Source of the DNA: Rhodobacterales bacterium
GTDB lineage: Bacteria > Pseudomonadota > Alphaproteobacteria > Rhodobacterales > CAZPXZ01
Length of the DNA stretch: 64,000 bases
Assembly: GCA_965222665.1 (NCBI GenBank)
Contig: CBDCUM010000007.1
Coordinates: 22,058-86,057, forward strand
Reading direction: 5' to 3'
In this document: piece after piece, positions 1-64,000 of the stretch
How positions within the stretch are numbered: position 1 is the first letter of the stretch
How the letters are laid out: every line of letters starts with the position of its first letter
Made by a program: the position numbers and the translations under genes
The notes under the pieces: model-generated
Databases searched by the model: none
What the model was told of the DNA's origin: nothing
Seen by the model: only the letters and a program-made list of their open reading frames with translations

Positions 1-432
1 GCTTCGCGAGCTCGATGGGCCCGTTCCTTGTTGCGCATCGATTCCAATCCCCGGACATCCACATCCGGGTCCGTCGGCAACTGCAGGCCATGAACAAGAG
101 CCAGGAGGCCTGCGCGACCTCCACGGTACCCGCATCCGAGAAGCGCTGTAGCTCTTGGGTGGCGAGGGCCTCACTCGGGTCCGTGATCCGGGAATGATCG
201 TGCAAATGCCGCGATGCCTGCCTACCGGCCGCGCGCTTGACGTTTGCAACACCCCCAAGGGATTGACTTCGCTTGGATTGGAGGAGTCGCCCTCCCACGC
301 GTGCAAACACTGTCGGAGGGCCGGGAGAGGAACAATCCTTCCATCGGTGGTAGGATTGACCCATAATTATTGGCGAATTGGAGGCTGTCCGGGAAATGTC
401 GGACAGAGCAAGCCAAACGCGAGGAGGAATTC

Positions 433-897
433 ATGCTACGTCGTTTGATCGAAGGGGCCGCGTTGACACTTGTGGCTTGGTTCTTGATCCTGCGGCTCGA
501 CGCCGGTCAGGTGGCGCTCGGGCTGGCAATTGCGGCGGTCATTGTCTTCACTTGCTGGCGCATTCATCGGCTATGGCGAAAGTACCGGCGGCTACTCCGT
601 GAGTTGGCGGAAGCGAGAGCGGCGAAACTGTCCGACGATCCGAAAGAGGTCGAACGCGCCGAACAAATCTTGAGCCAGCGCCACATGATGCACGCCGCCG
701 ACATGACCCTGATGAGCGGCTTTTTCTTGGGGGCCGCGGCCAGCGATTTCGCGCCGATGGCGCATGACGGCGGCGGCAGCTACGACGGCGGCGGCAGCTA
801 CGACGGCGGCGGCAGCTACGACGGCGGCGGCGACTATGGGGCAGGTGGCTTTGGAGGCGGCGATATGGGAGGTGGCTTCGGAGGCGGCGACGGCTAG
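433..897 (+). CDS. small membrane protein with Gly-rich C-terminal repeats (hypothetical)
   Basis: ATG at 433 is preceded by GAGGAGG (421-427). Two hydrophobic helices are present (LTLVAWFLILRL, LGLAIAAVIVFTCW). The C-terminus is DGGGSY x3 followed by GGFGGGD repeats. It lies inside track ORF 370..897. Confidence 0.5.
   Translation: MLRRLIEGAALTLVAWFLILRLDAGQVALGLAIAAVIVFTCWRIHRLWRKYRRLLRELAEARAAKLSDDPKEVERAEQILSQRHMMHAADMTLMSGFFLGAAASDFAPMAHDGGGSYDGGGSYDGGGSYDGGGDYGAGGFGGGDMGGGFGGGDG
766..837 (+). repeat. 18-bp in-frame tandem repeat (gacggcggcggcagctac x3 plus one variant unit)
   Basis: Read directly from the sequence. It encodes DGGGSY DGGGSY DGGGSY DGGGDY. Confidence 0.9.
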
Positions 898-1189
898 ACA
901 GGAGTAAGTGTTGAATGCCTTGAGAGATTTGTCGGAATGGAGTGCGACGTCTCGACTGCTACAGGTACCCCACACGAAATTGCCCTATGACATCGTGGCG
1001 ACCGCAGAAGTAAGACTTCGAGCAACGCTTGATCTTGGAAGCAATTACCGCAATCGCCATTGGCGGTCTTGGCTGAGCAGCTAGCCGAGGGCAGAGCGTA
1101 CGGGAAGGGGGATCGAGGAGGCCCGTGAGCGGCGCAAGCAGGTTAACCGCACGGCGCGGAAGCTGGACAGGGAAGCGAAGCTGGCTGCG

Positions 1190-1924
1190 CCGGCCTGCTC
1201 GGAGCCGCCCGCGGGCCACGTGCGCGGGACGTTGCGGCTCTTGCAGCGAAGGCTTGCGGAGCTGGAGATCCTGGACGGCATTGGCACGGAAAGGATCCGG
1301 AATACGCTGACAGGAACGATGTGCCGCCATGGCCCAGAAAGTGCCGGTGTATCCCGACAAACGCCAACGCGGTTCTTGTCTGCGCGATGGAGGACGTGCT
1401 TCAGATATCGTCGGGAGTATGGCGACGGCCAAATACCGGTCCGTCTGGACGGGAGTTCCAGGCAACGAACGAAGGAGAACCGTCGTCCGCGCTCGCCCAA
1501 TCCCGGACGTCCCGCCCAAGATGACTTCGACTACGGTCGAGACGGCGTCGCCGATCTGTTCCTGGTGTTTGCACCCCTGCTCGAATTCCGGTGAACAGAG
1601 ATCACGGACCCGCTCACGCGGCGCGGCTGGTTGATGCGGAAACTGGCGGACGAAGTGTACCCCGGGGATGAAATCGTCCCGGTGATGGACGACCTGAATA
1701 TCCGTTCGCTGGCTTCGTTCTGCGAAGCCTTCTGGCCCGCCAAAGCATGGCGCATGACGGAGCGTTTGGAAATCCACTCTACGCCGAAGCACGGCAGCCG
1801 GCGGAACCTCGCGGAGACCGAACTGAGCGTCCCCAACCGGCAATGCCTGTCGCGACAGACTATTGGGTTCGACTACAAACACTTACCTTGCTGTCCGAAC
1901 CGCCACCGATTGTCGGCGTCGTAA
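1190..1924 (+). pseudogene. IS630-family transposase remnant, multiply frameshifted
   Basis: Three plus frames together spell IS630-type blocks: PPAGHVRGTLRLLQRRLAELEILDGIGTERIRNTL; PPWPRKCRCIPTNANAVLVCAMEDVLQ; PVRLDGSS..DFDYGRDGVADLFLVFAPL; DEIVPVMDDLNIRS..LEIHSTPKHGSRRNLAETELSV..RQCL. No single intact ORF exists. Confidence 0.6.
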
Positions 1925-2638
1925 CTGGCCTCCATCGCGTGGTCCTGTTCAAACGTTGGTGCATTGACGGTTTCCCGCCAAGCTGGGCGGCTGATGGAGC
2001 GTCAGACGTAAGGAACTCGCACAATTCTCGATGAACCCAACTTTGGAGTCCGTCCGAGTCTCGGATAGCCAGGTAAGGCGTCCAACGCACGGCGCAGCCT
2101 TGGTCTATCTGAACCGAGGCGGTTGATGGGGTCGCCGAAACTCCGGATTTCAGTTCGGTTCAAATTGTCCATCATCCGATACAGCAAGGGGTTACGCAGA
2201 GCAAGTATGGCGGCCAATTGAGAATTTCCGTGGCTGTCGACGATGTCTGGCAGCGCACTGTGTCAGGACGTCTGAGCGTAGCGGAGTCGTGCGGGCCGCT
2301 GGGCGGGACGATCGTTCCTGAGCCGGCGACCCGACGAGACAATGCTGTTCAACGAGAACTGCGTGCGCGAACGACAGTGAGGTGGCCGTGACCGGGCGGC
2401 TCACGAGGTCTGCGAATCAGGTCCTTTTCGTTCCCTTCTGCTACCGAGGAAGACTTCATCTACTGAACTTCGTGTCCATGCCACGGATTGACCAGACCGC
2501 TGGAATCTGGGCATCGGCTGCGGCTGAAGGGCGACCGGCACGATCGCCGTCTCCCATGAGGCGCCCCCATATAACGGCCGTACGACCGTCATATGGCAGG
2601 ACGCGCCCGTCAAACTGCCGGGCAAGGTCCTGTTCAAT

Positions 2639-3199
2639 CTATTTCTCAAGTCTCTCGCAACGCGCATGTTCCATTGGGGACTTGAAACCCGACCATTTGA
2701 GGATGGTGCCGAGGTCACCACGTAGCGTGGCATGCAGATCGGCCCACTTCAGGCCCGGCGGGAGCACGATGCGTTCGATGAGTCCTGGGCTCGCGGACGC
2801 CGCCGCATCGCGTTTCTCCGGTTTCCGGAGAGCTTCCGCGAGGCGCGCCACCTCGCACCGTTAGATGCCGGCGATGCTCGGAAAGATGTTGGGGACCTCG
2901 CTGGGAACGGTTGCAGGACGTTCCCTGAGTTCCTCCTGCCGGGCTTCGAGCTTGCGAAGCCGGTCCATCATGCCGTTCACATGGCCGCAATCCTCAATGA
3001 CGGAGATCATCGCTGCCATCTTCTCTTCGATCTCGGCCAGTTCCTTCGTGTACGCCTCTACTTACGCACGCCGTTCACGAATGGGCCGGTGGGTCTCTTC
3101 CACCCGATTGTTGGGCGTACTTCTGGATCATCTCCTCCGGGCGGTCCCTCGGCGCCTGCCGGAGAGCGTCAACCACGATCCGGCAATCGGGACATCGCG
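2639..3199 (-). pseudogene. large serine recombinase, C-terminal part (3' exon side of the intron), decayed
   Basis: Minus-strand translation gives CPDCRIVVDALRQAPRDRPEE, YTKELAEIEEKMAAMISVIEDCGH and LRKLEARQEELRE. It then gives ARLAEALRKPEKRDAAA..LIERIVLPPGLKWADLHATLRGDLGTILKWS, the typical C-terminal coiled-coil/tail of alphaproteobacterial recombinase family proteins. There is an in-frame TAA (plus tta 2861-2863) where Tyr is expected, plus at least one frameshift. Confidence 0.55.
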
Positions 3200-3233
3200 G
3201 TAGGGACGCTGGTTTCCCAGCGCCCCCCGCACG

Positions 3234-3266
3234 GATCCGGACGGGCCCGCTAGGGCATCCGGCTCC
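3234..3266 (-). ncRNA. group II intron domain V
   Basis: The RNA reads GGAGCCGGAUGCCCUAGCGGGCCCGUCCGGAUC. It has the AGC triad at the base, a 9-bp lower stem, a 2-nt 3' bulge (CC), a 4-bp upper stem and a 4-nt loop. This fits the 34-nt domain V architecture apart from one G-A in place of the usual G-U. Confidence 0.6.
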
Positions 3267-3600
3267 TGCCTTCGGTCAGACGTCCGAGTGAACTCTCACC
3301 GCACAAGCGGCGCCTCGCTCACCGGCGTGGTCGGGGAGCCTCAAGTAACACGCTTACCCGGCGCAGTGTCCAGTACGTGGTTTGGCTCCCCTACCTTCCG
3401 TTGGCCCCGGTCCTTCCCTCCACGGACTCCGCCGAGGTAGAGTCGGGGGGAGGCGCGCTCTGCCGTAGGTCCAGGGAGTAGCAGTTAGCTGGCTGCTTTC
3501 GCGCTGTGCCAGTGCCTCGTTCTGGGCCGTAGCCACGTTTCCTCACCCCCGCTCGTCAAACCCGGCGTGCCCATCTCGAGCACCGGGCTTTCGGTCGAGA

Positions 3601-4941
3601 TCACGCCTTCGCCCACGGAAGGCCCTTCGTCGTCGGCGCAAGGCGGTGCAAGCCGTACTGTGTGTACAACTGCTGGCTCGGGAAGCGCACGTATTTCCCG
3701 CTTCTCACCTTGTGCTTCCGGCAGAGCCATTGGCGCAGCCGCCGGTCAGCGTGTTGATCGACGGCTCGGTAGGCCGGGCTGACCTGCCCCAAGCGAAAGT
3801 AGTTTGCCCAACCGGAGAGTGTCCGGTTAAGGCGCTCAACCACTGTCTCCGCAGGGAGGCTCCCGTGCCGCCGTACAGTCAATTTGCTGATCGTGCGGCA
3901 GATGTTCTGGACGCTGTCCGTGCTGGGCCGGGTGCCGATATACGCACCGCGGCCGTCCGCGCGGTAGTTGCGCCCGATCCGGTATCCGAGGAACGTTAGA
4001 GGTTCCTCCGGGCACCGCAAACATCGGGTCTTCTGTTCGTTGACCGGTAGTTTCAGCTTCGTCATGAGCCGTTGAACGACCAGCAGCATTGTGGCCGCCG
4101 GAGCCTTGCCGATGACGCAAAGGTCATCCGCGTAGCACACGATCTCCGCACAGAAGCGCTGAGCATGGCCCAGCACTTGCCAGCCCAGTATGAAGCGCCG
4201 CATGTAGAGGTTGCTGAGCAGCGGAGAAATTGGGGACCCTTGGGGGGTGCCCTTTCGCTCCCGGCGCGCAGCGTTCGTGCGCCGTTTTCCGCCCTTGCCG
4301 TCGTCCTCTTCGACGGGCATATCCAACCATGCCTTGATGAGGCGGAGCATTCGGCCGTCGCTCACGCGCCGGGCAACGCTCCGGATCAGCTCGGCGTGAG
4401 GAATCTCGCCGAAGTAGTTGGACAGGTCACAGTCGACCACCTCATTGCACCCCCGGTTCAGGAGGCTATGCACGCGGTTTACCGCGTCGTGGGCGCTTCG
4501 TCCCGGCCGATAGGCATACTGCTCCGGTTGCAGGTCGGCTTCGAGTATCGGCTCCAGCACGAGCATGGCCGATGTCTGCGCCACCCGATCCCGCAGGCAG
4601 GGAATGCCCAGTGGCCGGAACTTGCCGCGCTGCTTCTTCGGGATCAGAACCTGACGCACCGGTTTCGGTACGTAGGTCCCGTCCTTCAGGTCCTGCGCCA
4701 ATTCCCCAACCCACTTCTCCACCCCAAGCGCCTCGATATCCGCAATCGCCTCCCCGTCAACCCCGGCAGAACCGCCATTGCGGCGGACCTGCTTCCAGGC
4801 CTCCATCAGAAAGTCTTCGCGCCATACCTTGTCGATCAGGGCATGAAACCGTCGGTCGGGTTCTTCCTTCGCTTTCACGTTAAGTGCGGTCTGGAGTTTC
4901 CGAACCCTCCCTGACCCTGTTAGATTGGCATCAGTGGCCAT
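3601..4941 (-). CDS. group II intron reverse transcriptase/maturase (no endonuclease domain)
   Basis: Track ORF 3601..5187; the likely start is MATDANL at 4941. RT motifs are present: RFHALIDKVWREDFLMEAWKQVRRNGGSAGVDG, IPKKQRGKFRPLGIP, YADD (VCYADDLCVIG). The maturase X region reads LNRTLSGWANYFRLG. The C-terminus ends soon after X, so there is no HNH/En domain. Confidence 0.9.
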   Translation of the reverse strand: MATDANLTGSGRVRKLQTALNVKAKEEPDRRFHALIDKVWREDFLMEAWKQVRRNGGSAGVDGEAIADIEALGVEKWVGELAQDLKDGTYVPKPVRQVLIPKKQRGKFRPLGIPCLRDRVAQTSAMLVLEPILEADLQPEQYAYRPGRSAHDAVNRVHSLLNRGCNEVVDCDLSNYFGEIPHAELIRSVARRVSDGRMLRLIKAWLDMPVEEDDGKGGKRRTNAARRERKGTPQGSPISPLLSNLYMRRFILGWQVLGHAQRFCAEIVCYADDLCVIGKAPAATMLLVVQRLMTKLKLPVNEQKTRCLRCPEEPLTFLGYRIGRNYRADGRGAYIGTRPSTDSVQNICRTISKLTVRRHGSLPAETVVERLNRTLSGWANYFRLGQVSPAYRAVDQHADRRLRQWLCRKHKVRSGKYVRFPSQQLYTQYGLHRLAPTTKGLPWAKA

Positions 4942-5865
4942 GCCTTGCTTCCTTCCCGCATTGCTCTCGACCCAGGGCCCCTTCCCTCCACCGGCATTAC
5001 CCGGCTTCCCCGGTACTACGGGCCCCTCCGCCACCCTGCCGGCCCAGACTGGCCCTCGCGGGTTTCCGGTGGGCGCGTGCACGCCACCGACAGGGCTTCC
5101 CGTGTTGCTGCTTTCTTCATCTTCCATGCGTGCTGGCGCCACTACCCCGGCAGATACAGATCGGTGCATAGGTCGCTCGCTTCCCAATCTGCCAACGGCC
5201 TTCCCCTAAACAACGGAGGGTCGGCTTCTGCGTTAAGTGTTTCGAGGCCTGCTCAGCGTTCACTTCGCGTTCCGGCCCGCATGGTTGCTGAGCCGCCATA
5301 CGCGGCCCTTTGTCACCAGAGTGCTTCAGTCTACATCGTTGCCTCCGTAAACCGCCCTGGCTGCTACCAACCGGAGCGACAGCTATTGGGCGGGGTTCGC
5401 ACCCGCCAGAAGAAAGCGCCTTTCCACGGCGCACGTTGCTACACCTCTTTGTTCGCCCGCTTCAACGGTACTATGACCGAGTCTGAGTCCTCCAACACGT
5501 ACATCGCGGGCTACGAACATTCGTTCTTCCCCTCGCGACCCGGGCTCTGCGTCCTGGGTATGTTGGAGGCTTCCCAGGTCCCCTGGGTGGACGTACGCGC
5601 GTGCATGGGTTCTTGGACGCCGCGGAGCCTGACCGCCCTCACGAATACGGACGGCTTAGTGTTGCCTTCGACCACGGGGACAGTCTCGGCACTCCGAAAG
5701 TCATCTATTTCGTCGCTCATTAGCCCTGCCCACGCGCACCGCTACCGACGCTTCGCCCATCCCCTCGCGGGAACCGACGCACGGCTCGCGGCGAAAGTGG
5801 CTCGTTACACCTTCCTTTCCGCCGGACTCTCACCGGCTGTCCACGCCAGAGTTAGCCTGGCGCAC

Positions 5866-6213
5866 CCCCTGTTGCGATCCATTCCTTCGAGGGTTGATCC
5901 GTAAATCCCGCTCGCCTGTCTCCATGTCGTTGACGAAACGCTGCCGGTTCCAGACCAAGCGCCGGACATGGAGTTGGTTGTTGATTGTCGCGAGGAATGG
6001 CGTGCGTGACAGGCGACAGGAATTACGTCATCACTCCTGTCGGTCGCCGGCCTCCCTGTCCGGCGTGTTGCCTTTGGCCGGATTCATCCGCTCGAACGGC
6101 TCACGAGCGACTTGCCGTCCGAGCCGACGCGCGATGGTCGGCACAGCAGACCAAACGCGGGAATCGGTCGCGCCGTTGTCGGCGGCGGCGATGCTGCCTC
6201 CCCTCAGTCCCAT
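5866..6213 (-). pseudogene. large serine recombinase, central part (5' exon side), 5'-truncated and frameshifted
   Basis: The minus strand reads PFLATINNQLHVRRLVWNRQRFVNDMETGERDLRINPRRNGSQQG and ends exactly at the intron 5' GUGCG. This matches the (Y)xGRLVWNR..F..DP.TG...R.NP block of large serine recombinases. TIARRLG lies further upstream in another frame. No resolvase catalytic domain was seen. Confidence 0.5.
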
Positions 6214-6328
6214 CCGTTCCTTTCCGCAACGCCATGCCTCCTAGGAGGAGATGTTCCGGCGGAACCGGATCATTTCAAGACAACTATCGTTCATTATCAA
6301 TGGGTTATTGCGCGTTCCAACGCATCCG

Positions 6329-6356
6329 TTGCCCCATTGCCACGATGTGCTATAAT
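6329..6356 (+). promoter_or_regulatory. candidate sigma70-like promoter of the helicase gene
   Basis: TTGCCC (6329-6334), a 16-nt spacer, then TATAAT (6351-6356). This would give a 5' UTR of about 210 nt before ATG 6571. Confidence 0.3.
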
Positions 6357-6570
6357 GCGCGCGTGTTCATGATGACGAGGGCTAGAATAGCCATCTGACC
6401 TCACATACTGTCTCACGATAGCGCGACGCGCCGAATGCCACGGCGCCTTGTCCCGGACACCCTCAGACCCATGTTTCCGTTCCTGCCGCGCCCGGAACGG
6501 ATCGCCTCGGCCCGACCGCGTAACCAACGCTGGCCGCGCCGTGCATAAGGAATTTTTTTTGACAAACACC

Positions 6571-7842
6571 ATGTTCTCGGACTTCGGCCTGGCCGATCCG
6601 ATACAGCGAGCACTGACCGCAAGGAACCATGTCGAGCCGACACCGATCCAGGCACGCGCAATACCCGACCTTCTCAAGGGCCGCGATCTGGTGGGCATCG
6701 CCCAGACCGGGACAGGCAAGACGGCGGCCTTCGCGCTGCCCATTCTCGACCGGCTTTCCCGCGATCGCAAAGACTCCGTTCGGCGCCGACCGCGCGCGTT
6801 GGTCCTTGCACCCACTCGCGAACTCGCGATCCAGATCGGCGAAGAATTTGGCGCCTACGCCAGGTATCTCCGTCTGCGCCAAACGGTAATCTTCGGTGGT
6901 GTCGGCCAGAAGCCCCAGGTCGATGCCCTTTGGCGCGGCGTGGACATCGTGACGGCAACGCCGGGCCGTCTGCTCGACCTCATGAAACAGGGCCGGCTTG
7001 ATCTCGGCGGGATCCAGGTATTTGTCCTGGACGAAGCGGACCGAATGCTCGACATGGGCTTCGTGCGCGATGTCCGAAGGATCATCGCGGCCCTGCCCGC
7101 AAACCGCCAGTCGCTACTGTTCTCGGCCACCATGCCGGCTGAGATCGCTCGTCTGTCGACCGACATACTGATCGATCCCGTCCATGTCGAGGTGACTCCT
7201 CGGGCCACGCCGGTGGCGCGTGTCGAACAGTGCGTCTATCACGTCGGTACACAGGAAAAGCGGGCCTTGCTGACCAGTATCCTGGAAGATCCGGAGCTGT
7301 CCCGGGTACTGGTGTTCTCGCGCACCAAGCATCGCGCCAACCGGATCGCGCAACAACTCGACCAGGATGGTGTCGACGCCGAAGTGATCCACGGGAACAA
7401 GTCCCAGGGGGCCCGCCAGCGCGCCCTGAAACAATTCCGGGCAGGCGAAGTCCGCGTCCTGGTCGCGACTGATATCGCGGCACGCGGCCTTGATGTCGAC
7501 GGCATAAGCCACGTCATCAATTACGAACTGCCCAACGAAGCAGAAAGCTATGTCCACCGCATTGGCCGCACAGCGCGGGCTGGCGCAGATGGGTCTGCAT
7601 TCTCGTTCTGCGATCCGGCGGAACGGAAGTATCTCACCGCTATCGAACGCCTGATCCGCTCCCGGCTGACCGTGGTCGGGGACGGTCCCGCGACCGACGC
7701 GGTCAGTCATGCGACAAAGCCCGGAAGTAACGGACACCAGCCCCCGCGCAAGGCCCGTGTTCGAAACCGACGTCGGCGCCCCGCCTACACGCAGAAATCG
7801 GGTGGATCGGGCTTCGCCCGGGGCTTCTCGACCTCCGCATGA
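6571..7842 (+). CDS. rhlE: DEAD-box ATP-dependent RNA helicase (RhlE-like)
   Basis: Q-motif region FSDFGLADPIQRALTARNHVEPTPIQ; AQTGTGKTAAF; PTRELA; DEADRMLDMGF; SAT; ARGLDV; HRIGRTARAG; basic C-terminal tail. ATG 6571 lies inside track ORF 6448..7842. Confidence 0.92.
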   Translation: MFSDFGLADPIQRALTARNHVEPTPIQARAIPDLLKGRDLVGIAQTGTGKTAAFALPILDRLSRDRKDSVRRRPRALVLAPTRELAIQIGEEFGAYARYLRLRQTVIFGGVGQKPQVDALWRGVDIVTATPGRLLDLMKQGRLDLGGIQVFVLDEADRMLDMGFVRDVRRIIAALPANRQSLLFSATMPAEIARLSTDILIDPVHVEVTPRATPVARVEQCVYHVGTQEKRALLTSILEDPELSRVLVFSRTKHRANRIAQQLDQDGVDAEVIHGNKSQGARQRALKQFRAGEVRVLVATDIAARGLDVDGISHVINYELPNEAESYVHRIGRTARAGADGSAFSFCDPAERKYLTAIERLIRSRLTVVGDGPATDAVSHATKPGSNGHQPPRKARVRNRRRRPAYTQKSGGSGFARGFSTSA

Positions 7843-8968
7843 ACGAACCGGACAACGACGTGACGGCTTCAAGACGCCGAAACACGGCTGGCAGTGCACC
7901 GGCCGGGCTGCAGCAGACACCCGGCAATCGGTGAGGTTCGCCGGTATGGCGGTCTGCCGCACGTCGGAAACCGCCCTTCGTCCGCCACCCACGATACTTG
8001 TCCTGTTCACCGAGCCGAGGGCTCCAACCAGGGATTGCCCTCCGCTCGCCATGTTTGCCGTGCCGCCTCGTCCGGCACCGGACTCGTTCACCGCCGCGGA
8101 AAATTCCGGTCCGCGGGTTCGGCCGCTGACCATCGACGGCCGCTTGTACCTGCCTCCATGTACTCCGAGGGCATCGACGCGACTGCCGTAGTCATCAGCA
8201 CGCCCGGCTCATTGCCGACCGGGAGGCTGGCCGACTTCTGGAACGAGATACGCGAGGTCACGATCGGGATCCGGCCGGAGAGCGTCCACGTCTGACCGGT
8301 CAACGCGCGGTGCAATACCCGACCGGCTACGTGGCGTTCCTCGTCCCCGACGACCTTGCGCTCCAGGTCCGGGCGGCACCGACTTTCGGCCGGGCGTCTG
8401 CCTCCACGTCACCGAAATGCTGTCTTCGAGCGGCCCGGCAACCGAGCCGAACTACCCGGCTATCTGAGTGGTCCGGCGAGACACGCCGTCGGAGTCGAAC
8501 CGCGAGCCTTGGGGCGGGCGCATCGACGTCGCTCTCGACCGAAGCGGCATTCCCGGCCCGCCAGTATCCTGTCCGGCGTCGACACCCATGAAACGATCGT
8601 GTTGATAATCTGCCTGACCCTGGCTGCTGCCGGCAGAATCCTGGCGCCGGACGGATTCCTCTCCTTCCAGTCCGGTGGTGTCACCGGGCGTGGCGCGGAG
8701 GTTCGACCACGGCATCGACCCGTGCAAGCGGTTCCGGCCGTGGGTGCAAGCCGCTCTCGCGAATCAAACGGGATCTCCCGGTCCGGATTGGGGCCCGGTT
8801 CGCCCTGCGGCTGGCGAGCGATCGCTCCGGCGACGGGAGTTGTGCCGGGTCCCGTTGCGCCTTTCCGTCTTGTGCGTCGATTGAGACAAGCCGCTCCGCC
8901 ATTTCACGATCCGGTTTGAATGACCCGGCAATGCGCTCCGTCAGCCGGAATCGGAAGCGTGCGCAGCA

Positions 8969-10756
8969 TCAGCCTTCTGCCGGGAGCGCGCGGCCGAGCT
9001 CCTCCGCCATCCGCTCCCGCATGACGAATTTCTGCGGCTTGCCTGTCACGGTCATGGGGATTTCCTGCACGAACCGGATGTGCCGCGGAATCTTGAAATG
9101 CGCGATCCGCCCCTCGCAATGGGCCCGGATATCCTCTTCATCCAGCCCCTGCCCTTCCTGCGGGACGATCCAGGCCGCGACCTCCTCCCCGAGACGCTCA
9201 TGGGAAACTCCGAACACCTGGACATCCTGCACCTTCGGGTGGCGGATGAGAAACTCCTCGACCTCCCGCGGATAGATGTTCTCGCCACCGCGGATGATCA
9301 TGTCCTTGACGCGGCCGACGATGGTGCAATACCCCTCCCCGTCTATGACCGCGAGATCGCCCGTCTGCATCCAGCCGTCTCCCGAAACCGCCTCGCGGGT
9401 CAATGCCTCGTCCTCCCAGTAGCCCCGCATGACCGCGTAGCCCCGGGTCAATAGCTCTCCCTGCACGTCGACGGGAACCGTGTTTCCGTCCGTGTCGACG
9501 ACCCTGGCCTCGACATGGGGATGAACCCGGCCGACGGTTGACACGCGCCTTTCCACCGGGTCGTCGACCGCGCTCTGGAAGGACACCGGGCTCGTCTCCG
9601 TCATTCCGTAGGCGATGGTCACATCGCGCATGTTCATGTCGTTCATGACCTTTCGCATTACTTCAACGAGGCAGGGCGCCCCCGCCATGATGCCGGTGCG
9701 AAGCGCGGAAAGATCCGTCTCGGCGAAGGCAGGCGATTCCAGCATCGCAACGAACATCGTCGGCACGCCGTAGAGCGCCGTGCACCGCTCGGCATCGAGC
9801 GCGGCCAGAGCCTCGGCGGGATCGAAACCCTCCCCGGGAAACACCATGCACGCGCCCTTCGTGGCACAGCCGAGGGTGCCCAGAACCATCCCGAAGCAGT
9901 GGTAGAGCGGTACCGGGATACAGAGCCGGTCGCATTCCGTGAGCCTGATGGCCCGGGTCACGAAGCGGGCATTGTTGACGATATTGGAGTGGGTCAGGGT
10001 TGCGCCCTTCGGGGCTCCGGTCGTGCCGCTGGTAAACTGGATGTTGATCGGATCGTCGGGCTCGAGGGAGCGGGTGACCGCATCGAGGCGCAGGCGCTGC
10101 GCCGGGCCGGCACGATCGGGAAGGGAATCGAAATTCAGCATTCCCGCCACTTCCCCGGCGCCCAGGCGGATGACGGATCGCAGCACAGGCAGCCGCGCCG
10201 CGCAAAGACGCCCGGGCTCGCAGGAATCGATCTCCGGAGCCAACGACCGGATCATGGAGAGATAGTCCGTCGACTTGAAGCGCGAGGCGGCAATGAGCGC
10301 CCGGCAGCCAGACTTGTTCAGCGCGTATTCGAGTTCCTCAAGCCGGTACGCCGGATTGATGGTGACCAGGATCAGGCCGATCCTCGCCGTCGCGAACTGG
10401 GCCAGCAGCCATTCGCGCCGGTTGGGGGACCAGATGCCGATCCGGTCGCCCTTCCCGAGCCCGATGGCGAGAAGCCCTGCGGCGAGCGCATCCACCGACC
10501 CAGCGAACTCCGACCAGGTGAACCGCACACCATGTTCCGCGAACACGGCGGCGTCCCGCGTCGCGTACCGCTCCACTGTCCGCGCAAGCAACTCGGGAAC
10601 CGTCATGCGCCAGAGGGCGTCTTCCGTGGGTCCACCTACATGGGAAAGTCCCCCGACGGGGGCCCGGCCCAGGCGGGCGGCGCCGGGTCCGGCAACGGCC
10701 AGCCCCCGAATCGGGTCCTTGAGCTTCCCGGCCAGCGACTCGGTCAGGATGGACAA
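8969..10756 (-). CDS. AMP-dependent acyl-CoA synthetase/ligase
   Basis: Motifs FTSGTTGAPKGATLTH, YGMTETSP, TGDLAVIDGEGYCTIVGRVKDMIIRGGENIYPREVEEFL and VTGKPQKF. The start is uncertain: TTG 10756 follows GGGAG, while the track ORF extends to 10858. Confidence 0.85.
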   Translation of the reverse strand: MSILTESLAGKLKDPIRGLAVAGPGAARLGRAPVGGLSHVGGPTEDALWRMTVPELLARTVERYATRDAAVFAEHGVRFTWSEFAGSVDALAAGLLAIGLGKGDRIGIWSPNRREWLLAQFATARIGLILVTINPAYRLEELEYALNKSGCRALIAASRFKSTDYLSMIRSLAPEIDSCEPGRLCAARLPVLRSVIRLGAGEVAGMLNFDSLPDRAGPAQRLRLDAVTRSLEPDDPINIQFTSGTTGAPKGATLTHSNIVNNARFVTRAIRLTECDRLCIPVPLYHCFGMVLGTLGCATKGACMVFPGEGFDPAEALAALDAERCTALYGVPTMFVAMLESPAFAETDLSALRTGIMAGAPCLVEVMRKVMNDMNMRDVTIAYGMTETSPVSFQSAVDDPVERRVSTVGRVHPHVEARVVDTDGNTVPVDVQGELLTRGYAVMRGYWEDEALTREAVSGDGWMQTGDLAVIDGEGYCTIVGRVKDMIIRGGENIYPREVEEFLIRHPKVQDVQVFGVSHERLGEEVAAWIVPQEGQGLDEEDIRAHCEGRIAHFKIPRHIRFVQEIPMTVTGKPQKFVMRERMAEELGRALPAEG

Positions 10757-10778
10757 CCGACGACTCCCCCGTTGCCGC

Positions 10779-11178
10779 TCAGAGCAGCTTCCAGTCCCCG
10801 AGGCGCTCGAACGCGTCGGCTGCACGGTAGATGTCCGGTTCCCCGAAATCCGGGGCAACGAGCATCATTCCCACCGGCAGGCCCTCGCTCATTCCGCAAG
10901 GCACGGTCATGGCCGGAAACCCGCCCGCGTTGAACGGAGCGGTGTTGCCCACCATCTCGAAGGCCCGCTGCACCGTGAGTTCGATCGGCGCATCCGGCGG
11001 CGGAATCCGGGGCGCCTTCATCGGGGTGGTCGGCATCAGGAGAAGATCCCAGGCCTCGAATGCGGCGCCGTAGCGGCCCTTCAGCATGCGCAAGAGGTTC
11101 TGCGCCTTCCCGTAGTAGCGCCCGCGATGACGGGTCCGGAAGTACTCGCCGAGGAACATGCAGGTCTTGAGGCTAGGC
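10779..11178 (-). pseudogene. amidase (amidase-signature family), C-terminal fragment separated by IS insertion
   Basis: LKTCMFLGEYF...LLMPTTPMKAPRIPP..MVGNTAPFNAGGFPAMTVPCGMSEGLPVGMMLVAPDFGE is a typical amidase C-terminus. It joins in frame to fragment 13720..14842 once the IS and one copy of the 8-bp repeat are removed. Confidence 0.85.
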
Positions 11179-13719
11179 CTACCGTGTAGCCATAACTTGT
11201 CTACACAACGTGTTTCTTGGCCTGTTCCAGCATGTATCGTTTCCCCGCCTCGAAGCCGCGCTGCTGGCCAGCCTCGACACCGATTCTGTGGCCGATGGTC
11301 GCCTTGGTGAGCATGCTGTAGCCCTGCCACATGATCTGGTTCCCTGGCTCGGGGTCGAGCTTTCGCGCACGGTAGCCGCCGAGATGTGCGACCAGCTGCA
11401 CGCTCTTGCCGAGGTCGTCGGGCGCCGCGAGGCCTGCTTGAGACGCGTAGTCGCGAAGAAACGCGAGCTCGTGATCGGTGAACATCAGCTCGGCGTCGCA
11501 CTCCGGGACCTGGCGTCCGAGCAAGGTCATGAGCATGATCCGCCAGGCGATGACGGCATTGATGGCGATCGCCCGTTGCAGCCGGTCGGCCGTTCTGAAC
11601 AGCAGGAACTCGGACTTGCAGCCAGACTTGATCACTCGGAACCAATCTTCGACGCGCCAGCGCTGAAGATAGTGGCCGACGATCTCGGCGGCGGTTGCGG
11701 CATTGTCGACGGCAATGGATGTGAGCAGGTACCACTGAACCGGCGTTTCCTTCGCGGGCGGGTTGGTCTCCACGATGTGGACTGCAGACATCGGCACCGG
11801 TTCGATCCCCTTGCCGGTCGCCGGCAGCGAGACCGTGCAGAACCGCAGCTCGCAATGGGCAAGTCGTTTCGTGCGCGCCTCCCGCGCCTTCTTCCGGCTC
11901 GCCTTCGGGCGCTCGGTCAGCCCTGCAATCTCGACCTCGATCATGCCCGCCACGACCTGGGACCGCACCGTCGCAAACAGCGTCTGCTTCTCGCCCAGGG
12001 AGCGGTCGTGCCTGGCGCGTACCAGCAGTTCCACCCGGGAGGCGCGGCGCCGGGCGTCGAACAGTTCAAACACGTCCGCCTCGCGGTCACAGACCGCAAT
12101 CACCCGCGTCCTGCGGGTCAGCTCACGGGCCGCCTTGAGCGTGTCCTCGAACCCATCGAGCCACCGCGCCGTCTTGCATCGGGCGTTGCGCTGGTCGTTC
12201 ACCTCATCGAAGCCCAACCGCAACACGCCAAGCGGCAACCCGCTATCGGTCACCGCAAGCGTCGCATGCAGATGGAGTCCCAGCGTCCCGGCGCCGGTCT
12301 GGTTCTTGCCGATGATCTGCAGCCCTTCGGTGTGCGGACGGCGCGCAAAATTGAGGTCACTGCCGTCCTGGATCGCAAGCACCGTCCTCTGCCCGCGCAT
12401 GCGCGCGATGCTGCGCGCGCGGTGCGGAGCCAGGATGTTCTCCACCGTCACATCGGACTCCGAAGGATGCTCGACAAGACGGTAAAACCCGTCCACCGCT
12501 GCGTTGTTGCTGCCGGGATTGGCATTGATCGCGCGCCCGGGATACTCCGCAAGCAACGCCGCGCTCCTCACCAGCCGTACCGCCAATCGCTTGTCGCCCA
12601 ATGCCGCCCCTCCAAACTCGTTTGCAGCCCACACATCCGCGCCAAGACCCTCCCCGGGCCCCAGTATCGGCGCCGGATCCACAACCGGAACCTCCAGATG
12701 CCGCCGCCAGCGCCGGCAAAGCGCAACCATGAACACCGACTTGACCGGCTTGTCCCTCCGGTTCTCGCGATCCTGCCGCCCCCGCCCCGCTGTCTCGCCA
12801 ATGCGCACAAAGTTCGCAGCCTTCAGGCTCGCACCGTCATACTGCGCTTCCAGAAACGTCTCGACAAGCCAGGGCCGGAACCCGTATCGCGCCTCGAAAT
12901 CCCGCGGAAGACGCCGCAGGATCCGCCCCAGCACATGGCTCGCAAGATTGCCGCAGGAGACCTCCGCACGGATCAGGAACCGGCTCAGGCAGACAACCCG
13001 CTCAAGATGCGCCCGGCGCTGGTCGTCCGTCCAGGCCATCCAGCGCTCGCGTGCGGCAAGGCGCAAGGACGCCGCCGAAAACCCGACAGCGCCCAGAAAC
13101 CCGTGCTGTGAGGCGACAAGATAGCGCATCTGGTGGCCGGCAAACGTCGTGATGCCATGCGGATGCTCATGGGCAAGCAGCGTATTCCAGATCCGGCGCT
13201 GATCGCGAGAGCGCACAACGATGATCTCAAGCCCGGAAATCTCCGCAAGCCGGTTCGGAACCCCCTCCGGCGGAGCGACCGGCGCAGCAAGCAGTGACGG
13301 CCCCGAGAATACAGACGCCTCCCGGGCAGGGGGCAGGACAATCGCGTCCGATCGCTGCTCAAGGATCCGCAGCGCCTTGAGACAGCCCGCAAGCTGACCT
13401 CGGCCACGGTGGTCCAGGAAGTCGAACTCCTCACAAAGGCGCCGGCCAAGCGCGTGGCGGCTCTCGAACCGCTCGTGCAACAGGATCTCGGCAATCCGCG
13501 GAACCGCTGCATTCAGCGTGCGCTGGATCTGTGATTGTGCCATAGTGCCGACGGTATACACGATCGGTCTCGGGTTGTCCAGAGGTCTTTCCACCCACCT
13601 CCGCTGCCCTCGGAACGCCGGGCGCAAAGCGGTCAGGTCGGCCCGAAATCCCAGCCGCGCTCGCTTGCACACAGATCAGCCGGAGCACGTTGTCAGCCAA
13701 AATTGCAGCTACACGGTAG
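11179..13719 (-). mobile_element. Tn5-like (IS4 superfamily) insertion sequence, copy type 1, 2541 bp
   Basis: Terminal inverted repeats are CTACCGTGTAGC(C/T).. (11179-11197 versus the reverse complement of 13701-13719). The 8-bp direct repeat GGCTAGGC occurs at 11171-11178 and 13720-13727. It has a single transposase ORF. Confidence 0.85.
11201..13543 (-). CDS. fusion transposase: N-terminal DUF4338 (DruA-like) domain plus Tn5-type DDE transposase
   Basis: ATG 13543 (MAQSQIQ). The N-terminal 290 aa carry DUF4338-type blocks (GHQMRYLV, WMAWTDDQR, VVCLSRFLIR, NLASHVL, LVETFLE, LKAANFVRIGETAGRGR). Next comes the Tn5 N-terminal DNA-binding block (WAANEFGGAALGDKRLAVRLVRSA). DDE region: LAIQDGSDLNF, VIAVCDREADVFELF, YLQRWRVEDWFRVIKSGCK. 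Confidence 0.8.
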   Translation of the reverse strand: MAQSQIQRTLNAAVPRIAEILLHERFESRHALGRRLCEEFDFLDHRGRGQLAGCLKALRILEQRSDAIVLPPAREASVFSGPSLLAAPVAPPEGVPNRLAEISGLEIIVVRSRDQRRIWNTLLAHEHPHGITTFAGHQMRYLVASQHGFLGAVGFSAASLRLAARERWMAWTDDQRRAHLERVVCLSRFLIRAEVSCGNLASHVLGRILRRLPRDFEARYGFRPWLVETFLEAQYDGASLKAANFVRIGETAGRGRQDRENRRDKPVKSVFMVALCRRWRRHLEVPVVDPAPILGPGEGLGADVWAANEFGGAALGDKRLAVRLVRSAALLAEYPGRAINANPGSNNAAVDGFYRLVEHPSESDVTVENILAPHRARSIARMRGQRTVLAIQDGSDLNFARRPHTEGLQIIGKNQTGAGTLGLHLHATLAVTDSGLPLGVLRLGFDEVNDQRNARCKTARWLDGFEDTLKAARELTRRTRVIAVCDREADVFELFDARRRASRVELLVRARHDRSLGEKQTLFATVRSQVVAGMIEVEIAGLTERPKASRKKAREARTKRLAHCELRFCTVSLPATGKGIEPVPMSAVHIVETNPPAKETPVQWYLLTSIAVDNAATAAEIVGHYLQRWRVEDWFRVIKSGCKSEFLLFRTADRLQRAIAINAVIAWRIMLMTLLGRQVPECDAELMFTDHELAFLRDYASQAGLAAPDDLGKSVQLVAHLGGYRARKLDPEPGNQIMWQGYSMLTKATIGHRIGVEAGQQRGFEAGKRYMLEQAKKHVV

Positions 13720-14842
13720 GGCTAGGCGAGAGCTCGTCCGCCCGGCTTCGCCATTTCGCGAAATGGTCGGACAGGGAGGAAAGGAAGAGCCCGCGGCAAT
13801 TGGCACCTGCGAGGTTCCCGTTCATCATCAGTTCCTGCAGACCCTCGACCGCGATGGCGGTCCACAGATCCGGACCGGCACAGTGGTCGGGGATCGACAC
13901 CTCCGCGACCGTGGCGCCGAGGGAGCGGAAGCGCTCCGCGGCCGCCCGGACCTTTACGTCCACGTCCGGCTCGCTTTCCGGGCGGCCGAAACCCTCCTTC
14001 AGGATCCCGATGCGCATCCCGCGCGCTCCCCGGCCGAGCGCTTCCGTGTACCGGCCGGCCTCGGCCGCGCCCTGCCGAGGATCCATCCCGTCCGCGCCCG
14101 CGATCACTTCGAGCAGCAGCGCATTGTCGGCCACGGAGCGGGTTACCGGGCCGACATGGTCGATGGTCCGCTCGACCGGGATGATCCCGCTATAGGGCAC
14201 CAGCCCGTATGTCGGCTTCATGCCGAAGCACCCGCAATGGCTGGACGGGATGCGGATGGAGCCTCCCTGGTCGCCGGCGATGGCCAAGTCGACCTCGCCC
14301 GCGGCCACGAGGGCCGCGGACCCGCTTGAGGATCCGCCTGCCATGTAGCCGGGCTTGTACGGGTTGTGCACCGGCCCGGTGGCGCTGGTGTGGCTGCCCC
14401 CGGAGAGGCACATGTCCTCGCAAGTGGCCTTGCCGGCGATGATGGCGCCGGCGTCGAGCATGCGCGTCACGATCGTCGCATCGACCTCGGGGATGTATCC
14501 CTCCATGATCGAGGACCCGCTCATCATCGGCACGCCGGCAACGCAGACCGTATCCTTGACGGCAACGCGCCGGCCCGCCAGCGGCCCGCTGCCCGCTCCC
14601 TGGATCTCCGTCTTGTAGTACCAGGCGTTCAGCGGGTTCTCGTCCGGGCCCGGCCGATATCCGGGCGAACGCGGATAGCGGACCTGCGGCAGGAAATCCG
14701 GCAACGCGTCGAGACGCCCGTAGCCCTCCAGGTAGGGCTCCATGATCGCCAGATACCGCTCCAACTCCGCATCCGTCATCGACAGATGCAGCCGCTCCGC
14801 CAGCTCCCGCATCTCGTTCAGGGTTGGCCGCTTGATCGCCAT
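13720..14842 (-). pseudogene. amidase, N-terminal fragment (catalytic core), truncated by IS
   Basis: ATG 14842 is preceded by AGGGGG. Sequence MAIKRPTLNEMRELAERL..; Gly/Ser-rich amidase signature GGSSSGSAALVAAGEVDLAIAGDQGGSIRIPSSHCGCFGMKPTYG. The reading frame runs into the IS end (..ADELSP|SPTV*). Confidence 0.85.
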
Positions 14843-15712
14843 TTGCACCCCCTGTGCCGCTGCTTCCCCACGGGGCACCGCGATTCCGGCAACCCCGGCC
14901 GAGGCCCTACTTGTGCCGGCAGCTTCCGGCGCAGCGGGCGCAGCCGCCTTCTGCGGCAACGGCCGCACTGGTCCCCGCTCCCGGGCAGGCCGGCGGAATC
15001 CGAGGAACTCCTCGATCAAGCCGGCATCCCGGATCTCGTCTGGCCCCAGTTCAGCCCGGACCTGTCCCCGTTCCAGAACCAGGACCCGGCTGGCCAGGCC
15101 GCTGATGAACTCGATGTTCTGCTCGACGAGAAGAACCGCCAGCCCGCTCCCGCTCCGCGGCCTGGCGAGGGTTCCGGCGATCTCGTCGACGATGGAGGGC
15201 TGGATCCCTTCCGTCGGCTCATCAAGCAGGATCAGCGAAGGCGACCCCATCAGGCACCGCGCGAGGGCCAGCAATTGCTGCTCTCCCCCCGACAGCGCTC
15301 CTCCATCGCGACCCATGAGGCCGCCGAGCCGCGGAAAGGAATCCAGGATCCGGTCGCACAGCTCCTCCACCGAGCCGTCTCCCGTGTCCTGGTACGCGAA
15401 ACGCAGATTCTCCCGAACGGTAAGGCTTGGGAAAATTCCCCGTCCCTGCGGGACATAGCCGATGCCCGCCTGCGCCCGCGCGTGCGGAGGAAGCCGCGTG
15501 ATGTCGCTGCCATCCCAGCGGATGGCACCTGCCGAGGCGGGAATCAGACCCACGAGGGACCGGAGAAGCGTCGACTTGCCCACGCCGTTGTGGCCGAGCA
15601 CGCCAACGATCTCGGCCTCCCCGGCAGCCAGGCTGACATCCCTGAGCACCGGTATCCGCCCATAGCCTGCGGAGAGGCCGTCTACATCCAGGAGCGGGTC
15701 GGCCTGGCTCAT
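14843..15712 (-). CDS. ABC transporter ATP-binding protein (LivF/UrtE-like) with no stop codon before the amidase
   Basis: Walker A GHNGVGKST, signature LSGGEQQ, Walker B LILLDEPTEG. After ..EEFLGF a 50-aa Ala/Pro-rich linker runs in frame into amidase Met-291 (track ORF 13709..15712). Confidence 0.8.
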
Positions 15713-16432
15713 CTAGCGCGCCTTTGCCCCGAGATAGACATCGCGTACCCGCTGGTCGGTCATGACCGCGTCGACAGTGTCCTCCACGAGAACCCGGCCG
15801 TGGTGGAACACCGTGACCAGGGTCGCGATCGACCGGACGAATTGCATGTCGTGCTCGACCACGATGACCGACGCCTGCTGCGCCAGTTCCAGGACGATCA
15901 CCGCCATGCGCTGCGCTTCCTCCTCCGAGAGCCCGGCGGCAGGTTCGTCGAGCAGGATTAGCCAGGGCTCCGCGGCGATGACGGCGGCAAGCTCGACGCG
16001 CTGTCGCTGCCCGTGGGCGAGCCGGCCTGCGGCAGTATCGGCGACGCCGCCCAGCTCCAGCCGCTGCAAGGTGCGATCGACTTTCCTTCGCGCCCCGGCG
16101 GGCGGCTGACGCCGGCGCGCCGCAATCCAGATGTTCTCGCGCACGCTGAGACCCTCCATGAGGCTCGGCACCTGGGTTTTCGTGCCCACGCCGAGCGCGG
16201 CGATGCGATGCGGCTCCCAGCCGGTTGCGTCCTCGCCACGGAGCCGGATCTCCCCTTCGCTCGGCTTCAGAAGCCCGGCCACGCACTGGAAGAACGTGCT
16301 CTTTCCCGCACCGTTCGGGCCGATCAGACAGCGCAGTTCGCCTTCGCGAATCCGGAAGTCGACCCGGTTGACTGCAGTGACGCCGCCGAAGCGCATGGTC
16401 AGGCCAACCGCTTCCAGCACCGGAGCAGACAT
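15713..16432 (-). CDS. ABC transporter ATP-binding protein (LivG/UrtD-like)
   Basis: MSAPVLEAVGLTMRFGG; GPNGAGKST; LILLDEPAAGLS. ATG 16432 overlaps the permease stop by 1 nt. Confidence 0.9.
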   Translation of the reverse strand: MSAPVLEAVGLTMRFGGVTAVNRVDFRIREGELRCLIGPNGAGKSTFFQCVAGLLKPSEGEIRLRGEDATGWEPHRIAALGVGTKTQVPSLMEGLSVRENIWIAARRRQPPAGARRKVDRTLQRLELGGVADTAAGRLAHGQRQRVELAAVIAAEPWLILLDEPAAGLSEEEAQRMAVIVLELAQQASVIVVEHDMQFVRSIATLVTVFHHGRVLVEDTVDAVMTDQRVRDVYLGAKAR

Positions 16433-17445
16433 CAGGCTCCGTGTCCGGCCCGGCGCGGCCGCCGGGCGCGGCGCGCCTTCCGTCGCGGAAACAGCCGGGC
16501 GATCTGCGGCCCCAGCCCGCGCGGAAGAAACAGAACTGCCATCACCAGGAGCGCTCCCATGACAACCATGTTGTTGATCAGAGCCTGTTGACCGAGGAGG
16601 AATTTGAGATAGCCGAGCGCGGCTGCGCCGAGAATCGGGCCGAAGGCAGTTCCGAACCCGCCCACGATGCACCAGATGATCACCTCGGCGGATTGGACCA
16701 GGGAAAACAGTCCCGGGGTCACCACTTCCGCCCAGTTGGCGAACAGGACCCCGGCGAAACCTGCCATCGCACCGCCGGTCGAGAACAGCACGGTCTTCCG
16801 GGCTCTCGGATCGTAGCCGATGAGCTCCGCGCGGAACTCGTTCTCCCGGATGCCCACCGCAATGCGCCCAAAGGAACTGGCAAGCAGCAGCCGGACGAGA
16901 ATGTACGCCGCAATCAGCGCCGCGGCACAGACGTAGTAGAGCCCGTCGCCCCAGATGTAGGCGTCCGGAATGCCGGGGACGTTCAGGGTCGGGAAGCCCG
17001 GTATGCCGTTGAACCCGCCGAGCCGGGCCGTCCCGATCGTGTACTCCGGTCCTGCGGTGGAGTTCAGGAGCCGGTTGAGAATCAGGGTGAAGACGAGTGT
17101 TATGACCCCGAGATAGACGTCGGCGAGCCGACCGTAGAACATCATCGCGCCAAGGAGCAGCGCAGCCAGGGCCGGAACCGCAATGCCGATGAGAACCGGA
17201 AGGGTGCTCTCGCCGATGTTGATCGCCGAGATCGCGTAGGCGTAGGCTCCGAGCCCGAAGAAGGCGGACTGGCCAAAACAGAGGATCCCGCCGAACCCCC
17301 AGACCAGCCCCAGGCTGAGCGCCAGCATCCCGTAGATGGCCAGGACCGTGAGCGTGTAGGTGTCGACGAGGAAGGGAAGCGCAAGGGTGGCCCCGATGCC
17401 GATGCCCGCTGCCGCGGCCAGATCCCGGCCGGCACCGCCTGGCAT
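16432..17445 (-). CDS. branched-chain/urea-type ABC permease (LivM/UrtC-like)
   Basis: 337-aa polytopic membrane protein starting MPGGAGRDLAAAAG. It has the typical LivM block GILCFGQSAFFGLGAYAY. ATG 17445 overlaps the upstream stop. Confidence 0.88.
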   Translation of the reverse strand: MPGGAGRDLAAAAGIGIGATLALPFLVDTYTLTVLAIYGMLALSLGLVWGFGGILCFGQSAFFGLGAYAYAISAINIGESTLPVLIGIAVPALAALLLGAMMFYGRLADVYLGVITLVFTLILNRLLNSTAGPEYTIGTARLGGFNGIPGFPTLNVPGIPDAYIWGDGLYYVCAAALIAAYILVRLLLASSFGRIAVGIRENEFRAELIGYDPRARKTVLFSTGGAMAGFAGVLFANWAEVVTPGLFSLVQSAEVIIWCIVGGFGTAFGPILGAAALGYLKFLLGQQALINNMVVMGALLVMAVLFLPRGLGPQIARLFPRRKARRARRPRRAGHGA

Positions 17446-18311
17446 CACATGGACCCCTTGAGGAACCGGCCGGTGATGCCCCTCGGAAGCAGGCGGAGCA
17501 GAATGATGGCGGCAATGAGCAGCGCCACTTCCCCGATCACCGGAGTCGCCGCGAAGGCGAAGAACTGGCTGACGGAGCCGAATATCGTCGCGCCCGCCAG
17601 CAGGCCGGCGACGACCGACGGACCGCCGGCGATTACAGCGATGAAGGCCTTGGCGATATACGCCCCGCCCCAGGCCGGAACCAGACCGACCAGGGGAGCG
17701 AGGACGCCCCCGGCCAGACCCGCCAGGGCGGACCCGGCGAAAAAGGTGGCCATGTAGACGCGCGCGGTGTTGTGCCCGAGCGCGGAAGACATTTCCGCGC
17801 CCTGCATGGTGCCCCGCGCGATCAGCCCCGCCCGTGTCCACTTGAGAATCGCGATCATGGCGCCAATCAGTACCGCCACCACGACAATGACAAAGAGGTT
17901 GTATCCGTTGACCTGGTACGCACCGATCCGGAATCCCGGGATCGGGGTCGGGATCCCGGTTGTCGTGTTGCCGAAGATCGTCGAGACCGCGCCGACGATC
18001 AGCAGGCTCAACCCCCAGGTCGCGAGCATCGTATCGATGAGGCGGCCGTAGAGGTGCTGAATGACAAGCCGCTCGCAAACCAGTCCGAAGATGCCGACGA
18101 AGAGCGGCGCCACCAGCAGCATGGCGAGAAAGACATTGATTCCGGCGTTGACCGCCACAATGGTGGCGTAGCCGCCGAGCATCATGAATTCCCCATGCGC
18201 GAGGTTGATCACACGCATCATGCCGAACACGACCGCAAGCCCGGCGCTGATCAGGAACAGATTCGCGATCGCGTAGGCGAATTCCACCGCGAGAATGGCG
18301 GCAAAGTCCAT
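17445..18311 (-). CDS. branched-chain/urea-type ABC permease (LivH/UrtB-like)
   Basis: MDFAAILAVEFAYAIANLFLISAGLAVVFGMMRVINLAHGEF is a typical LivH N-terminus. The track ORF extends to TTG 18341. Confidence 0.88.
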   Translation of the reverse strand: MDFAAILAVEFAYAIANLFLISAGLAVVFGMMRVINLAHGEFMMLGGYATIVAVNAGINVFLAMLLVAPLFVGIFGLVCERLVIQHLYGRLIDTMLATWGLSLLIVGAVSTIFGNTTTGIPTPIPGFRIGAYQVNGYNLFVIVVVAVLIGAMIAILKWTRAGLIARGTMQGAEMSSALGHNTARVYMATFFAGSALAGLAGGVLAPLVGLVPAWGGAYIAKAFIAVIAGGPSVVAGLLAGATIFGSVSQFFAFAATPVIGEVALLIAAIILLRLLPRGITGRFLKGSM

Positions 18312-18423
18312 CTCCGGCCCCCGCGCGGCGTCAGTCTTCAACCGTCGGGCGCAGCGGAACGCGGCGCTTCGGCTGTGCTTCGCGCGAGGGCTGGCCCGAT
18401 CCGGCGCAACGGTCGCCTCCGAC

Positions 18424-19650
18424 CTAGAACTTCAGTTCGTACTGGGTGTTGTCGTCCGGATTCGCGACAAGGTCGCAAACCGCCTGCGTGTCCGATGGCG
18501 GCTTCTGGCCGAAGCTCTCGAGGACGTTCATCTTCTGATCCCGGATTTCAATCAGATGGACATCCAGCGAAGCATGATGCGTGGCCCGGTCCACGGAAAC
18601 CGTGCCCCCCGGGCCGTCGATCGAAAGGCCGCCCTCCAGAGCCTCGATGACCGCCATCCGGTCATGCGAACCGGCTTGCCGGACCGCCTCCGCCCATAGC
18701 AATGCGCCCTGGTAGTTGGACACGGCGATCTCGTGAATTGCTTCCGTTCCGCCGTAGGCTTCCGCCCAGCTCTCCTTGAAGGCGCGGTTGGCTGGCGAGT
18801 CGATCTCGTGAGAGTAGTTGTACGCGACCAGGATGCCGTTCGCCTCCTCGGCGGTCAGGACCTTGTGCTCGTTCCCGACCCCGAGCGTTGTCGAGGCCAT
18901 GGGGATCCGGGCGTTCATGCCGGCCGCCGCCCACTGACGGTAGAAGGACAGGTGGGCTCCGCCGACGAGAACCGAGACGACCATGTCCGGCGCCGCCTGC
19001 TGGATCTTCGCGATCGACGCACCGAAATCCGCAACGTCGAGAGGGAAATAGTCCGTCTGGACGACTTCGCCCCCGGCCTCTCCCGCGTAGCGCTCGACCC
19101 ACCGGGCCGTGTTCTGCCCGTAGTTGTAGTCGGCGGCAAGCACGTAGATCCGCTTTCCCCATTTCTCGATGGCTCTCGGGATCAGAGTCTGGACCTGCTG
19201 CGCCGGCGTAACACCGGTAATGAAGATGTTCCGGTCGCAGACGCCGCCCTCGTAGAGAACGTTGTAGAAGTAGAGCGTGCTGGACTTGCGGAACGTCTGC
19301 CGAACCGCCTCGCGGGACGCGGAAAGGATGCCGCCATGGACCACGTCGACCTTGTCCTGCCGCACCAGCCGCTGGCCGTATTGCGAGTAGAGCGCCATGT
19401 CCGACTGGGTGTCGTAGGAAACCAGATCGATCATCTCCCCGTTCAGCCCGCCTGCGGCATTGATCTGGCCGACCGCGAGGCGGATGGCCATGTCCATGGG
19501 CTTGCCGTAGGCGTCGAATATTCCGGATGTGTCGAGAATGGAGCCGAGCCGGATGTCCCCGGCGGCATGGGCCGAACCCGGCAACGCGAGGCTTGCAGCG
19601 GCCAGCGCCGCGCTCGATGAAACCAAAAAGACTCTTCTGGTGAAAGGCAT
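18424..19650 (-). CDS. periplasmic substrate-binding protein, urea/short-chain-amide type (UrtA/AmiC/FmdD-like)
   Basis: ATG 19650 follows GGAGG. Signal peptide MPFTRRVFLVSSSAALAAASLALPGSAHA. Blocks LGSILDTSG..AVGQINAAGGLNG, DKVDVVHGGILSASREA and YNVLYEGGVCDRNIFITGVTPAQQV resemble the UrtA/AmiC family. Confidence 0.8.
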   Translation of the reverse strand: MPFTRRVFLVSSSAALAAASLALPGSAHAAGDIRLGSILDTSGIFDAYGKPMDMAIRLAVGQINAAGGLNGEMIDLVSYDTQSDMALYSQYGQRLVRQDKVDVVHGGILSASREAVRQTFRKSSTLYFYNVLYEGGVCDRNIFITGVTPAQQVQTLIPRAIEKWGKRIYVLAADYNYGQNTARWVERYAGEAGGEVVQTDYFPLDVADFGASIAKIQQAAPDMVVSVLVGGAHLSFYRQWAAAGMNARIPMASTTLGVGNEHKVLTAEEANGILVAYNYSHEIDSPANRAFKESWAEAYGGTEAIHEIAVSNYQGALLWAEAVRQAGSHDRMAVIEALEGGLSIDGPGGTVSVDRATHHASLDVHLIEIRDQKMNVLESFGQKPPSDTQAVCDLVANPDDNTQYELKF

Positions 19651-19673
19651 GTTGGGTACCTCCTGTTCTTGTT

Positions 19674-21296
19674 TCAGGGTTGCTTGTTCTCGGGGCCATC
19701 GGACTTGCGCGCAGTGGCAGCGGCGTGAATCCGACCCGCCGCATCGGCGAGACGGCTTCCGGCCTGCGAGTCGAAATCGAGCCCGATCTCCGCGCCGAGC
19801 GACTTCATCGCGGGCAGGTGCACCGCCATGCCGAGCACGGAACTCAGGGCCTGCTCGAAGGGCGAACCCTCCGTAGAGCCTCCCATGGCGGCCCCTGGTC
19901 CTCCGATGTGGTTGATCCGGATCGAATCGATCTTTTCGACCGGCTTCATCATCTGTGCAGCGACTTCCGGCAGCTGGTCCAGACGGCGCATCTCGACCTT
20001 CATGGCCATAAGCGCGTCGGTCGCAAGGCTCTCGGCCTCGATCTGGGCACGCTTGCACTCGGACTCGGCAAGCGACCGCTCCTTCTCGATTTCTGTCTTC
20101 AGGCGCCCCGCCTCACTGTCCGCCCTGGCCTCCGCCGCGATGGTCGCGACGCGCGCTCTTGTTCTTTCCGCCTCGACTTCCGCGTCCTGGCGGGCCCTCA
20201 GGAGCGCCATCTCATTCCCTCGAAGCGCCGCCGCGCGTTCCCGGGCGGTCTGCACCGCCTCCGAAGCCTCTGCCGCGGCAGCACGCGCATATTCCAGTTC
20301 GCCCGCCGCGGCAGCCTCCTCGGAGTGCTTCGCGGACATCGCGACCGCATGGTCCGCCTTGCGGATCTCGAGGCCGAGGATGGCTTCCATCTCGCGCCGG
20401 CGGAGTTCCTGGTCGCGCTCGATCTCGGCGGTCTTGGTGGCCTGTTCGGCAGCGATGCGGGCCCCCTCGGCGTCCCGCTCCGCTTCCGCCTTCGCCCGCT
20501 CGATGCTGGATCTGGCCTCGGCCTCCAACCGTTCGCACTCGCGCTGCGATTCGGCCTCGAACTGCTTCAGCCGGCTCTCGATTTCCAGCCGCTGCCGGGC
20601 TTGCTCAAGGCCAGTCATCCGGATCGCGATATCGGCACCCGACTCAATCTCCGCGCGGCGCCGGCGGTCCTCGGAGACGATCTCGGCAAGACGCCGCATG
20701 CCGGCGGAATTGAACGCGTTGTTCTCGTCGAATCCCGCGAACGCTGCCTGGTCCACATTGGTGAGGGACGCCGCTTCCAGCTCAAGGCCAAGGCGCCCGG
20801 CAACCTCGTCGGCGATCCGCCGCACCGCGGCAGCGAAATCCTGGCGGTTCTCGTGGATCGCGTTCAGCGTCCGGCCGGCCGCCACGGCCTGAATGGCGTC
20901 GACAAAATGACCTTTGACAAAGTCGGCGACTTCTTCGGGCCGGCCGACGCTTGTGCCCATCGCCTGGCACGCCGCCGCAACGCCTTCGCGTGTCGGCGTG
21001 ATCCGCCCAAGAAACTGCATTTCGAGATCGGCGCGCAGCCTGTCCGAGGTGATCACCGAGCGCGGGCCGGCGAGGGTGACGGTGATAGATGTCGCCCGCA
21101 TGCTCACGGTCCGGACATGGTGGAGGAACGGCAGAACGAGGCAGCCCCCGTCAATGACAACCTTGCTGCCGCCGGCTCCAGTCCGCACAAGCGCGGTCTC
21201 CGGGCTGGCCTTTCGGAAGAAGCGTTGCAGAAACAAGCCGCCGAAAATGGCGGCCAGTATCGCGGCGGAGACGAGAAGTGCGACCAATTCGCCCAC
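19674..21296 (-). CDS. flotillin / SPFH (band 7) domain protein (YqiK-like)
   Basis: N-terminal TM helix, an SPFH core (ALVRTGAGGSKVVIDGGCLVLPFLHHV..), then a long Ala/Glu/Arg coiled coil. GTG 21296 follows GGGAGGGG. Confidence 0.85.
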   Translation of the reverse strand: MGELVALLVSAAILAAIFGGLFLQRFFRKASPETALVRTGAGGSKVVIDGGCLVLPFLHHVRTVSMRATSITVTLAGPRSVITSDRLRADLEMQFLGRITPTREGVAAACQAMGTSVGRPEEVADFVKGHFVDAIQAVAAGRTLNAIHENRQDFAAAVRRIADEVAGRLGLELEAASLTNVDQAAFAGFDENNAFNSAGMRRLAEIVSEDRRRRAEIESGADIAIRMTGLEQARQRLEIESRLKQFEAESQRECERLEAEARSSIERAKAEAERDAEGARIAAEQATKTAEIERDQELRRREMEAILGLEIRKADHAVAMSAKHSEEAAAAGELEYARAAAAEASEAVQTARERAAALRGNEMALLRARQDAEVEAERTRARVATIAAEARADSEAGRLKTEIEKERSLAESECKRAQIEAESLATDALMAMKVEMRRLDQLPEVAAQMMKPVEKIDSIRINHIGGPGAAMGGSTEGSPFEQALSSVLGMAVHLPAMKSLGAEIGLDFDSQAGSRLADAAGRIHAAATARKSDGPENKQP

Positions 21297-22468
21297 ATGC
21301 CCCTCCCATTCCCACGGATCCGAGCCGCAGACTACAGCATATTATTTTCCAATTCAAGTAAAATTCATAGAGGAACACGACGCGTGATCTGCCACTGGCG
21401 CAAGGCGCCCTGTCCATGTCTTGCCGTGGGACCGGCCCGTCGGCGGGCTCGGCGGCGGTCCGGCCCGGGCTGAACGAGTTGCCGGTCGCGGCGGATGAAC
21501 CGCAAGGCTCGAGGGCCCGGTTCCAGGCGCCGCGGGCCGCGTGAATCCCTCTCGCGGGCCGCATTCAACCGGGGCCGCACATGCCAGGCAGTTTCCGGGG
21601 CGGCGATCGGTGCCTGCTTGGCACGGGACCGGATGCTGCGGAATTCGAATGCGGTCGAATCTTCGCGGACCCGTCCGGGCAATCACGTCCTCGCTCGGAA
21701 TGCCGAATCGGGGTGCCGCATCGCGACGATCCATACGACCGCGCAACGGGTTCAATCCGGTGGCAGGGGCGCTTCCGTCCCGACGATCGTTTTCGATCTG
21801 CGGGCTTAGGGCCGTATGGCCGCAGCGGCAGATGACCCGGCCAGTTTTCCGAACACCGCGCCGCGGGTCAGTCCCGAGCCGGCCGGGCAGTTGAACCAGA
21901 ACAGGCCGCCGACCAGTTCGCCAGCCGCGTACAGACCCGGAATCGGTTCGAGATCGGTATCGAGCACCCGTACACTTGCCGGATAGAGACGCAGTCCCCC
22001 GAACGTGAAGGTGAGACCGCAGCCAACCTGGTAGGCCTCGAAGGGCGGCACGCTGATCGTGTTGGCCCAATTGGTCTTCGGCAGTGCCAGGCCCTGCGTT
22101 CCGCGCCCGTCCTTCGCCGTCGGATCGAAGCGCGTGCCGATATCGACCGCGGCGTTGTACGCGGCGATCTCCGCCAGGAATCCGTTGCGATCAACGCCAT
22201 CGAGCCGGTCCGCAAGATCTTCGAGCGTGTCGGCGGTCACTCTCGTCGCCCGGCGAATGCGGTACTCGGCGCGAAGCAGGTGGCTGACTTGCGCATCGAA
22301 GACCTGCCAGGCGAAAGCGTGGGGCTGTTCCAGAATCACGCGCCCGTACCGGGCATGGGTGTAGCTGCGGAAGTCCGCGCCTTCGTCCACGAAGCGCCGG
22401 CCAGTGGCGTTCACCATGACGCCCCAGGGGTAGCTGTGTTTCTGGAAAGCATCGCCAACCGCGAGATC

Positions 22469-22495
22469 CCCGCACTCCCCGCACTCCCCGCACTC
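22469..22495 (-). repeat. 9-bp perfect tandem repeat x3 inside tcuA (cccgcactc on the plus strand; encodes ECGECGECG)
   Basis: Read directly from the sequence. From memory, TcuA homologs have a single E-F-G at this position. Confidence 0.85.
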
Positions 22496-22573
22496 CGGCG
22501 CGTTGAAGTCCCACCCGACCGCATGGCATCCCGACCAGTTTCCGAAGGATGCCGCACCGATCTCAAGCGCCAT

Positions 22574-22866
22574 TCGGACAGGGACTTATATACGATAGTG
22601 CCGAGGCCCCATCGTATCCCTTTCGCGGGTCATGGAGGTTGGCAGCCCAAACGCCTCTCGCCGTGCAGTCGTGCCAGTCCCCGACGCCCGGATGTTGCGT
22701 GCCGCATTCAGGTCCGCGTTCTGCGCGTGGCCGCAGGCCACGCACTTGAATTCGCTCCGTGAGCGGCGCAAATCGGCGGCAACCGGCGACAGTACGCATG
22801 GTAGTTTTCGAAAAGGCCGATATCAATCGATTGAAAACTCTTCGGCACTATTGCATATGATCCCCT
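22574..22866 (-). mobile_element. remnant of an IS200/IS605-family element: last ~45 codons of tnpB plus right end
   Basis: The minus strand reads ..RSRSEFKCVACGHAQNADLNAARNIRASGTGTTARREAFGLPTSMTRE, the TnpB zinc-ribbon/RuvC-III C-terminus. A subterminal hairpin TACGAT..ATCGTA lies at about 22588-22620. It sits precisely between TcuA residues ..GDGIR and MALEIGA. Confidence 0.65.
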
Positions 22867-24928
22867 TCGGATACCGTCGCCGGTGTTGAACCGGCTTCCG
22901 CGCACCTTTGCCAGTTCTCAGCCGGGGCCGAGATAGCGGGTGCGCCACTCCGGATTGGCCTGGAACCCTCAGGCGGCGAGAATCACCGCTCCCGACTTCA
23001 CGGCCTCGATGCGGACTGCCTCCCCGACACTTCGGTTCGGGCCCTGCTTGAAGCGTACCCCGTGCACTGCATGACCGTCATGGAGCAGGTCGACAACCCG
23101 TGCGCCGTAGAGAATGTCGATACCCATTTCCCGCGCGATCCGGGTGTGGCTGTCCACCAGGCCGGGCCCGCCGCCCCAGGCCTCGAGAGTCACAGTCCGC
23201 CCCAGAAGCGGAACCGGCCGTCGACCTTGAACGCCTGCCGCCCGTAGATGGGCATGAAGCGAATGCCCTTGCCGCGAAGCCACTGCATGGTTCCACGCGA
23301 TTTCGTGACCGGACCCTCGCACAGAGCCGGATCCGTGCGGCAGCGGGTCAGCCGTATCATGTCCTCGTAGAACTGATCGATCGGATAGTGCCCGAAATCC
23401 GTGTTCGCGATCTCCTCTTCCGTCAGATCGGGGCACAGGGCGCTGATGTCCTCCAACCCGTCATAGACGAAGCGGAACGCCCCCGCCGTAAACCGGGGGT
23501 TGCCGCCATTCTCCGCCACGGGGGCCCGTTCCAGCAAGAGTACCGACGCGCCAGCCTCGCGCGCTGCCAGTGCCGCGCAAAATGCGGCGTTCCCCGCACC
23601 GACGACGATGATGTCATGGGCAGCCATCAGGGCACGGTTGCCCGGAACCGGTCCCTGCGACGCGCGCCGACAGCGCTTCGAACCGTCGATGCGTGGAGCA
23701 TGCCAGTTCTGTCCGATGCGATCGGCTCACGGGTGGCCACGGCCGACTTCGGGAGCCCGACCACGGTTCCCCCGCACGTCGAAATGCTCCGCCAGCATCG
23801 TTCCCCTCGGTCCCGTCCGCGCAAACGTCTGCATGCCACAGCGCGGGACGCCACGGCGCAGTGGCCTGCCAGCTTCTGGCCAACCATGGCGGGAAATTCA
23901 AGATTCTCGCTCTGGAACACAGGATGCGCCATTTTGCACGACACCTCGTTTCCCTCCGGAATCGCCGAGGGATGGCACGGCACCGAAGGATTGCTTGGCG
24001 TCCTCGCGCCTGATGGTGCCCACTTCCCACTGCCGCGCACCGTACCAGAGTGCCCACCGCAGGCAATCCTGACGCTCGTCACGGGAGATTCGGAATTCCA
24101 GGAGCCCAAACGCTTCCGTTTCGGGCCGCCAGGAGGGCAAATGGAGAACTTGGACCCAAATCTGCAATCCCGGACATGGCGGTGAAGCTTTCTTGGCCGA
24201 ACGAGCGTGCAGTCAGGCGGAGCCGGTGGTGCGAACGCAGGCGAGCCATGCTCGCACTCGACTTCGGCCGTTGAACCACGTCCGAGGAAATCTGCGAGAA
24301 CTCCGCCCCGCGCCGGCACAACCACGCCGCCCGACGATGGAGGGCAGACAGTGCTCGGAAGCCGCAGTCGCCTCCGCCAGGTATGGATGCACCCCGCAGA
24401 AGTCCGTCAGACGGGCAGAAGTCGGCTGCCGGCGGGGATCCGCACACGGAATCGTGTATAGGGCTCCCTGCAACCCGCCAGACTTGTCCGCCAGCATCGC
24501 AGCACGCACCCTCACCGCGCGTTCCCGCCGCGGGAGGGCCGCGCCCGGCCGGCACTGCCGCTCACCGATGTTCGCGCCTCGCCCTGGCGAAGCGGCCCAA
24601 GGCCGTTCGGCTCCGGCCGCCTCGCGACAGAAGTGCCGGAAGGCGGTTTCGGAACCCGGTTGTGAAACGGGCGAAACCAGTGACGCCGGAGGCAACGCTG
24701 AATCGCCCTCCCCCGGCTCCGACGTACCCGGGCCGGCAGGAACGGCCGGAATCGGCACCAGACCAGGACAGATTCGCATCCACGGGTCTGCCGATCACTG
24801 CATCCGGTGGTGGAGCGGATCGTGCGAATTGGCATTTCGCGCGCGTTGGCTATATGTCACGAAATTGCGCCTGTGGGCAGGCAATGACATGCGCTCCCAT
24901 GGGTGGCAGGACCAGGAGGCACGCTTTG

Positions 24929-25855
24929 ATGCCTGACGTGATCATTACCGAATTCATGGACAGTGCCGCCGTCGAGCGGTCGACGGCTGCATTCGAGACT
25001 CTCTACGCACCGTCCCTGGTGGATGACCCGGAGCGCCTGGCAGCGCTGATTCCCGAGGCCCGCGCACTCCTGGTCCGAAACCGGACGCAGGTCGGGGGCT
25101 CGCTGCTTGCACGAGCCCGCTGCCTTTCCTGCGTCGGACGACTCGGCGTCGGACTCGACAACATCGACGTGGAGGAATGCCGGCAGCGCGGAATTGCCGT
25201 TTACCCCGCGACCGGCGCCAACAGCGCCACGGTTGCGGAATACGTGCTGACTGCCGCGCTCGTGCTTCTCCGGGGCGCCTGGCATCGCTCGGCAGAAGTC
25301 GCGGCCGGCACCTGGCCACGTGAAGCGATGATCGGACGCGAAATCGGCGGCAAGACGCTCGGGCTCATCGGATACGGCGGCGTTGCCCGCGAGGTGGCAT
25401 CCCGGGCCCGGGCGCTCGGCATGGTCATCATTGCGGCCGACCCCTATCTCCACGACAGCCATCCGGCCTGGGAAGGCGGCGCCGGGCGACACAACATCGA
25501 TACAGTCTTCCGCAAGGCGGATGTGGTCAGCCTGCACGTGCCGCTCACATCCGAAACAAGCGGACTCGCCGATGCGCGGCGGCTTTCCCTCATGCGACCG
25601 GGCGCGATCCTGATCAACACGGCCCGCGGCGGGATAGTGGATGAGAATGCGCTGGCGAACGCTCTGGCATCCGGACGGATTGCCGGGGCAGCCTTGGACG
25701 TCTTCGAGCGCGAGCCCCTTACCCGGGAGGCCGGCGCGCATTTCGCCGGGCTGAACGTGCTCCTGACGCCGCATATCGCTGGTGTCACCGAAGAATCCAA
25801 TATCCGGGTCAGCGAACTGGTCGCAAACCGCGTTCTGGCGCATCTCGGAACCTGA
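24929..25855 (+). CDS. D-isomer-specific 2-hydroxyacid dehydrogenase (PGDH-like), NAD-binding
   Basis: MPDVIITEFMD..; GKTLGLIGYGGVAREVA; LHVPLTSETSGL; LINTARGGIVDE; LTPHIAGVT. ATG 24929 lies inside track ORF 24383..25855. Confidence 0.88.
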   Translation: MPDVIITEFMDSAAVERSTAAFETLYAPSLVDDPERLAALIPEARALLVRNRTQVGGSLLARARCLSCVGRLGVGLDNIDVEECRQRGIAVYPATGANSATVAEYVLTAALVLLRGAWHRSAEVAAGTWPREAMIGREIGGKTLGLIGYGGVAREVASRARALGMVIIAADPYLHDSHPAWEGGAGRHNIDTVFRKADVVSLHVPLTSETSGLADARRLSLMRPGAILINTARGGIVDENALANALASGRIAGAALDVFEREPLTREAGAHFAGLNVLLTPHIAGVTEESNIRVSELVANRVLAHLGT

Positions 25856-25967
25856 TTGGCGCCACCGGGCGCACGCCGCAGCCAGCCTGCGCGACTCAGC
25901 GCAAGCGCGGGGCAATTCGCGGGGGAATGATCCCCACCGGCGCAGCGGCCGATCCGGGCCCTCCGGC

Positions 25968-27446
25968 TCAGTCCAGGGCAGTCAGGGTGCGGCGGACGGC
26001 GTCCTGCCAGCTTGCGTAGAGTTCCGTGCGCTCGTCTTCGCCCATCCGCGGCTCGAAGCGCTGCTCCAGCGCCCAGCTCTCCGCGAATTCCTCCGGGCCG
26101 GGACAGATCCCGGTTTTCATTCCCGCGAGCCAGGCCGCGCCGACAGCCGTCGTCTCCAGCACGGCCGGCCGGTCCACCGGTGCGCCCAGGATGTCCGCCA
26201 GGAATTGCATCGTCCAGTCGGAAGCGGTCATCCCGCCATCGACCCGAAGCACCGTGTCCCCCGCCCCGGACCAGTCCCGCCGCATCGCCTCGACGAGATC
26301 GCGCGTCTGGTATCCAACGCTTTGCAGCGCCGCGGACGCAAACTCGGCTGGCCCCGTCGCCCTGGTCAGCCCGTAGACCGCTCCCCGGCACTCGGCATCC
26401 CAGTAGGGAGCGCCAAGGCCGACGAAAGCGGGCACGAGGACAACACCGCTGCCGAAACCGGACTCCGCAGCCAGGCGGCCGGATTCCGCCGCGTCGCCGA
26501 TCAGCCCCAGCCCGTCGCGCAGCCACTGCACGACGGCGCCGGCCACGAAAATCGACCCCTCGAGCGCATACGTGGTCTTGCCATCCAGCTGGTAGGCGAC
26601 GGTCGTGAGGAGCCGGTTGGCCGAGGTCACGGGCTCGCTTCCCGTGTTCAGGAGCGCGAAGCACCCGGTCCCGTAGGTGGATTTCATCATTCCCGGCCGA
26701 AAGCAGGCCTGGCCGATGGCCGCCGCCTGCTGGTCGCCGGCAATGCCGCGGATCGGAACCGCACTGCCAAGCAGAGCCGGCGATGTCGCTCCGAATTCCG
26801 CAGCACTATCGCGCACCTCGGGCAGCATGCCTTGCGGCACCCGGAACAACCTGCACAACTCGGAGTCCCAGTTGCCGGAGTGAATGTTGTAGAGCATGGT
26901 CCGCGACGCGTTCGTCGCGTCGGTCGCATGCACGGCCCCGTCCGTCAGCCGCCAGAGCAACCAGCTGTCCACGGTGCCCGCAAGAAGCTTCCCGCTCTCG
27001 GCCGCCTCACGCGCCCCGTCGACTCGATCCAGCATCCAGGGGAACTTGGTCGCCGAGAAATAGGGATCGAGCAGGAGGCCCGTTCGCTCCGCGACCATCG
27101 CCTCGCAGCCCTCCTTCTTCAACTGGCCGCAGACGCCGGAGGTTCGCCGGTCCTGCCAGACGATCGCCGGGTGGATGGGCCGTCCCGTGTCCCGCTCCCA
27201 GATGACCGCGGTTTCGCGCTGATTCGTGACTCCGATGGCAGCCGGCGTGGCGCCCCTGGCTGCTTCCCGGCAGGTCTCCACTGTTGTCCGCCACAGATCC
27301 TCCGGGTCATGCTCGACCCAGCCGGATTGCGGGAAGTGCTGCGGGAATTCCTGCTGCGACCGGGCGACCGGAAGCAGGTCCGGCCCGAACAGGATTGCCC
27401 TGGTCGAGGTTGTGCCCTGGTCGATTGCCAGAATCCGGTCAGTCAT
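25968..27446 (-). CDS. glpK: glycerol kinase
   Basis: [84 protein letters not shown] 27446 follows GGAGGG. The 1039-aa track ORF is upstream read-through. Confidence 0.95.
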
Positions 27447-28172
27447 GGCGTCCCTCCAGCTTTCTCGGGGCCATTCCGTGCGATCCATGCCGGCGTACAT
27501 GCCTGCGGCCCCCTGCCGCTGCCGGCCGCGAACCGCCGGACCAACTCCCATCGCCGCGGACGGCCGCCCCGAATGCGGGCAAGCGCCCGCCACAGTCCAA
27601 TAGCTTGGATCGCGCCCGCGTTCCAGCGCCCGACCCGCGCATCGCGGATCGCCACGGGCCTGCGGCCTCCGGTCGACACGGAATCCGGACCGGCCCAGCC
27701 GTGGCCTCCCGACGCATTCGTTTCCCCTCGAATCCCTCGGCCGCCAGACCCGTTGCCCACACCTGCAGCAGATTTCACGGCAGCCTCCGTCAACGCGCCA
27801 GAGCCCGGCACGAGCGGAAGGACGGACAAGCGCTGACAACCACCCGGGCTCCGAGAGCCGCGCGTGGATTCTCCGGGAGCGTACCTCCCCGCCGATCCGG
27901 CACCAAGCCGGATCGCCCCCGATGAACAGCGCCTTGCATTGCCCTGGAAGATCGAGGACCACGCTGAATCTGCAGGCCGTATGCCAGTGGCCCCGAAGCC
28001 CGGCCGCACGGGAGTTCAGCCTCACGGAACCGTGCTGCCAAGGGCTTCCGCGCGGTAAGTGTTCGTTCAGCACGTGACGGCTGGTTTTTCTTTTCGCGTG
28101 ATTCGTTAAGGGCTGGCAACTTTGCTCATCATGCGCTAACACGGGAGGCATGTTGAGGAAAGATTGTATTTG

Positions 28173-30038
28173 ATGATGGCGGCGGGCCCGGTTTTGGATC
28201 TGGTCGCGGACGACTCTGCGGTTGCTTGTCCGTCTGGCGCTCCGGAGGCTTGGCGGCGGCTTCACGAGGAAGAGAAGCGCCGCGCGGATACTGCGGACGG
28301 GCGTACCGAACGGCTCCAACGGGAGAAGGTTCAGGCGCACTGCGAGGCGCAGTACTGGAAAGCGCAGTGGGGTCGGGCCCGGAACGCGCTCGAGGCGGTG
28401 CGGGCGGAAGCGAAGGACTTGCGCGGTGTGTCCGGGGATGCGTTGCATCTGCGCTCGGAGGTCGTTCGTCTTGAGACCCTTCTTGCCGACATCGGCGTTG
28501 ACACGCGCAAGCGCAGCACGATCGCGTCCCTGCGGATCGAGAACGGCCGGCTGCAGACCGGGAGTGAAGCCCTGCGCAAGCAGCTGCAGGAGGTCGAGAG
28601 CGAGCGTGACGACCTGCGCTCGCAGATTGAGACCCTGTCGCGCGCGCAGTTCGGTCGCAAGAGCGAACAGGGCCGCAAGACGAGGCCGGAGCACAAGGGG
28701 AAGACCGGCGGCAAGCGCGGCCCACGGCCTGGCGGCGAGACCCACGGGCGCACACCGCGGCCCGAACTGGCCCGCAAGAAAGAGGTTCACGACCCGCCGC
28801 CCGAGGCGTTGGACTGTCCGTGCTGCGGCGCGCCCCGGGTGGCCAACGGATCGCACACATCGGACTTGATCGAAGTCGCGGTCAAGGCTCATGTGCGGGT
28901 CATCGACCGGACCCGCTGGCGCAAGACCTGCCAGTGTTCTGACACGCCTGAAGAGGTGTCGGCCCCACCCGTGCCGCGCCTGTTTCCGGGAACCGCGTTC
29001 GGTATCAGTGTCTGGACGCGGCTGCTGTTCGAGCTTTGCGTCGCCAACCGTCCCTTGCGGCGGGTCGCGGCGTGGTTTGAGGCGCAAGGCCTGTCGATCT
29101 CACCGGGAACGCTTTCGGACGGGCTGGGTCGGATGGCGGTGTTGTTTGCGCCGCTGTCGGCGGCGATCCTTGAGCATCTCCAACAGGCGCCGGTGGTCCA
29201 CGCCGACGAGACCGGCTGGCGGGTCCGGGAGTTCGCCGCGACGGGCTCGTCCAGCCGCGCCTGGCTATGGATCGCGACCTGCGTGGATGCAGTGTATCTG
29301 CATGTCGATGCATCGCGCAGCGCGGCGGCGGCCGCGACCTTGCTCGGAGGGCTGCGCAAGGGCGTGATCCTGGTATGCGATCGCTATAGCGCCTACAAGA
29401 AGCTGGCCCGCCTGGCGGCGGGCCAGCTGGTCTTGGCATTCTGCTGGGCCCATGTCAGGAGGGATTTCATCAAGGCGGCGGCGGCGCGTGGCGACCTTGA
29501 TGACTGGAAGGACCAATGGCTGGCCCGGATCCGGCGCCTGTACAGGTTGAACGCGCAGCGCTTGCGATTTCACGATCCCGGCAGGCCGCCTGACAGGAGG
29601 TATCTGAGGATGCACTTCCGTCTGTCCCGCGTCCTCGGGGAGGTCTTCATGGAGGCGGAACGGGAGCTTGCCACCGTTGATGATGCGTCGCCGCAGGGGA
29701 AGGTGTTGCAGTCTCTGCTGCGTCATCGCCGGGGGCTGTCCCGGTTCCTCGACGATCCCCGGGTTCCGCTCGACAACAATCTCGCTGAACGCCGCTTCCG
29801 CCTTGAGGTCATCCGCCGGAAGCTGTCGCTGGGCTCGGACAGCAAGGCCGGCGCAGAGGGCATGGCGACGATGCTTACGGTGGTCCGCACGCTTGAGGTC
29901 AACGACGTTGCGGTTTTGCCGTGGCTTGAGGCGTGGCTGTCTGCCTGTGCCGCCAATGGTGGCCGCCCGCCGGAAGATCTCGGCCCGTGGCTGCCCTGGA
30001 CGATGAACGAGGCGCGCCGGGCAGAGTTTCGCGCGTGA
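28173..30038 (+). CDS. IS66-family transposase (TnpC-type), no tnpA/tnpB companions
   Basis: Coiled-coil N-terminus, zinc-finger CPCCGAP..., then [73 protein letters not shown]. Probable ATG 28173 follows GAGGAAAG. Confidence 0.88.
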
Positions 30039-30919
30039 GCGCGGCACCGACATGCCGCTATGCGGGGCGCGACTTCACCGAGGTCGAGATCGCGCTGATC
30101 CGGGATCTGATTGCCGAGGATCCGAAGCTGACCCGAGCTCACCTGTCGCGGGCGTTCTGCCGCCGGGTCGGCTGGGTCAAGCCCGACGGCGGGTTGCGGG
30201 ACATGATGGCGCGTTGCGCGCTGCTGGCGATGCATCGCGACGGGCTGATCGTCCTGCCGCCACCACGACGCCCGCGCCATGCGCCCAGACCGGTCGTCTT
30301 CGGGCCGGAGAGCGAACCACCGCTGCCGCCGCCGCCCGCGACCATCGAGGCGGTGCGGCCGCTCAGCCTCGTCCCCGTCCTCGACCGGACCAGCCACAAC
30401 GCCCTACTGTGGAAGCAGTTTATCGCCCGCTACCATTATCTCGGATACAAGCCGATGGCCGGTGCCCAGATGCGCTATACCGTGGTCGACCGCCACGGCG
30501 CCTCGCTCGCCATGATCGGCATGGCAGCAGCAGCCTGGAAGACCGCGCCGCGAGACCACGCCATCGGATGGAGCCCGGAGACCCGGGCGCGCAATCTCCA
30601 TCTCGTGGTCAATCAGTCCCGCCTGCTTCTACTGCCCTGGATCGTCATCCCAAACCTCGGATCCCACATCCTGTCGATGCTGCGCCGACAACTGCCCGGC
30701 GACTGGACCCAACGCTATAATGTCGAGCCCGTCCTGATGGAAACATTCGTCGAAACACCGCGCTTTGCCGGCACAATCTACAAGGCCGCAAACTGGACCT
30801 GTATCGGCACCACCAGCGGACGCGGACGCTACGACACAAAACATGAATGCGCCCTCACTAAAAAAAACATCTGGCTGCAGCCGCTACGCAGAGACTGGAA
30901 GCGCAGACTCAACGAATGA
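30035..30919 (+). CDS. DUF4338 (DruA-like) domain protein, encoded inside the IS66-family element
   Basis: GTG 30035 overlaps the transposase TGA (GTGA). Blocks YHYLGYKPMAGAQMRYTV, RDHAIGWSPETR, LVVNQSRLLLLPWIVIPNLGSHIL, VLMETFVETPRFAGTIYKAANWTCIGTTSGRGRYD. Confidence 0.8.
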   Translation: MSAAPTCRYAGRDFTEVEIALIRDLIAEDPKLTRAHLSRAFCRRVGWVKPDGGLRDMMARCALLAMHRDGLIVLPPPRRPRHAPRPVVFGPESEPPLPPPPATIEAVRPLSLVPVLDRTSHNALLWKQFIARYHYLGYKPMAGAQMRYTVVDRHGASLAMIGMAAAAWKTAPRDHAIGWSPETRARNLHLVVNQSRLLLLPWIVIPNLGSHILSMLRRQLPGDWTQRYNVEPVLMETFVETPRFAGTIYKAANWTCIGTTSGRGRYDTKHECALTKKNIWLQPLRRDWKRRLNE

Positions 30920-31046
30920 TAGAAATCATCACCTGCTGAACGAACGCTTACTCCGCGCGACCGTCGGGAGAGGCGCCCGCCTGGACGTCAACTCTTTGGC
31001 CCGTGAGATGAAATTCAGATGTCCGGACCTCGGGAGTGAATCGAGC

Positions 31047-32294
31047 TCACCTATTTGAACCCGAAGGGTCCGGATCGGCCGTATTCCCGGGCAGTTCGTA
31101 GATCATCCGGAGGTTGGTGCCTGGGAAGATCGTCCGGGTCAGGTTGAGTTCCTGGAGGAGGCCTGCAGTGGCGTTGTCGCCAGCGTCGCTGGCGGTGCCG
31201 AGGATGCGAATGCGGAGGATGCCGTTGGAGGGCTCCGGGATGATGTCGGCGTCGGATTGGAAGATCGCGCGCAGGTGCCTGCGGGGTCGCTGTGTCTTGC
31301 CCTGTGCCTGTGCGACGACAGGCATCATGCGGGTTTCGGCGCGGTAGGCGATCATGCGGATGACGTCGAGGAGGAGCTTCTCGCCTTCGGGAAGCGCATC
31401 CAGGGCCTGGTGGTCGTCGAGCTCGGCGACGGTGATGTGGCGCTGCGTGTCGCTGCGCTTCTGCTTGAGCGCCTCACGCTCGGCGTCGAGAGCGTCGATC
31501 CGGGCCTGGAGACGTCGGGCGGCTTCGGCGGTCTGGTGAGACTGGGCTCCCTTGGCCAGATCGGCGATCCTGTTGCGCAGGGTGCCGAGGCGTTGCCGGA
31601 AGCGGCTGACATTTCGGTCGATTGCGCGCCAGAGCGGGTTGACGACGCGGGCTTCGGGATCCTGCGGCTCCAGGCCGCGGACCACGAGGGCGTCGAGATT
31701 GAACTCCTCGCGCATATATTTGAAGAAGTTCTCCTGCGACCAGCGGGAGAACAGGGCGCCGGCGATCTGCTCCACGGGCATGCGGGAGTGGGTGGTAATG
31801 AGCGGGACCTGGCGGCCGCTTTCCAGCAGGCGGCGGATCTGGCGGACCTCGGGCCCCTTTTTCAGTTGCACGCGCTTCTCGGCGAGGCGGACGGTGGCGC
31901 TGCGGGTCGTGCCCGGTCCATGGATCGGTACCGCGACACTGCGGAACTCCGCCTCCGGCCAGTCCTCCCCCTTGAAGCCCTTGTGCCAGGTGATCACCGC
32001 AACGCCGCGCCGGGCGAGGCGCTTGAACAGTGCCGGGCTCCAGCCTTCCCGGTCGAAGACCAGCGTCAGGGCGGGCTCGCCGGCATCCGGGGCGGTGAGA
32101 TCCGGCGCCTCCGGGCCCAGCATGCCCAGCTTCTCCAGCGCAGGCAGGATGTCCGCCTCCAGCGCGTGGGTCATGGTCGGATCCAGCGCCTTGTTCAGGC
32201 ACAGGAAGGGCTTGCCGCCAAGCGCGTTGATCCAATAGCTCGTGGACGCGGGCAGGCATAGTTTCTGTCGCGCCACGAAGTGCTTTGGCAATTT
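31047..32294 (-). pseudogene. IS-B transposase, C-terminal part (disrupted by IS-A)
   Basis: LPKHFVARQKLCLPASTSYWINALGGKPF..LVFDREGWSPALFKRL..FSRWSQENFFKYMREEFNLDAL... By eye roughly 85% identical to the IS-A protein. Confidence 0.85.
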
Positions 32295-34812
32295 CAGACT
32301 TCCTGACCTCGAACTCGAGAGAGTGTCATGTTTTTGCACCCGCGAAGTGGGGCTCGGCGATTTTTCCGGGTAGTTCATAGACCATGTGCATGTTGGTACC
32401 GGGGAAGACGGTCCGTGTCTGGTTGAGTTCTTCGAGGAGGCTTGCGATGGCGTTGTCGCCGGCATCGCTGGCGGTGCCGAGTATGCGAACGCGGAGGATG
32501 CCGTTGCCGTGCTCCGGGATGACGTCGGCGTCGGCCCGTAGAAGTGCGCGCAAGTGCCGGCGGGGGCGCTGGATCTTGCCCTGGGTCTGGGCAACGGCGG
32601 GCATCATGCGGGTTTCAGCGCGGTAGGCGATCATGCGGATTATATCGAGGAGGAGTTTCTCGCCTTCGGGGAGCGCGTCGAGTGCCTCGTTCGTGTCGAG
32701 TTCGGCGACCGCGATATGTCGCGGTGTATCGCGGCGCTGCAGCTTGAGGGCTTCACGCTCGGCGTCGAGAGCGTCGCTTTGGGCCTGCAGGCGCCGGACG
32801 GCCTCTTCGGCTTCGCGGGTCGGGGTTCCCCTGGACAGGTCGGCGATCCGGTTGCGCAGGGTGCCAAGGCGCTGCCGGAAGCGCTGGACATTGCGGTCGA
32901 TTGCGCGCCAGCGCGGGTTGACGATGCGGGCGTCGGGATCCTGTGCTTCCAAACCGTGGACCGCCAGCGCGTCGAGATTGAACTCCTCGCGCATGTATTT
33001 GAAGAAGTTCTCCTGCGACCATCGGGAGAACAGGGCGCTGGCGGCCCGCTCCATGGGCATGCGGGGGTCGGTGGTGATGAGGGGCACCTGGCGGCCATTC
33101 TCCAGCAGGCGCCGGATCTGGCGGACTTCGGGCCCCTTGCTCAGGATCACGCTCTTCTCGGCGAGGCGGACGGTGGCGCTGCGGGTGCTTCCCGGCCCGT
33201 GGATGGGCACCGTGACGGTGCGGAAGTCCGCCTCCGGCCAGGCCTCCCCCTTGAAGCCCTTGTGCCAGGTGATCACAGCAACCCCGCGCCGGGCGAGGCG
33301 CCGGAACAGGGCAGGGCTCCAGCCTTCCCGGTCGAAGACCAGCGTCAGGGCGGGCTCGCCGGCGTCCGGGACGGTGAGGTCCGGTGCATCCGGGCCCAGC
33401 ATGCCCAGTTTCTCCAGCGCGGGCAGGATGTCCTTCTCCAGCGCGTGGGTCATGGTCGGATCCAGCGCCTTGTTCAGGCACAGGAACGGCTTGCCGCCGA
33501 GCGCGTTGATCCAGTAGCTCGTGGAGGCAGGCAGGCAGAGTTTCTGGCGCGCCACGTAATGCTTGGGCAATTTTCCCTTGCGGCCGGAATACACCTTGAC
33601 GTGGCCATCCACCGACAGGGTCGCACACACGTCCGGTTCTTCCGCCATCCATCCCGCGGCCAGGGAAGCTTGCCAGTCCCGCACCCGTTGCACGTCTCGC
33701 CCCAACGCCTTGATCTTGCCCCGCAGCGTCTTCACCTCCGGGCAGCGGTCCAGGCCCAGGATGGCGCCCCATTCCCCGGGCGCCTGGTGCCGCAGTGCCT
33801 CCGGATTGCGCACCCGGGCCAGGGTGAGGAAGGCCAGGAACAGCAGAACCGTGGTCAAACCGTAGTATCCCTTGGGCAGCGACAGGAACTCCCGCGCGCG
33901 GTCCAGAAGCCCCTCCTTGAGCAGCATCGGCAGCCCGGCCAGCACGCCGCCGCCGGCAACCGCCGACAGCGGCTCCGCAAACTGCGGCCGCATCTCCGTC
34001 AGATGTCCCGTTGCCGCCAGCATCCGCCCCGCCGTGTCCCGGGTGCCCCGACCCATCGGCGCCTCGCGGTCGCGTGCGTCCCGTTCGCTCCGCTCCACCC
34101 TCGGCTCCGGCGCTGCCGCCGCCTGTGGCTCCGTCGACGCGACCACCGGCGGCTCCAGCACTGCCGTCGCCTGCGGCTCCGTCGACGCTGTCGCCTGCGC
34201 CGGCACGGCCCGGTTCGGCGTCCCCCCTCTGATAACACCCGACCGGCGGTTGAGGCTGAACGTGCTCGGCCGGATCCCCAGCTTTCGCGCAACCGCCCGG
34301 CCGCTCAGCCCCGAGGCCAGAAGCCGCTCCGCCTCCCGCGCCGTCGCGGCGTCGATCGCGCTCGGCCCGCGCCTCCGTCGCGGCGTAAGAAAACCGGCCT
34401 CGCCCTGCCTCCGGAGCTGGTTCACTGCCCGCTGCACCGTCGAACGGTTCACGCCAAACGCCGCCGCCAGATCCCTGCGTAGCACACCGTGCTCGGCAAA
34501 CCGCGCAATCCGCAGCTGTCGCGCTCGGTTGTCCGAAACTTCGTGGGAATCGAACGGCGCCAGGTTGCTGAAGTAGACCCGCCGGCCGTCCTCGACCGCG
34601 TGCGAAAAGCAGGATTCGCCGATCTGGATCGCCTCGGCAGGAGGCATCGGAAGCGTGTTCAAGGGAGTCTCCACGGTCGATATCGGGTGCACAGTATTAT
34701 AGCCACTCTCCGTAGATCGGTCAACCCCTCAAATGTCTCCTAACTGCTGGAAATCACGAGCAAAACGATCGCCAAGCCCGCCTTCAATTAGCGCACGAGG
34801 TCAGGAAGTCTG
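32295..34812 (-). mobile_element. unclassified DDE insertion sequence 'IS-A', copy 1, 2518 bp
   Basis: Perfect 17-bp terminal IR CAGACTTCCTGACCTCG (32295-32311; reverse complement at 34796-34812). The 5-bp duplication AATTT lies at 32290-32294 and 34813-34817. The protein is identical to copy 2. Confidence 0.92.
32326..34692 (-). CDS. IS-A transposase (788 aa): N-terminal HTH domains plus IS4-superfamily-like DDE domain
   Basis: HTH-like LRRDLAAAFGVNRSTVQRAVNQL and LSGRAVARKLGIRPSTF. Candidate DDE residues: SVDGHVKVY, LVFDREGW, SRWSQENFFKY. C-terminal coiled coil. Two 100% identical copies exist in the window. Confidence 0.85.
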   Translation of the reverse strand: MHPISTVETPLNTLPMPPAEAIQIGESCFSHAVEDGRRVYFSNLAPFDSHEVSDNRARQLRIARFAEHGVLRRDLAAAFGVNRSTVQRAVNQLRRQGEAGFLTPRRRRGPSAIDAATAREAERLLASGLSGRAVARKLGIRPSTFSLNRRSGVIRGGTPNRAVPAQATASTEPQATAVLEPPVVASTEPQAAAAPEPRVERSERDARDREAPMGRGTRDTAGRMLAATGHLTEMRPQFAEPLSAVAGGGVLAGLPMLLKEGLLDRAREFLSLPKGYYGLTTVLLFLAFLTLARVRNPEALRHQAPGEWGAILGLDRCPEVKTLRGKIKALGRDVQRVRDWQASLAAGWMAEEPDVCATLSVDGHVKVYSGRKGKLPKHYVARQKLCLPASTSYWINALGGKPFLCLNKALDPTMTHALEKDILPALEKLGMLGPDAPDLTVPDAGEPALTLVFDREGWSPALFRRLARRGVAVITWHKGFKGEAWPEADFRTVTVPIHGPGSTRSATVRLAEKSVILSKGPEVRQIRRLLENGRQVPLITTDPRMPMERAASALFSRWSQENFFKYMREEFNLDALAVHGLEAQDPDARIVNPRWRAIDRNVQRFRQRLGTLRNRIADLSRGTPTREAEEAVRRLQAQSDALDAEREALKLQRRDTPRHIAVAELDTNEALDALPEGEKLLLDIIRMIAYRAETRMMPAVAQTQGKIQRPRRHLRALLRADADVIPEHGNGILRVRILGTASDAGDNAIASLLEELNQTRTVFPGTNMHMVYELPGKIAEPHFAGAKT

Positions 34813-35897
34813 AATTTCCCCTTGCGACCGGAATAGATCTTCACATGCCCGTCCACGCACAGCGTGGCGCCGACCTCCGGGTCCTCCTCAAGCCATCCCG
34901 CCGCCAGGGAGGATTGCCAGTTCCGCACTTGCTGCACATCCTGCCCCAGCGCCTTGATCTTGCGCCGCAGCGTCTTCACCTCCGGGCAGCGGTCCAGGCC
35001 CAGGATCGCGCCCCATTCCCCGGGCACCTGGTGCCGGAGCGCCTCCGGATTGCGCACCCGGGCCAAGACGAGGAACGCCAGGAAGAGCAGAACGGTGGTC
35101 AACCCGTAATACCCCTTGGGCAGCGACAGGAACTCCCGCGCGTGGTTCAGAAGCCCCTCCTTCAGCAGCATCGGGAGCCCGGCCAGCACCCCCCCGCCGG
35201 CAACCGCCGACAGCGGTTCCGCAAACTGCGGCCGGATCTCGCTCAGATGCCCCGTCGCGGCCAGCATTCGTCCCGTCGTGTCCCGAGCCCCACGGCCCAT
35301 CGGCGCTGCCCGGTCGCGGGCGTCCCGTGCGCTTCGCTCAATCGGCGGCTCCAGCGCGTCCCGCTCCGGTGCTTCCTGCGGCGCCTCCCGCTCCGCAGGT
35401 GCTTCCGGATCCGGTTCAGCCTTCGCCGTCCCGGCCGGCATCCCACCCCCGACAACGCCTCGCCGGCGATTGTCGTTCAGCGTCCGCACCGGAATCCCCA
35501 GCCGTCGCGCAACCGCCGAGCCGCTCAGACCCGAGGTCAAAAGACGGTCCGCTTCCCGCGCCATGTCGGCATCGATTACGCTCGGACCGCGCCCGCGGCG
35601 CGGCGCAAAGAAGCTCGCCTCGCCGTCCCTCCGGAGTTGGTTCACCGCCCGCTGTACCGTCGAGCGGCTCACGCCGAGCGCCTCCACCAGGTCCGAGCGA
35701 GGGACACCGCTCTCCGCGAACTTCGCGATCCGAAGCAACTTCGCTTCGCGCTGATCGTCAGCGTGAAAATCAAACGGCTCAAGATTGGAGAAATACTCCA
35801 CTCGGCCGTCCCGCCTCACGAAGGAAAAGCAGGAGTTGCCAATCTGGACCGCCTCGGCGGGTCGCATCGGAAGCGTGTTCATGAGATCCTCGGGCAC
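34813..35897 (-). pseudogene. IS-B transposase, N-terminal part
   Basis: MNTLPMRPAEAVQIGNSCFSF..VSRSTVQRAVNQLRRDGEA..YYGLTTVLLFLAFLVLARVRNPEALRHQ..CVDGHVKIYSGRKGK, then the IS-A end. Confidence 0.85.
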
Positions 35898-36164
35898 CGA
35901 ATAATGGGTTCATATTATTATGCCAGATACCCGCCGCTCTGTCAACCCCAAAATCCAATCATAACTCTATCAATTCAAACGATAATTCAACCCACAAGCA
36001 GCTCTCGAAAAGAGAGCGATGTCCGGACGTCTGAAATTGTTCTGCGTCCCGGAATTGGTGCCAGGACGATCCCATATCCGACAGGAGCACATTGCCGAAG
36101 TGTGACTGCTTTGTTACAATAATGTGACAATAATTGACATAGAGCACCGGGAGGGGCCTGTCGC

Positions 36165-36806
36165 GTGATCACGATCAGCGAAGAAATCCTGCTGCTGCTG
36201 CTGGACTACGATTCCGGTGTGATGAACGGCAGCATCGCGCCGAACTCAGGCGCCAATGCGGTCAGCGGAGGCATCCTGATGGACCTCGCGCTGGAGGGCC
36301 GCATCGATACCGATCCCGACACCCTGTTCATGATTGACCCCGAACCCGTTGGCGAGCCAGCTCTCGACAACGCGCTGTCCCGGATTGCGGTCGACAACAG
36401 ACACCGGACCATCGACTACTGGGTGGACACCTTCGCCGCGGATTCGGAGCGTGCGCAGACGCAGCTGGTCGACCGCCTGATTTCCCGCGGCATCCTGTTC
36501 CGGGGGCCGTATGACCGGCTTTGGGTCATGGGAACGCGCAACTATGTGCAGGAGGATGGCCTTCCATTGCGGGATGTCCGACAACGGATCGCGGGCGTGC
36601 TGCTGAGCGGAGAGCTTCCCGACTCGAGGGACGTCATGATCATCAGCCTCGCCGATGCCTGCCGGCTGTGGCGCGGACTGATCGACGAGGACAGCCAGGA
36701 CGCCCTGGCCCCGAGGATCGAGCAAATCGCCAGGATGGACTTCATTGGCCAGGCGGTGGTGCGGTCCATCCGCGAGCATGAAGACTCTGAAGAATCCGTG
36801 CACTAG
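36165..36806 (+). CDS. GPP34/GOLPH3-family protein
   Basis: GTG 36165 follows GGGAGGGG. ITISEEILLLLLDYDSG......GGILMDLALEGRID... and ..VDRLISRGIL.. fit the pattern I associate with the GPP34 family (PF05719). The assignment is from memory. Confidence 0.6.
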   Translation: MITISEEILLLLLDYDSGVMNGSIAPNSGANAVSGGILMDLALEGRIDTDPDTLFMIDPEPVGEPALDNALSRIAVDNRHRTIDYWVDTFAADSERAQTQLVDRLISRGILFRGPYDRLWVMGTRNYVQEDGLPLRDVRQRIAGVLLSGELPDSRDVMIISLADACRLWRGLIDEDSQDALAPRIEQIARMDFIGQAVVRSIREHEDSEESVH

Positions 36807-36923
36807 CATCCGGGTTGTCCAAGCCTGAACCGGTCGCGGTTTCGCATCCGCCACGCACCGGAAGCAGGCAACGAGCCCGACCGCCGGCAAGCAGTATTCG
36901 ATGCCGCGTTGAAACGGGTCGAA

Positions 36924-38141
36924 ATGGCATACGGCAGCCACCGCGGCGAATGGGCGCCTTTCCCCAACCCGCCATCAGCGCCGGACGGCACCCCACTTGA
37001 TAGCACGCAGCCAGAAGAGCATTATGGCCCCCCCCGCACGCCATTCCGAACAGGAGGCGGACAATTGGTGGATGAACAAATCGATTCAGCAATCCCGGTC
37101 GAGTTCTCCGGCAACGCCCGCGAATATTTCGGGATCTGGATCGTCAATCTCCTCCTGTCGATCGTTACGCTGGGAATCTACTCGGCCTGGGCAAAGGTCC
37201 GGACCAAGAAGTATTTCTATCGCAACACTTCGATTGCTGGTCGGCCCTTCAATTATCATGCTACCGGCCTTCAGATCCTCTTTGCCCGTCTGATCGTTCT
37301 GGCTGCCCTCGTCCTCTGGACCGTGCTGTCACAACTCCACATCTACAGCGCCTTTCTGGGAATCGCATTCATGTTTGGGTTTCCCTGGCTGCTCAACCGC
37401 GGCCTGCGGTTCAACGCGTCGGTCACCAGCTGGTCGAACTTGCGATTCTCCTTCGGGGGAAGCTTCTGGGCCGCCTTCCGGGTCTACGTCCTCTACCCGT
37501 TCCTGTCCGCGTTATCGCTCTTTCTGGCATATCCGTACACCCACAGGGCGATGAAACGCTACGTGATCGGAAGCCACTGGTTCGGCGGCAAGCAATTCCA
37601 TTTTGATAGTGGCATCGGACCGTTCTACGGAGCCGCTCTCGCCGTCGTCGCCTGGCTTGCTGCCGTTCTGGTCGCGGCCATCACGGTTCTAGTCTTCGTC
37701 CTGGGAGGGCCCGACGCAATCTTCCTTGAAGGACGCCCGATCGACGAGCTGGAATATCAGCAGAATATCGCGACACTCATCATCGCGATCTATGTCGGGA
37801 TCGCAATCGCGTTCCTTCCAGTGGCAACGATTTACAGCGCTTTTGTCCGCAACACGATCTACGCCGGAACCCGGATGGAAGGCGGGCACCGGTTCGTGTC
37901 GAACATCTCTCCCCTGACGCTCGTCGGGATCGCGATCACGAACATCGTTGCAATTGTCCTGTCGCTCGGCATGCTGGTGCCGTGGGCTCGAATTCGCGTT
38001 GCCCGGTACCTGGCCGCGCATACCTGGGTCGTTCCGGATGGCTCGCTCGATGAATTCGTCGGCGCTGCGGGCAGGCGTCAGTCGGCGATCGGAGACGCGT
38101 TCGCGGACGTTGGGGGATTTGATGTCGGAGCAGGTGTCTGA
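36924..38141 (+). CDS. DUF898 (YjgN-like) polytopic membrane protein
   Basis: VEFSGNAREYFGIWIVNLLLSIVTLGIYSAWAKVRTKKYFYRNT, repeated in the second half as ..LSLGMLVPWARIRVARYLAAHT. There are about 8 hydrophobic segments. The start could be ATG 36924 or TTG 36909. Confidence 0.75.
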   Translation: MAYGSHRGEWAPFPNPPSAPDGTPLDSTQPEEHYGPPRTPFRTGGGQLVDEQIDSAIPVEFSGNAREYFGIWIVNLLLSIVTLGIYSAWAKVRTKKYFYRNTSIAGRPFNYHATGLQILFARLIVLAALVLWTVLSQLHIYSAFLGIAFMFGFPWLLNRGLRFNASVTSWSNLRFSFGGSFWAAFRVYVLYPFLSALSLFLAYPYTHRAMKRYVIGSHWFGGKQFHFDSGIGPFYGAALAVVAWLAAVLVAAITVLVFVLGGPDAIFLEGRPIDELEYQQNIATLIIAIYVGIAIAFLPVATIYSAFVRNTIYAGTRMEGGHRFVSNISPLTLVGIAITNIVAIVLSLGMLVPWARIRVARYLAAHTWVVPDGSLDEFVGAAGRRQSAIGDAFADVGGFDVGAGV

Positions 38142-39192
38142 ATCGTCTGGAAAGCCGCTTTTCGGCGCTGCTTACCGGGCCGGCTCGTCCCGGCGCCATT
38201 CAGCCCGAATCCTCAGAATGGGGGCCGGCCGGACCCTGCATCTTGTCGAGTCCGGCAGTGGCGAAGTGCTCACGCACGCGGCGCCAGAATTGCTCCGGCG
38301 CGAGCCCCGTCTCGGCAAGTTACCTTCGGAAATTGTGTTTCCGGACGGCTGGCGCTTCGAGACCATGGATCACGACGGCCTCGACGCGATTCTCCGCTCC
38401 CGGGGCCAAGGCTGGCTTCATCGCTCTGAAGCCTACCAACCTCGCCTGGCACTCATCATTCCGGTCTGCCTGGTGCTGGGCTACGCAGTCTGGCGATGGG
38501 GCCTCATCGTCCTGGTTGCCGTTGCGGTCGCAGCGACTCCGGCGGCACTCCCCCGCGCCATCGACGACAGCAATCTTCTGGTAATCGACCAATTGGCTGC
38601 TCGGCCAACCCGACTGAACGATGCGCAATTGGACAACGTGCGTCACGTATTCGCACGGCTGGAAGCTGCGGCGGGACCGTCTCCATTTGGCGAGTTCAGG
38701 CTGCTGTTCCGCAGAATTCCGGGCATCGGTCCCAACGCGTTCGCAATGCCCGGCGGGACAATTGTCGTCACGGACACGCTCATTGAGCGTTTCCCCGACG
38801 ACGACATCATCGCCGGCGTGCTCGCCCATGAAGTCGCCCATGTTGCGGAAGGCCACGCCCTTGAACAGCTCTACCGCGAGACCGGCATTCGGCTGCTGGG
38901 CGGACTGGTATTCGGGGAACTCGGCCCCGTCCTGGAACGCGCCGCAACCGAAGGAGAAGCGCTCCTGTCCCTCGCCCATTCCCGGGAGCATGAGGCGGAA
39001 GCGGATCGGTTCGGAGTCGCACTGGCAGCGAGAGCGGGATTCGAGCCAGCAGGCCTTGCCCGGCTGTTCGAGGGACTGGACTCCCTTGGGCCGCTACCGG
39101 AGACATCCTGGTGGTCCACGCACCCCGCGCCCGAGGACCGCATTGCGCAGATCCGCCGCTACGCGGAGGAGATTCGAGAGTCGACGTTGTAG
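38122..39192 (+). CDS. M48-family zinc metallopeptidase with N-terminal membrane-anchored domain
   Basis: HEVAHVAEGH (HExxH) plus a downstream EHEAEADRFG third ligand. TM segments ALIIPVCLVLGYAVWRWGLIVLVAVAVA. ATG 38122 overlaps the DUF898 gene end by 20 nt. Confidence 0.85.
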   Translation: MSEQVSESSGKPLFGAAYRAGSSRRHSARILRMGAGRTLHLVESGSGEVLTHAAPELLRREPRLGKLPSEIVFPDGWRFETMDHDGLDAILRSRGQGWLHRSEAYQPRLALIIPVCLVLGYAVWRWGLIVLVAVAVAATPAALPRAIDDSNLLVIDQLAARPTRLNDAQLDNVRHVFARLEAAAGPSPFGEFRLLFRRIPGIGPNAFAMPGGTIVVTDTLIERFPDDDIIAGVLAHEVAHVAEGHALEQLYRETGIRLLGGLVFGELGPVLERAATEGEALLSLAHSREHEAEADRFGVALAARAGFEPAGLARLFEGLDSLGPLPETSWWSTHPAPEDRIAQIRRYAEEIRESTL

Positions 39193-39257
39193 GTTTCCGG
39201 CCGGTGGCAGCCCGACGTCGGAAGCCCTTCCGGCCTGTGGCTATCCTGTCCCGCGGC

Positions 39258-41686
39258 CTGCCCTTGCTACATAACTCTTCGCTTGACACGGCCTGAAATC
39301 GGGTGCATGTTATGAGACATGTATGAGCAGAGCCGCATTCTCGAAAGCGTTACCAGTGCTGCGGGCGAGGCCCGCATCCGGTTGCTGACGGCTGCGGAGA
39401 GTTTTGCCAATCGCACGGCGCTCGGCCGCCGGGTGTGCGAAGAGTTCGGATTCTACGATGCGCTTGGCCGGCCGCAACAGGCGAGCTGCATGAAGGCGCT
39501 GCGAACGCTTGACGAACGAGGGCGGATCACGCTGCCTGCACCGCGCAATGGCGGCGGCGGTGGCGCGCCTCGCGGGCTTGGGCACCCGGTTCCGGTTCCC
39601 GAGGGAGTTCCTTCGCGTGTCGACGCAGTGGAGGGGTTGTCGCTTGTGCTGGTGGTTGGCGATGGCGAGCGCCGGGTTTGGAACGAGTTGATCGCGCGGG
39701 AGCATCCTCGCGGGGTGGTGCGGCATGCGGGAGCGCAGCTTCGCTATCTGATTGTTTCGGATCACGGCGTTCTGGGGGCTCTGGGATTTGCGGCCTCGGC
39801 ACTGGCGCTGGCGGCGCGGGACCAGTGGATCGGCTGGGACGCGGCCTTGCGCAAGCGTCAGTTGCATCGGGTGGTGGGACTGAGCCGGTTCCTGATCCGT
39901 CCGTCCGTGAGTTGCCGGAACCTGGCCTCGAAGGCGCTGGGTCTGTGCCTGCGGCGTCTGGGGGAAGACTTTGAGCAGCACTACGGGTACCGGCCGCTGC
40001 TGGTAGAAACCTTTCTCGATCCTGCGAGGCACGGCGGCGCCAGCCTTGCCGCGTCGAACTGGATCCGTGTCGGCGAGACGGCCGGCCGCGGTCGATTTGC
40101 GGCGAGCGGTGCCCAGGTGCCGGTGAAGTCGGTGTGGGTGGTTCCCTTGGCCGCGAACTGGCGTCGGCAGCTGGGGATCCCGGAGCGCGCGCCGGTTCCG
40201 GCGATCTGCGTCGGAGACGGCCTGGATCGCGAGCAATGGGCGCAAAACGAGTTTGGTTCGGCGCCTCTTGGCGATATACGGTTGAGCAGGCGGCTGGTGA
40301 GGAGCGCCGCGGTTCAGGCCGACCACCCGATGTCGTCCTTTCCCGCGGCCGCGCAATCGGACAAGGCGATGGTGGTGGGCTACTACCGGATGATCGACCA
40401 GCCGGCGGATTCAGAGGTGTCGCCGACGAACATCCTGGCGCCGCACCGGGCACGCACGCTGCAACGGATGCAGGGGGCGGACGTGGTTCTGTGCATCCAG
40501 GACGGAACCGATCTGAACTTCGCCGAGCATCCCGGCTGCGCGGGACTTGGGCTGATCGGCCGGAACAAGGGATCTTCGGGAACGTTGGGGCTGCACATGC
40601 ACTCGATGCTGGCGGTCAATGGCGACGGCATTCCGCTGGGAGTTCCGCACATCCAGTACGACGCGCCGGACGGTGCGGCGGAGCGGGACAAGCCGCCCGA
40701 AGAGCGCAAGACGCAGCGGTGGGTGCGCGGACTGCAGGACTGCGACCGGCTGGCCCGCGAACTGGACGGTGTGCGCCCGGTGTCGATTGCGGACCGGGAG
40801 GGCGATTTGTTCGAGTTGTTTGTCGAGCAGCGCCGCCTCGGCACCGTCGACCTGCTGGTGCGCGCGAAGCACAACCGGTCGCTCGGACGCAAGCAGCCGA
40901 AGCTCTTCGATGTGGCGCAGGCGCAACCCGTGCGCAAGCAGCTCGAGATCCATGTGGCGCGCAGCTCGGCGCGCCGGGGAACCCGACGGCAGAAGGCGCG
41001 CGGGAAGCGGGACGCACGCAAGGCAGTTGTCGAGTTGCGCTGGAGTGCGGTCGAGCTACCGCCGCCCGAGACGAGCAACTTCCGGAACGAGGCGCCGATC
41101 CGCCTGAACCTGGTGCATGTTCACGAGCCGGAGCCGCCGGACGGGGACAAGCCCCTCGAATGGTTCCTGCTGACCAGCCTGCCGGTGGCCTCGGACCGCG
41201 ATGCGGAGCGGATCCTCAAATGGTATCGCCTGCGCTGGCGCATCGAGGACTGGCACCGGGTCCTGAAATCAGGCTGCAAGGTCGAATACCTCGGTCATCG
41301 CACCGGCGATCGCATCGAGCGGGCCGTAACCATCAACGCGGTCATCGCATGGCGCTTGACGGCGATGACGATGATGGGCCGCGATACTCCGGAACTGCCG
41401 GCAGACATCCTGTTCTCCGACATCGAGATCATGGCGCTCGAAGACTTCGCAAGCGACCGCAAGCTGCCCGCGCCCGGCAATCTCGGGCTGGCGGTGCTCA
41501 CCATGGCCATGCTCGGCGGATACCTCAACCGCAAAAACGATCCGTGGCCAGGCCACGAGAAAATCTGGGAGGGATATACGCGCCTTGCGGTCGCCGCGCA
41601 GACCTACGAAAGACTCATCCGGATGGACCGCACCAGCAACTTGTATCAGAGGCTGCGCCCGGACAAGACTTGTGGGTAAAAGGCAG
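39258..41686 (+). mobile_element. Tn5-like (IS4 superfamily) insertion sequence, copy type 2, 2429 bp
   Basis: 19-bp ends CTGCCCTTGCTACATAACT (39258-) and reverse complement CTGCCTTTTACCCACAAGT (-41686). The 8-bp duplication CCCGCGGC lies at 39250-39257 and 41687-41694. Confidence 0.85.
39319..41679 (+). CDS. fusion transposase: N-terminal DUF4338 (DruA-like) domain plus Tn5-type DDE transposase
   Basis: GAQLRYLIV, DQWIGWDAALR, VVGLSRFLIRPSVSCRNLASKAL, LLVETFLD and LAASNWIRVGETAGRGR. Next the Tn5-type block WAQNEFGSAPLGDIRLSRRLVRSA. DDE: LCIQDGTDLNF, VSIADREGDLFELF, WYRLRWRIEDWHRVLKSGCK. Confidence 0.85.
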   Translation: MYEQSRILESVTSAAGEARIRLLTAAESFANRTALGRRVCEEFGFYDALGRPQQASCMKALRTLDERGRITLPAPRNGGGGGAPRGLGHPVPVPEGVPSRVDAVEGLSLVLVVGDGERRVWNELIAREHPRGVVRHAGAQLRYLIVSDHGVLGALGFAASALALAARDQWIGWDAALRKRQLHRVVGLSRFLIRPSVSCRNLASKALGLCLRRLGEDFEQHYGYRPLLVETFLDPARHGGASLAASNWIRVGETAGRGRFAASGAQVPVKSVWVVPLAANWRRQLGIPERAPVPAICVGDGLDREQWAQNEFGSAPLGDIRLSRRLVRSAAVQADHPMSSFPAAAQSDKAMVVGYYRMIDQPADSEVSPTNILAPHRARTLQRMQGADVVLCIQDGTDLNFAEHPGCAGLGLIGRNKGSSGTLGLHMHSMLAVNGDGIPLGVPHIQYDAPDGAAERDKPPEERKTQRWVRGLQDCDRLARELDGVRPVSIADREGDLFELFVEQRRLGTVDLLVRAKHNRSLGRKQPKLFDVAQAQPVRKQLEIHVARSSARRGTRRQKARGKRDARKAVVELRWSAVELPPPETSNFRNEAPIRLNLVHVHEPEPPDGDKPLEWFLLTSLPVASDRDAERILKWYRLRWRIEDWHRVLKSGCKVEYLGHRTGDRIERAVTINAVIAWRLTAMTMMGRDTPELPADILFSDIEIMALEDFASDRKLPAPGNLGLAVLTMAMLGGYLNRKNDPWPGHEKIWEGYTRLAVAAQTYERLIRMDRTSNLYQRLRPDKTCG

Positions 41687-43339
41687 CCCGCGGCAGTAGC
41701 AGGAGGCGGACACCGGCACATCGGTTCGGGCCAGGGCGATATCCAGCCGCTGCTTCAGGATGATGGCCTCCTCGCTCCGCCCGAGACGCTCCAGGCACTC
41801 GTGGTATCCGTGGAGGCTCCAGACATTCTCCGGATGCTGGCAGGCCCGGCTCAGGGTTGCGTCGAAGCCGAGATCGGCACGGTAGACTGCCGCGGCCTCC
41901 TCCACGCGGTCCTGCTCGAGCAGGAGCGCGCCGAGCGCATGCCGCGCTGGCTGCATCCAGCCCCAGGGCTCGTCATACGGAAGGTTGTCGTCGAGATCGA
42001 CAGCGCTCCGAAGATGGGCGAAGGCGGATTCGCACCCCCCGCGGCGGTACTCGATCTCCCCGAGCATCATCTCGCGGGCGACCGCGAGAATGTCGAGGCA
42101 CCGGTTGTTGAACACGTAGCGCGTATCGGGGACACGGGCGAGCGCCTCGTCGAAGCACGCCGCCTCCGCGTCCGCCTGGCCGACATCCCCCAGCACGCCG
42201 TGCGCGACGGCGCGGGCATAGCGCATCATCGCGACGGTTGTGCAGTAGAGCTCCGGATTCCCGGGAAGCTCCTGCGCAAGGATCTCGCGCCACTTGCCGA
42301 ACCGGATCAGGACATGCTGCTTCATGGGCACGAATCCCTCGAGCCAATCCGCCATCGGGGGCGATTTGACCGTCAGCAAGTCCTCGCTCAGCGTCCCGAT
42401 CATCTCCTCGGCGGCCGCGATCGCGGGGGCGTACTGGCCGAGGAACATCGCGCCATAGATCTTGAAGTGGTAGTTGTGGCACCGGTAGAGCGAGTAGAAA
42501 TTGATGGCCCCGTCGCGCTCCAGGAATTTCCGGTCGGCCGCAATCCCTTTCTCGTTGGTCTCGACCACGGCCCGATAGTCGCCGCACAGCACATCGACAT
42601 GCGTCGGCATGTGGCAGAGATGGCCAGCGTCCGGCACGAGATCCCGAAGTTGATCGCAGGCCTTGAGCGCCCGCTCTGGATGTGGCGACATCTCCATGAG
42701 ATGGATGTACATGTGGAGCAGCCCCGCATGGGGAGGCTCCCCCCGCGCCTCCCGGCGCGCCATGCCCGCTTCGAGAACGCGGATCGCTTCCGCGGTGCCC
42801 GCGCCTTCGGCAATCCCCCCGGTCTTGAGATCCCAGAGCGCCCAGGGAGTCCGGTTCATGATCGCCTCGGCGAAGAGCGCCACGATATCGGAGTCGCCGC
42901 CGTGCGCGGCGTGCACCGCCCGCATCGCGTCCGCAAAGGCATCATTCCAGGGGCACATGTCATCGGCCGGAACGTCCGAGGGGTACCGGCTTCCCAACGC
43001 TCCGATCAAAGCGGATTCCGCTTGCGAGGCCTTGCCCGAATTCGCCAGGGCGGAAGCCCGCCCCGCCGCATCGCGGGCCGTTGCGAGCGAACGCTGCGCG
43101 TCATCCTCGTCGAACGCCTCCCAGGGCTTGTTGTAGTTTGGACCGGCCGAATACCCCATCCCCCACCATGCCATGGCGCAATCGGGATCCGCTTCGACCG
43201 CGCGCCGGAAACACGCGATCGCCTCCTCGTGGTGGTAGCCGTACATCCACGCCAGGCCGCGGTCGAACCACGCCTGCGCCGCCGGGGAAGCGGTGGTCAC
43301 CGGCCGGCTGTAGGCGCCCAGGTCATAGTCGTAGGACAC
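41615..43339 (-). CDS. conserved TPR-repeat protein; last codons replaced by IS-derived sequence
   Basis: GTG 43339 follows AAGGGAGGA. Repeated TPR-like helices (WFDRGLAWMYGYHHEEAIACFRRAVEADPDCAMAWWG..). The IS end at 41686 falls after ..SASCYCRG. The native tail would be TG* (stop at 39241-39243). Confidence 0.75.
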   Translation of the reverse strand: MSYDYDLGAYSRPVTTASPAAQAWFDRGLAWMYGYHHEEAIACFRRAVEADPDCAMAWWGMGYSAGPNYNKPWEAFDEDDAQRSLATARDAAGRASALANSGKASQAESALIGALGSRYPSDVPADDMCPWNDAFADAMRAVHAAHGGDSDIVALFAEAIMNRTPWALWDLKTGGIAEGAGTAEAIRVLEAGMARREARGEPPHAGLLHMYIHLMEMSPHPERALKACDQLRDLVPDAGHLCHMPTHVDVLCGDYRAVVETNEKGIAADRKFLERDGAINFYSLYRCHNYHFKIYGAMFLGQYAPAIAAAEEMIGTLSEDLLTVKSPPMADWLEGFVPMKQHVLIRFGKWREILAQELPGNPELYCTTVAMMRYARAVAHGVLGDVGQADAEAACFDEALARVPDTRYVFNNRCLDILAVAREMMLGEIEYRRGGCESAFAHLRSAVDLDDNLPYDEPWGWMQPARHALGALLLEQDRVEEAAAVYRADLGFDATLSRACQHPENVWSLHGYHECLERLGRSEEAIILKQRLDIALARTDVPVSASCYCRGLPFTHKSCPGAASDTSCWCGPSG

Positions 43340-43372
43340 TGCACCATCCTCCCTTTCGCGGGGCCTCCTTGT

Positions 43373-44077
43373 TCAGGCCCCGAAATACGCCTCCCGCACA
43401 TGCGGATCGTCCCGCAGTGCCTCTGCTGTTCCGCTCAGCCGGATCTCTCCGGTCTCCAGCACATGGATCCGGTGTGCGAGCCGCATCGCGAAATTCACGT
43501 TCTGCTCCGTGATGAGCACGGTCAGGCCCAATTCCTCGTTCATGCGCCGGAGCGCGGCGGCAATATCCAGGCAAACCTTCGGCGCCAGACCGATGGTCGG
43601 CTCGTCCACGATCAACAACCGTGGCCCGGACATCAGCGCCCGGCCCAGCGAGACCATCTGCCGCTCCCCTCCGCTCTGCGTTCCGGTCTCCTGCTTCTGC
43701 CGCTCCTCGAGAATCGGGAACAGGTCGTAGACCCGGCGCAGGTTGCGGTCGATTTCCTTCGGGGCCGTATGGGCACCCGCCAGGAGATTGTCGCGAACAC
43801 TCATGAACGGAAACAGGTGCCCCCGCTCCGGCGCGTATCCGACACCAAGGCGCACAATCTCCGTCGGCCGGCGGCCGGACAGGCTCTCGCCGTCAAGCAC
43901 TACTTCACCCCGGATCGACACCAGGCCGAGAATGGAATCCAGAAGCGTGGACTTTCCGGCGCCGTTCGGACCGATCACCGCGACAATTTCTCCGGCCTCC
44001 ACCGAGAGCGAGACCCCATGCAGCGAACATGCGCGGCCGTAGAACGCCTCCAGGTTTCGAATGTCGAGGAAGGCCAT
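43373..44077 (-). CDS. ABC transporter ATP-binding protein (LivF-like)
   Basis: GPNGAGKSTLL; QSGGERQMVSLG; LLIVDEPTIGLAP; ends REAYFGA. Confidence 0.9.
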   Translation of the reverse strand: MAFLDIRNLEAFYGRACSLHGVSLSVEAGEIVAVIGPNGAGKSTLLDSILGLVSIRGEVVLDGESLSGRRPTEIVRLGVGYAPERGHLFPFMSVRDNLLAGAHTAPKEIDRNLRRVYDLFPILEERQKQETGTQSGGERQMVSLGRALMSGPRLLIVDEPTIGLAPKVCLDIAAALRRMNEELGLTVLITEQNVNFAMRLAHRIHVLETGEIRLSGTAEALRDDPHVREAYFGA

Positions 44078-44086
44078 CGGGAACGC

Positions 44087-44818
44087 CTACGCCTCGCCCA
44101 GGTAGGCTTCCCGGACCCTCGGATCCGCCATCGCCTCCTCGAAGGTTCCGCGCGAGATCTCGGCACCAAAGGCCATCACCACGACCCGGTCGACCAGGGG
44201 GGCAAGGGACCGGAGGTCGTGGCTGACGATGACATAGGTCATCCCCTCCTTCCGGCGCGCCTGCAGCAACTCGGTGAGCTGCGCGATTTCCCCGACGGTG
44301 AGTCCGGCGAACACCTCGTCGAGCAGCAGCATCTCCGGTCCGGTGGCCAGCGCCCGCGCGAGCTCAAGCTTGCGGAGTTCGCCCATGGACAGCTGGCCCG
44401 GCAGCATCGCCGCCTCGCGGGCACCAAATCCGACGCTCTCGAGAATTCCCCGCTCCCGGTCCTCCGGCTCCGTCTCAAACACCAGGCGGCGGATGCTGTC
44501 GGGCATCATCCCGACCCGGACATTTTCCAGCACGTTCATCTCTCCGAACGGACGCGGCACCTGGTGGGTGCGCGCCATTCCACGAACGATGCGGGAATGG
44601 GTCGGAACCCGCGTAATGTCCTCGCCCCGGAAGTGGACGCTGCCGCTATCGGGCCGAATATCACCCATCAGGATGCTGAATGCGGTGGTCTTGCCGGCAC
44701 CGTTCGGGCCGATCAGGCCCACGGACTCCCCGGCGTCGACGCGCAGGTCCAGGCCATTGACCGCCACCAGACCGCCAAAGCGCTTGGTCGCGCCGCGCAA
44801 CTCCAGGAGCGCGCTCAC
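44087..44818 (-). CDS. ABC transporter ATP-binding protein (LivG-like)
   Basis: GTG 44818 overlaps the permease TGA (GTGA) and follows GGAG. LLELRGATKRFGG; GPNGAGKTT; LLLLDEVFAGL. Confidence 0.88.
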   Translation of the reverse strand: MSALLELRGATKRFGGLVAVNGLDLRVDAGESVGLIGPNGAGKTTAFSILMGDIRPDSGSVHFRGEDITRVPTHSRIVRGMARTHQVPRPFGEMNVLENVRVGMMPDSIRRLVFETEPEDRERGILESVGFGAREAAMLPGQLSMGELRKLELARALATGPEMLLLDEVFAGLTVGEIAQLTELLQARRKEGMTYVIVSHDLRSLAPLVDRVVVMAFGAEISRGTFEEAMADPRVREAYLGEA

Positions 44819-45783
44819 GAAATCAGCTCCTGCCAGCGCCGCGGGGCCAGGCGCTGCCACGTCTTGCTGATGATCCGGTGCAGCCCCCGCGGCTCCAGCA
44901 CATAGACGACCAGCGCAATGGAGCCGTAGATGAAGTACCGCTCGGGTCCCGGCAGCACCGGCCTGAGATACTCCAGGAGGAAGGTGAGGAAATAGGCGCC
45001 AAGGATCGGGCCGGCGACGGTTCCGGAGCCACCGAGAAGCGCCGCCACGAGAATGGTGAACAGGAAATTGATGTCGAACAGGCCGCGCGGCGCGATCGAG
45101 CCCAGGTAATGCGTGTAGAAGGCCCCGCCCACACCGGCGATGAACGCGCTGACGATGAAGGCGAACAGCTTCAGGCGGGTGGTGCTGAGGCCGGAGTCGG
45201 TCACCGCTTCCTCATCCATGCGGATGGCACCAAGCGCTACGCCCATGCGGGTCCGGAACAGGAGCCAGACCGCGATGCCCACCGCGAAGGTGATCGCGAA
45301 GGAAACGTAGAAATTGGGAACTGCGCCTTTCACGACCGAGTCGATCCCCGAGAGCCCACGCGTCCCGCCGGTGACGCCCGGAGCGACGACCTTCGTCATC
45401 TCGTAGATGAGCTCCATGAAGGCCAGCGTCACAAGGGCGAAATAGGTGCCCCGGATCCGAAGTGCCGGAAGGAAGAACAGGGTTCCCCCGACCACGGCCG
45501 CCAGGACGCCTGCAGGAATGGTGAGCCAGAGCGGCCAGTCGAGATGGTACGATAGGATTGCGCTCGTGTACGCCGCAAGTCCGATCAGGAACGGATGGCC
45601 GAAGCTGATGTAGCCGGTGCGGCCCGAGATCACGTCCCAGCTCATGGCGAAGATCGCCAGGAAATTTGCAAAGACCATCACCCGCACCGTGCCGGTCGGA
45701 AGGACCAGCGGCGCAATGCACATCGCCACTCCGAACAGCAGCCACAGGGTGAGTTGCCTGCCTGTTCTGCCGGGACGCATCGT
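44815..45783 (-). CDS. branched-chain amino acid-type ABC permease (LivM-like)
   Basis: A 322-aa membrane protein from MRPGRTGRQLTLWLLFG. ATG 45783 overlaps the upstream stop. Confidence 0.85.
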   Translation of the reverse strand, partial: TMRPGRTGRQLTLWLLFGVAMCIAPLVLPTGTVRVMVFANFLAIFAMSWDVISGRTGYISFGHPFLIGLAAYTSAILSYHLDWPLWLTIPAGVLAAVVGGTLFFLPALRIRGTYFALVTLAFMELIYEMTKVVAPGVTGGTRGLSGIDSVVKGAVPNFYVSFAITFAVGIAVWLLFRTRMGVALGAIRMDEEAVTDSGLSTTRLKLFAFIVSAFIAGVGGAFYTHYLGSIAPRGLFDINFLFTILVAALLGGSGTVAGPILGAYFLTFLLEYLRPVLPGPERYFIYGSIALVVYVLEPRGLHRIISKTWQRLAPRRWQELIS

Positions 45784-46634
45784 CAGAGCTCCCCGCGCCC
45801 GAAGAGGCCCTTGGGCGAAACGACCAGCACGACGATGATCAGCAGCATCGTGAACACGTTGCGCAACTCGGCGGCGATCAGCGTGGTCGTGATGGTCTCC
45901 ATGAATCCGATCAGGTGGGCCACGACGAGGCTTCCGATGACGCTCCCGATTCCGCCGACCACGACCACGGCCACCGCGATGATGAGGGGCGTCACCCACA
46001 TCCCGGGGCTGAGCTGGGTGTAGGTGGCGAAGAACACGCCGGCGAGGGCGCCCAGCGCGCCGGATATCGCCCAGGTGGCCAGACTCGCCATGTCGGGGTC
46101 GATGCCGGAGAGGATCGCCCCCCTGCGGTCCATGGAGACTGCGCGGATCGCGCGTCCCATCCGCGTGTAATGGGTGAAGAGAAGCAGGCCGCCAAGCGCC
46201 GCCCAGCTCATCACCATGGCGGCCAGGATATTGTATGTCGCGAACACGCCCTCAAAGCGGAAGACGCCGTTCACGAGAGGCCACATCGTCTTCGGAGCAG
46301 CCTGGAAAACCAGGACGATCGCGGCCTGCATCACGACGGCGAGCATCAGCGTCGAGATCTCGACCGCGATGGGATTCTCGCCGAGGCGGCGGACGAGCAC
46401 GCCGAAGGTGATGACCCCGAACGCGACTCCGGCAACCACCGCAATAAGAAGTCCCGCGATCTTGGGCATGCCGGCGAGTTGCACGACGGTGTAGTAGACG
46501 TAGCCTCCCAGCATGATGTACACGCCGTAGGCGAGATTGAGCACCCGGCCGACACTGAAGATCATCGTGAATCCGACCGCCAGGAGGGCATAGAGGCCGC
46601 TCAGGGCAAAGCCCTGAATAAGAATGTTGATCAT
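45783..46634 (-). CDS. branched-chain amino acid-type ABC permease (LivH-like)
   Basis: MINILIQGFALSGLYALLAVGFTMIFSVGRVLNLAYG is a typical LivH N-terminus. Confidence 0.88.
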   Translation of the reverse strand: MINILIQGFALSGLYALLAVGFTMIFSVGRVLNLAYGVYIMLGGYVYYTVVQLAGMPKIAGLLIAVVAGVAFGVITFGVLVRRLGENPIAVEISTLMLAVVMQAAIVLVFQAAPKTMWPLVNGVFRFEGVFATYNILAAMVMSWAALGGLLLFTHYTRMGRAIRAVSMDRRGAILSGIDPDMASLATWAISGALGALAGVFFATYTQLSPGMWVTPLIIAVAVVVVGGIGSVIGSLVVAHLIGFMETITTTLIAAELRNVFTMLLIIVVLVVSPKGLFGRGEL

Positions 46635-46716
46635 GTGGCGGGGCCTGCCGGCGCTTCGGAAGGGGGCGCGCCCCGGGGATCCGGACCGGATCCCGGGGCG
46701 CAGGGCTTCAGCCGGA

Positions 46717-48030
46717 CTACTTCAGCCAGGAAGGAACGTCAAACACTCCGTTGGCGTATTTCGGCGGATACACCACCTTCACGCTGCCGTCCTCGTACCA
46801 CTGGACAATCACCATCGGCGGCCCGCCCTCGTCGAACGGCGGGGTCACGTCGAACCGGATGTTGTGGGGCCATTCCCGCCCGGTCCTCGGCTCAACTTCA
46901 CCTCGCTGGAAGTAGGAGTAGCGGTGCCAGAACTCCCCGTTCCGGGTCAGCACGACATCGGTCTTCTCCATCTCGCGCACCCAGTCATCGAGCGGCTCGA
47001 AGCCGCCAGAACGCTCCGCCGCAGCAAAGGCGTTTTTAACGCCGTAATAGGCGTTGTAGCCGTTGAAGTGAGGAACAACCGGCCGGGATTCGCCGTATTT
47101 CGCCTGGTACGTCTTCAGGAATTCTGCCGACACGTCGTCGAGATCCATGCCGACGGCAGGCATGGGCGAAAAGGTCGAAGTGCCACCGCCCTGGCCGCCC
47201 GTGTCCTCCCAGAATTCGAGGCCCAAGGCCGAGACGTTGATGCCGGTCATCGGCATCGGAACCTGGAGCTTCACGTATTGGGAGGACGGCACCTCGCTCT
47301 TGACCGAGGAGATCAGGTAGATAAAGTCAGCCCCCGTGCTGACAGCTTCGTTGAAGATTGGCGCGAAATCAGTCGCATTGTAGTCATATACTATGGTGTC
47401 GAGAACCTTGATTCCCGCCTCACCCTCAATCACACCAACCACGAACTCCTGCACAGCTCCCGCATAGGCCGTGTCCTCCTGCAGGATGACGGTTGTCTTC
47501 CAGCCCATCTGCTCAACAAGCACCTCCTTGCCGAAATCGACGTACATGGTGCCGAGCGCCCAGTCATTGCCGATGTTCATGAAGTACATCTTGTAGGTCT
47601 CGAATTCAGTCGCGACCTTCTCGATGATTCCGTAGAACGAAGTCCAGGTGTCGAGCGTGGGGATGCGGTACTCAGCCATGCGCGGCAGCCAGCCGAGCGA
47701 AACGTCGTCAATCGAACCGGAGACGATGAAGTCGACCTCCTCGACCTCCGCGAGATACTCGTAGGCCTTGATCCCCTCCGTCGGGTCCTGACCTGTGTCC
47801 GCCTTGACCAGCTGAATTTCCCGGCCGCCGAGAGCTCCGCCGGCGGCATTCAATTCCTCGATAGCGATCTCTGCACCCCGGAGCGTGCTCTTCCCGGTAT
47901 CCGACGCGAAGGAGCCGATAAAGCCCACTACCACCGGATCGTCAGCAGCCGCGCCGCCTGTCGGCGCGCCAATAGCGCCAATCAGGACCACCGTTGCGAG
48001 GAACGCCGGAACTCGCTTGATTGCGTGCAT
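46717..48030 (-). CDS. periplasmic substrate-binding protein, Leu/Ile/Val-binding (type I PBP) family
   Basis: ATG 48030 follows GGAGGAG. Signal peptide MHAIKRVPAFLATVVLIGAIGAPTGGAAA. VVVGFIGSFASDTGKSTLRGAEIAIEELNAAGG. Confidence 0.85.
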   Translation of the reverse strand: MHAIKRVPAFLATVVLIGAIGAPTGGAAADDPVVVGFIGSFASDTGKSTLRGAEIAIEELNAAGGALGGREIQLVKADTGQDPTEGIKAYEYLAEVEEVDFIVSGSIDDVSLGWLPRMAEYRIPTLDTWTSFYGIIEKVATEFETYKMYFMNIGNDWALGTMYVDFGKEVLVEQMGWKTTVILQEDTAYAGAVQEFVVGVIEGEAGIKVLDTIVYDYNATDFAPIFNEAVSTGADFIYLISSVKSEVPSSQYVKLQVPMPMTGINVSALGLEFWEDTGGQGGGTSTFSPMPAVGMDLDDVSAEFLKTYQAKYGESRPVVPHFNGYNAYYGVKNAFAAAERSGGFEPLDDWVREMEKTDVVLTRNGEFWHRYSYFQRGEVEPRTGREWPHNIRFDVTPPFDEGGPPMVIVQWYEDGSVKVVYPPKYANGVFDVPSWLK

Positions 48031-48191
48031 AATCTCCTCCTCTGCTGTCCACCGCCGGCAGTTGCCGACGGGATCTCCCGGATCCGGCCTGCCGGCACCG
48101 GGATCGTTGCCGGGGCGCACCCGCGGGGCGCGTCCCGTTCGAAACCTCTGCTCGACCCGCGGGACCGGACGCTATCCGGACCCGTGCCTCC

Positions 48192-48599
48192 TCAGTATTC
48201 GATCGTGCCCTCCTCGTCATGGACGATGGCGTCGACTTCGACCTCGACCATCATTCCGGGCGTGGTCAACCCGGCCTCCACGCCGGTTGACACGGGCCGG
48301 ATGCCGCGGAAGACCTTGCCATGCGCCCGAACGAATTCGCCCGCCTTGCCCAAGTCGGACAGGAACGCCCGGGTTCGCGTCACGTGGCGCATCTCCGCGC
48401 CGACCTCCGCGAGCGCCTTCTCCACACGTCCGAAGGCGAACAGGGTCTGCGCGTAGGTATCTCCCGGCGCGTGCAATTGCCCCGAGGGCTCGATCGCGGT
48501 GGTGCCGGCAATGAAGACGAACGGGCCGACCCGCTTGGCGCGGACATAGGAACCGATCTCCTCGAACCTTCCCCCGCCTGCCGCGCTTCGAAGAACCAT
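48192..48599 (-). CDS. RidA/YjgF/UK114-family reactive-intermediate (imine/enamine) deaminase
   Basis: ATG 48599 follows GAGGGAA. VGPFVFIAGTTAIEPSGQL..DTYAQT..FGRVEKALAEVGAEMRHVTRTRAFL..EVEVDA. Confidence 0.8.
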   Translation of the reverse strand: MVLRSAAGGGRFEEIGSYVRAKRVGPFVFIAGTTAIEPSGQLHAPGDTYAQTLFAFGRVEKALAEVGAEMRHVTRTRAFLSDLGKAGEFVRAHGKVFRGIRPVSTGVEAGLTTPGMMVEVEVDAIVHDEEGTIEY

Positions 48600-48612
48600 T
48601 TCCCTCTTCCGC

Positions 48613-49797
48613 TCAGGATGCGAGCCGCTCGCGGATCGCGACCGCGGCCGCCGCGAGCTGGCGCTGCTCCCCATCGGAGAGGGGAAACTCCTCCACCTCG
48701 ACGAGGCCCTTCGTGGAGAGATGGCACGGCACTCCCAGCGGCACGCGCTCGATGCCGTATTCACCGGTGAGCATGACCGTCGCGGGAACCGCGCCGGCCC
48801 GAGCACCGCGCATATGCTCCAGCAATTCCAGGACCGCATGGGCCGGGGCAAGATTGGCCGATCCGATCTTCCGGAGAGAGACTACCCGTGCACCCCCTTC
48901 CACCGCCTGCCGGACGCAGTCCTCAATCGCGGCAGGCGAAAGGAATCGCTCCAGCGGCTGACCCCGGATGCGGGCGCGGGATATGAGTGGAACCATTTCG
49001 TCCCCATGGCTGCCGAGCACCATCGCCTCGACATTGCTGATCGGAACACCGGCCGCCGTCGCCAGCGCGCCCCTGAGGCGGGCCGAATCCAGCGTCCCCG
49101 CCATCCCGATCACGCGCTCCCGCGGAAAGCCCGTGGCATGGAATGCCTCCGCGGTCATTTCGTCCAGCGGGTTCGAGACGACAACCACCACCGTATTCGG
49201 CGCCGCATCCCGAACCGTCTCGGCTACCCGCCGCATCGTCCGCCGGTTCGCCTGCAGCAGGTCCGCCCGCCGCATGCCGGGTGCGCGTGGCCGTCCCGCC
49301 GTGATCACGACGACATCGGCCCCGGCAGCGCCGGCAAGGTCCACCCCCCCTGCGGCGCGCGTCGACGAGCACGTAATCCCGGCCGCGTGGTCGAGATCAA
49401 GCGCGATGGATTCCGCCAGGCCGGGAACAATGTCGATCAGGACGACCTCGCTCGCCGTTCCGCCCGCAGCCGCCAGATGCGCCAGCGCTCCGCCGACTCC
49501 GCCCGCGCCCACAATCGCGAGCCGGCCGATCCGCTCCGCCCGGGGGCGCGGCGATGGGCGGGCGGCGGCCCAGCCCGGATTGCGGCGGTAAAGGCCGCGG
49601 TAGAGCGCCGTGGGCCCGGCGACTGCCGGACGTGCCGGCGACTCCAGGGGCCCGGTTCGAAGACGCACTTTGAGGCGGGCCGCAGTCTCCCGCGCCTGCT
49701 CCGTGACAATTGCGCCGGGGACCAATTCGATCTGCCGCCGCCCGCGCCGGCTCGCCCGCTCCACATGCTCCGCACCAATGACAGGTCGGCCACTCAC
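48613..49797 (-). CDS. malate dehydrogenase (LDH-like MDH family) with an 80-aa N-terminal extension
   Basis: Core: LAIVGAGGVGGALA, ITAGRPRAPGMRRADLL (Arg at the substrate-specificity position, so MDH-type), VVVSNPLD, VLGSHGDEMVPL. Extension: VSGRPVIGAEHVERASRRGRRQIELVPGAIVTEQARETAARLKVRL plus a Pro/Ala/Arg linker. GTG 49797 overlaps the BMC-T TGA (GTGA). Confidence 0.8.
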   Translation of the reverse strand: MSGRPVIGAEHVERASRRGRRQIELVPGAIVTEQARETAARLKVRLRTGPLESPARPAVAGPTALYRGLYRRNPGWAAARPSPRPRAERIGRLAIVGAGGVGGALAHLAAAGGTASEVVLIDIVPGLAESIALDLDHAAGITCSSTRAAGGVDLAGAAGADVVVITAGRPRAPGMRRADLLQANRRTMRRVAETVRDAAPNTVVVVVSNPLDEMTAEAFHATGFPRERVIGMAGTLDSARLRGALATAAGVPISNVEAMVLGSHGDEMVPLISRARIRGQPLERFLSPAAIEDCVRQAVEGGARVVSLRKIGSANLAPAHAVLELLEHMRGARAGAVPATVMLTGEYGIERVPLGVPCHLSTKGLVEVEEFPLSDGEQRQLAAAAVAIRERLAS

Positions 49798-50134
49798 GGG
49801 ATGGGTCGCCCTTCCACTTCGCCAAGCGCCGTTGTCGCCGCTTCCATTGCGGCCTCGACGGAGGCCTCCGCGCCGGAAATGAAGAACCGGCCGTAGCGGC
49901 CGACCGCCCGCACCTGCGCGATGTCGATCTCGGCGGCCTTCTCCGCTTCGTTGATTGCGAGGCTGACATAGGCGGCGGGGGAGCATTCCAGAATTCCGAG
50001 GGTCTGGCCGGGCACGACGAGCGAGCCGGACGACCACTTGTTGAGTAGTTGCGCCTGGTAGGGCTCCACCGAGGTGATGATCTGCTGCGATTCCACATGC
50101 GGGCGCAGCCGGTCGGTGATCGACATTCCGAGAT
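49794..50134 (-). pseudogene. BMC-T shell protein, second (C-terminal) permuted BMC domain, cut off by IS-A copy 2
   Basis: ..ITDRLRPHVESQQIITSVEPYQAQLL..GQTLGILECSPAAYVSLAINEAEKAAEIDIAQVRAVGRYGRFFISGAEASVEAAMEAA has the strand order of permuted BMC domains (EutL/PduB/EutS-like). It joins in frame to 52653..52946. Confidence 0.7.
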
Positions 50135-52652
50135 CAGACTTCCTGACCTCGTGCGCTAATTGAAGGCGGGCTTGGCGATCGTTTTGCTCGTGATTTCCAG
50201 CAGTTAGGAGACATTTGAGGGGTTGACCGATCTACGGAGAGTGGCTATAATACTGTGCACCCGATATCGACCGTGGAGACTCCCTTGAACACGCTTCCGA
50301 TGCCTCCTGCCGAGGCGATCCAGATCGGCGAATCCTGCTTTTCGCACGCGGTCGAGGACGGCCGGCGGGTCTACTTCAGCAACCTGGCGCCGTTCGATTC
50401 CCACGAAGTTTCGGACAACCGAGCGCGACAGCTGCGGATTGCGCGGTTTGCCGAGCACGGTGTGCTACGCAGGGATCTGGCGGCGGCGTTTGGCGTGAAC
50501 CGTTCGACGGTGCAGCGGGCAGTGAACCAGCTCCGGAGGCAGGGCGAGGCCGGTTTTCTTACGCCGCGACGGAGGCGCGGGCCGAGCGCGATCGACGCCG
50601 CGACGGCGCGGGAGGCGGAGCGGCTTCTGGCCTCGGGGCTGAGCGGCCGGGCGGTTGCGCGAAAGCTGGGGATCCGGCCGAGCACGTTCAGCCTCAACCG
50701 CCGGTCGGGTGTTATCAGAGGGGGGACGCCGAACCGGGCCGTGCCGGCGCAGGCGACAGCGTCGACGGAGCCGCAGGCGACGGCAGTGCTGGAGCCGCCG
50801 GTGGTCGCGTCGACGGAGCCACAGGCGGCGGCAGCGCCGGAGCCGAGGGTGGAGCGGAGCGAACGGGACGCACGCGACCGCGAGGCGCCGATGGGTCGGG
50901 GCACCCGGGACACGGCGGGGCGGATGCTGGCGGCAACGGGACATCTGACGGAGATGCGGCCGCAGTTTGCGGAGCCGCTGTCGGCGGTTGCCGGCGGCGG
51001 CGTGCTGGCCGGGCTGCCGATGCTGCTCAAGGAGGGGCTTCTGGACCGCGCGCGGGAGTTCCTGTCGCTGCCCAAGGGATACTACGGTTTGACCACGGTT
51101 CTGCTGTTCCTGGCCTTCCTCACCCTGGCCCGGGTGCGCAATCCGGAGGCACTGCGGCACCAGGCGCCCGGGGAATGGGGCGCCATCCTGGGCCTGGACC
51201 GCTGCCCGGAGGTGAAGACGCTGCGGGGCAAGATCAAGGCGTTGGGGCGAGACGTGCAACGGGTGCGGGACTGGCAAGCTTCCCTGGCCGCGGGATGGAT
51301 GGCGGAAGAACCGGACGTGTGTGCGACCCTGTCGGTGGATGGCCACGTCAAGGTGTATTCCGGCCGCAAGGGAAAATTGCCCAAGCATTACGTGGCGCGC
51401 CAGAAACTCTGCCTGCCTGCCTCCACGAGCTACTGGATCAACGCGCTCGGCGGCAAGCCGTTCCTGTGCCTGAACAAGGCGCTGGATCCGACCATGACCC
51501 ACGCGCTGGAGAAGGACATCCTGCCCGCGCTGGAGAAACTGGGCATGCTGGGCCCGGATGCACCGGACCTCACCGTCCCGGACGCCGGCGAGCCCGCCCT
51601 GACGCTGGTCTTCGACCGGGAAGGCTGGAGCCCTGCCCTGTTCCGGCGCCTCGCCCGGCGCGGGGTTGCTGTGATCACCTGGCACAAGGGCTTCAAGGGG
51701 GAGGCCTGGCCGGAGGCGGACTTCCGCACCGTCACGGTGCCCATCCACGGGCCGGGAAGCACCCGCAGCGCCACCGTCCGCCTCGCCGAGAAGAGCGTGA
51801 TCCTGAGCAAGGGGCCCGAAGTCCGCCAGATCCGGCGCCTGCTGGAGAATGGCCGCCAGGTGCCCCTCATCACCACCGACCCCCGCATGCCCATGGAGCG
51901 GGCCGCCAGCGCCCTGTTCTCCCGATGGTCGCAGGAGAACTTCTTCAAATACATGCGCGAGGAGTTCAATCTCGACGCGCTGGCGGTCCACGGTTTGGAA
52001 GCACAGGATCCCGACGCCCGCATCGTCAACCCGCGCTGGCGCGCAATCGACCGCAATGTCCAGCGCTTCCGGCAGCGCCTTGGCACCCTGCGCAACCGGA
52101 TCGCCGACCTGTCCAGGGGAACCCCGACCCGCGAAGCCGAAGAGGCCGTCCGGCGCCTGCAGGCCCAAAGCGACGCTCTCGACGCCGAGCGTGAAGCCCT
52201 CAAGCTGCAGCGCCGCGATACACCGCGACATATCGCGGTCGCCGAACTCGACACGAACGAGGCACTCGACGCGCTCCCCGAAGGCGAGAAACTCCTCCTC
52301 GATATAATCCGCATGATCGCCTACCGCGCTGAAACCCGCATGATGCCCGCCGTTGCCCAGACCCAGGGCAAGATCCAGCGCCCCCGCCGGCACTTGCGCG
52401 CACTTCTACGGGCCGACGCCGACGTCATCCCGGAGCACGGCAACGGCATCCTCCGCGTTCGCATACTCGGCACCGCCAGCGATGCCGGCGACAACGCCAT
52501 CGCAAGCCTCCTCGAAGAACTCAACCAGACACGGACCGTCTTCCCCGGTACCAACATGCACATGGTCTATGAACTACCCGGAAAAATCGCCGAGCCCCAC
52601 TTCGCGGGTGCAAAAACATGACACTCTCTCGAGTTCGAGGTCAGGAAGTCTG
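50135..52652 (+). mobile_element. IS-A, copy 2 (identical to copy 1, inverted orientation), 2518 bp
   Basis: Same 17-bp IRs at 50135-50151 and 52636-52652. The 5-bp duplication GAGAT lies at 50130-50134 and 52653-52657. Confidence 0.92.
50255..52621 (+). CDS. IS-A transposase (identical 788-aa protein)
   Basis: Track ORF identical to 32326..34692. Confidence 0.85.
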   Translation: MHPISTVETPLNTLPMPPAEAIQIGESCFSHAVEDGRRVYFSNLAPFDSHEVSDNRARQLRIARFAEHGVLRRDLAAAFGVNRSTVQRAVNQLRRQGEAGFLTPRRRRGPSAIDAATAREAERLLASGLSGRAVARKLGIRPSTFSLNRRSGVIRGGTPNRAVPAQATASTEPQATAVLEPPVVASTEPQAAAAPEPRVERSERDARDREAPMGRGTRDTAGRMLAATGHLTEMRPQFAEPLSAVAGGGVLAGLPMLLKEGLLDRAREFLSLPKGYYGLTTVLLFLAFLTLARVRNPEALRHQAPGEWGAILGLDRCPEVKTLRGKIKALGRDVQRVRDWQASLAAGWMAEEPDVCATLSVDGHVKVYSGRKGKLPKHYVARQKLCLPASTSYWINALGGKPFLCLNKALDPTMTHALEKDILPALEKLGMLGPDAPDLTVPDAGEPALTLVFDREGWSPALFRRLARRGVAVITWHKGFKGEAWPEADFRTVTVPIHGPGSTRSATVRLAEKSVILSKGPEVRQIRRLLENGRQVPLITTDPRMPMERAASALFSRWSQENFFKYMREEFNLDALAVHGLEAQDPDARIVNPRWRAIDRNVQRFRQRLGTLRNRIADLSRGTPTREAEEAVRRLQAQSDALDAEREALKLQRRDTPRHIAVAELDTNEALDALPEGEKLLLDIIRMIAYRAETRMMPAVAQTQGKIQRPRRHLRALLRADADVIPEHGNGILRVRILGTASDAGDNAIASLLEELNQTRTVFPGTNMHMVYELPGKIAEPHFAGAKT

Positions 52653-52946
52653 GAGATAGGAAAGGATTGCCTCCCGGGCTGCGGAGATTTCGGAGTTGAG
52701 CGGCGAGCGCAAAATGAAGAACCCGAACTCGCGCTCGACGATCTGGCTGGTGGCCTCGGCCCGGCTCGCCTTCAGCGCCTTGTCGATGGCAGTAAACACC
52801 TCGTTTCCGGGCGCGACCTCGCCGATCAGGATGGTGTCGCCCGCGAGGGGGATGGAGCCCTGCACCGTCGCACCGTTGTAGGCGGCGAATTTCGGCTGTA
52901 GCCGGTCGATCTGGACCAGCGCACGGATGGTGACCCGCGAAGCCAT
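52653..52946 (-). pseudogene. BMC-T shell protein, first permuted BMC domain, truncated by IS-A copy 2
   Basis: MASRVTIRALVQIDRLQPKFAAY..GDTILIGEVAPGNEVFTAIDKALKASRAE..FGFFILRS..AREAILSYL, then the IS end. The start overlaps the ALDH stop by 1 nt. Confidence 0.7.
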
Positions 52947-54334
52947 CAGGCATCCCCTCCATAGGCGTCATAGACGCTCCGCCAAGGCGTGGATTCCCAG
53001 GCGACCCGCTTGATATTGATCAAGTGCAATGCGGTGACATTGTCGCTGGTGATCGAACCCGATGCGGTTCCGGTTCCTAGCATGAAACTGGGCTCGAGCG
53101 CCGTCGAATATCCCATTCCGCCCGTGAGCGCCGGGGTGTTGACGAGCACCCGTCCGGTCGGCAGCCGGGAGAACGCAGCCACGACGTCCGGGTCCCGCGT
53201 GTGCACGACGCTGGTGTGGCCCCACCCCCCCCGGCGAACCACCTGATCCGCGAGAGCGATCCCGGCCTCGCGGCTCGGGGCCTCGTACCAGGCAAGCACG
53301 GGATTGAGCTTCTCCGCGGATAGCGGCTCTCCCGGCCCGACTTCCGCGGCCTCGGCCACCAGCACGCGGGTCCGTGCCGGAACCTCGAACCCGGAAAGCG
53401 AGGCGAGGCGAGGCGCGGATTGCCCGACATTGGCCACGATGAAGGCCCCGTCCCTGTCGAAGATCACCCGCGCGAGCCGCCCTGCCTCGGTCGCGGTGCA
53501 GAAATACGCGCCGCGAAGCTTCATCTCGTGGCGAAGCTGCCGCGCAACACTCCGGTCGGCAATGACGGCCTGCTCCGCAACGCAGGCGGTGCCGTAGTCG
53601 AATGACTTCGAAGCAATGATCTGCTCCGCTACCTCGTCCAAATCATTGGCCATCGATTCATGCACATAGACCGGCACGTTGCCCGGCCCGACGGCCAGCG
53701 TGGGCTTCCCGGAGGAATAGGCGGCGCGGACCATGGCGGAGCCGCCTGTCGCCATCACCACGGATGTGCGCCGGTGCCGCATCAGCGCGTCCGTGCCCTC
53801 CACGGTGACCTCGCTCAGACACTGGATCAGCCCCGCGGGAGCCCCTGCCCGCTCCGCCGCACCCGCCAGCACTTCCGCAGTGGCGAGCCCGCAGCGTGCG
53901 CCCCGGGGATGGGGAGCGCAGACGATGGCATTGCCCGCCTTCACCGCGGAAAGGGCCTTGTAAATGATCGTGGAGGTGGGATTGGTCACTGGAATCAGCG
54001 CCGCCACGACCCCCATGGGTTCGCCGATCGCAGCAATCCGGCTCGCCTCATCGCGCCAGAGCACGCCGAGCGTGCGCACGCCCCGCAGCCATTCTGCGAC
54101 CTCGAGCGCATTGAACAGGTTCTTGATTCGCTTGTCCGCAATGTTGCCGTAGCGCGTCTCCTCCACGGCGAGGCGGGCAAGCCGCGTCGCCTCCGGCTCG
54201 ATCGCGCGCGCCATCTCCCCAACGATTTCGTCAATCGCCTCCGGCGGTGTGTCGCGGAACGCCAGATGTGCCTCCCACGCACGCTCGGCGGCGCGGCGGG
54301 CCGCGGCAATCGATCGAAGATCGCCATCCATCAC
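52946..54334 (-). CDS. CoA-acylating aldehyde dehydrogenase (EutE/PduP/AdhE-N type)
   Basis: IPVTNPTST; VMATGGSAMV; AVGPGNVPV; catalytic Cys in SFDYGTACVAEQAV; 462 aa. The start (GTG 54334 or ATG 54331) overlaps the upstream TGA. Confidence 0.85.
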   Translation of the reverse strand: MMDGDLRSIAAARRAAERAWEAHLAFRDTPPEAIDEIVGEMARAIEPEATRLARLAVEETRYGNIADKRIKNLFNALEVAEWLRGVRTLGVLWRDEASRIAAIGEPMGVVAALIPVTNPTSTIIYKALSAVKAGNAIVCAPHPRGARCGLATAEVLAGAAERAGAPAGLIQCLSEVTVEGTDALMRHRRTSVVMATGGSAMVRAAYSSGKPTLAVGPGNVPVYVHESMANDLDEVAEQIIASKSFDYGTACVAEQAVIADRSVARQLRHEMKLRGAYFCTATEAGRLARVIFDRDGAFIVANVGQSAPRLASLSGFEVPARTRVLVAEAAEVGPGEPLSAEKLNPVLAWYEAPSREAGIALADQVVRRGGWGHTSVVHTRDPDVVAAFSRLPTGRVLVNTPALTGGMGYSTALEPSFMLGTGTASGSITSDNVTALHLINIKRVAWESTPWRSVYDAYGGDA

Positions 54335-55521
54335 CGCTCTCCCCGGGCAACCGCATCCATGGCGCGGCGCGCATCGTCCAGATTGCCCGTATCGATGCCG
54401 ATCGCATCAAGCCGACGCCCGGCATTGACGAGCCCGCCCCCGAGCGCCGCCTGCGCAAGGGTTGCAACTGAGCGCGTCACAGGCGCATCGAGGCCCGCGG
54501 CATCGGCAGCGGAAAGAAGCGGGATCAGGGATCCGATCACCGCGCAGCGGGCGAGGCGGGCCGCTTCATCCGTGGACGGGGCCGGGCGCAGCCCTTCCCC
54601 GGCTTCCGCCCCGGCACACATCTCGATCCACTCACCGGTGCCGGGCAGGTTGCGAACGCCCCAGCGCGCGGCCACCCGGCGGCGTTCCGCGGCCATCGCG
54701 TCGATCACCGCCTCGTGGCGCAAGCCGATGAGCGCACGAAAATTGGACCGCTCCTCCAGGGGTTCCGCCCCCGGCGGCAATTCCAGTCCGCCCGGCGGGC
54801 ATAGCGGCCCTCCGAGCAGAAGCGCCGGGATCTCCACGAGCCCGCTGCCGTCGGCGAAGCCGCCATGTACTACGGTCGGCACCGGACGGAGATTCGGGAG
54901 GTATCGCGACACGCCCTGCACCGCGTCGAGCCGGTCGCTTGGCAAGGCGGCGGCCGGAACCGGCGCAGCGCGGGTGAGATGGAGGGCCGAGCCCTCCTCG
55001 CGGATCCAGTATGGAGGGCCCTGGGTCTCCACGAGCGCGAAGTCGGCCACGCAACCGCCGGCACGGAGCAGCCAGGCCGCCTCGAGAGCACCCAGCGAAC
55101 GGCCCGGTGCCATTGCCAGAATTTGTCCGTCCGAGAGGTGCTCGGCCAGCACCATGGCGTAGGTCCGCTGCTTCAGCACCGGTCCCGTGAGAAAGATCAG
55201 CTCCGCGCCCTGAATCGCGGAGTCCAATTCTCCAGAGAGCCGGATGGAAGGGCCCTCGGCCCGGTTCACGGCAAAGGTTCCCACCGGGCCGGTCCCCCGG
55301 AGCGTGATCCCGCCAGCGCGCCGCAACGGCTCCATCTCGCGCCCATAGGCCGAGAACAGTGTCACCTCCGCGCCACCTGCAAGGCAGAGGCACGCCAGGA
55401 GGCGCGCTTCCGGCCCGCCTCCAAGCACTGCCACGCGGTCCAGCGTCGGCGTTGGTGACGGGCGCGGCGCCGCGCCCTCCTCGAGCGCGTTCGCAAAGGC
55501 CTCGAATTCCGCTCCGCTCAT
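54331..55521 (-). CDS. opine (octopine/nopaline) dehydrogenase-family NAD(P) oxidoreductase with N-terminal amphipathic helix plus Pro-rich linker
   Basis: Rossmann RVAVLGGGPEARLLA, ..AELIFLTGPV.., ..ILAMAPGRSLGALEA, ..AAERRRVAARWGV..GEWI and ..VIGSLIPLLSAADAAGLDAPVT are collinear with my memory of Arthrobacter CENDH-type opine dehydrogenase. The N-terminus is MSGAEFEAFANALEEG-AAPRPSPTPTL. Confidence 0.7.
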   Translation of the reverse strand: MSGAEFEAFANALEEGAAPRPSPTPTLDRVAVLGGGPEARLLACLCLAGGAEVTLFSAYGREMEPLRRAGGITLRGTGPVGTFAVNRAEGPSIRLSGELDSAIQGAELIFLTGPVLKQRTYAMVLAEHLSDGQILAMAPGRSLGALEAAWLLRAGGCVADFALVETQGPPYWIREEGSALHLTRAAPVPAAALPSDRLDAVQGVSRYLPNLRPVPTVVHGGFADGSGLVEIPALLLGGPLCPPGGLELPPGAEPLEERSNFRALIGLRHEAVIDAMAAERRRVAARWGVRNLPGTGEWIEMCAGAEAGEGLRPAPSTDEAARLARCAVIGSLIPLLSAADAAGLDAPVTRSVATLAQAALGGGLVNAGRRLDAIGIDTGNLDDARRAMDAVARGER

Positions 55522-55573
55522 TGTCGCTCAGGACCGCGCTGGCCGCTCCACGGAGCCGCACGCCATTCCCGTG

Positions 55574-55873
55574 TCAGCCGCCAATGGCGTCCAGCATCGG
55601 CGCAAGGTCATCATGTGGGCGTGGAATCACGTGCACGGCAACCACTTCTCCAACCTTGTCGGCCGCGACCCCGCCCGCGTCGGTCGCGGCCTTCACCGCG
55701 CCCACCTCTCCACGGATCAGCGTGGCGACCAGCCCGCCGCCGGAGCGCGACTGCCCAACCAACTCGACATTGGCGGCCTTCACCATCGCGTCCGCGGCCT
55801 CGATCGCCGCCACGAGCCCGCGGGTCTCGATCATGCCGAGGGCACTGTGGCTGGCAGGTCTTTTCTGGTTCAT
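55574..55873 (-). CDS. BMC-H hexameric shell protein (PduA/EutM/CcmK-like)
   Basis: [66 protein letters not shown] 55873 follows AAGGAAG. An alternative GTG 55891 overlaps the BMC-P stop (GTGA). Confidence 0.9.
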
Positions 55874-55887
55874 TGGAGCTTCCTTCT

Positions 55888-56208
55888 TCACTTGCGGCGC
55901 GCCGGCCGGTCCACGCGCAACGCATTGAGATCCACGTCGCGTGAGCCCACCGACATGTGGTCGACGACAGCAACCGCGGTAGCGTCAGTCGGAACCCCGG
56001 CAGTCTGTCCGGCGATCCGGGCCGCAGACCCGGTCGCAACCAGCACAACGTCGCCAGGGCCCGCATCGCAGGCATCGGTCAGCACAAGGCCAGCCTCGAG
56101 GATCTTCCCATCCGGAGCAATGGCGTCCGCGATCAGCATTCGGTGCCCCGACAGCTGCCCGGCCTTGATGGAGGCGGACACCCGCCCGATTATCCGAGCG
56201 ATGCGCAT
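55888..56208 (-). CDS. BMC-P pentameric vertex protein (EutN/CcmL/PduN-like)
   Basis: [54 protein letters not shown] 56208 overlaps the stop of the GS-like gene by 1 nt. Confidence 0.85.
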
Positions 56209-57506
56209 CAGAAATTCCGCAAGTACCGGCTGGTCTCGAGCGAGGTGACATGGTCGGCAAGCAAGTCCCGCTCCCGCCTTGCCTGGCCCGCCAGGATTTC
56301 AAGCCGCCACTCGCCGAGAACGTTGCGGAGGAATTCCGATTTCTCGGCCAGCGCAAGGGCGGCGTCGATGTCCGCAGGAAGGGGATCCGCATCCTCGCAC
56401 TGGTATGCGTCGCCATCGATGAAGTGCTTCGGCTCAGCCCCGCTCGCCATGCCGTCAAGCCCGGCAGCGAGATCGGCCGCAAGGAGATAGTAGGGATTGC
56501 AGTCGGCCGAGCCATCGCGCTTCTCGACCCGTGTCGCCGCAGGGGAGGAATCGATGATCCGGAGTCCGACTGTACGGTTGTCGCGCCCCCAGCACGTGTT
56601 CACCGGGCAAAAGGTGTAGGGTCTGCGGCGTTTGTACGCATTCGGCGTCGTCGAACCGGCAAGCGCGATTTCCGCCATGCGCAGCTGCAGGCCGCCAAGA
56701 AACGCCAGCCCGGATTTGGACAATCCGCCGTCCTCGCCTGCGAAGGCATTCCGCCCGTCCTTCCAAAGCGAGTAATGGGTATGGAATCCGTTTCCCGAAT
56801 CGTCCGAGAACGGCTTGGCCATGAATGTGGCGAGGTATCCGTGCTTGGCGGCGATCTCCCTCACAAACGACCGGAAAGCCACAACGCGATCCGCCGTACC
56901 CAGCGCCTCGCCGTAGCAGATGTTCACTTCCACCTGCCCGGCAGCGTATTCGGGATTGGATTGCTCAAGCGGGATCCCCACCATGGGCAACTGCCGGCGG
57001 ATCGGGCCAATCACGTGCTCCAACTCCGCGGCGCGGACAAGGCCGTAGAACTGGTTTCCCACGTCGATCGGGCGCCGTGTTTCCGGATCAAGGAGATAGA
57101 ACTCCAGTTCGGCACCGACAAGCACCCGGTATCCCTTCGCCTCCGCCCGAGCCACCTGGTCCTCGAGCGCGCCCCGCGGATCGATCGGAACCGGCTTGTG
57201 GTCCATCCCCTCCGCGCGTCCGAAACTGAACGCGCACCCTTCCTCCCACGGCACCGGATGGACCGGGCCGGATGGAATCAGGTGCATGTCCGGATACCCG
57301 TTCCCCATGTTGACGTAGGGCGTGTCCCACACGTCGCTGGTCATGTCGCAGGCGAATGTCGCGATGGAGAGGGCAATTCCCGACTCGCACACTTCGGCCC
57401 AGCGTTCCGCGGGAACGCGCTTGCCCCGCATCACTCCGTTCAAGTCGCCCAAGCCGATTGCCACCGTGTGCACGCCGTCAGGAAGCCCACGAACATCACC
57501 GGCCAT
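56208..57506 (-). CDS. glutamine synthetase-family ATP-dependent ligase (gamma-glutamyl-amine synthetase type, PuuA/GmaS/IpuC-like)
   Basis: ATG 57506 follows AAGGGGAGA. GAELEFYLL; SNPEYAAGQVEVNI; GNGFHTHYSLW; NAYKRRRP; WGRDNRTVGLRI; RVEKRDGSADCNPY. It lacks the adenylylation-loop context of GlnA. Confidence 0.8.
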   Translation of the reverse strand: MAGDVRGLPDGVHTVAIGLGDLNGVMRGKRVPAERWAEVCESGIALSIATFACDMTSDVWDTPYVNMGNGYPDMHLIPSGPVHPVPWEEGCAFSFGRAEGMDHKPVPIDPRGALEDQVARAEAKGYRVLVGAELEFYLLDPETRRPIDVGNQFYGLVRAAELEHVIGPIRRQLPMVGIPLEQSNPEYAAGQVEVNICYGEALGTADRVVAFRSFVREIAAKHGYLATFMAKPFSDDSGNGFHTHYSLWKDGRNAFAGEDGGLSKSGLAFLGGLQLRMAEIALAGSTTPNAYKRRRPYTFCPVNTCWGRDNRTVGLRIIDSSPAATRVEKRDGSADCNPYYLLAADLAAGLDGMASGAEPKHFIDGDAYQCEDADPLPADIDAALALAEKSEFLRNVLGEWRLEILAGQARRERDLLADHVTSLETSRYLRNF

Positions 57507-57560
57507 AATGCGCGTCTCCCCTTCGATTCGCCGCCGCCGGAGCGCATGGGCGATTTTTGA

Positions 57561-57573
57561 ATACTGTATACAA
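57561..57573. promoter_or_regulatory. candidate operator ATACTGTATACAA overlapping the putative promoter of the BMC operon
   Basis: AT-rich island 54 nt upstream of ATG 57506. In gene orientation it reads TTGCAA-16 nt-TACAGT. It is 12/13 identical to 59475-59487. Confidence 0.4.
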
Positions 57574-57722
57574 TTTGCCCTCTGTTGCAAGAGAGCCGTC
57601 CCGGGCCATTCGCCGCCAATCCGGATTGCACGCCCACATGGCACCCGTCGCTTTCCATGATGCAACGAATGGATGGCGATGCCATCCGATTGGATTCCGG
57701 GGGGACGCTCGCGTCGGGAATC

Positions 57723-57760
57723 TGCGAATCACCCCCCCCATAGGGGGGGGGGCGATTCGC
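57723..57760. repeat. 38-nt palindrome GCGAATCA-C9-ATA-G10-CGATTCGC
   Basis: Read directly from the sequence. The arms are complementary except for one mismatch and C9 versus G10. Confidence 0.9.
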
Positions 57761-58051
57761 GGCCGACTTTTCCCTGTCCCGCGAACGCCCGTGGCAGCGC
57801 GCGCGCCAATTCGGATTGCCGCGACACCGAATCCCACTGGCTTCCGTGAACGGAACACTCCGGCACGCTGTTCCCAGCCTGTTCGCAATTCATTCCGAAC
57901 ATGCTGCGAGATTGTTCACCGAACCTGATCGAACACGTAATTCGATCGTGTTTACAAGGAGTTGTGTTCGCTGATCGGAGCCGCGATGCTTGTCGGCGTT
58001 TATCCATCCAGGCGCCCGGCCGATCTCTGGCGCACAGCACTACAGGGCGCC

Positions 58052-59026
58052 ATGCGAGCAAGATCGAACCGGACCCCGACGGACAAGAGACCCGTCCACA
58101 ATCCGCATGACAAGTTCTTCCGGGCCCTGCTGGAAGATCCGGAACGTGCGAAGGACTTCCTTCTGTCGCATCTGCCTGCCGACATCCGAAAGTTGCTGAG
58201 CGATGCGTTGCCGGTTCTCGAGGATGGAATCCTGTTGGACGAGACTCTGCGCCACGAGTGCACCGATCTTCTGTTCCGCGTCGAACTCACCACAGGCGAG
58301 GCGGCCTTCCTGTTCATTCTTCTGGAGCACAAGTCACGGTCCGAGCCGCAGGCGCTTCTGCAGTTGGCCGGCTACATGGTCCAGATCTGGAAGCGCTATG
58401 CCCAGGGCTCGGCCGAGAGGCTGCGATCCCTGCCGCCGATCATTCCGATCATCCTGCACCACGGCGCATCCCGCTGGAGCGAACCCCTCACCCTGCTCGA
58501 CATGATCGACGCGTGCGAGGACCTGCGGCCGTGGATGCCCGATTTCTCCATCCTGCTGATTGATCTGGGCTGCATCCCCGAGGATCAACTCGCGCAGGGG
58601 CGCGAACTCCGGGCGGGCCTGATTGCAATGCGACTTGCATCGCTGGGCAATGCATCCAGGGAAGAACTGGCGGCCGTGCTGCAGCCGTTGCAACCGGGCG
58701 GCCGCTTGGAAGCGCAGACGCTTGCGTATATCGTAGACGCATTCCACATTGATGTTGCGGTGCTGCAAGCAGCTGTGCGCACAGCGAGGCCGGATCACTG
58801 GGAGATGCTGATGGAAACCATCGCCGAGACTTGGATCAAACAGGGGAAGGCCGAAGGAAAGGCGTCCACCCTAATTCGTCTACTGGGACGGCGCTTCGGC
58901 CCCCTGCCCGACTCCACCCGCGTCCAAATCGATGCCGCCTCCGAGAAGGAGCTGAACGATTGGATTGACGCAATTCTTGACGCACCGACGCTGGCAGCGG
59001 TCTTCCGGAATGGGAGTTCCCCTTGA
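58052..59026 (+). CDS. Rpn/YhgA-like PD-(D/E)XK recombination-promoting nuclease (putative transposase) with DUF4351-type C-terminus
   Basis: HNPHDKFFRALLEDPERAKDFL; CTDLLFRVEL..FLFILLEHKS; C-terminal GKAEGKASTLIRLLGRRFGPLP..ELNDWIDAILDAPTLAAVF. Confidence 0.8.
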   Translation: MRARSNRTPTDKRPVHNPHDKFFRALLEDPERAKDFLLSHLPADIRKLLSDALPVLEDGILLDETLRHECTDLLFRVELTTGEAAFLFILLEHKSRSEPQALLQLAGYMVQIWKRYAQGSAERLRSLPPIIPIILHHGASRWSEPLTLLDMIDACEDLRPWMPDFSILLIDLGCIPEDQLAQGRELRAGLIAMRLASLGNASREELAAVLQPLQPGGRLEAQTLAYIVDAFHIDVAVLQAAVRTARPDHWEMLMETIAETWIKQGKAEGKASTLIRLLGRRFGPLPDSTRVQIDAASEKELNDWIDAILDAPTLAAVFRNGSSP

Positions 59027-59474
59027 ATTGGACCGGCAGAATTCGCCCTTGACCGGACGCACACGGTCTCCGCTGCAATTGATTCTGGCTCGTTCTTGAT
59101 CTTGCTCTCCTTGCCGCTACTTGCCTCCGATTGGAGATTGGTGCGCCGGGGAGACTGTCCGATACATGACGGATGGTTTCGCAAGACCGGCTTCCTGCAA
59201 CTGCGAAGCGAATGAGTACTCGTCCGCCCTGTAGCGTATTGGAACGTCGATCATCGCGCCGTCGCGACCATCGCCACAGCCGGCGGGGCAGGAGCAAGCG
59301 AATGGCGATGCCGCACCGCCATTTTGCCCGCGAAAAGCATCCAGTCCGGTGAGGAAAATGTTCCCCGTGCGCGAGCGCCAGGAACGATGCGGCCGGGTTG
59401 CCCAAGTTTCCCGTGCCGCCAGCGGCGCGTTCCGCTACCGCTTGGCCAGGTTGAACTTTGCACGCAAGAATTGG

Positions 59475-59487
59475 ATACGGTATACAA
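59475..59487. promoter_or_regulatory. candidate operator ATACGGTATACAA upstream of the FAD oxidoreductase gene
   Basis: Lies 27 nt upstream of ATG 59515 and downstream of TTGAAC (59451-59456). It is 12/13 identical to 57561-57573. Confidence 0.4.
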
Positions 59488-59514
59488 ATTCTACTTTTTG
59501 GGGAGAATCGGAGC

Positions 59515-60570
59515 ATGGGCGACAGGCCGGAGGCCGTAGTTGCCGGAGGAGGCGTTGCCGGTGTGATGACCGCACTGAGCCTTCTCCGCAGGGGATGCCG
59601 GGTGACGCTGGTGGACCGTTGGGAAATCGGCCACAGCCGGGCAAGCTCTTCCGACTACACGCGAATCCTCCGCTCCATCCACGGCAGCGACGAGCTCTAC
59701 ACGCGCTGGGCGAGGGACGCCCGCCTCCGCTGGATGGAACTGCAGCAGGAGCTTGGCACAACGCTCTTTGTCGAATGCGGCGCGTTGATCCTTGCCGGAC
59801 GGAACAAGACCGGATGGGAGGATGCCACCCTTCCCGTGTTCGAACGGCTCGGTGTGCCCCACCTGCGCCTGGATGTGGACGAGATCCGGCTGCGATTCCC
59901 TCAATTCCAGCCCACCGGCGTGGAATACGGAATATTCGAGCCGGAGGCAGGTTTCGTCATGGCCAAGCGCGCCATCGTGCAAACTGCCGAACGATTCAGA
60001 CAGGAAGGCGGCCGCATCCGGTGCGGCCGTGTCGACACCGACCCTTCGGAACGCCCGCTGCTTGACGGCAAGCCAATCGAAGCGGACCTGGTCGTAGTGG
60101 CGGCCGGCCCCTGGCTGGGCAGCCTGTTCCCGCGAACGGTCCGGCCGATTTCGCGGGTAGTGCGTCAGGACATCATCTACACTTCGCCACCGGACAGCGT
60201 GACCGCGTATGGCGCGGAGGAAATGCCCTGCTGGGTCGATCACGGCTACGGTGCATACGGTACCCCTTCCGTGGAGGGATCCGGTGTGAAGGCAGCGATT
60301 GCCTGGGAGCAAACTGTCATTGATCTCGACAGGGACAACCGGGTCGTGCAAGCCTCCGCATTCCATCGCACGCGCCAGTACCTGCGCCACCGCCTGCCGG
60401 GCCTTGCCGAGCAGCGGGCAGTCGATCAGAAGGCCTGCCAGATCGCGATGACGCCAGACACGCACTTCATTATCGATTTCCATCCGGAGCACCGGAATGT
60501 GCTGATCGCGGGTGGATGCTCGGGGCACCTGTTCAAGCATGGCCCGGTCTTCGGCGATTTCGCCGCGGGT
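59515..60570 (+). CDS. FAD-dependent oxidoreductase (DAO family; sarcosine/glycine/opine oxidase-like), 3' end lost at a rearrangement junction
   Basis: ATG 59515 follows GGGGAGAA. VVAGGGVAGVMTALSLLRRGCRVTLVD dinucleotide fold; ..DLVVVAAGPWLGSLF..; ..LIAGGCSGHLFKHGPVFGDFAAG. After about 60570 the ORF is only the antisense of the Calx-beta gene. Confidence 0.7.
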
Positions 60571-60571
60571 G

Positions 60572-61965
60572 ACGGGATCGACCGTGACCCCCCGCTCATC
60601 GTTGTCCCGCACCGTGACCTCGACCTCATCGACCCGCACTCCGGCGTAGTCCGCGCCTCTCGCCGCATGGCCCACCGTCGCCGTGTCATTGACAGCGTCG
60701 TCGTCCGCCGCCGCCGAAACCGCCACCTCCTGTGCCGTGTCCCAGTTCGAGACCGTGAAAATCAGGCTCGCCGGCAAGACCGTCACATCGCGGTTGCCGG
60801 AGACCGAGGGACGCACCGTCACATCACCCGTCGGCTGCGTGTCCAGCACCAGCGTGTAGGTCCGGCTTCCCTCCTCGTCCACTATCATCGCCAGCAGCGA
60901 GGCCGTCACGCCCCGGTCGTCGTCATCGACCAGCAGAAGCGACGCCGGAACGACCTGGAGTCCCGTCACGGTCCCACCGACGGCAACCGTTTCGTTTCCC
61001 TCGTCGATGCTGTCGTCCACCGGCGCAAAACTGAAACTCCCCGTCGCGCTCGCATCTCCCTCCGGGATCGTCACCGTGAAGGGCTGGACCGCCGCGAAAT
61101 CCGTCACCGCCTGGGCCGTATTGCCCGTTACCGTCACCTGCACCTCGGTGGCGCTCGCGCGCGCCGCGCCGTCCAGCGCCGCCGTCACCGTCACGCTCGG
61201 CGAGCCCGCGTCCTCGGCCACCCGCGCGGTGCCGGTAATGCGCGGATCGCCGGTGGCCGGGGCGTTGTTCTCGCTCCCCTTGACGCGGATCTGGAAGGAG
61301 ATCCCGCCGGTGTCCAGGGTGCCCGAGAGCCGCAGGCCGTCTTCAATGGTCCAGCCGGATTCCCCGGTTTGCATCGCTGAACCGGTTACCTTGAGACACA
61401 CATCATCCACAGAATTGCCCGTGCCGACAAAGACGACATGGTAGTCGGTTTCCTTGACCAGGGCAGCGTTGGCGGGCGCCGTGAAGTCGACGATCACGCC
61501 GGTCGTTATCGCGGACCCGGGTGCCGTGGGAGGGCTGAGGGTGTGGAGCAGGGAGCCCGCCTCGCCGCTGTTCGATCCATGGACAAACAGGTTGAACGAT
61601 TCCGTGCCACTGAGACGGTTGGCTCCCAGCGTAATTCCGACAGCGGAAAGGGTGTATCCGCCCGGGTTGTCCCCCGTGCGGAATCCTTGTGTGAAAGTCG
61701 TCCCCGATGCATTCCCAACGAGAGCACAGTCCGTCAATGACGTCTGCCCGGTGTTGCTTACCAGCACGTCCTGCGCAAGCGCCGGGGCGCTGAATGCGCC
61801 CAGGACGGCAACGGCGAGCGCCGCTGTCAGCCGGACCCGCCCGGGCAAGGCCGCACCCGCAAACCGTCGAACCCAACGTCCCTGCCCGGCGTCCGCGAGC
61901 TCCTGTCCGAAGACAGCGTGCACGCAAGACATCTGCGGCACCGTTGCATTGCGTACAGCGAACAT
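60572..61965 (-). pseudogene. secreted Calx-beta-repeat protein, C-terminally truncated
   Basis: ATG 61965; signal peptide ..LTAALAVAVLGAFSAPALA. Repeated ..TATGSFSFAPVDDSIDEGNETV.., ..VSAAADDDAVNDTATV.. and VRDNDERGVTVDP (Calx-beta-like). Homology ends at about 60572, and the remaining ORF is antisense of the oxidoreductase. Confidence 0.65.
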
Positions 61966-62784
61966 AATTAATTCAACCTATCTATCATATTTATTTCATC
62001 TGCCGACACATGGATTGGAACATGATCCGGGGCGCCATGTCAAGCGACACGCAGTCTCCCGGATCTGCGATCAAATATCCCGTCGAGTGAAGCAGTTGCA
62101 AGACTCTGCGGGATCGGAATTCCGATCCCCGGCAAGGCACGGCTCGTGGAGCGACTGGTAACGTTTGCTGGTTGGTTGGGCCGCTTGTCTCGCCTTCCGA
62201 GAATACGGTGATACAGAATCCACTAATTGCTCATAGAGGGTTTCCTGTTGAAGACCTCTGTCGCAGCCGGTTTTCGGCTTCTTATGGATTTGATGAGGTC
62301 GGGAGCGTCCTCGAACTCGGGCCATGCCACTTTGACGCCGACACAGACACCCTCGACGACCGGGAAGACCCGGTTGGCGAGGTGATTGGATTTCAGTGAC
62401 TCGTGGTTCGACTTCGTTGTATTGATGGCTCGACGAGTGGCTCCGCCGGGTCCCCGCCATGTCCCGATTCGCGTCGCAACGCCGCGATTCGGTCCCCCGG
62501 GTGCTGCACGGGAACCCGGGGGTCGGCGCCTCAGCGTCCTTTTGCGCGTCATTTTTGGTACCGAACTCCGGAGATTTCTTCCCATGCCGGCAATTCCGCG
62601 TGTTCCCCGTTCGTTCGGCGTGCAACCGGAGGCCGTACCGGCAACGTTCACCGAACACCGCCTCCTCCCCCCCCCCGGCGGAATGGGGCCACTCCCGTGT
62701 TGCGCCGCCCGGATCGGGCCGCAAGGCTCGACGCGACCCGGGCGCCTTCCGCCGCCAGGGCATTCCCGATCGCAGCCAGGAGCC

Positions 62785-63777
62785 ATGCCGGCGATGCACC
62801 AGCCCGATGCAAGCGCACTCCGCGCCTTCACGCGCCACTGCCATGACGCATTCTTCCGTGCGATCCTCAGCGACAGCGAGCGCGCCAACGCGCTGATCCA
62901 CGCCCATTGGCCGAAGGCGATGCGCTGGATGCTGACGGGCGAGCCCGCACGCCCGATCGACCCGGCGCTGGTGCACGGCAACCTCGAGAAGCTCCGCGCG
63001 GACAAGGTGTACCTGGTTGGCGGAACCCTGGACAAGCCGAATGCGGTGGCCCCCATCGAGCACAAGTCGAGTTCGGACCCCGGCACGCCGGAACCGGTGA
63101 CCGCCGGCCTGCGCGGGCTGCAGGCGCAATACGCCGGGAAGGTCAAGCCCTGGGCCGTTCCGTTCGTCTTCAGCACGAGGGGGCTCTCGTGGAACATGCC
63201 CGGAGCCATGGACGAAACCGGAAGTGCGGCCGACATCCTGTAGCAGTTGAGCTGGGTCGATGGCTATTTCGCGCGGGTCACCCGGAGGATCCCCTACGAG
63301 GCGCTCTCGCCGGAGCCTGTATCCCGCGCCATGGTCGGCATGATGAACATCGCCTGTCGGACGCCGTACCCGGTGGATGAGCCGCGGCCGATCTGGAGCA
63401 CGGACCTGGCGGGCCGCCGGATCGACCCGGTGACGCTGGCCTACGTGCTCTCCTACGCGTTGGCGACATCCGCCATGGTGAAGGAGACGTTGCGCGACTT
63501 GGCGCTCGATGCCGGCCTGGAAGCCGGGGAGATCGACATGGACCTGATCACGCAACCGCTGATTCTGGAAGCCTTGGCCGAAGGCGAGGCCAGAGGGAAG
63601 ACTGAAGGAAAGGCGTCCACCCCAATGCGTCTACCGGGACGGCGCTTCGGCCCCCTGCCCGCCTCCACCCGCATCCAAGTCGATGCCGCCTCCGAAAGGG
63701 AGCTGGACGATTGGATTGACGCCATTCTTGACGCACCGACGCTGGCAGCGGTCTTCCGGAACGGGAATTCCCTTTGA
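62785..63777 (+). pseudogene. second Rpn/YhgA-like gene, interrupted by an in-frame TAG (63241-63243)
   Basis: HDAFFRAILSDSERANALI..; APIEHKSSSD; after the TAG the same frame continues to a DUF4351-type tail GKTEGKASTPMRLPGRRFGPLP..ELDDWIDAILDAPTLAAVF. Confidence 0.7.
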
Positions 63778-63789
63778 ATCGGACCGGCA

Positions 63790-63999
63790 GAGTTTGTCCT
63801 TGACCGGGCGCACATCGCCGGCGTCGCAGGCCAGGAAGGCGAGGACGCCGCACTGCCGTCGGCTTCGCCTGGAGACGTAGTGCTCCTGGATCAGGGCATC
63901 GTCGCCGTGACAGGGAATGGTGTGGAAGTCGAGGTCGAAGGATTCGCCTGCGCCGAGATCGACACCGAGGCTGCGGACGGCGGCGTGCCAGCGGTACAT
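63790..63999 (-). pseudogene. fragment of a DDE transposase (continues beyond the window edge, truncated at its 3' side)
   Basis: ..GESFDLDFHTIPCHGDDALIQEHYVSRRSRRQCGVLAFLACDAGDV resembles the D-x-H..Y.G....KHYV block of IS-A-type transposases. Confidence 0.45.
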
Positions 64000-64000
64000 C

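Follow-up and report, generated by a model that had tools for sequence, protein, structure and literature searches.

Three insertion sequences with a DUF4338 module

The window analysed here, that is, the whole stretch of 64,000 nucleotides, contains three insertion sequences (ISs), each of which encodes a domain of the DUF4338 family (PF14236, named DruA in Pfam). In two Tn5-like elements, IS A and IS B, this domain is the N-terminal module of a fusion transposase, and in an IS66-family element it is encoded by a stand-alone gene, C (Table 1). When the window is searched with tblastn, no copies of the module other than these three come up.

Table 1. Genes, element boundaries and target site duplications (TSDs) of the three ISs, in window positions; IR, inverted repeat
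Feature	Position	Strand	Description
IS A	11179..13719	-	2,541-bp IS50-subgroup (Tn5-like) IS; terminal IRs CTACCGTGTAGC...
IS A TSD copy 1	11171..11178		GGCTAGGC; same 8-mer at 13720-13727
IS A TSD copy 2	13720..13727		GGCTAGGC
Fusion transposase A, 780 aa	11201..13543	-	Pfam DruA 4.6e-24, Tnp_DNA_bind, DDE_Tnp_1, Dimer_Tnp_Tn5; NCBIfam IS4_3 at residues 353-750
DUF4338 module of A	12659..13543	-	Residues 1-295: N-terminal helical domain and predicted Mom-like GNAT core
IS66-family element	28055..30951	+	2,897 bp, two overlapping genes; IRs GTAAGTGTTCGTTCAGCACGTGA / GTAAGCGTTCGTTCAGCAGGTGA, pattern GTAAG(T/C)GTTCGTTCAGCA
IS66 element TSD copy 1	28047..28054		TCCGCGCG; perfect 8-bp repeat at 30952-30959
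IS66 element TSD copy 2	30952..30959		TCCGCGCG
IS66 DDE transposase, 624 aa from first TTG	28164..30038	+	Pfam DDE_Tnp_IS66 5.2e-60, NCBIfam transpos_IS66 1.9e-85
Stand-alone DUF4338 gene C, 294 aa	30035..30919	+	Pfam DruA 8.9e-39; GTG start overlaps transposase stop (GTGA)
IS B	39258..41686	+	2,429-bp IS50-subgroup (Tn5-like) IS; IRs CTGCCCTTGCTACATAACTCTT / CTGCCTTTTACCCACAAGTCTT, CTGCC..., 15/22 matches
IS B TSD copy 1	39250..39257		CCCGCGGC; same 8-mer at 41687-41694
IS B TSD copy 2	41687..41694		CCCGCGGC
Fusion transposase B, 786 aa	39319..41679	+	Pfam DruA 5.6e-32, Tnp_DNA_bind, DDE_Tnp_1, Dimer_Tnp_Tn5; NCBIfam IS4_3 1.6e-94
DUF4338 module of B	39319..40203	+	Residues 1-295; AlphaFold model, top PDB match Mu Mom 8bv8

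The assignment to DUF4338, which an earlier note had made from the sequence alone, holds for all three proteins: PF14236 scores 85.5 bits in A, 111.5 bits in B and 133.8 bits in C against the Pfam cut-off of 27 bits. The identity of the two fusion transposases, then estimated at about 50%, is measured at 47.8% over 759 aa, and the modules of A and B are each 36-37% identical to C (E 1e-31 to 1e-37); the six sequence blocks that the same note listed as shared all appear in the translations of the three proteins. Its description of the architecture is likewise reproduced by Pfam, which detects DruA followed by the three Tn5-type domains where a domain of about 290 residues had been proposed to be joined to a transposase, and a PF14236 gene beside a DDE_Tnp_IS66 gene in the IS66 element. 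The catalytic DDE/YREK motifs are present in both A and B, as DG(T/S)D, DRE(G/A)D and Y..RW.(I/V)ED......K. The available IS annotation models reach only residues ~350-750 of the fusion transposases, so that the module is left unannotated. Gene C starts at the GTG at 30035 rather than at 29933, and its homolog P0121, 98% identical to C, is also 294 aa long; translation of C is probably coupled to that of the transposase.

All three elements are flanked by IRs and by perfect or near-perfect 8-bp TSDs, with the boundaries that had been claimed for them. The TSD of IS A fits the target consensus of the A-like clade, NSCTAGCC, and in-silico excision of the element together with one TSD copy restores a full-length amidase ORF, matched by Pfam Amidase over 35-442/445. 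IS B is inserted at the 3' end of a TPR gene (41615-43339, reverse strand), and its TSD fits the B-like clade consensus, SSCGCGSS. The three ISs are intact and recently moved and belong to two unrelated DDE families, and the earlier statement that the domain resides within apparently active elements of two such families stands. What does not stand is the count of three recruitments. Module A aligns to residues 1-300 of B at 50% identity and the transposase parts at 44%; given this co-divergence and the identical fusion junction, A and B descend from one ancestral fusion, so that two associations are seen in the window. In a neighbour-joining tree of the domain, A and B group within the main clade of Tn5 fusions and C within that of the IS66 type; the tree is star-like and too weak for counting recruitment events.

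In the transposase region, A and B share with IS50/Tn5 the DNA-binding domain (Tnp_DNA_bind), the DDE(YREK) domain and the Tn5 dimerisation domain. The ends of the IS50 subgroup follow the consensus CW------Y---CA-A--W- and its TSDs measure 8-9 bp (PMC2266710); the ends of A, CTACCGTGTAGCCATAACTT, and of B, CTGCCCTTGCTACATAACTC (with a deviation at position 9), fit this consensus, the TSDs are 8 bp long, and B-like elements have an IR similar to the Tn5 outside end. The typical length of the subgroup is 1350-1550 bp (PMC2266710), which is exceeded by A, by B and by their relatives (2,399-2,469 bp) because of the ~295-aa N-terminal module. The IS66-family element has the DDE_Tnp_IS66 transposase, the GTAAG... 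inverted repeats and the 8-bp TSD of its family but lacks the tnpA and tnpB of the canonical tnpA-tnpB-tnpC array, carrying the DUF4338 gene 3' of the transposase gene instead. ISs are generally regarded as encoding a transposase alone, sometimes accompanied by a regulator or a target-selecting ATPase.

Unlike Tn5, whose consensus is weak, the A/B-type elements insert at strictly palindromic targets (GGCTAGCC or SSCGCGSS): in the A-like clade, CTAG occupies TSD positions 3-6 in 20 of 22 copies (P~1e-61), and SSCGCGSS is the preferred target in the B-like clade. The TSDs of IS66 elements with the same module display no target consensus, and IS10, which has no such domain, possesses a comparable symmetric target, NGCTNAGCN; a link between the module and target choice is therefore not supported. 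Since the preference of the Tn5 type is not common to the IS66 type, there is also no common DNA motif that would point to a DNA substrate.

Spread, gene arrangements and selection

A scan of GTDB genomes with an alignment of 9 sequences as the query retrieved 397 relatives; single-frame fusions of full length make up most of the best 79 loci, and among these 79 they reach dozens of copies per genome in Acidobacteriota MAGs from soil (Bryobacterales and Vicinamibacterales), each copy with its own TSD. Frameshifted fragments are common among the database relatives. An exact-match query with protein B gave no match, and the nearest copies in genomes are only 71% identical; on a 2.78-Mb metagenome contig, there is a copy of gene C whose alignment covers 77% and shows 100% identity. 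The PF14236 family comprises 11,738 representative clusters, with stand-alone proteins of ~290 aa and Tn5 fusions of ~780 aa as the top scorers, and for the C-type gene 2,872 clusters are counted at a cut-off of E<=1e-5, most of them 293 aa long. In 10/10 other places examined (L083-L092), the C-type gene lies 3' of an intact or fragmented IS66 transposase gene with a 4-nt overlap, and in four of these (L086, L087, L089 and L092), as in the window, the DDE gene and the DUF4338 gene are the only genes between the IRs. Further associations are found beyond the window: an unfused DUF4338 gene preceding a Tn5 transposase gene, the reversed order in which DUF4338 is upstream of the IS66 transposase, IS66::DUF4338 fusions with the module C-terminal to the transposase (P0359 and P0401), and a fusion with an ISAs1 transposase. 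Altogether, at least six gene arrangements join the module to transposases of the Tn5, IS66 and ISAs1 types.

Among 72,556 plasmids searched, none carries the Tn5 fusion and only two, both from Thiodictyon, carry a DUF4338 domain; a scan of IMG/VR viral contigs, limited to exact patterns, finds essentially no relatives of the module. No paper in the literature library searched ties DUF4338 or PF14236 to an IS. We conclude that very abundant IS lineages carry the DUF4338 module as a standard and strongly conserved component, which had apparently not been described before.

The median dN/dS is 0.22 for the N-terminal domain, 0.32 for the GNAT core and 0.43 for the transposase, and the module is, as judged from these substitution patterns, under purifying selection. 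It almost certainly belongs to the IS and matters for the fitness of the IS. Across 429 family members, R190 is conserved in ~100%, W173 in 100%, H129, Y143 and R167 in 99%, D217 and E230 in 98%, R142 and S204 in 97%, and the GRGR motif in 92-99%; at two further sites that align with Mom (see below), position 234 is acidic (D/E) in 88% and position 243 is Y in 68%.

The fold, Mom and Druantia

The earlier note had called the function of DUF4338 unknown; this can now be sharpened to a fold and a probable nearest characterised relative, of which the former has already been stated for the domain (PMC10853773). The AlphaFold model of module B (pLDDT 90) consists of a helical domain (7-66), a linker and a GNAT-like alpha/beta core (108-284). 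In a Foldseek search of the PDB with this model, the top match is Mom of phage Mu (8bv8; E 7e-6, TM 0.60) followed by other GNATs, with scores for generic GNATs (SpeG, PA2578) that nearly equal that of Mom; there are 94 PDB matches at E<=1e-3, and among the 50 listed almost all are GNATs. Mom and Mom-like phage proteins are also among the structural matches in BFVD. The model thus argues very strongly for a GNAT fold of the module.

By sequence, the link to Mom is weak. Besides DruA, the sole Pfam family detected is PF25680 (Mom), with 15/34 members at E<=1 and a best E of 6.6e-5; the best scores, 22.9 and 20.9 bits, come from relatives and are below the gathering threshold of 27.1 bits, and Pfam gives no PF25680 match for module B of the window. 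Alignment of the module with Mom by hhalign yields E 4e-3 for a single sequence and 6e-4 for profiles, with a probability of only 28%; a PDB sequence search with the family profile gives one marginal GNAT match (E 1.3). With modest alignment confidence, hhalign pairs R190, S204, D/E234 and Y/L243 of the module with R111, S124, D149 and Y159 of Mom, and module A retains R, S and E as the equivalents of the first three. The module and Mom are ~17% identical; we consider Mom a probable nearest characterised relative of the module.

Mu Mom is a GNAT that uses Gly-tRNA to acylate the N6 of adenine in double-stranded DNA. The module has in common with it the predicted GNAT fold, the equivalents of the catalytic R/S/D/Y, a location on an element that transposes by a DDE enzyme, and the lack of the canonical CoA loop motif: the acyl-CoA pyrophosphate-binding motif Q/RxxGxG/A is absent from the beta4-alpha3 loop of A, B and C, which reads RAEVSCGN, RPSVSCRN and LPWIVIPN, respectively. 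The hhalign alignment has a gap opposite R151 and most of the HTH-like insertion (residues ~175-209), both essential in Mom, so that the module has neither this insertion nor a clear R151 equivalent; unlike Mom, it contains an additional N-terminal helical domain and the GRGR motif; and it is fused or coupled to an IS transposase whereas Mom is a late phage gene. The N-terminal domain (76 aa, modelled with pLDDT 87) has no significant match among PDB structures (best E 1.5); several of the weak matches are winged-helix proteins, and at this level of similarity a DNA-binding role of the domain is unproven.

The PF14236 domain is likewise the hallmark of DruA in type I Druantia (PMC7251935) and is found as the N-terminal domain of some DndF proteins (PMC10853773). 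DruA and the module hence share a Pfam family, but the module, at ~295 aa, is confined within IS boundaries whereas the DruA model of PADLOC (PDLC00002) has 407 positions; in a comparison made through this model alone, A gives no match, and B and C reach E 0.0025 and 0.0011, respectively, over 50-75 residues only. Among the ORFs scanned in the window, there is no candidate for druB, druC, druD or druE, the last of which encodes a large DUF1998 helicase, and the largest plausible ORF is ≤ ~830 aa; the high-GC3 ORFs scanned encode transport, metabolic and transposase proteins, the exceptions being 59491-61965 and 54331-55521, for which Pfam gives no match, and the neighbours of the three modules are the IS's own transposase or IRs. 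We conclude that none of the three DUF4338 copies belongs to a Druantia system or is a defence gene. The warning that DruA hits would produce false Druantia calls is justified for matches to Pfam only, where the label "DruA" will cause thousands of genes of ISs to be mistaken for defence genes, but not for multi-gene defence finders, which would not be misled, given PADLOC E-values of about 1e-3 or no match at all.

A possible role of the module

The reading that we prefer is that the module is an IS-borne, catalytically active Mom-like transferase that acts as an accessory of transposition, probably on nucleic acid; we give this reading about an even chance. The module is made with, or within, the transposase, as the gene structure shows. 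It would likely be catalytically active, in view of the near-invariant residues of catalytic type. Tentatively, its donor of an acyl or aminoacyl group could be something else than canonical acyl-CoA, perhaps an aminoacyl-tRNA, as the missing CoA motif and the likeness to Mom might suggest. The acceptor, in the most speculative and somewhat doubtful step, would be nucleic acid located at the transposition complex or in its vicinity, with the effect of promoting, timing or protecting transposition. Such an activity might be likened, as a functional analogy only, to the Dam methylation of IS10 and IS50, where a DNA mark at the element ends or promoter gates transposition; Dam, however, is a host methyltransferase whereas the writer proposed here, an entirely hypothetical acyl or aminoacyl transferase, would be encoded by the element itself. 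Should the module prove catalytic, it would give ISs their first described accessory function of the acyl-transferase type. A far broader version, to which we attach little probability, would make DUF4338 a new class of nucleic-acid-modifying GNATs that write an acyl or aminoacyl mark on DNA with aminoacyl-tRNA or another non-CoA donor, providing ISs of at least three DDE families with an epigenetic switch or shield for transposition that they encode themselves; type I Druantia would, on the same logic, have in DruA its self-marking DNA-modification module, the part that falls to the methyltransferase DruM in type II. A Mom-like modification enzyme is, in any case, a testable hypothesis for the function of DruA.

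The same fold could serve a different acceptor. The module might be a protein acyltransferase that modifies the transposase or a nucleoid or repair factor of the host, tying transposition to the metabolic state, and many of its structural neighbours are indeed small-molecule or protein N-acetyltransferases (SpeG, RimI, HP0935, NatD); its occurrence, fused or separate, with three transposase families would also suit a regulator that acts on a step or a host factor common to them. We nevertheless regard this as unlikely, considering the missing acyl-CoA pyrophosphate-binding motif, the near-invariance of the residues aligned to the catalytic R and S of Mom, the Arg-rich GRGR motif, which suggests a nucleic-acid ligand, and the fact that beyond DruA Pfam detects only Mom and no Acetyltransf family.

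Less probable yet, the module could be cargo with no role in transposition, either a Mom-like enzyme of anti-restriction or self-marking or a detached Druantia component, that, once transferred horizontally, aids the host or the element. In favour of it, a transposable phage carries Mom as an anti-restriction enzyme (PMC13219725, PMC7261163), and type I DruA and the N-termini of some DndF proteins belong to the family of the module. However, there are at least three arrangements in which the module is fused in frame to the transposase, and the unfused genes have 4-nt overlaps, both of which argue for stoichiometric co-function; the marginal PADLOC match, the lack of a candidate druB-E gene in the window and the near absence of the module from plasmids and, in the pattern-limited scan, from viral contigs also count against cargo.

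We are still more sceptical of a non-catalytic domain for DNA binding, target selection or dimerisation, built on an inactive GNAT scaffold. The unusually strict targets of the Tn5-type fusions would be in keeping with it, as would the behaviour of Mom, which binds dsDNA and is obligately dimeric (PMC13219725), but a near-invariant polar set that matches the catalytic residues of Mom is unexpected for a mere scaffold, and the IS66 elements bear the module and have no target consensus. Moreover, the Tn5 core can explain the specificity, given the IS10 precedent, and IRs like the Tn5 outside end are served by the retained Tnp_DNA_bind domain.

Finally, an artefact of chance or annotation, or a set of dead relics, can practically be discounted: nothing was found in its favour other than the many frameshifted fragments among relatives, against E-values of curated HMMs down to 1e-39, intact ORFs, IRs and TSDs, the host amidase restored by in-silico excision, and purifying selection.

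Module copies in the window and the elements that carry them

A region of about 295 residues (DUF4338, PF14236, "DruA"; hereafter the module), consisting of an N-terminal helical domain and a GNAT core, occurs three times in the window: at the N-termini of two Tn5-type transposases, A and B, and as a stand-alone gene, C, in an IS66 element (Table); tblastn of the window shows no copy beyond these. The PF14236 matches (cut-off, 27 bits) confirm the observation in the earlier note that three window elements carry the module, and all six sequence blocks named there are found in the translations. The accompanying interpretation, that two transposase families recruited this domain three times, is borne out in part; the window holds two independent associations, not three. 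A and B share 47.8% identity over 759 residues (50% in the module, 44% in the transposase part), display the DDE and YREK signatures and are matched by the NCBIfam IS4 equivalog at residues ~353-760 only. The start codon of C overlaps the stop of the IS66 transposase gene in the tetranucleotide GTGA, and its length equals that of a 98% identical database protein (P0121).

Table. Elements of the window that carry the module, and their genes
Feature	Positions	Strand	Product or start	Pfam matches	Inverted repeats	8-bp direct repeat
IS A	11179-13719				CTACCGTGTAGC...	GGCTAGGC
Protein A	11201-13543	minus	780 aa	PF14236 "DruA" (85.5 bits), Tnp_DNA_bind, DDE_Tnp_1, Dimer_Tnp_Tn5		
IS66 element	28055-30951				GTAAG(T/C)GTTCGTTCAGCA...	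TCCGCGCG (perfect)
IS66-family DDE transposase gene	28164-30038		immediately upstream of C			
Protein C	start 30035		GTG start, 294 aa	PF14236 (133.8 bits)		
IS B	39258-41686				CTGCC..., 15/22 matches	CCCGCGGC
Protein B	39319-41679	plus	786 aa	PF14236 "DruA" (111.5 bits), Tnp_DNA_bind, DDE_Tnp_1, Dimer_Tnp_Tn5		

All three elements are intact and have recently moved. IS A splits an amidase gene (10860-11178 and 13728-15200, minus strand), and in-silico excision of the element together with one copy of the repeat yields a single continuous reading frame in which the Pfam Amidase match extends over positions 35-442 of 445, compared with 35-300 while interrupted; IS B lies within the final codons of the gene for a TPR protein. 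Both IS A and IS B conform to the IS50 subgroup in their ends (consensus CW------Y---CA-A--W-) and in the 8-9-bp duplication. Lengths listed for this subgroup are 1350-1550 bp (PMC2266710), which both elements exceed by about 1 kb.

Target sites, spread and other arrangements

Among the Tn5-type fusions, 47 copies had definable ends and duplications. At database loci L003-L081 and in the window, these ISs duplicate 8 bp on insertion, and their palindromic targets are strikingly specific. In the clade of A, CTAG occupies positions 3-6 of the duplication in 20 of 22 independent copies (background 0.0007, P~1e-61), the commonest duplication being GGCTAGCC; in the clade of B, the centre is CGCG in 13 of 21 duplications, and 16 of 21 fit SSYGCRSS. 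The window duplications at 11171-11178 and 39250-39257 agree with the respective patterns. In Vicinamibacterales MAGs (L052, L067, L072, L074, L079), A-like copies adjoin head to tail, with an ORF spacing equal to the IS length, an arrangement that may result from repeated insertion into a palindromic target regenerated by each insertion.

ISs that carry the module are widespread and no peculiarity of this window. When one genome of each GTDB species was scanned, 397 relatives of the module emerged, and the best 79 of these loci lie in MAGs of Bryobacterales, Vicinamibacterales, Alphaproteobacteria and Rariloculaceae. Single genomes contain up to dozens of copies, and in the majority of the 79 loci the entire 786-aa protein can be aligned in one frame. 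The DUF4338::Tn5 fusion was not found among 72,556 plasmids, and essentially not in IMG/VR contigs scanned by exact patterns. By an exhaustive profile search, the family numbers 11,738 representative clusters (50% identity) with E<=1e-3, of which 1,941 reach E<=1e-30. Most of the top 150 are either ~290-310 aa or ~700-810 aa long, and shorter fragments lie between these two classes. Stand-alone genes of the C type form 2,872 clusters at E<=1e-5, mostly of 293 aa. In eight genomic contexts of one C-type protein and at two further loci, the start of the module gene overlaps the last 4 nt of the gene upstream. This is an IS66 transposase gene, complete (632 aa) in three of the eight contexts and fragmented in the rest.

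Other arrangements recur. Two unfused versions follow a reversed gene logic: a DUF4338 gene that shares 4 nt with the 456-aa Tn5-type transposase gene downstream of it (L093 3501-5764), and one upstream of an IS66 transposase gene with zf-IS66 and DDE_Tnp_IS66_C (L092 1-1442). Two database relatives (P0359, P0401) unite IS66 and DUF4338 in a single polypeptide. On the Thiodictyon plasmid pTs417 (L001 3908-5242), WP_216644545.1, labelled 'ISAs1 family transposase', is actually DUF4338(core)::DDE_Tnp_1_assoc::DDE, in which a module shortened at its N-terminus is joined to an ISAs1-type transposase; ISAs1 is a third family with the module. DDE transposases from three families include the module or are expressed together with it, and the module is carried within IS boundaries. 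It may be conceived of as pure cargo with an anti-restriction role, an explanation opposed by the recurrence of in-frame fusions to transposases.

Two disrupted loci can be described alongside these. On the Thiodictyon plasmid pTs485 (L002 5001-9773), integrase and IS91-family transposase genes separate a DUF4338 gene from a 408-aa Tn5-type transposase gene, the whole stretch within a split DUF2235 gene; this looks like a two-gene DUF4338/Tn5 element interrupted later by another element. A 2.78-Mb metagenome contig, which probably belongs to the organism of the window or to a near relative, has a copy of the window IS66 element (L091 4001-6705) whose module gene matches C at 100% identity over an aligned 77%. 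This gene ends early; behind it come a DDE_Tnp_1_4 transposase gene and then a 60-aa ORF that PF14236 matches faintly, which suggests interruption by another IS.

Fold, likeness to Mom and possible function

So what could such a module do? It is under selection: among 41 copy pairs at 80-95% identity, median dN/dS is 0.22 in the N-terminal domain, 0.32 in the GNAT core and 0.43 in the transposase. For residues 1-300 of B, an alignment of 34 sequences yielded a confident AlphaFold model (mean pLDDT 90) that comprises a helical domain (7-66), a linker and an alpha/beta domain (108-284). Its top PDB match is Mom, the DNA-modifying GNAT of phage Mu (8bv8_B, E 7e-6, TM 0.60), followed by many GNAT acetyltransferases with similar scores, in agreement with the sole published remark found, which classes DUF4338 as a GNAT domain (PMC10853773). 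Among predicted viral structures (BFVD), the matches are small phage GNAT-like proteins, Mom itself and GNAT-like domains of endonuclease-like phage proteins. Those in proteins named homing endonuclease or endonuclease-like, e.g. of Campylobacter phage CP21, represent a further pairing of a Mom-like GNAT fold with mobile-DNA nucleases. The N-terminal domain modelled alone (pLDDT 87) gave no significant match in a fold search.

The one Pfam family that alignment members match repeatedly, beyond PF14236 and the neighbouring Tnp_DNA_bind, is Mom (PF25680; 15 of 34, best E 6.6e-5, always under the gathering score). Aligned by hhalign, the family reaches E 4e-3 against Mu Mom, and E 6e-4 with a probability of 28% when profile is compared with profile. 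In B numbering, R190, S204, D/E234, Y/L243 and N247 correspond to R111, S124, D149, Y159 and N163 of Mom, which moves glycine from Gly-tRNA to adenine N6 in dsDNA (PMC13219725); the HTH-like insertion and R151 of Mom are without clear counterpart. Instead of the acyl-CoA-binding Q/RxxGxG/A loop of canonical GNATs, the module has RPSVSCRN (B), RAEVSCGN (A) or LPWIVIPN (C). The module may be a protein acyltransferase, against which stand this missing CoA motif and the Mom-specific sequence signal. Across 429 family members, conservation reaches ~100% for R190, 100% for W173, 99% for H129, Y143 and R167, 98% for D217 and E230, 97% for R142 and S204, and 92-99% for a GRGR motif. The module is conserved like an enzyme, and the near-invariance of catalytic-type residues speaks against a non-catalytic targeting or dimerisation domain, which it may otherwise be. 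We infer a Mom-like transferase, probably without canonical acyl-CoA use. Speculatively, such a transferase would modify nucleic acid at the transposition complex or close to it, and could thereby help, time or protect transposition.

Among the papers searched, none ties DUF4338, PF14236 or DruA to insertion sequences or to Mom, and public names read only "DUF4338 domain-containing protein" or "IS4/Tn5 family transposase DNA-binding protein".

Druantia and further features of the window

The module as a component of Druantia, the phage-defence system with DruA-DruE, is contradicted by the marginal match to the PADLOC DruA model (none for A; E~1e-3 only, spanning 50-75 residues, for B and C) and by the lack of any plausible window ORF large enough for DruE. 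The window otherwise encodes branched-chain amino-acid ABC transporters, an AMP-binding enzyme, flotillin, a truncated aldehyde dehydrogenase, more transposases and, judged by eye, a glycerol-kinase-like ORF. Among the scanned ORFs, 54331-55521 and 59491-61965 (minus strand; 824 aa, with coding-like GC3) have no Pfam match. A 213-aa protein (36165-36806, plus strand) matches GPP34 (Golgi phosphoprotein 3, PF05719) at 5e-38, a family name unexpected on a bacterial chromosome. Two inverted, 100% identical copies of a 2,519-bp IS (32295-34813 and 50134-52652) encode a 788-aa product with PF21804 (Transposase_29), the first copy being nested in a 79-86% related one (31072-32294 and 34813-35881). 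The stretch 34814-50133, which includes IS B and an ABC transporter operon, is bracketed by these identical inverted copies and may therefore be a composite transposon.

Follow-up and report, generated by a model that had tools for sequence, protein, structure and literature searches.

A locus matching the MIC2-type metabolosome, interrupted by an insertion sequence, in an uncultured Rhodobacterales-like alphaproteobacterium

Introduction

To which type of bacterial microcompartment (BMC) does a locus belong that encodes three kinds of shell protein and a CoA-acylating aldehyde dehydrogenase (ALDH) together with a glutamine synthetase (GS)-like ligase and an opine-dehydrogenase (ODH)-like protein, and which chemistry would it carry out? 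The question is raised by the interval 43373–57506 of a 64-kb stretch of DNA (the window, to whose positions all coordinates refer) in the genome of an uncultured Rhodobacterales-like alphaproteobacterium. A sequence-only reading had described a metabolosome locus with H, P and T shell proteins and an acylating ALDH, matching no named BMC type. Gene identities were assigned by Pfam and NCBIfam HMMs, and the fold of the ODH-like protein by structure prediction (AF2) and Foldseek (Table 1). We compared the locus with 82 tabulated related loci from Alpha- and Gammaproteobacteria, and with three contigs fetched separately from these (L087, L088 and L093).

Table 1. Features of the locus and its neighbours in the window.
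Feature	Position	Strand	Basis or remark
FAD enzyme, monomeric-sarcosine-oxidase / N-methyltryptophan-oxidase-like	59515–60576	+	PF01266 1.7e-46
GS-like gamma-glutamyl ligase	56208–57506	-	PF00120 4.3e-82
BMC-P pentamer (vertex) shell protein	55888–56208	-	PF03319 3.5e-19; in 77/82 loci
BMC-H hexamer shell protein	55574–55891	-	PF00936 1.4e-26; EutM-like 8e-34
ODH-fold (6PGDH-like superfamily) NAD(P) oxidoreductase	54331–55521	-	AF2 and Foldseek
CoA-acylating ALDH (EutE/AdhE-N type)	52946–54334	-	acetylating ACDH TIGR02518 3.8e-138
BMC-T, N-terminal half (tandem permuted, CcmP/CsoS1D type)	52653–52946	-	CcmP model positions 3–97
Insertion sequence (IS), 2518 bp	50135–52652	+	outside the system; interrupts BMC-T
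IS transposase, 788 aa	50255–52621	+	PF21804 8.2e-108
BMC-T, C-terminal half	49794–50134	-	CcmP model positions 101–205, 1.5e-32; PF00936 1.5e-08
LDH-like malate dehydrogenase (MDH) with conserved N-terminal module	48613–49797	-	NF004863 3.1e-90
Rid-family (YjgF/L-PSP) protein	48192–48599	-	PF01042 4.9e-20
ABC importer periplasmic substrate-binding protein (Peripla_BP_6)	46717–48030	-	PF13458 1.9e-34
ABC permease (LivH-like)	45783–46634	-	
ABC permease (LivM-like)	44815–45780	-	
ABC ATPase (LivG-like)	44087–44818	-	
ABC ATPase (LivF-like)	43373–44077	-	

Results

Gene Order and Locus Identity

The open reading frames, their chaining on the minus strand and their junctions agree with the earlier description. 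The stop of the GS-like gene and the ATG of BMC-P have 1 nt in common (56208); BMC-P and BMC-H meet in a GTGA overlap, where relatives call a downstream ATG for BMC-H instead, and the ATG at position 55873, which yields a protein of 99 aa like theirs, is judged from the sequence to be the likely true start. The end of the ODH-like gene overlaps the ALDH start (54331–54334), ALDH and BMC-T overlap by 1 nt at 52946, and the BMC-T stop overlaps the MDH gene by 4 nt (49794–49797); the Rid-family gene lies 13 nt after MDH, and a Liv-type ABC importer (43373–48030, minus strand) follows after about 160 nt. PF03319, PF00936 and the CcmP model confirm BMC-P, BMC-H and BMC-T, respectively, and with the ALDH, likewise borne out by HMM, the reading as a metabolosome holds. 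It also stands that no PTAC, alcohol dehydrogenase or classical signature enzyme belongs to the locus: PTAC, alcohol dehydrogenase, lyase, glycyl-radical enzyme, aminotransferase and aldolase were found neither among the ORFs and HMM matches of the interval nor as a conserved member among the 82 related loci.

A metabolosome of unknown function, "metabolosome with incomplete core 2" (MIC2), has been catalogued with 22 loci in Alpha- and Gammaproteobacteria, Acidithiobacillia and Actinobacteria; its set comprises a GS-like protein, a 6PGDH-superfamily/ODH-like protein, an L/MDH and an AldDh with one H, one P and one Tdp shell protein, and N-terminal extensions are described on both the L/MDH and the 6PGDH-like protein (Sutter et al., 2021, PMC8217296, Supplementary Data 2). 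When this description was matched point by point, all four enzymes and all three shell types were found here too, by HMM or by structure, and on this match the interval is very probably a copy of a MIC2-type locus. The view that it fits no named type is thus not upheld, and a so far undescribed BMC type is hardly credible: the catalogue assigns the type no function and the published text lacks several of the neighbours found here, but the defining enzyme and shell complement, including both N-terminal extensions, is already in the catalogue as MIC2. No experimental work on MIC2 was found in the literature searched.

The gene order is invariant among the 82 related loci: the sarcosine-oxidase-like gene of the DAO family (divergent), GS-like, P, H, ODH-like, ALDH, T, MDH, Rid and transporter. 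The oxidase is present in 77, GS in 80, P in 77, H in 81, ALDH in 79, T in 76, MDH in 73, Rid in 68 and the ABC genes in 51–56 loci, absences being mostly due to contig ends, and the binding-protein gene comes after the Rid gene in 53 of the 60 loci with enough flank. IS-free syntenic loci yielded the intact gene set, with the enzymes as conserved neighbours of the shell genes. The published MIC2 text mentions neither the oxidase, Rid and transporter genes conserved here nor the Mgs-like neighbours (see below).

Damage to the Present Copy

The IS at which the sequence-only reading had hinted is real: its ends are perfect inverted repeats of 17 bp, it is flanked by a target duplication of 5 bp (GAGAT), and it is missing at this site in relatives (L001 and L084–L086) that are 94% identical in DNA; a second, identical copy lies at 32295–34812. 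Its insertion separates the two BMC-T domains, and MDH and the Rid gene lie downstream of it. The N-terminal half aligns to residues 1–101 of an intact 209-aa orthologue, and the model positions in Table 1 refer to a CcmP model of 213 positions. The oxidase gene of the window has lost its 3' end, with residues 1–355 of 381 remaining, the last ~26 codons gone and the ORF continuing without a stop to 61380. No Mgs-like genes occur within the 64-kb window.

Ligase, Flavoenzyme and Mgs-Like Neighbours

The GS-like protein keeps the metal, ATP and glutamate motifs and the catalytic core. It falls under the cut-offs of the GSIII/GmaS, PuuA and GlnA models with roughly equal scores on all three (for example, 213 bits against a cut-off of 469.6 bits for the GmaS-type model and 199.6 against 650 bits for PuuA), and the amine cannot be named for this reason. 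Its Phe299, invariant in 79/79 relatives, aligns to the catalytic flap Glu of true GS and to Trp300 of GmaS, and GmaS Asp177 is replaced by Asn. We accordingly rejected a true glutamine synthetase, on account of the flap Glu, and a canonical GmaS, on account of both replacements and the sub-cut-off score.

The flavoenzyme gene and the BMC operon are divergently transcribed, and no encapsulation peptide is evident on the flavoenzyme. An intact orthologue matches sarcosine oxidase 7exs (4.9e-31) and reaches 201 bits with NF008425 (cut-off 257 bits); it is most closely related to sarcosine and N-methyl-Trp oxidases, which convert N-alkyl amino acids to an amino acid and an aldehyde. Its proposed partnership with the BMC enzymes gains from its conservation as a divergent neighbour in 77/82 loci. 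Beside the oxidase, 35 of the 63 loci with enough upstream flank carry a GntR regulator gene and an N-methylglutamate-synthase-like trio (GATase_6/GXGXG/Glu_synthase), the trio being absent from the other 28; the trio also occurs in L093, a contig that belongs to the same clade as the window, and, rearranged, in the distant MIC2-like loci L087 and L088, where an APC permease replaces the ABC importer. This recurrence lends support to the earlier suggestion that an amine is processed by gamma-glutamyl or N-substituted amino-acid chemistry. The genes gmaS and mgsABC are adjacent in the canonical N-methylglutamate cluster (PMC6237917). None of the 82 tabulated loci has a second GS-like or DAO gene within 10 kb, and therefore the MIC2 GS-like gene occupies the position of gmaS beside mgsABC.

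ODH-Like Protein, ALDH, MDH and Rid-Family Protein

The ODH-like protein reaches only 17.4 bits with PF02317 (0.0047; cut-off 30 bits), and its AF2 model (pLDDT 88.9) finds CENDH (1bg6) as the best Foldseek match (E 1.2e-20, TM 0.83). The fold proposed earlier is thus confirmed. Oxidation of a C–N bond stays uncertain, because invariant Glu230 and, at the second position, Ala327 take the places of the opine-dehydrogenase His/Asp dyad. The first ~27 residues, modelled as a helix (4–15) and a low-confidence linker, are absent from non-BMC relatives and look like an encapsulation peptide. Relatives with this extension all occur in the GS-P-H-ODH-ALDH context and one without it does not; the ODH-like protein is a family-specific marker of MIC2 loci.

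The best solved relative of the ALDH is the acetylating acetaldehyde dehydrogenase 5j78 (2.2e-123). Ldh_1_N and Ldh_1_C cover residues 92–389 of the MDH, and solved MDHs align only from residue 92; the preceding extension of ~90 aa, conserved in 73 loci, consists of a folded domain of ~45 aa (residues 5–48 confident in the AF2 model) and a disordered linker of ~35 aa (residues 52–85, pLDDT <50). The Arg102-equivalent is present in all motif-matched sequences, six sequences being unmatched by the motif search. The Rid-family protein scores 42 bits with TIGR00004 (cut-off 106 bits), and its closest solved structure is 3i7t. The RidA arginine (PARS motif) aligns to Ser104 and is T, L, M, S or V in 67 relatives; the proposal that RidA quenches imines is thereby weakened, imine handling receiving no support from a protein that lacks this arginine. 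The binding protein of the importer has only weak matches to solved Leu/Ile/Val-type binding proteins, from which its ligand is not inferable.

Discussion

Tentatively, we favour catabolism of a small amine via gamma-glutamyl and N-substituted-glutamate intermediates, with the resulting aldehyde trapped as acyl-CoA. The importer would bring in a small primary amine; our best guess of its size is C2–C3, since the ALDH most resembles acetaldehyde-type enzymes. The GS-like enzyme would join it to glutamate with ATP, in the manner of the ATP-dependent amine ligases GmaS, PuuA and IpuC, and the MgsABC-like enzyme, adjacent in most lineages, would turn the product into an N-substituted glutamate. 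The C–N bond would then be oxidised, by the sarcosine-oxidase-like flavoenzyme, the BMC-specific ODH-like enzyme or both, to give glutamate and an aldehyde, which the ALDH inside the shell would convert to acyl-CoA; since no CoA-recycling enzyme is encoded, this acyl-CoA would need an exit from the shell. Recycling of NAD+ by MDH (oxaloacetate to malate) is plausible from sequence, and the ODH-like enzyme might also contribute by working reductively. Against this scheme speak the lack of the Mgs-like trio in the window and in 28 of the 63 loci, the separate transcription of an oxidase with no evident encapsulation peptide, the missing opine-DH dyad, and an NADH balance that is in doubt if the ODH-like enzyme and the ALDH both run oxidatively.

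It is unlikely, in our estimate, that a gamma-glutamylated amino-alcohol or diamine stays ligated while the oxidase, the ODH-like enzyme or an SDR turns its distal end into an aldehyde, the ALDH acting on the gamma-glutamyl-aldehyde and a hydrolase later freeing glutamate, as in the E. coli Puu pathway or the proposed Streptomyces GlnA4 ethanolamine pathway. A GS-like ligase beside a DAO-family oxidase parallels PuuA and PuuB, the PuuA score almost equals the GmaS-type one, and a PuuD-like class-I GATase / Peptidase_C26-like hydrolase occurs in 21 related loci, with amidases and an SDR recurring. However, the PuuA score is far under its cut-off, the oxidase is nearest to secondary-amine oxidases and not to primary-amine oxidases, the ALDH is of the acylating EutE/AdhE type and not a PuuC-type hydrolytic one, and the recurrent MgsABC-like trio is not accounted for.

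Somewhat less probable still are two further substrates. Methylamine or an N-methyl amino acid would be processed by an N-methylglutamate pathway with the sarcosine-oxidase-like enzyme in place of MgdABCD, the shell confining free formaldehyde and the ALDH making formyl-CoA. All three steps of that pathway have a counterpart here (GS-like, MgsABC-like and N-methyl-amino-acid-oxidase-like), and the hosts of the related loci are largely marine Rhodobacterales and Hyphomicrobiales, GmaS-based methylamine use being reported as common among marine bacteria (PMC7948447); against this, the GS-like protein lies well under the GmaS-type cut-off and has Asn for Asp177, the ALDH is nearest to acetaldehyde enzymes, and no folate-linked gene, nor one identifiable as using formyl-CoA, turned up among neighbours that are annotated or recurrent. 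The other substrate would be an opine, one of the N-(carboxyalkyl) amino acids of marine invertebrates and algae (alanopine, strombine or tauropine, for example), taken up and then cleaved by the ODH-like enzyme and the flavoenzyme. This is in keeping with the CENDH fold, with the cleavage of N-substituted amino acids by sarcosine-oxidase-type enzymes, and with the marine origin of several carriers and the sponge symbionts among the sources of catalogued MIC2 members, but such cleavage yields an amino acid and a 2-oxo acid and no free aldehyde for the acylating ALDH, leaves the ATP-dependent ligase and the Mgs-like trio without a role, and is at odds with the lost dyad and the sub-cut-off PF02317 score.

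We give a probability of roughly 0.6 to the whole explanation, namely a MIC2-type locus for amine catabolism via N-substituted glutamate, present here as a damaged copy. To judge from its sequence, the locus is probably inactive in this genome.

Assignment of the locus to a catalogued type

The locus is a new, damaged member of an already catalogued type of bacterial microcompartment (BMC), the "metabolosome with incomplete core 2" (MIC2), and not a new type; we placed it there by matching the published description, with a probability of about 0.9. The catalogue (Sutter, Melnicki, Schulz, Woyke and Kerfeld, 2021, Nat Commun 12:3809, Supplementary Data 2; PMC8217296) holds 22 MIC2 loci from Acidithiobacillia, Alpha- and Gammaproteobacteria and two Actinobacteria, to which no function is assigned. 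Its members include Ca. Rhodobacter lobularis and MAGs of Rhodobacteraceae, Rhodospirillaceae and Chromatiales (PMC8217296), and the related loci of this analysis come from the same taxa. According to the catalogue (PMC8217296), MIC2 has an aldehyde dehydrogenase (AldDh) without a recognised encapsulation peptide, a pfam00120 GS-like protein whose model is named for MIC2 only in the HMM list, an L/MDH (pfam02866) whose N-terminal extension, about 70 aa long, is found in BMC context only, and a protein of the 6PGDH-like superfamily with a short helical N-terminal extension.

All of these were found in the window. The shell set H + P + T was confirmed by PF00936, PF03319 and CcmP-model matches, the BMC-T gene being interrupted by an insertion sequence (IS) and its intact 209-aa orthologue consisting of CsoS1D_N + BMC. 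The ALDH aligns to 5j78 from residue 2 (2.2e-123), with no N-terminal extension, and is closest to acetylating acetaldehyde dehydrogenases; the extension of the malate dehydrogenase (MDH) is kept in 73 related loci; the opine-dehydrogenase-fold (ODH-like) protein belongs to the opine dehydrogenase/ketopantoate reductase fold group (AF2 and Foldseek), with a helix at residues 4-15 before the Rossmann fold; and the PF00120 gene is the first of the operon in 80 of 82 loci. Because every listed MIC2 feature is present, the claim of the sequence-only reading that the locus matches no named BMC type has to be given up: this complement of enzymes and shell proteins was catalogued in 2021. The same reading had described the minus-strand gene chain exactly, ORF calls and coordinates agreeing, and the HMMs bear out its three shell proteins and the extra N-terminal module of the MDH. 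It was also right that the usual metabolosome partners are missing, since Pfam and NCBIfam detected no phosphotransacylase (PTAC), alcohol dehydrogenase, B12 lyase, glycyl-radical enzyme, aminotransferase, kinase or aldolase in the interval, and the first four of these are not conserved across the 82 related loci either.

Features of the locus and its surroundings in the window (identities of the locus genes from Pfam and NCBIfam HMMs)
Feature	Positions	Strand	Evidence and remarks
GS-like ligase	56208-57506	minus	Gln-synt_C PF00120, 4.3e-82
BMC-P	55888-56208	minus	EutN_CcmL, 3.5e-19; 1 nt in common with the GS-like stop
BMC-H	55574-55891	minus	BMC PF00936, 1.4e-26
ODH-like	54331-55521	minus	Octopine_DH match below threshold only, 0.0047
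ALDH	52946-54334	minus	acetylating acetaldehyde dehydrogenase TIGR02518, 3.8e-138
ALDH C-terminal tail	52946-52993		about 15 residues, consensus RPWRD.Y..YG
BMC-T	two pieces	minus	CcmP model positions 3-97 and 101-205 (of 213)
IS in BMC-T	50135-52652		2518 bp; 788-aa Transposase_29 on the plus strand, 8.2e-108; target duplication GAGAT, 5 bp
MDH	48613-49797	minus	Ldh_1_N + Ldh_1_C on residues 92-389
Rid-family gene	48192-48599	minus	L-PSP, 4.9e-20; 13-nt gap before the gene
Liv-type ABC importer, five genes	43373-48030	minus	about 160 nt past the Rid gene
Rpn/YhgA-like gene	57962-59026	plus	Transposase_31 + DUF4351
Sarcosine-oxidase-like FAD enzyme	59515-60576	plus	breakpoint 60576/60577
ORF past the breakpoint	61965 to about 60600	minus	3'-truncated; no Pfam match
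Rpn-like remnants	62386-63814
Repeat, 224 bp	58841-59063 and 63591-63814		90.6% identity, 4.5 kb apart
Second IS copy	32295-34812		100% identical, inverted orientation; target duplication AATTT
Older relative of the IS	31072-32294 and 34813-35881		79-86% identity
Group II intron	3601-5830	minus	RT/maturase ORF 3601-5187 (RVT_1 + GIIM); Rfam D1-D4 matches 5265-5408 and 5608-5830
Tn5-like transposase ORF	11201-13672	minus	Tnp_DNA_bind, Dimer_Tnp_Tn5, DDE
Tn5-like transposase ORF	39319-41679	plus	Tnp_DNA_bind, Dimer_Tnp_Tn5, DDE
Second Liv-type ABC transporter	13709-20058	minus	Peripla_BP_5/6 binding protein, permeases, ATPases; adjoins an amidase

The types nearest to MIC2 by AldDh phylogeny are MIC1 and RMM1 (PMC8217296). 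MIC1 likewise has an acylating AldDh core without PTAC, an L/MDH with an N-terminal domain and a CcmP-like BMC-Tdp, but it has a Zn alcohol dehydrogenase, which is absent from the locus in the window. RMM1 also processes amines (1-amino-2-propanol/aminoacetone) and has an amino-acid permease, as do two distant MIC2-like loci (L087 and L088), whereas its class-III aminotransferase, aminopropanol kinase and phospholyase all lack a counterpart in our locus. None of the RMM1 set of class-III aminotransferase, APH kinase and SDR was found in the window, and SDR alone occurs in 11 of the 82 related loci; RMM was ruled out by the absence of aminotransferase and kinase. Of the canonical PDU/EUT/GRM core (signature enzyme, AldDh, PTAC and alcohol dehydrogenase) the AldDh alone is present, and the EUT, PDU and GRM types were ruled out by the absence of a lyase or glycyl-radical enzyme, as carboxysomes were by that of RuBisCO and carbonic anhydrase.

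Conserved gene set in related loci

Close homologues of the ODH-like protein, the marker of MIC2, number more than 600 and are about 396 aa long. A one-genome-per-species scan turned up relatives in 142 genomes, and 80 of the loci were fetched; the marker protein is thus carried by at least 142 species genomes, compared with the 22 loci of the catalogue. The hosts are Rhodobacterales/Paracoccaceae, Hyphomicrobiales, Geminicoccaceae and Gammaproteobacteria (Granulosicoccaceae, Halioglobus, Immundisolibacterales and Chromatiales), and Microbaculum marinum KCTC 52363, Hoeflea alexandrii, Hoeflea poritis, Nitratireductor sp. XY-223, Ruegeria profundi and Aliishimia ponticola are cultured carriers. 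A profile search of 1.8 billion representatives found ODH relatives with the N-terminal extension in GS-P-H-ODH-ALDH context (P0139, P0146, P0151 and P0167), and the next tier (P0176) lies outside BMC context and lacks the extension; non-BMC relatives begin at profile position about 28. In the data of this analysis the family was seen solely in MIC2-type gene order.

The tblastn table of 82 loci gave an invariant order, namely the sarcosine-oxidase-like gene (DAO) on the opposite strand, GS-like, P, H, ODH-like, ALDH, T, MDH, Rid, binding protein, two permeases and two ATPases. The respective counts were 77 for DAO, 80 for GS, 77 for P, 81 for H, 79 for ALDH, 76 for T, 73 for MDH, 68 for Rid and 51-56 for the ABC genes, most gaps being contig ends. 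This order and these counts indicate that oxidase, Rid gene and transporter belong to the conserved unit. The enzymes are steady neighbours of the shell genes, and the FAD oxidase at 59.5 kb, which the sequence-only reading had named as a possible participant, is a conserved partner of the operon. Chance juxtaposition of the genes was ruled out by the invariance of the order. The published MIC2 text is silent on the sarcosine-oxidase-like gene, the Rid gene, the transporter and the MgsABC-like genes, all of which are conserved neighbours here, and we found in the literature searched no functional study of MIC2 and no later paper assigning it a function.

A GntR regulator and a GATase_6/GXGXG/FMN-glutamate-synthase trio lie directly beside the oxidase in 35 of the 63 loci with enough upstream flank, and a class-I GATase/Peptidase_C26-like gene accompanies them in 21 loci. 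The domain make-up of the trio is that of N-methylglutamate synthase MgsABC; because NCBIfam has no specific model for Mgs subunits, the label "MgsABC-like" comes from domain composition and gene order. No Mgs-like gene was found in the 64-kb window, and the trio is present in L093, a locus of the same clade (73% ODH identity), which has the downstream TPR gene in common with the window as well. It occurs in L087 and L088 as well, rearranged to either side, with an APC permease in place of the ABC system.

The canonical N-methylglutamate cluster is mgsABC-gmaS with a divergent mgdABCD, for example in Methylobacterium extorquens DM4 (PMC6237917). The MIC2 loci share with it a GS-like ligase downstream of the trio on the same strand, a gene of the sarcosine-oxidase kind in opposite orientation, and a ligase that, like GmaS, lacks the GS flap Glu. 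On the other hand, the MIC2 oxidase is monomeric and MgdABCD has four subunits, the MIC2 ligase is not a GmaS equivalog, and the MIC2 operon has a BMC shell, an acylating ALDH, the MDH and the ODH-like gene inserted. In none of the 82 tabulated loci was a second GS-like or DAO gene found within 10 kb, so that in this arrangement the MIC2 GS-like gene takes the position of gmaS and the monomeric oxidase that of mgdABCD.

The permease that replaces the importer in the two distant loci (L087 3343-5309, L088 12518-14035) is of the APC amino-acid family, and L087 adds a DUF3156 protein. The exchange speaks for transport of a small amine or an amino-acid-like compound, and neither these permeases nor the ABC binding protein gave a clue to which one. 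One amidase adjoins the second Liv-type transporter of the window, and amidases are found repeatedly next to other MIC2 loci (L003, L087 and five more).

Damage to the locus and mobile elements

The window copy differs from the catalogued MIC2 by its IS-split BMC-T and by the truncation of the neighbouring oxidase. The IS has perfect 17-bp terminal inverted repeats and is inserted between the two BMC domains; because MDH and the Rid gene lie downstream of this point and are translationally coupled, we infer that a polar effect on both is likely. The second copy is nested in an older, diverged relative, and the identity of the two copies indicates that the element has recently been active in this genome. 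Syntenic loci without the insertion, whose search had been proposed, do exist: BMC-T is intact in three metagenomic contigs with 94% DNA identity (L084-L086) and in the more distant L001.

In relatives the oxidase gene lies on the opposite strand, about 120-250 bp upstream of the GS-like gene, and in the window it has been pushed off by an Rpn/YhgA-like gene lying between the two, an insertion common to L084-L086 and absent in L001. The oxidase lacks its last 26 codons or so, and past the breakpoint, which is either a true rearrangement or an assembly join, an unrelated ORF follows. Promoter and terminator scans of 43-60 kb stayed at chance level, the single exception being a strong promoter-like site within the IS before the transposase.

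Two large Tn5-like transposase ORFs, both of which match the Druantia DruA Pfam family in their N-terminal regions, add to a mobile-element load that is unusually high for 64 kb. The window also has further Rpn-like remnants and a group II intron. Other MIC2 loci are damaged at the same place: the JGI contig of P0146 has an IS110-family transposase after the ALDH, where BMC-T is expected, and in L002 (12576-14821) the BMC-T and MDH gene calls are in fragments, which may be long-read indel errors.

Active sites of the enzymes

In the GS-like protein the motifs for metal, ATP and glutamate are kept. Its Phe299, invariant in 79 of 79 relatives, aligns both with the flap Glu that is catalytic in GS (GYEAP) and with Trp300 in the GmaS of Rhodovulum, and Asp177 of GmaS, the residue that deprotonates methylamine, aligns to an invariant Asn184, Glu186 being kept as Glu193. 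Scores of 197-214 bits against the GSIII/GmaS, PuuA and GlnA models are all far under the cut-offs, so the protein is neither a true GS (TIGR00653, 196.8 vs 429 bits) nor a GmaS (TIGR03105, 213.5 vs 469.6 bits). Since the core motifs are kept, the flap position is changed and every score is under its cut-off, the sequence makes it a predicted gamma-glutamyl ligase of a distinct subfamily, for which we name no amine substrate. Nearest to the oxidase are monomeric sarcosine oxidase (4.9e-31) and, at 201 bits against a cut-off of 257, N-methyl-L-tryptophan oxidase, both of which convert an N-alkyl amino acid to an amino acid and an aldehyde. The gene annotated "RidA" in the sequence-only reading is of the Rid family but not an archetypal RidA (TIGR00004, 42 vs 106 bits): the Arg of the PARS motif, which binds the carboxylate of 2-imino acids in RidA, is Ser104 here and T, L, M, S or V in 67 relatives, and the closest solved relative is the uncharacterised 3i7t.

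The AF2 model of the ODH-like protein (pLDDT 88.9) has as its top Foldseek hit the bacterial opine dehydrogenase CENDH (1bg6, E 1.2e-20, TM 0.83), followed by octopine and staphylopine dehydrogenases and then ketopantoate reductases. The description of this protein as opine-dehydrogenase-like therefore holds for the fold and not for the catalytic residues: in a profile alignment to 1bg6, the catalytic His ("MHP") and Asp ("FEDV") of CENDH (His202 and Asp297) are replaced by an invariant Glu230 and by Ala327, and PF02317 gives 17.4 bits against a 30-bit cut-off. Because this pair is replaced, classical opine-dehydrogenase chemistry cannot be assumed. The modelled N-terminal helix is followed by a low-confidence linker, together the usual look of an encapsulation peptide. 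In the ALDH, which the catalogue calls free of such a peptide (PMC8217296), a C-terminal tail is conserved over 79 related loci and extends past the part that is homologous to acetaldehyde dehydrogenases of solved structure.

The MDH is an LDH-like MDH (1uxi, 4.7e-66), and the Arg102 equivalent is present in every sequence matched by a motif search, six sequences being unmatched. AF2 predicts a small alpha/beta domain of about 45 aa (residues 1 to about 48) and then a disordered linker of about 35 residues, which would be consistent with a tether. The EutQ/cupin-like homology reported for this extension (PMC8217296) was not reproduced with Pfam at E up to 0.1, nor did a 25-sequence profile find a solved structure, and a homologue search with the 95-aa extension alone gave a single protein.

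Proposed pathway

We propose, tentatively as regards the mechanism as a whole, that a small primary amine would be imported and gamma-glutamylated by the GS-like ligase with ATP, that an Mgs-like enzyme, where present, would convert the product to an N-substituted glutamate, and that oxidative C-N cleavage would release glutamate and an aldehyde, which the encapsulated ALDH would capture as acyl-CoA while MDH reoxidises the NADH. Two candidates could produce the aldehyde within the lumen: the oxidase, whose precedent chemistry fits but which shows no targeting peptide, and the ODH-like protein, which has a predicted targeting peptide and a changed active site. The latter might instead run in the reductive direction (2-oxo acid + amine + NADH), an attractive option in which it would recycle NAD+ alongside the MDH or take over the Mgs step. 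No locus encodes a CoA-recycling enzyme.

The first rival is a route in which the gamma-glutamyl group is kept. In PuuABCD of E. coli, the GlnA4 ethanolamine pathway of Streptomyces and the IpuC isopropylamine pathway, a GS-like enzyme gamma-glutamylates the amine with ATP and oxidation comes after. MIC2 would be alike in gamma-glutamylation by its GS-like ligase and in the oxidation that follows, and some of its loci have a gamma-glutamyl hydrolase-like gene. These pathways, however, use hydrolytic and not CoA-acylating aldehyde dehydrogenases, have no Mgs-like step and are not known to be encapsulated, whereas MIC2 has a shell, a CoA-acylating ALDH and, in many loci, Mgs-like genes. A methylamine/formaldehyde version of the mechanism would fit the resemblance to the N-methylglutamate cluster, against which stand the Asn in place of Asp177 in the ligase and an ALDH nearest to acetaldehyde enzymes. 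Opine catabolism has the fold of the ODH-like protein in its favour and the loss of the catalytic pair against it, and staphylopine-type metallophore synthesis was ruled out by the absence of CntK/L-like genes.

A wider reading, which we consider rather doubtful, is that MIC2 would be the first BMC built on glutamate-linked amine chemistry, in which GS-like and Mgs-like enzymes form an N-substituted glutamate from a small primary amine, the oxidase and/or the ODH-like protein cleave its C-N bond oxidatively, so that the aldehyde is set free in the shell without B12 or a radical enzyme, and encapsulated MDH recycles NAD+ in place of an alcohol dehydrogenase, with no phosphotransacylase.

Significance for the MIC2 family

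MIC2 has had no assigned function, and the 82 tabulated loci, together with separately fetched contigs, define a conserved unit larger than that of the published text, comprising also a sarcosine-oxidase-like enzyme, a Rid-family protein, a transporter and often GntR and the MgsABC-like trio. With this enlarged gene set the missing function becomes a concrete biochemical hypothesis, open to testing in the cultured carriers. The active-site checks (Phe in the GS flap, no RidA Arg, no opine-dehydrogenase dyad) set right assumptions made at the level of annotation, which would lead a reconstruction of the pathway astray. If the proposal is true, amine catabolism via N-substituted glutamate would join the list of encapsulated chemistries, and malate dehydrogenase would be shown to be a metabolosome cofactor recycler.
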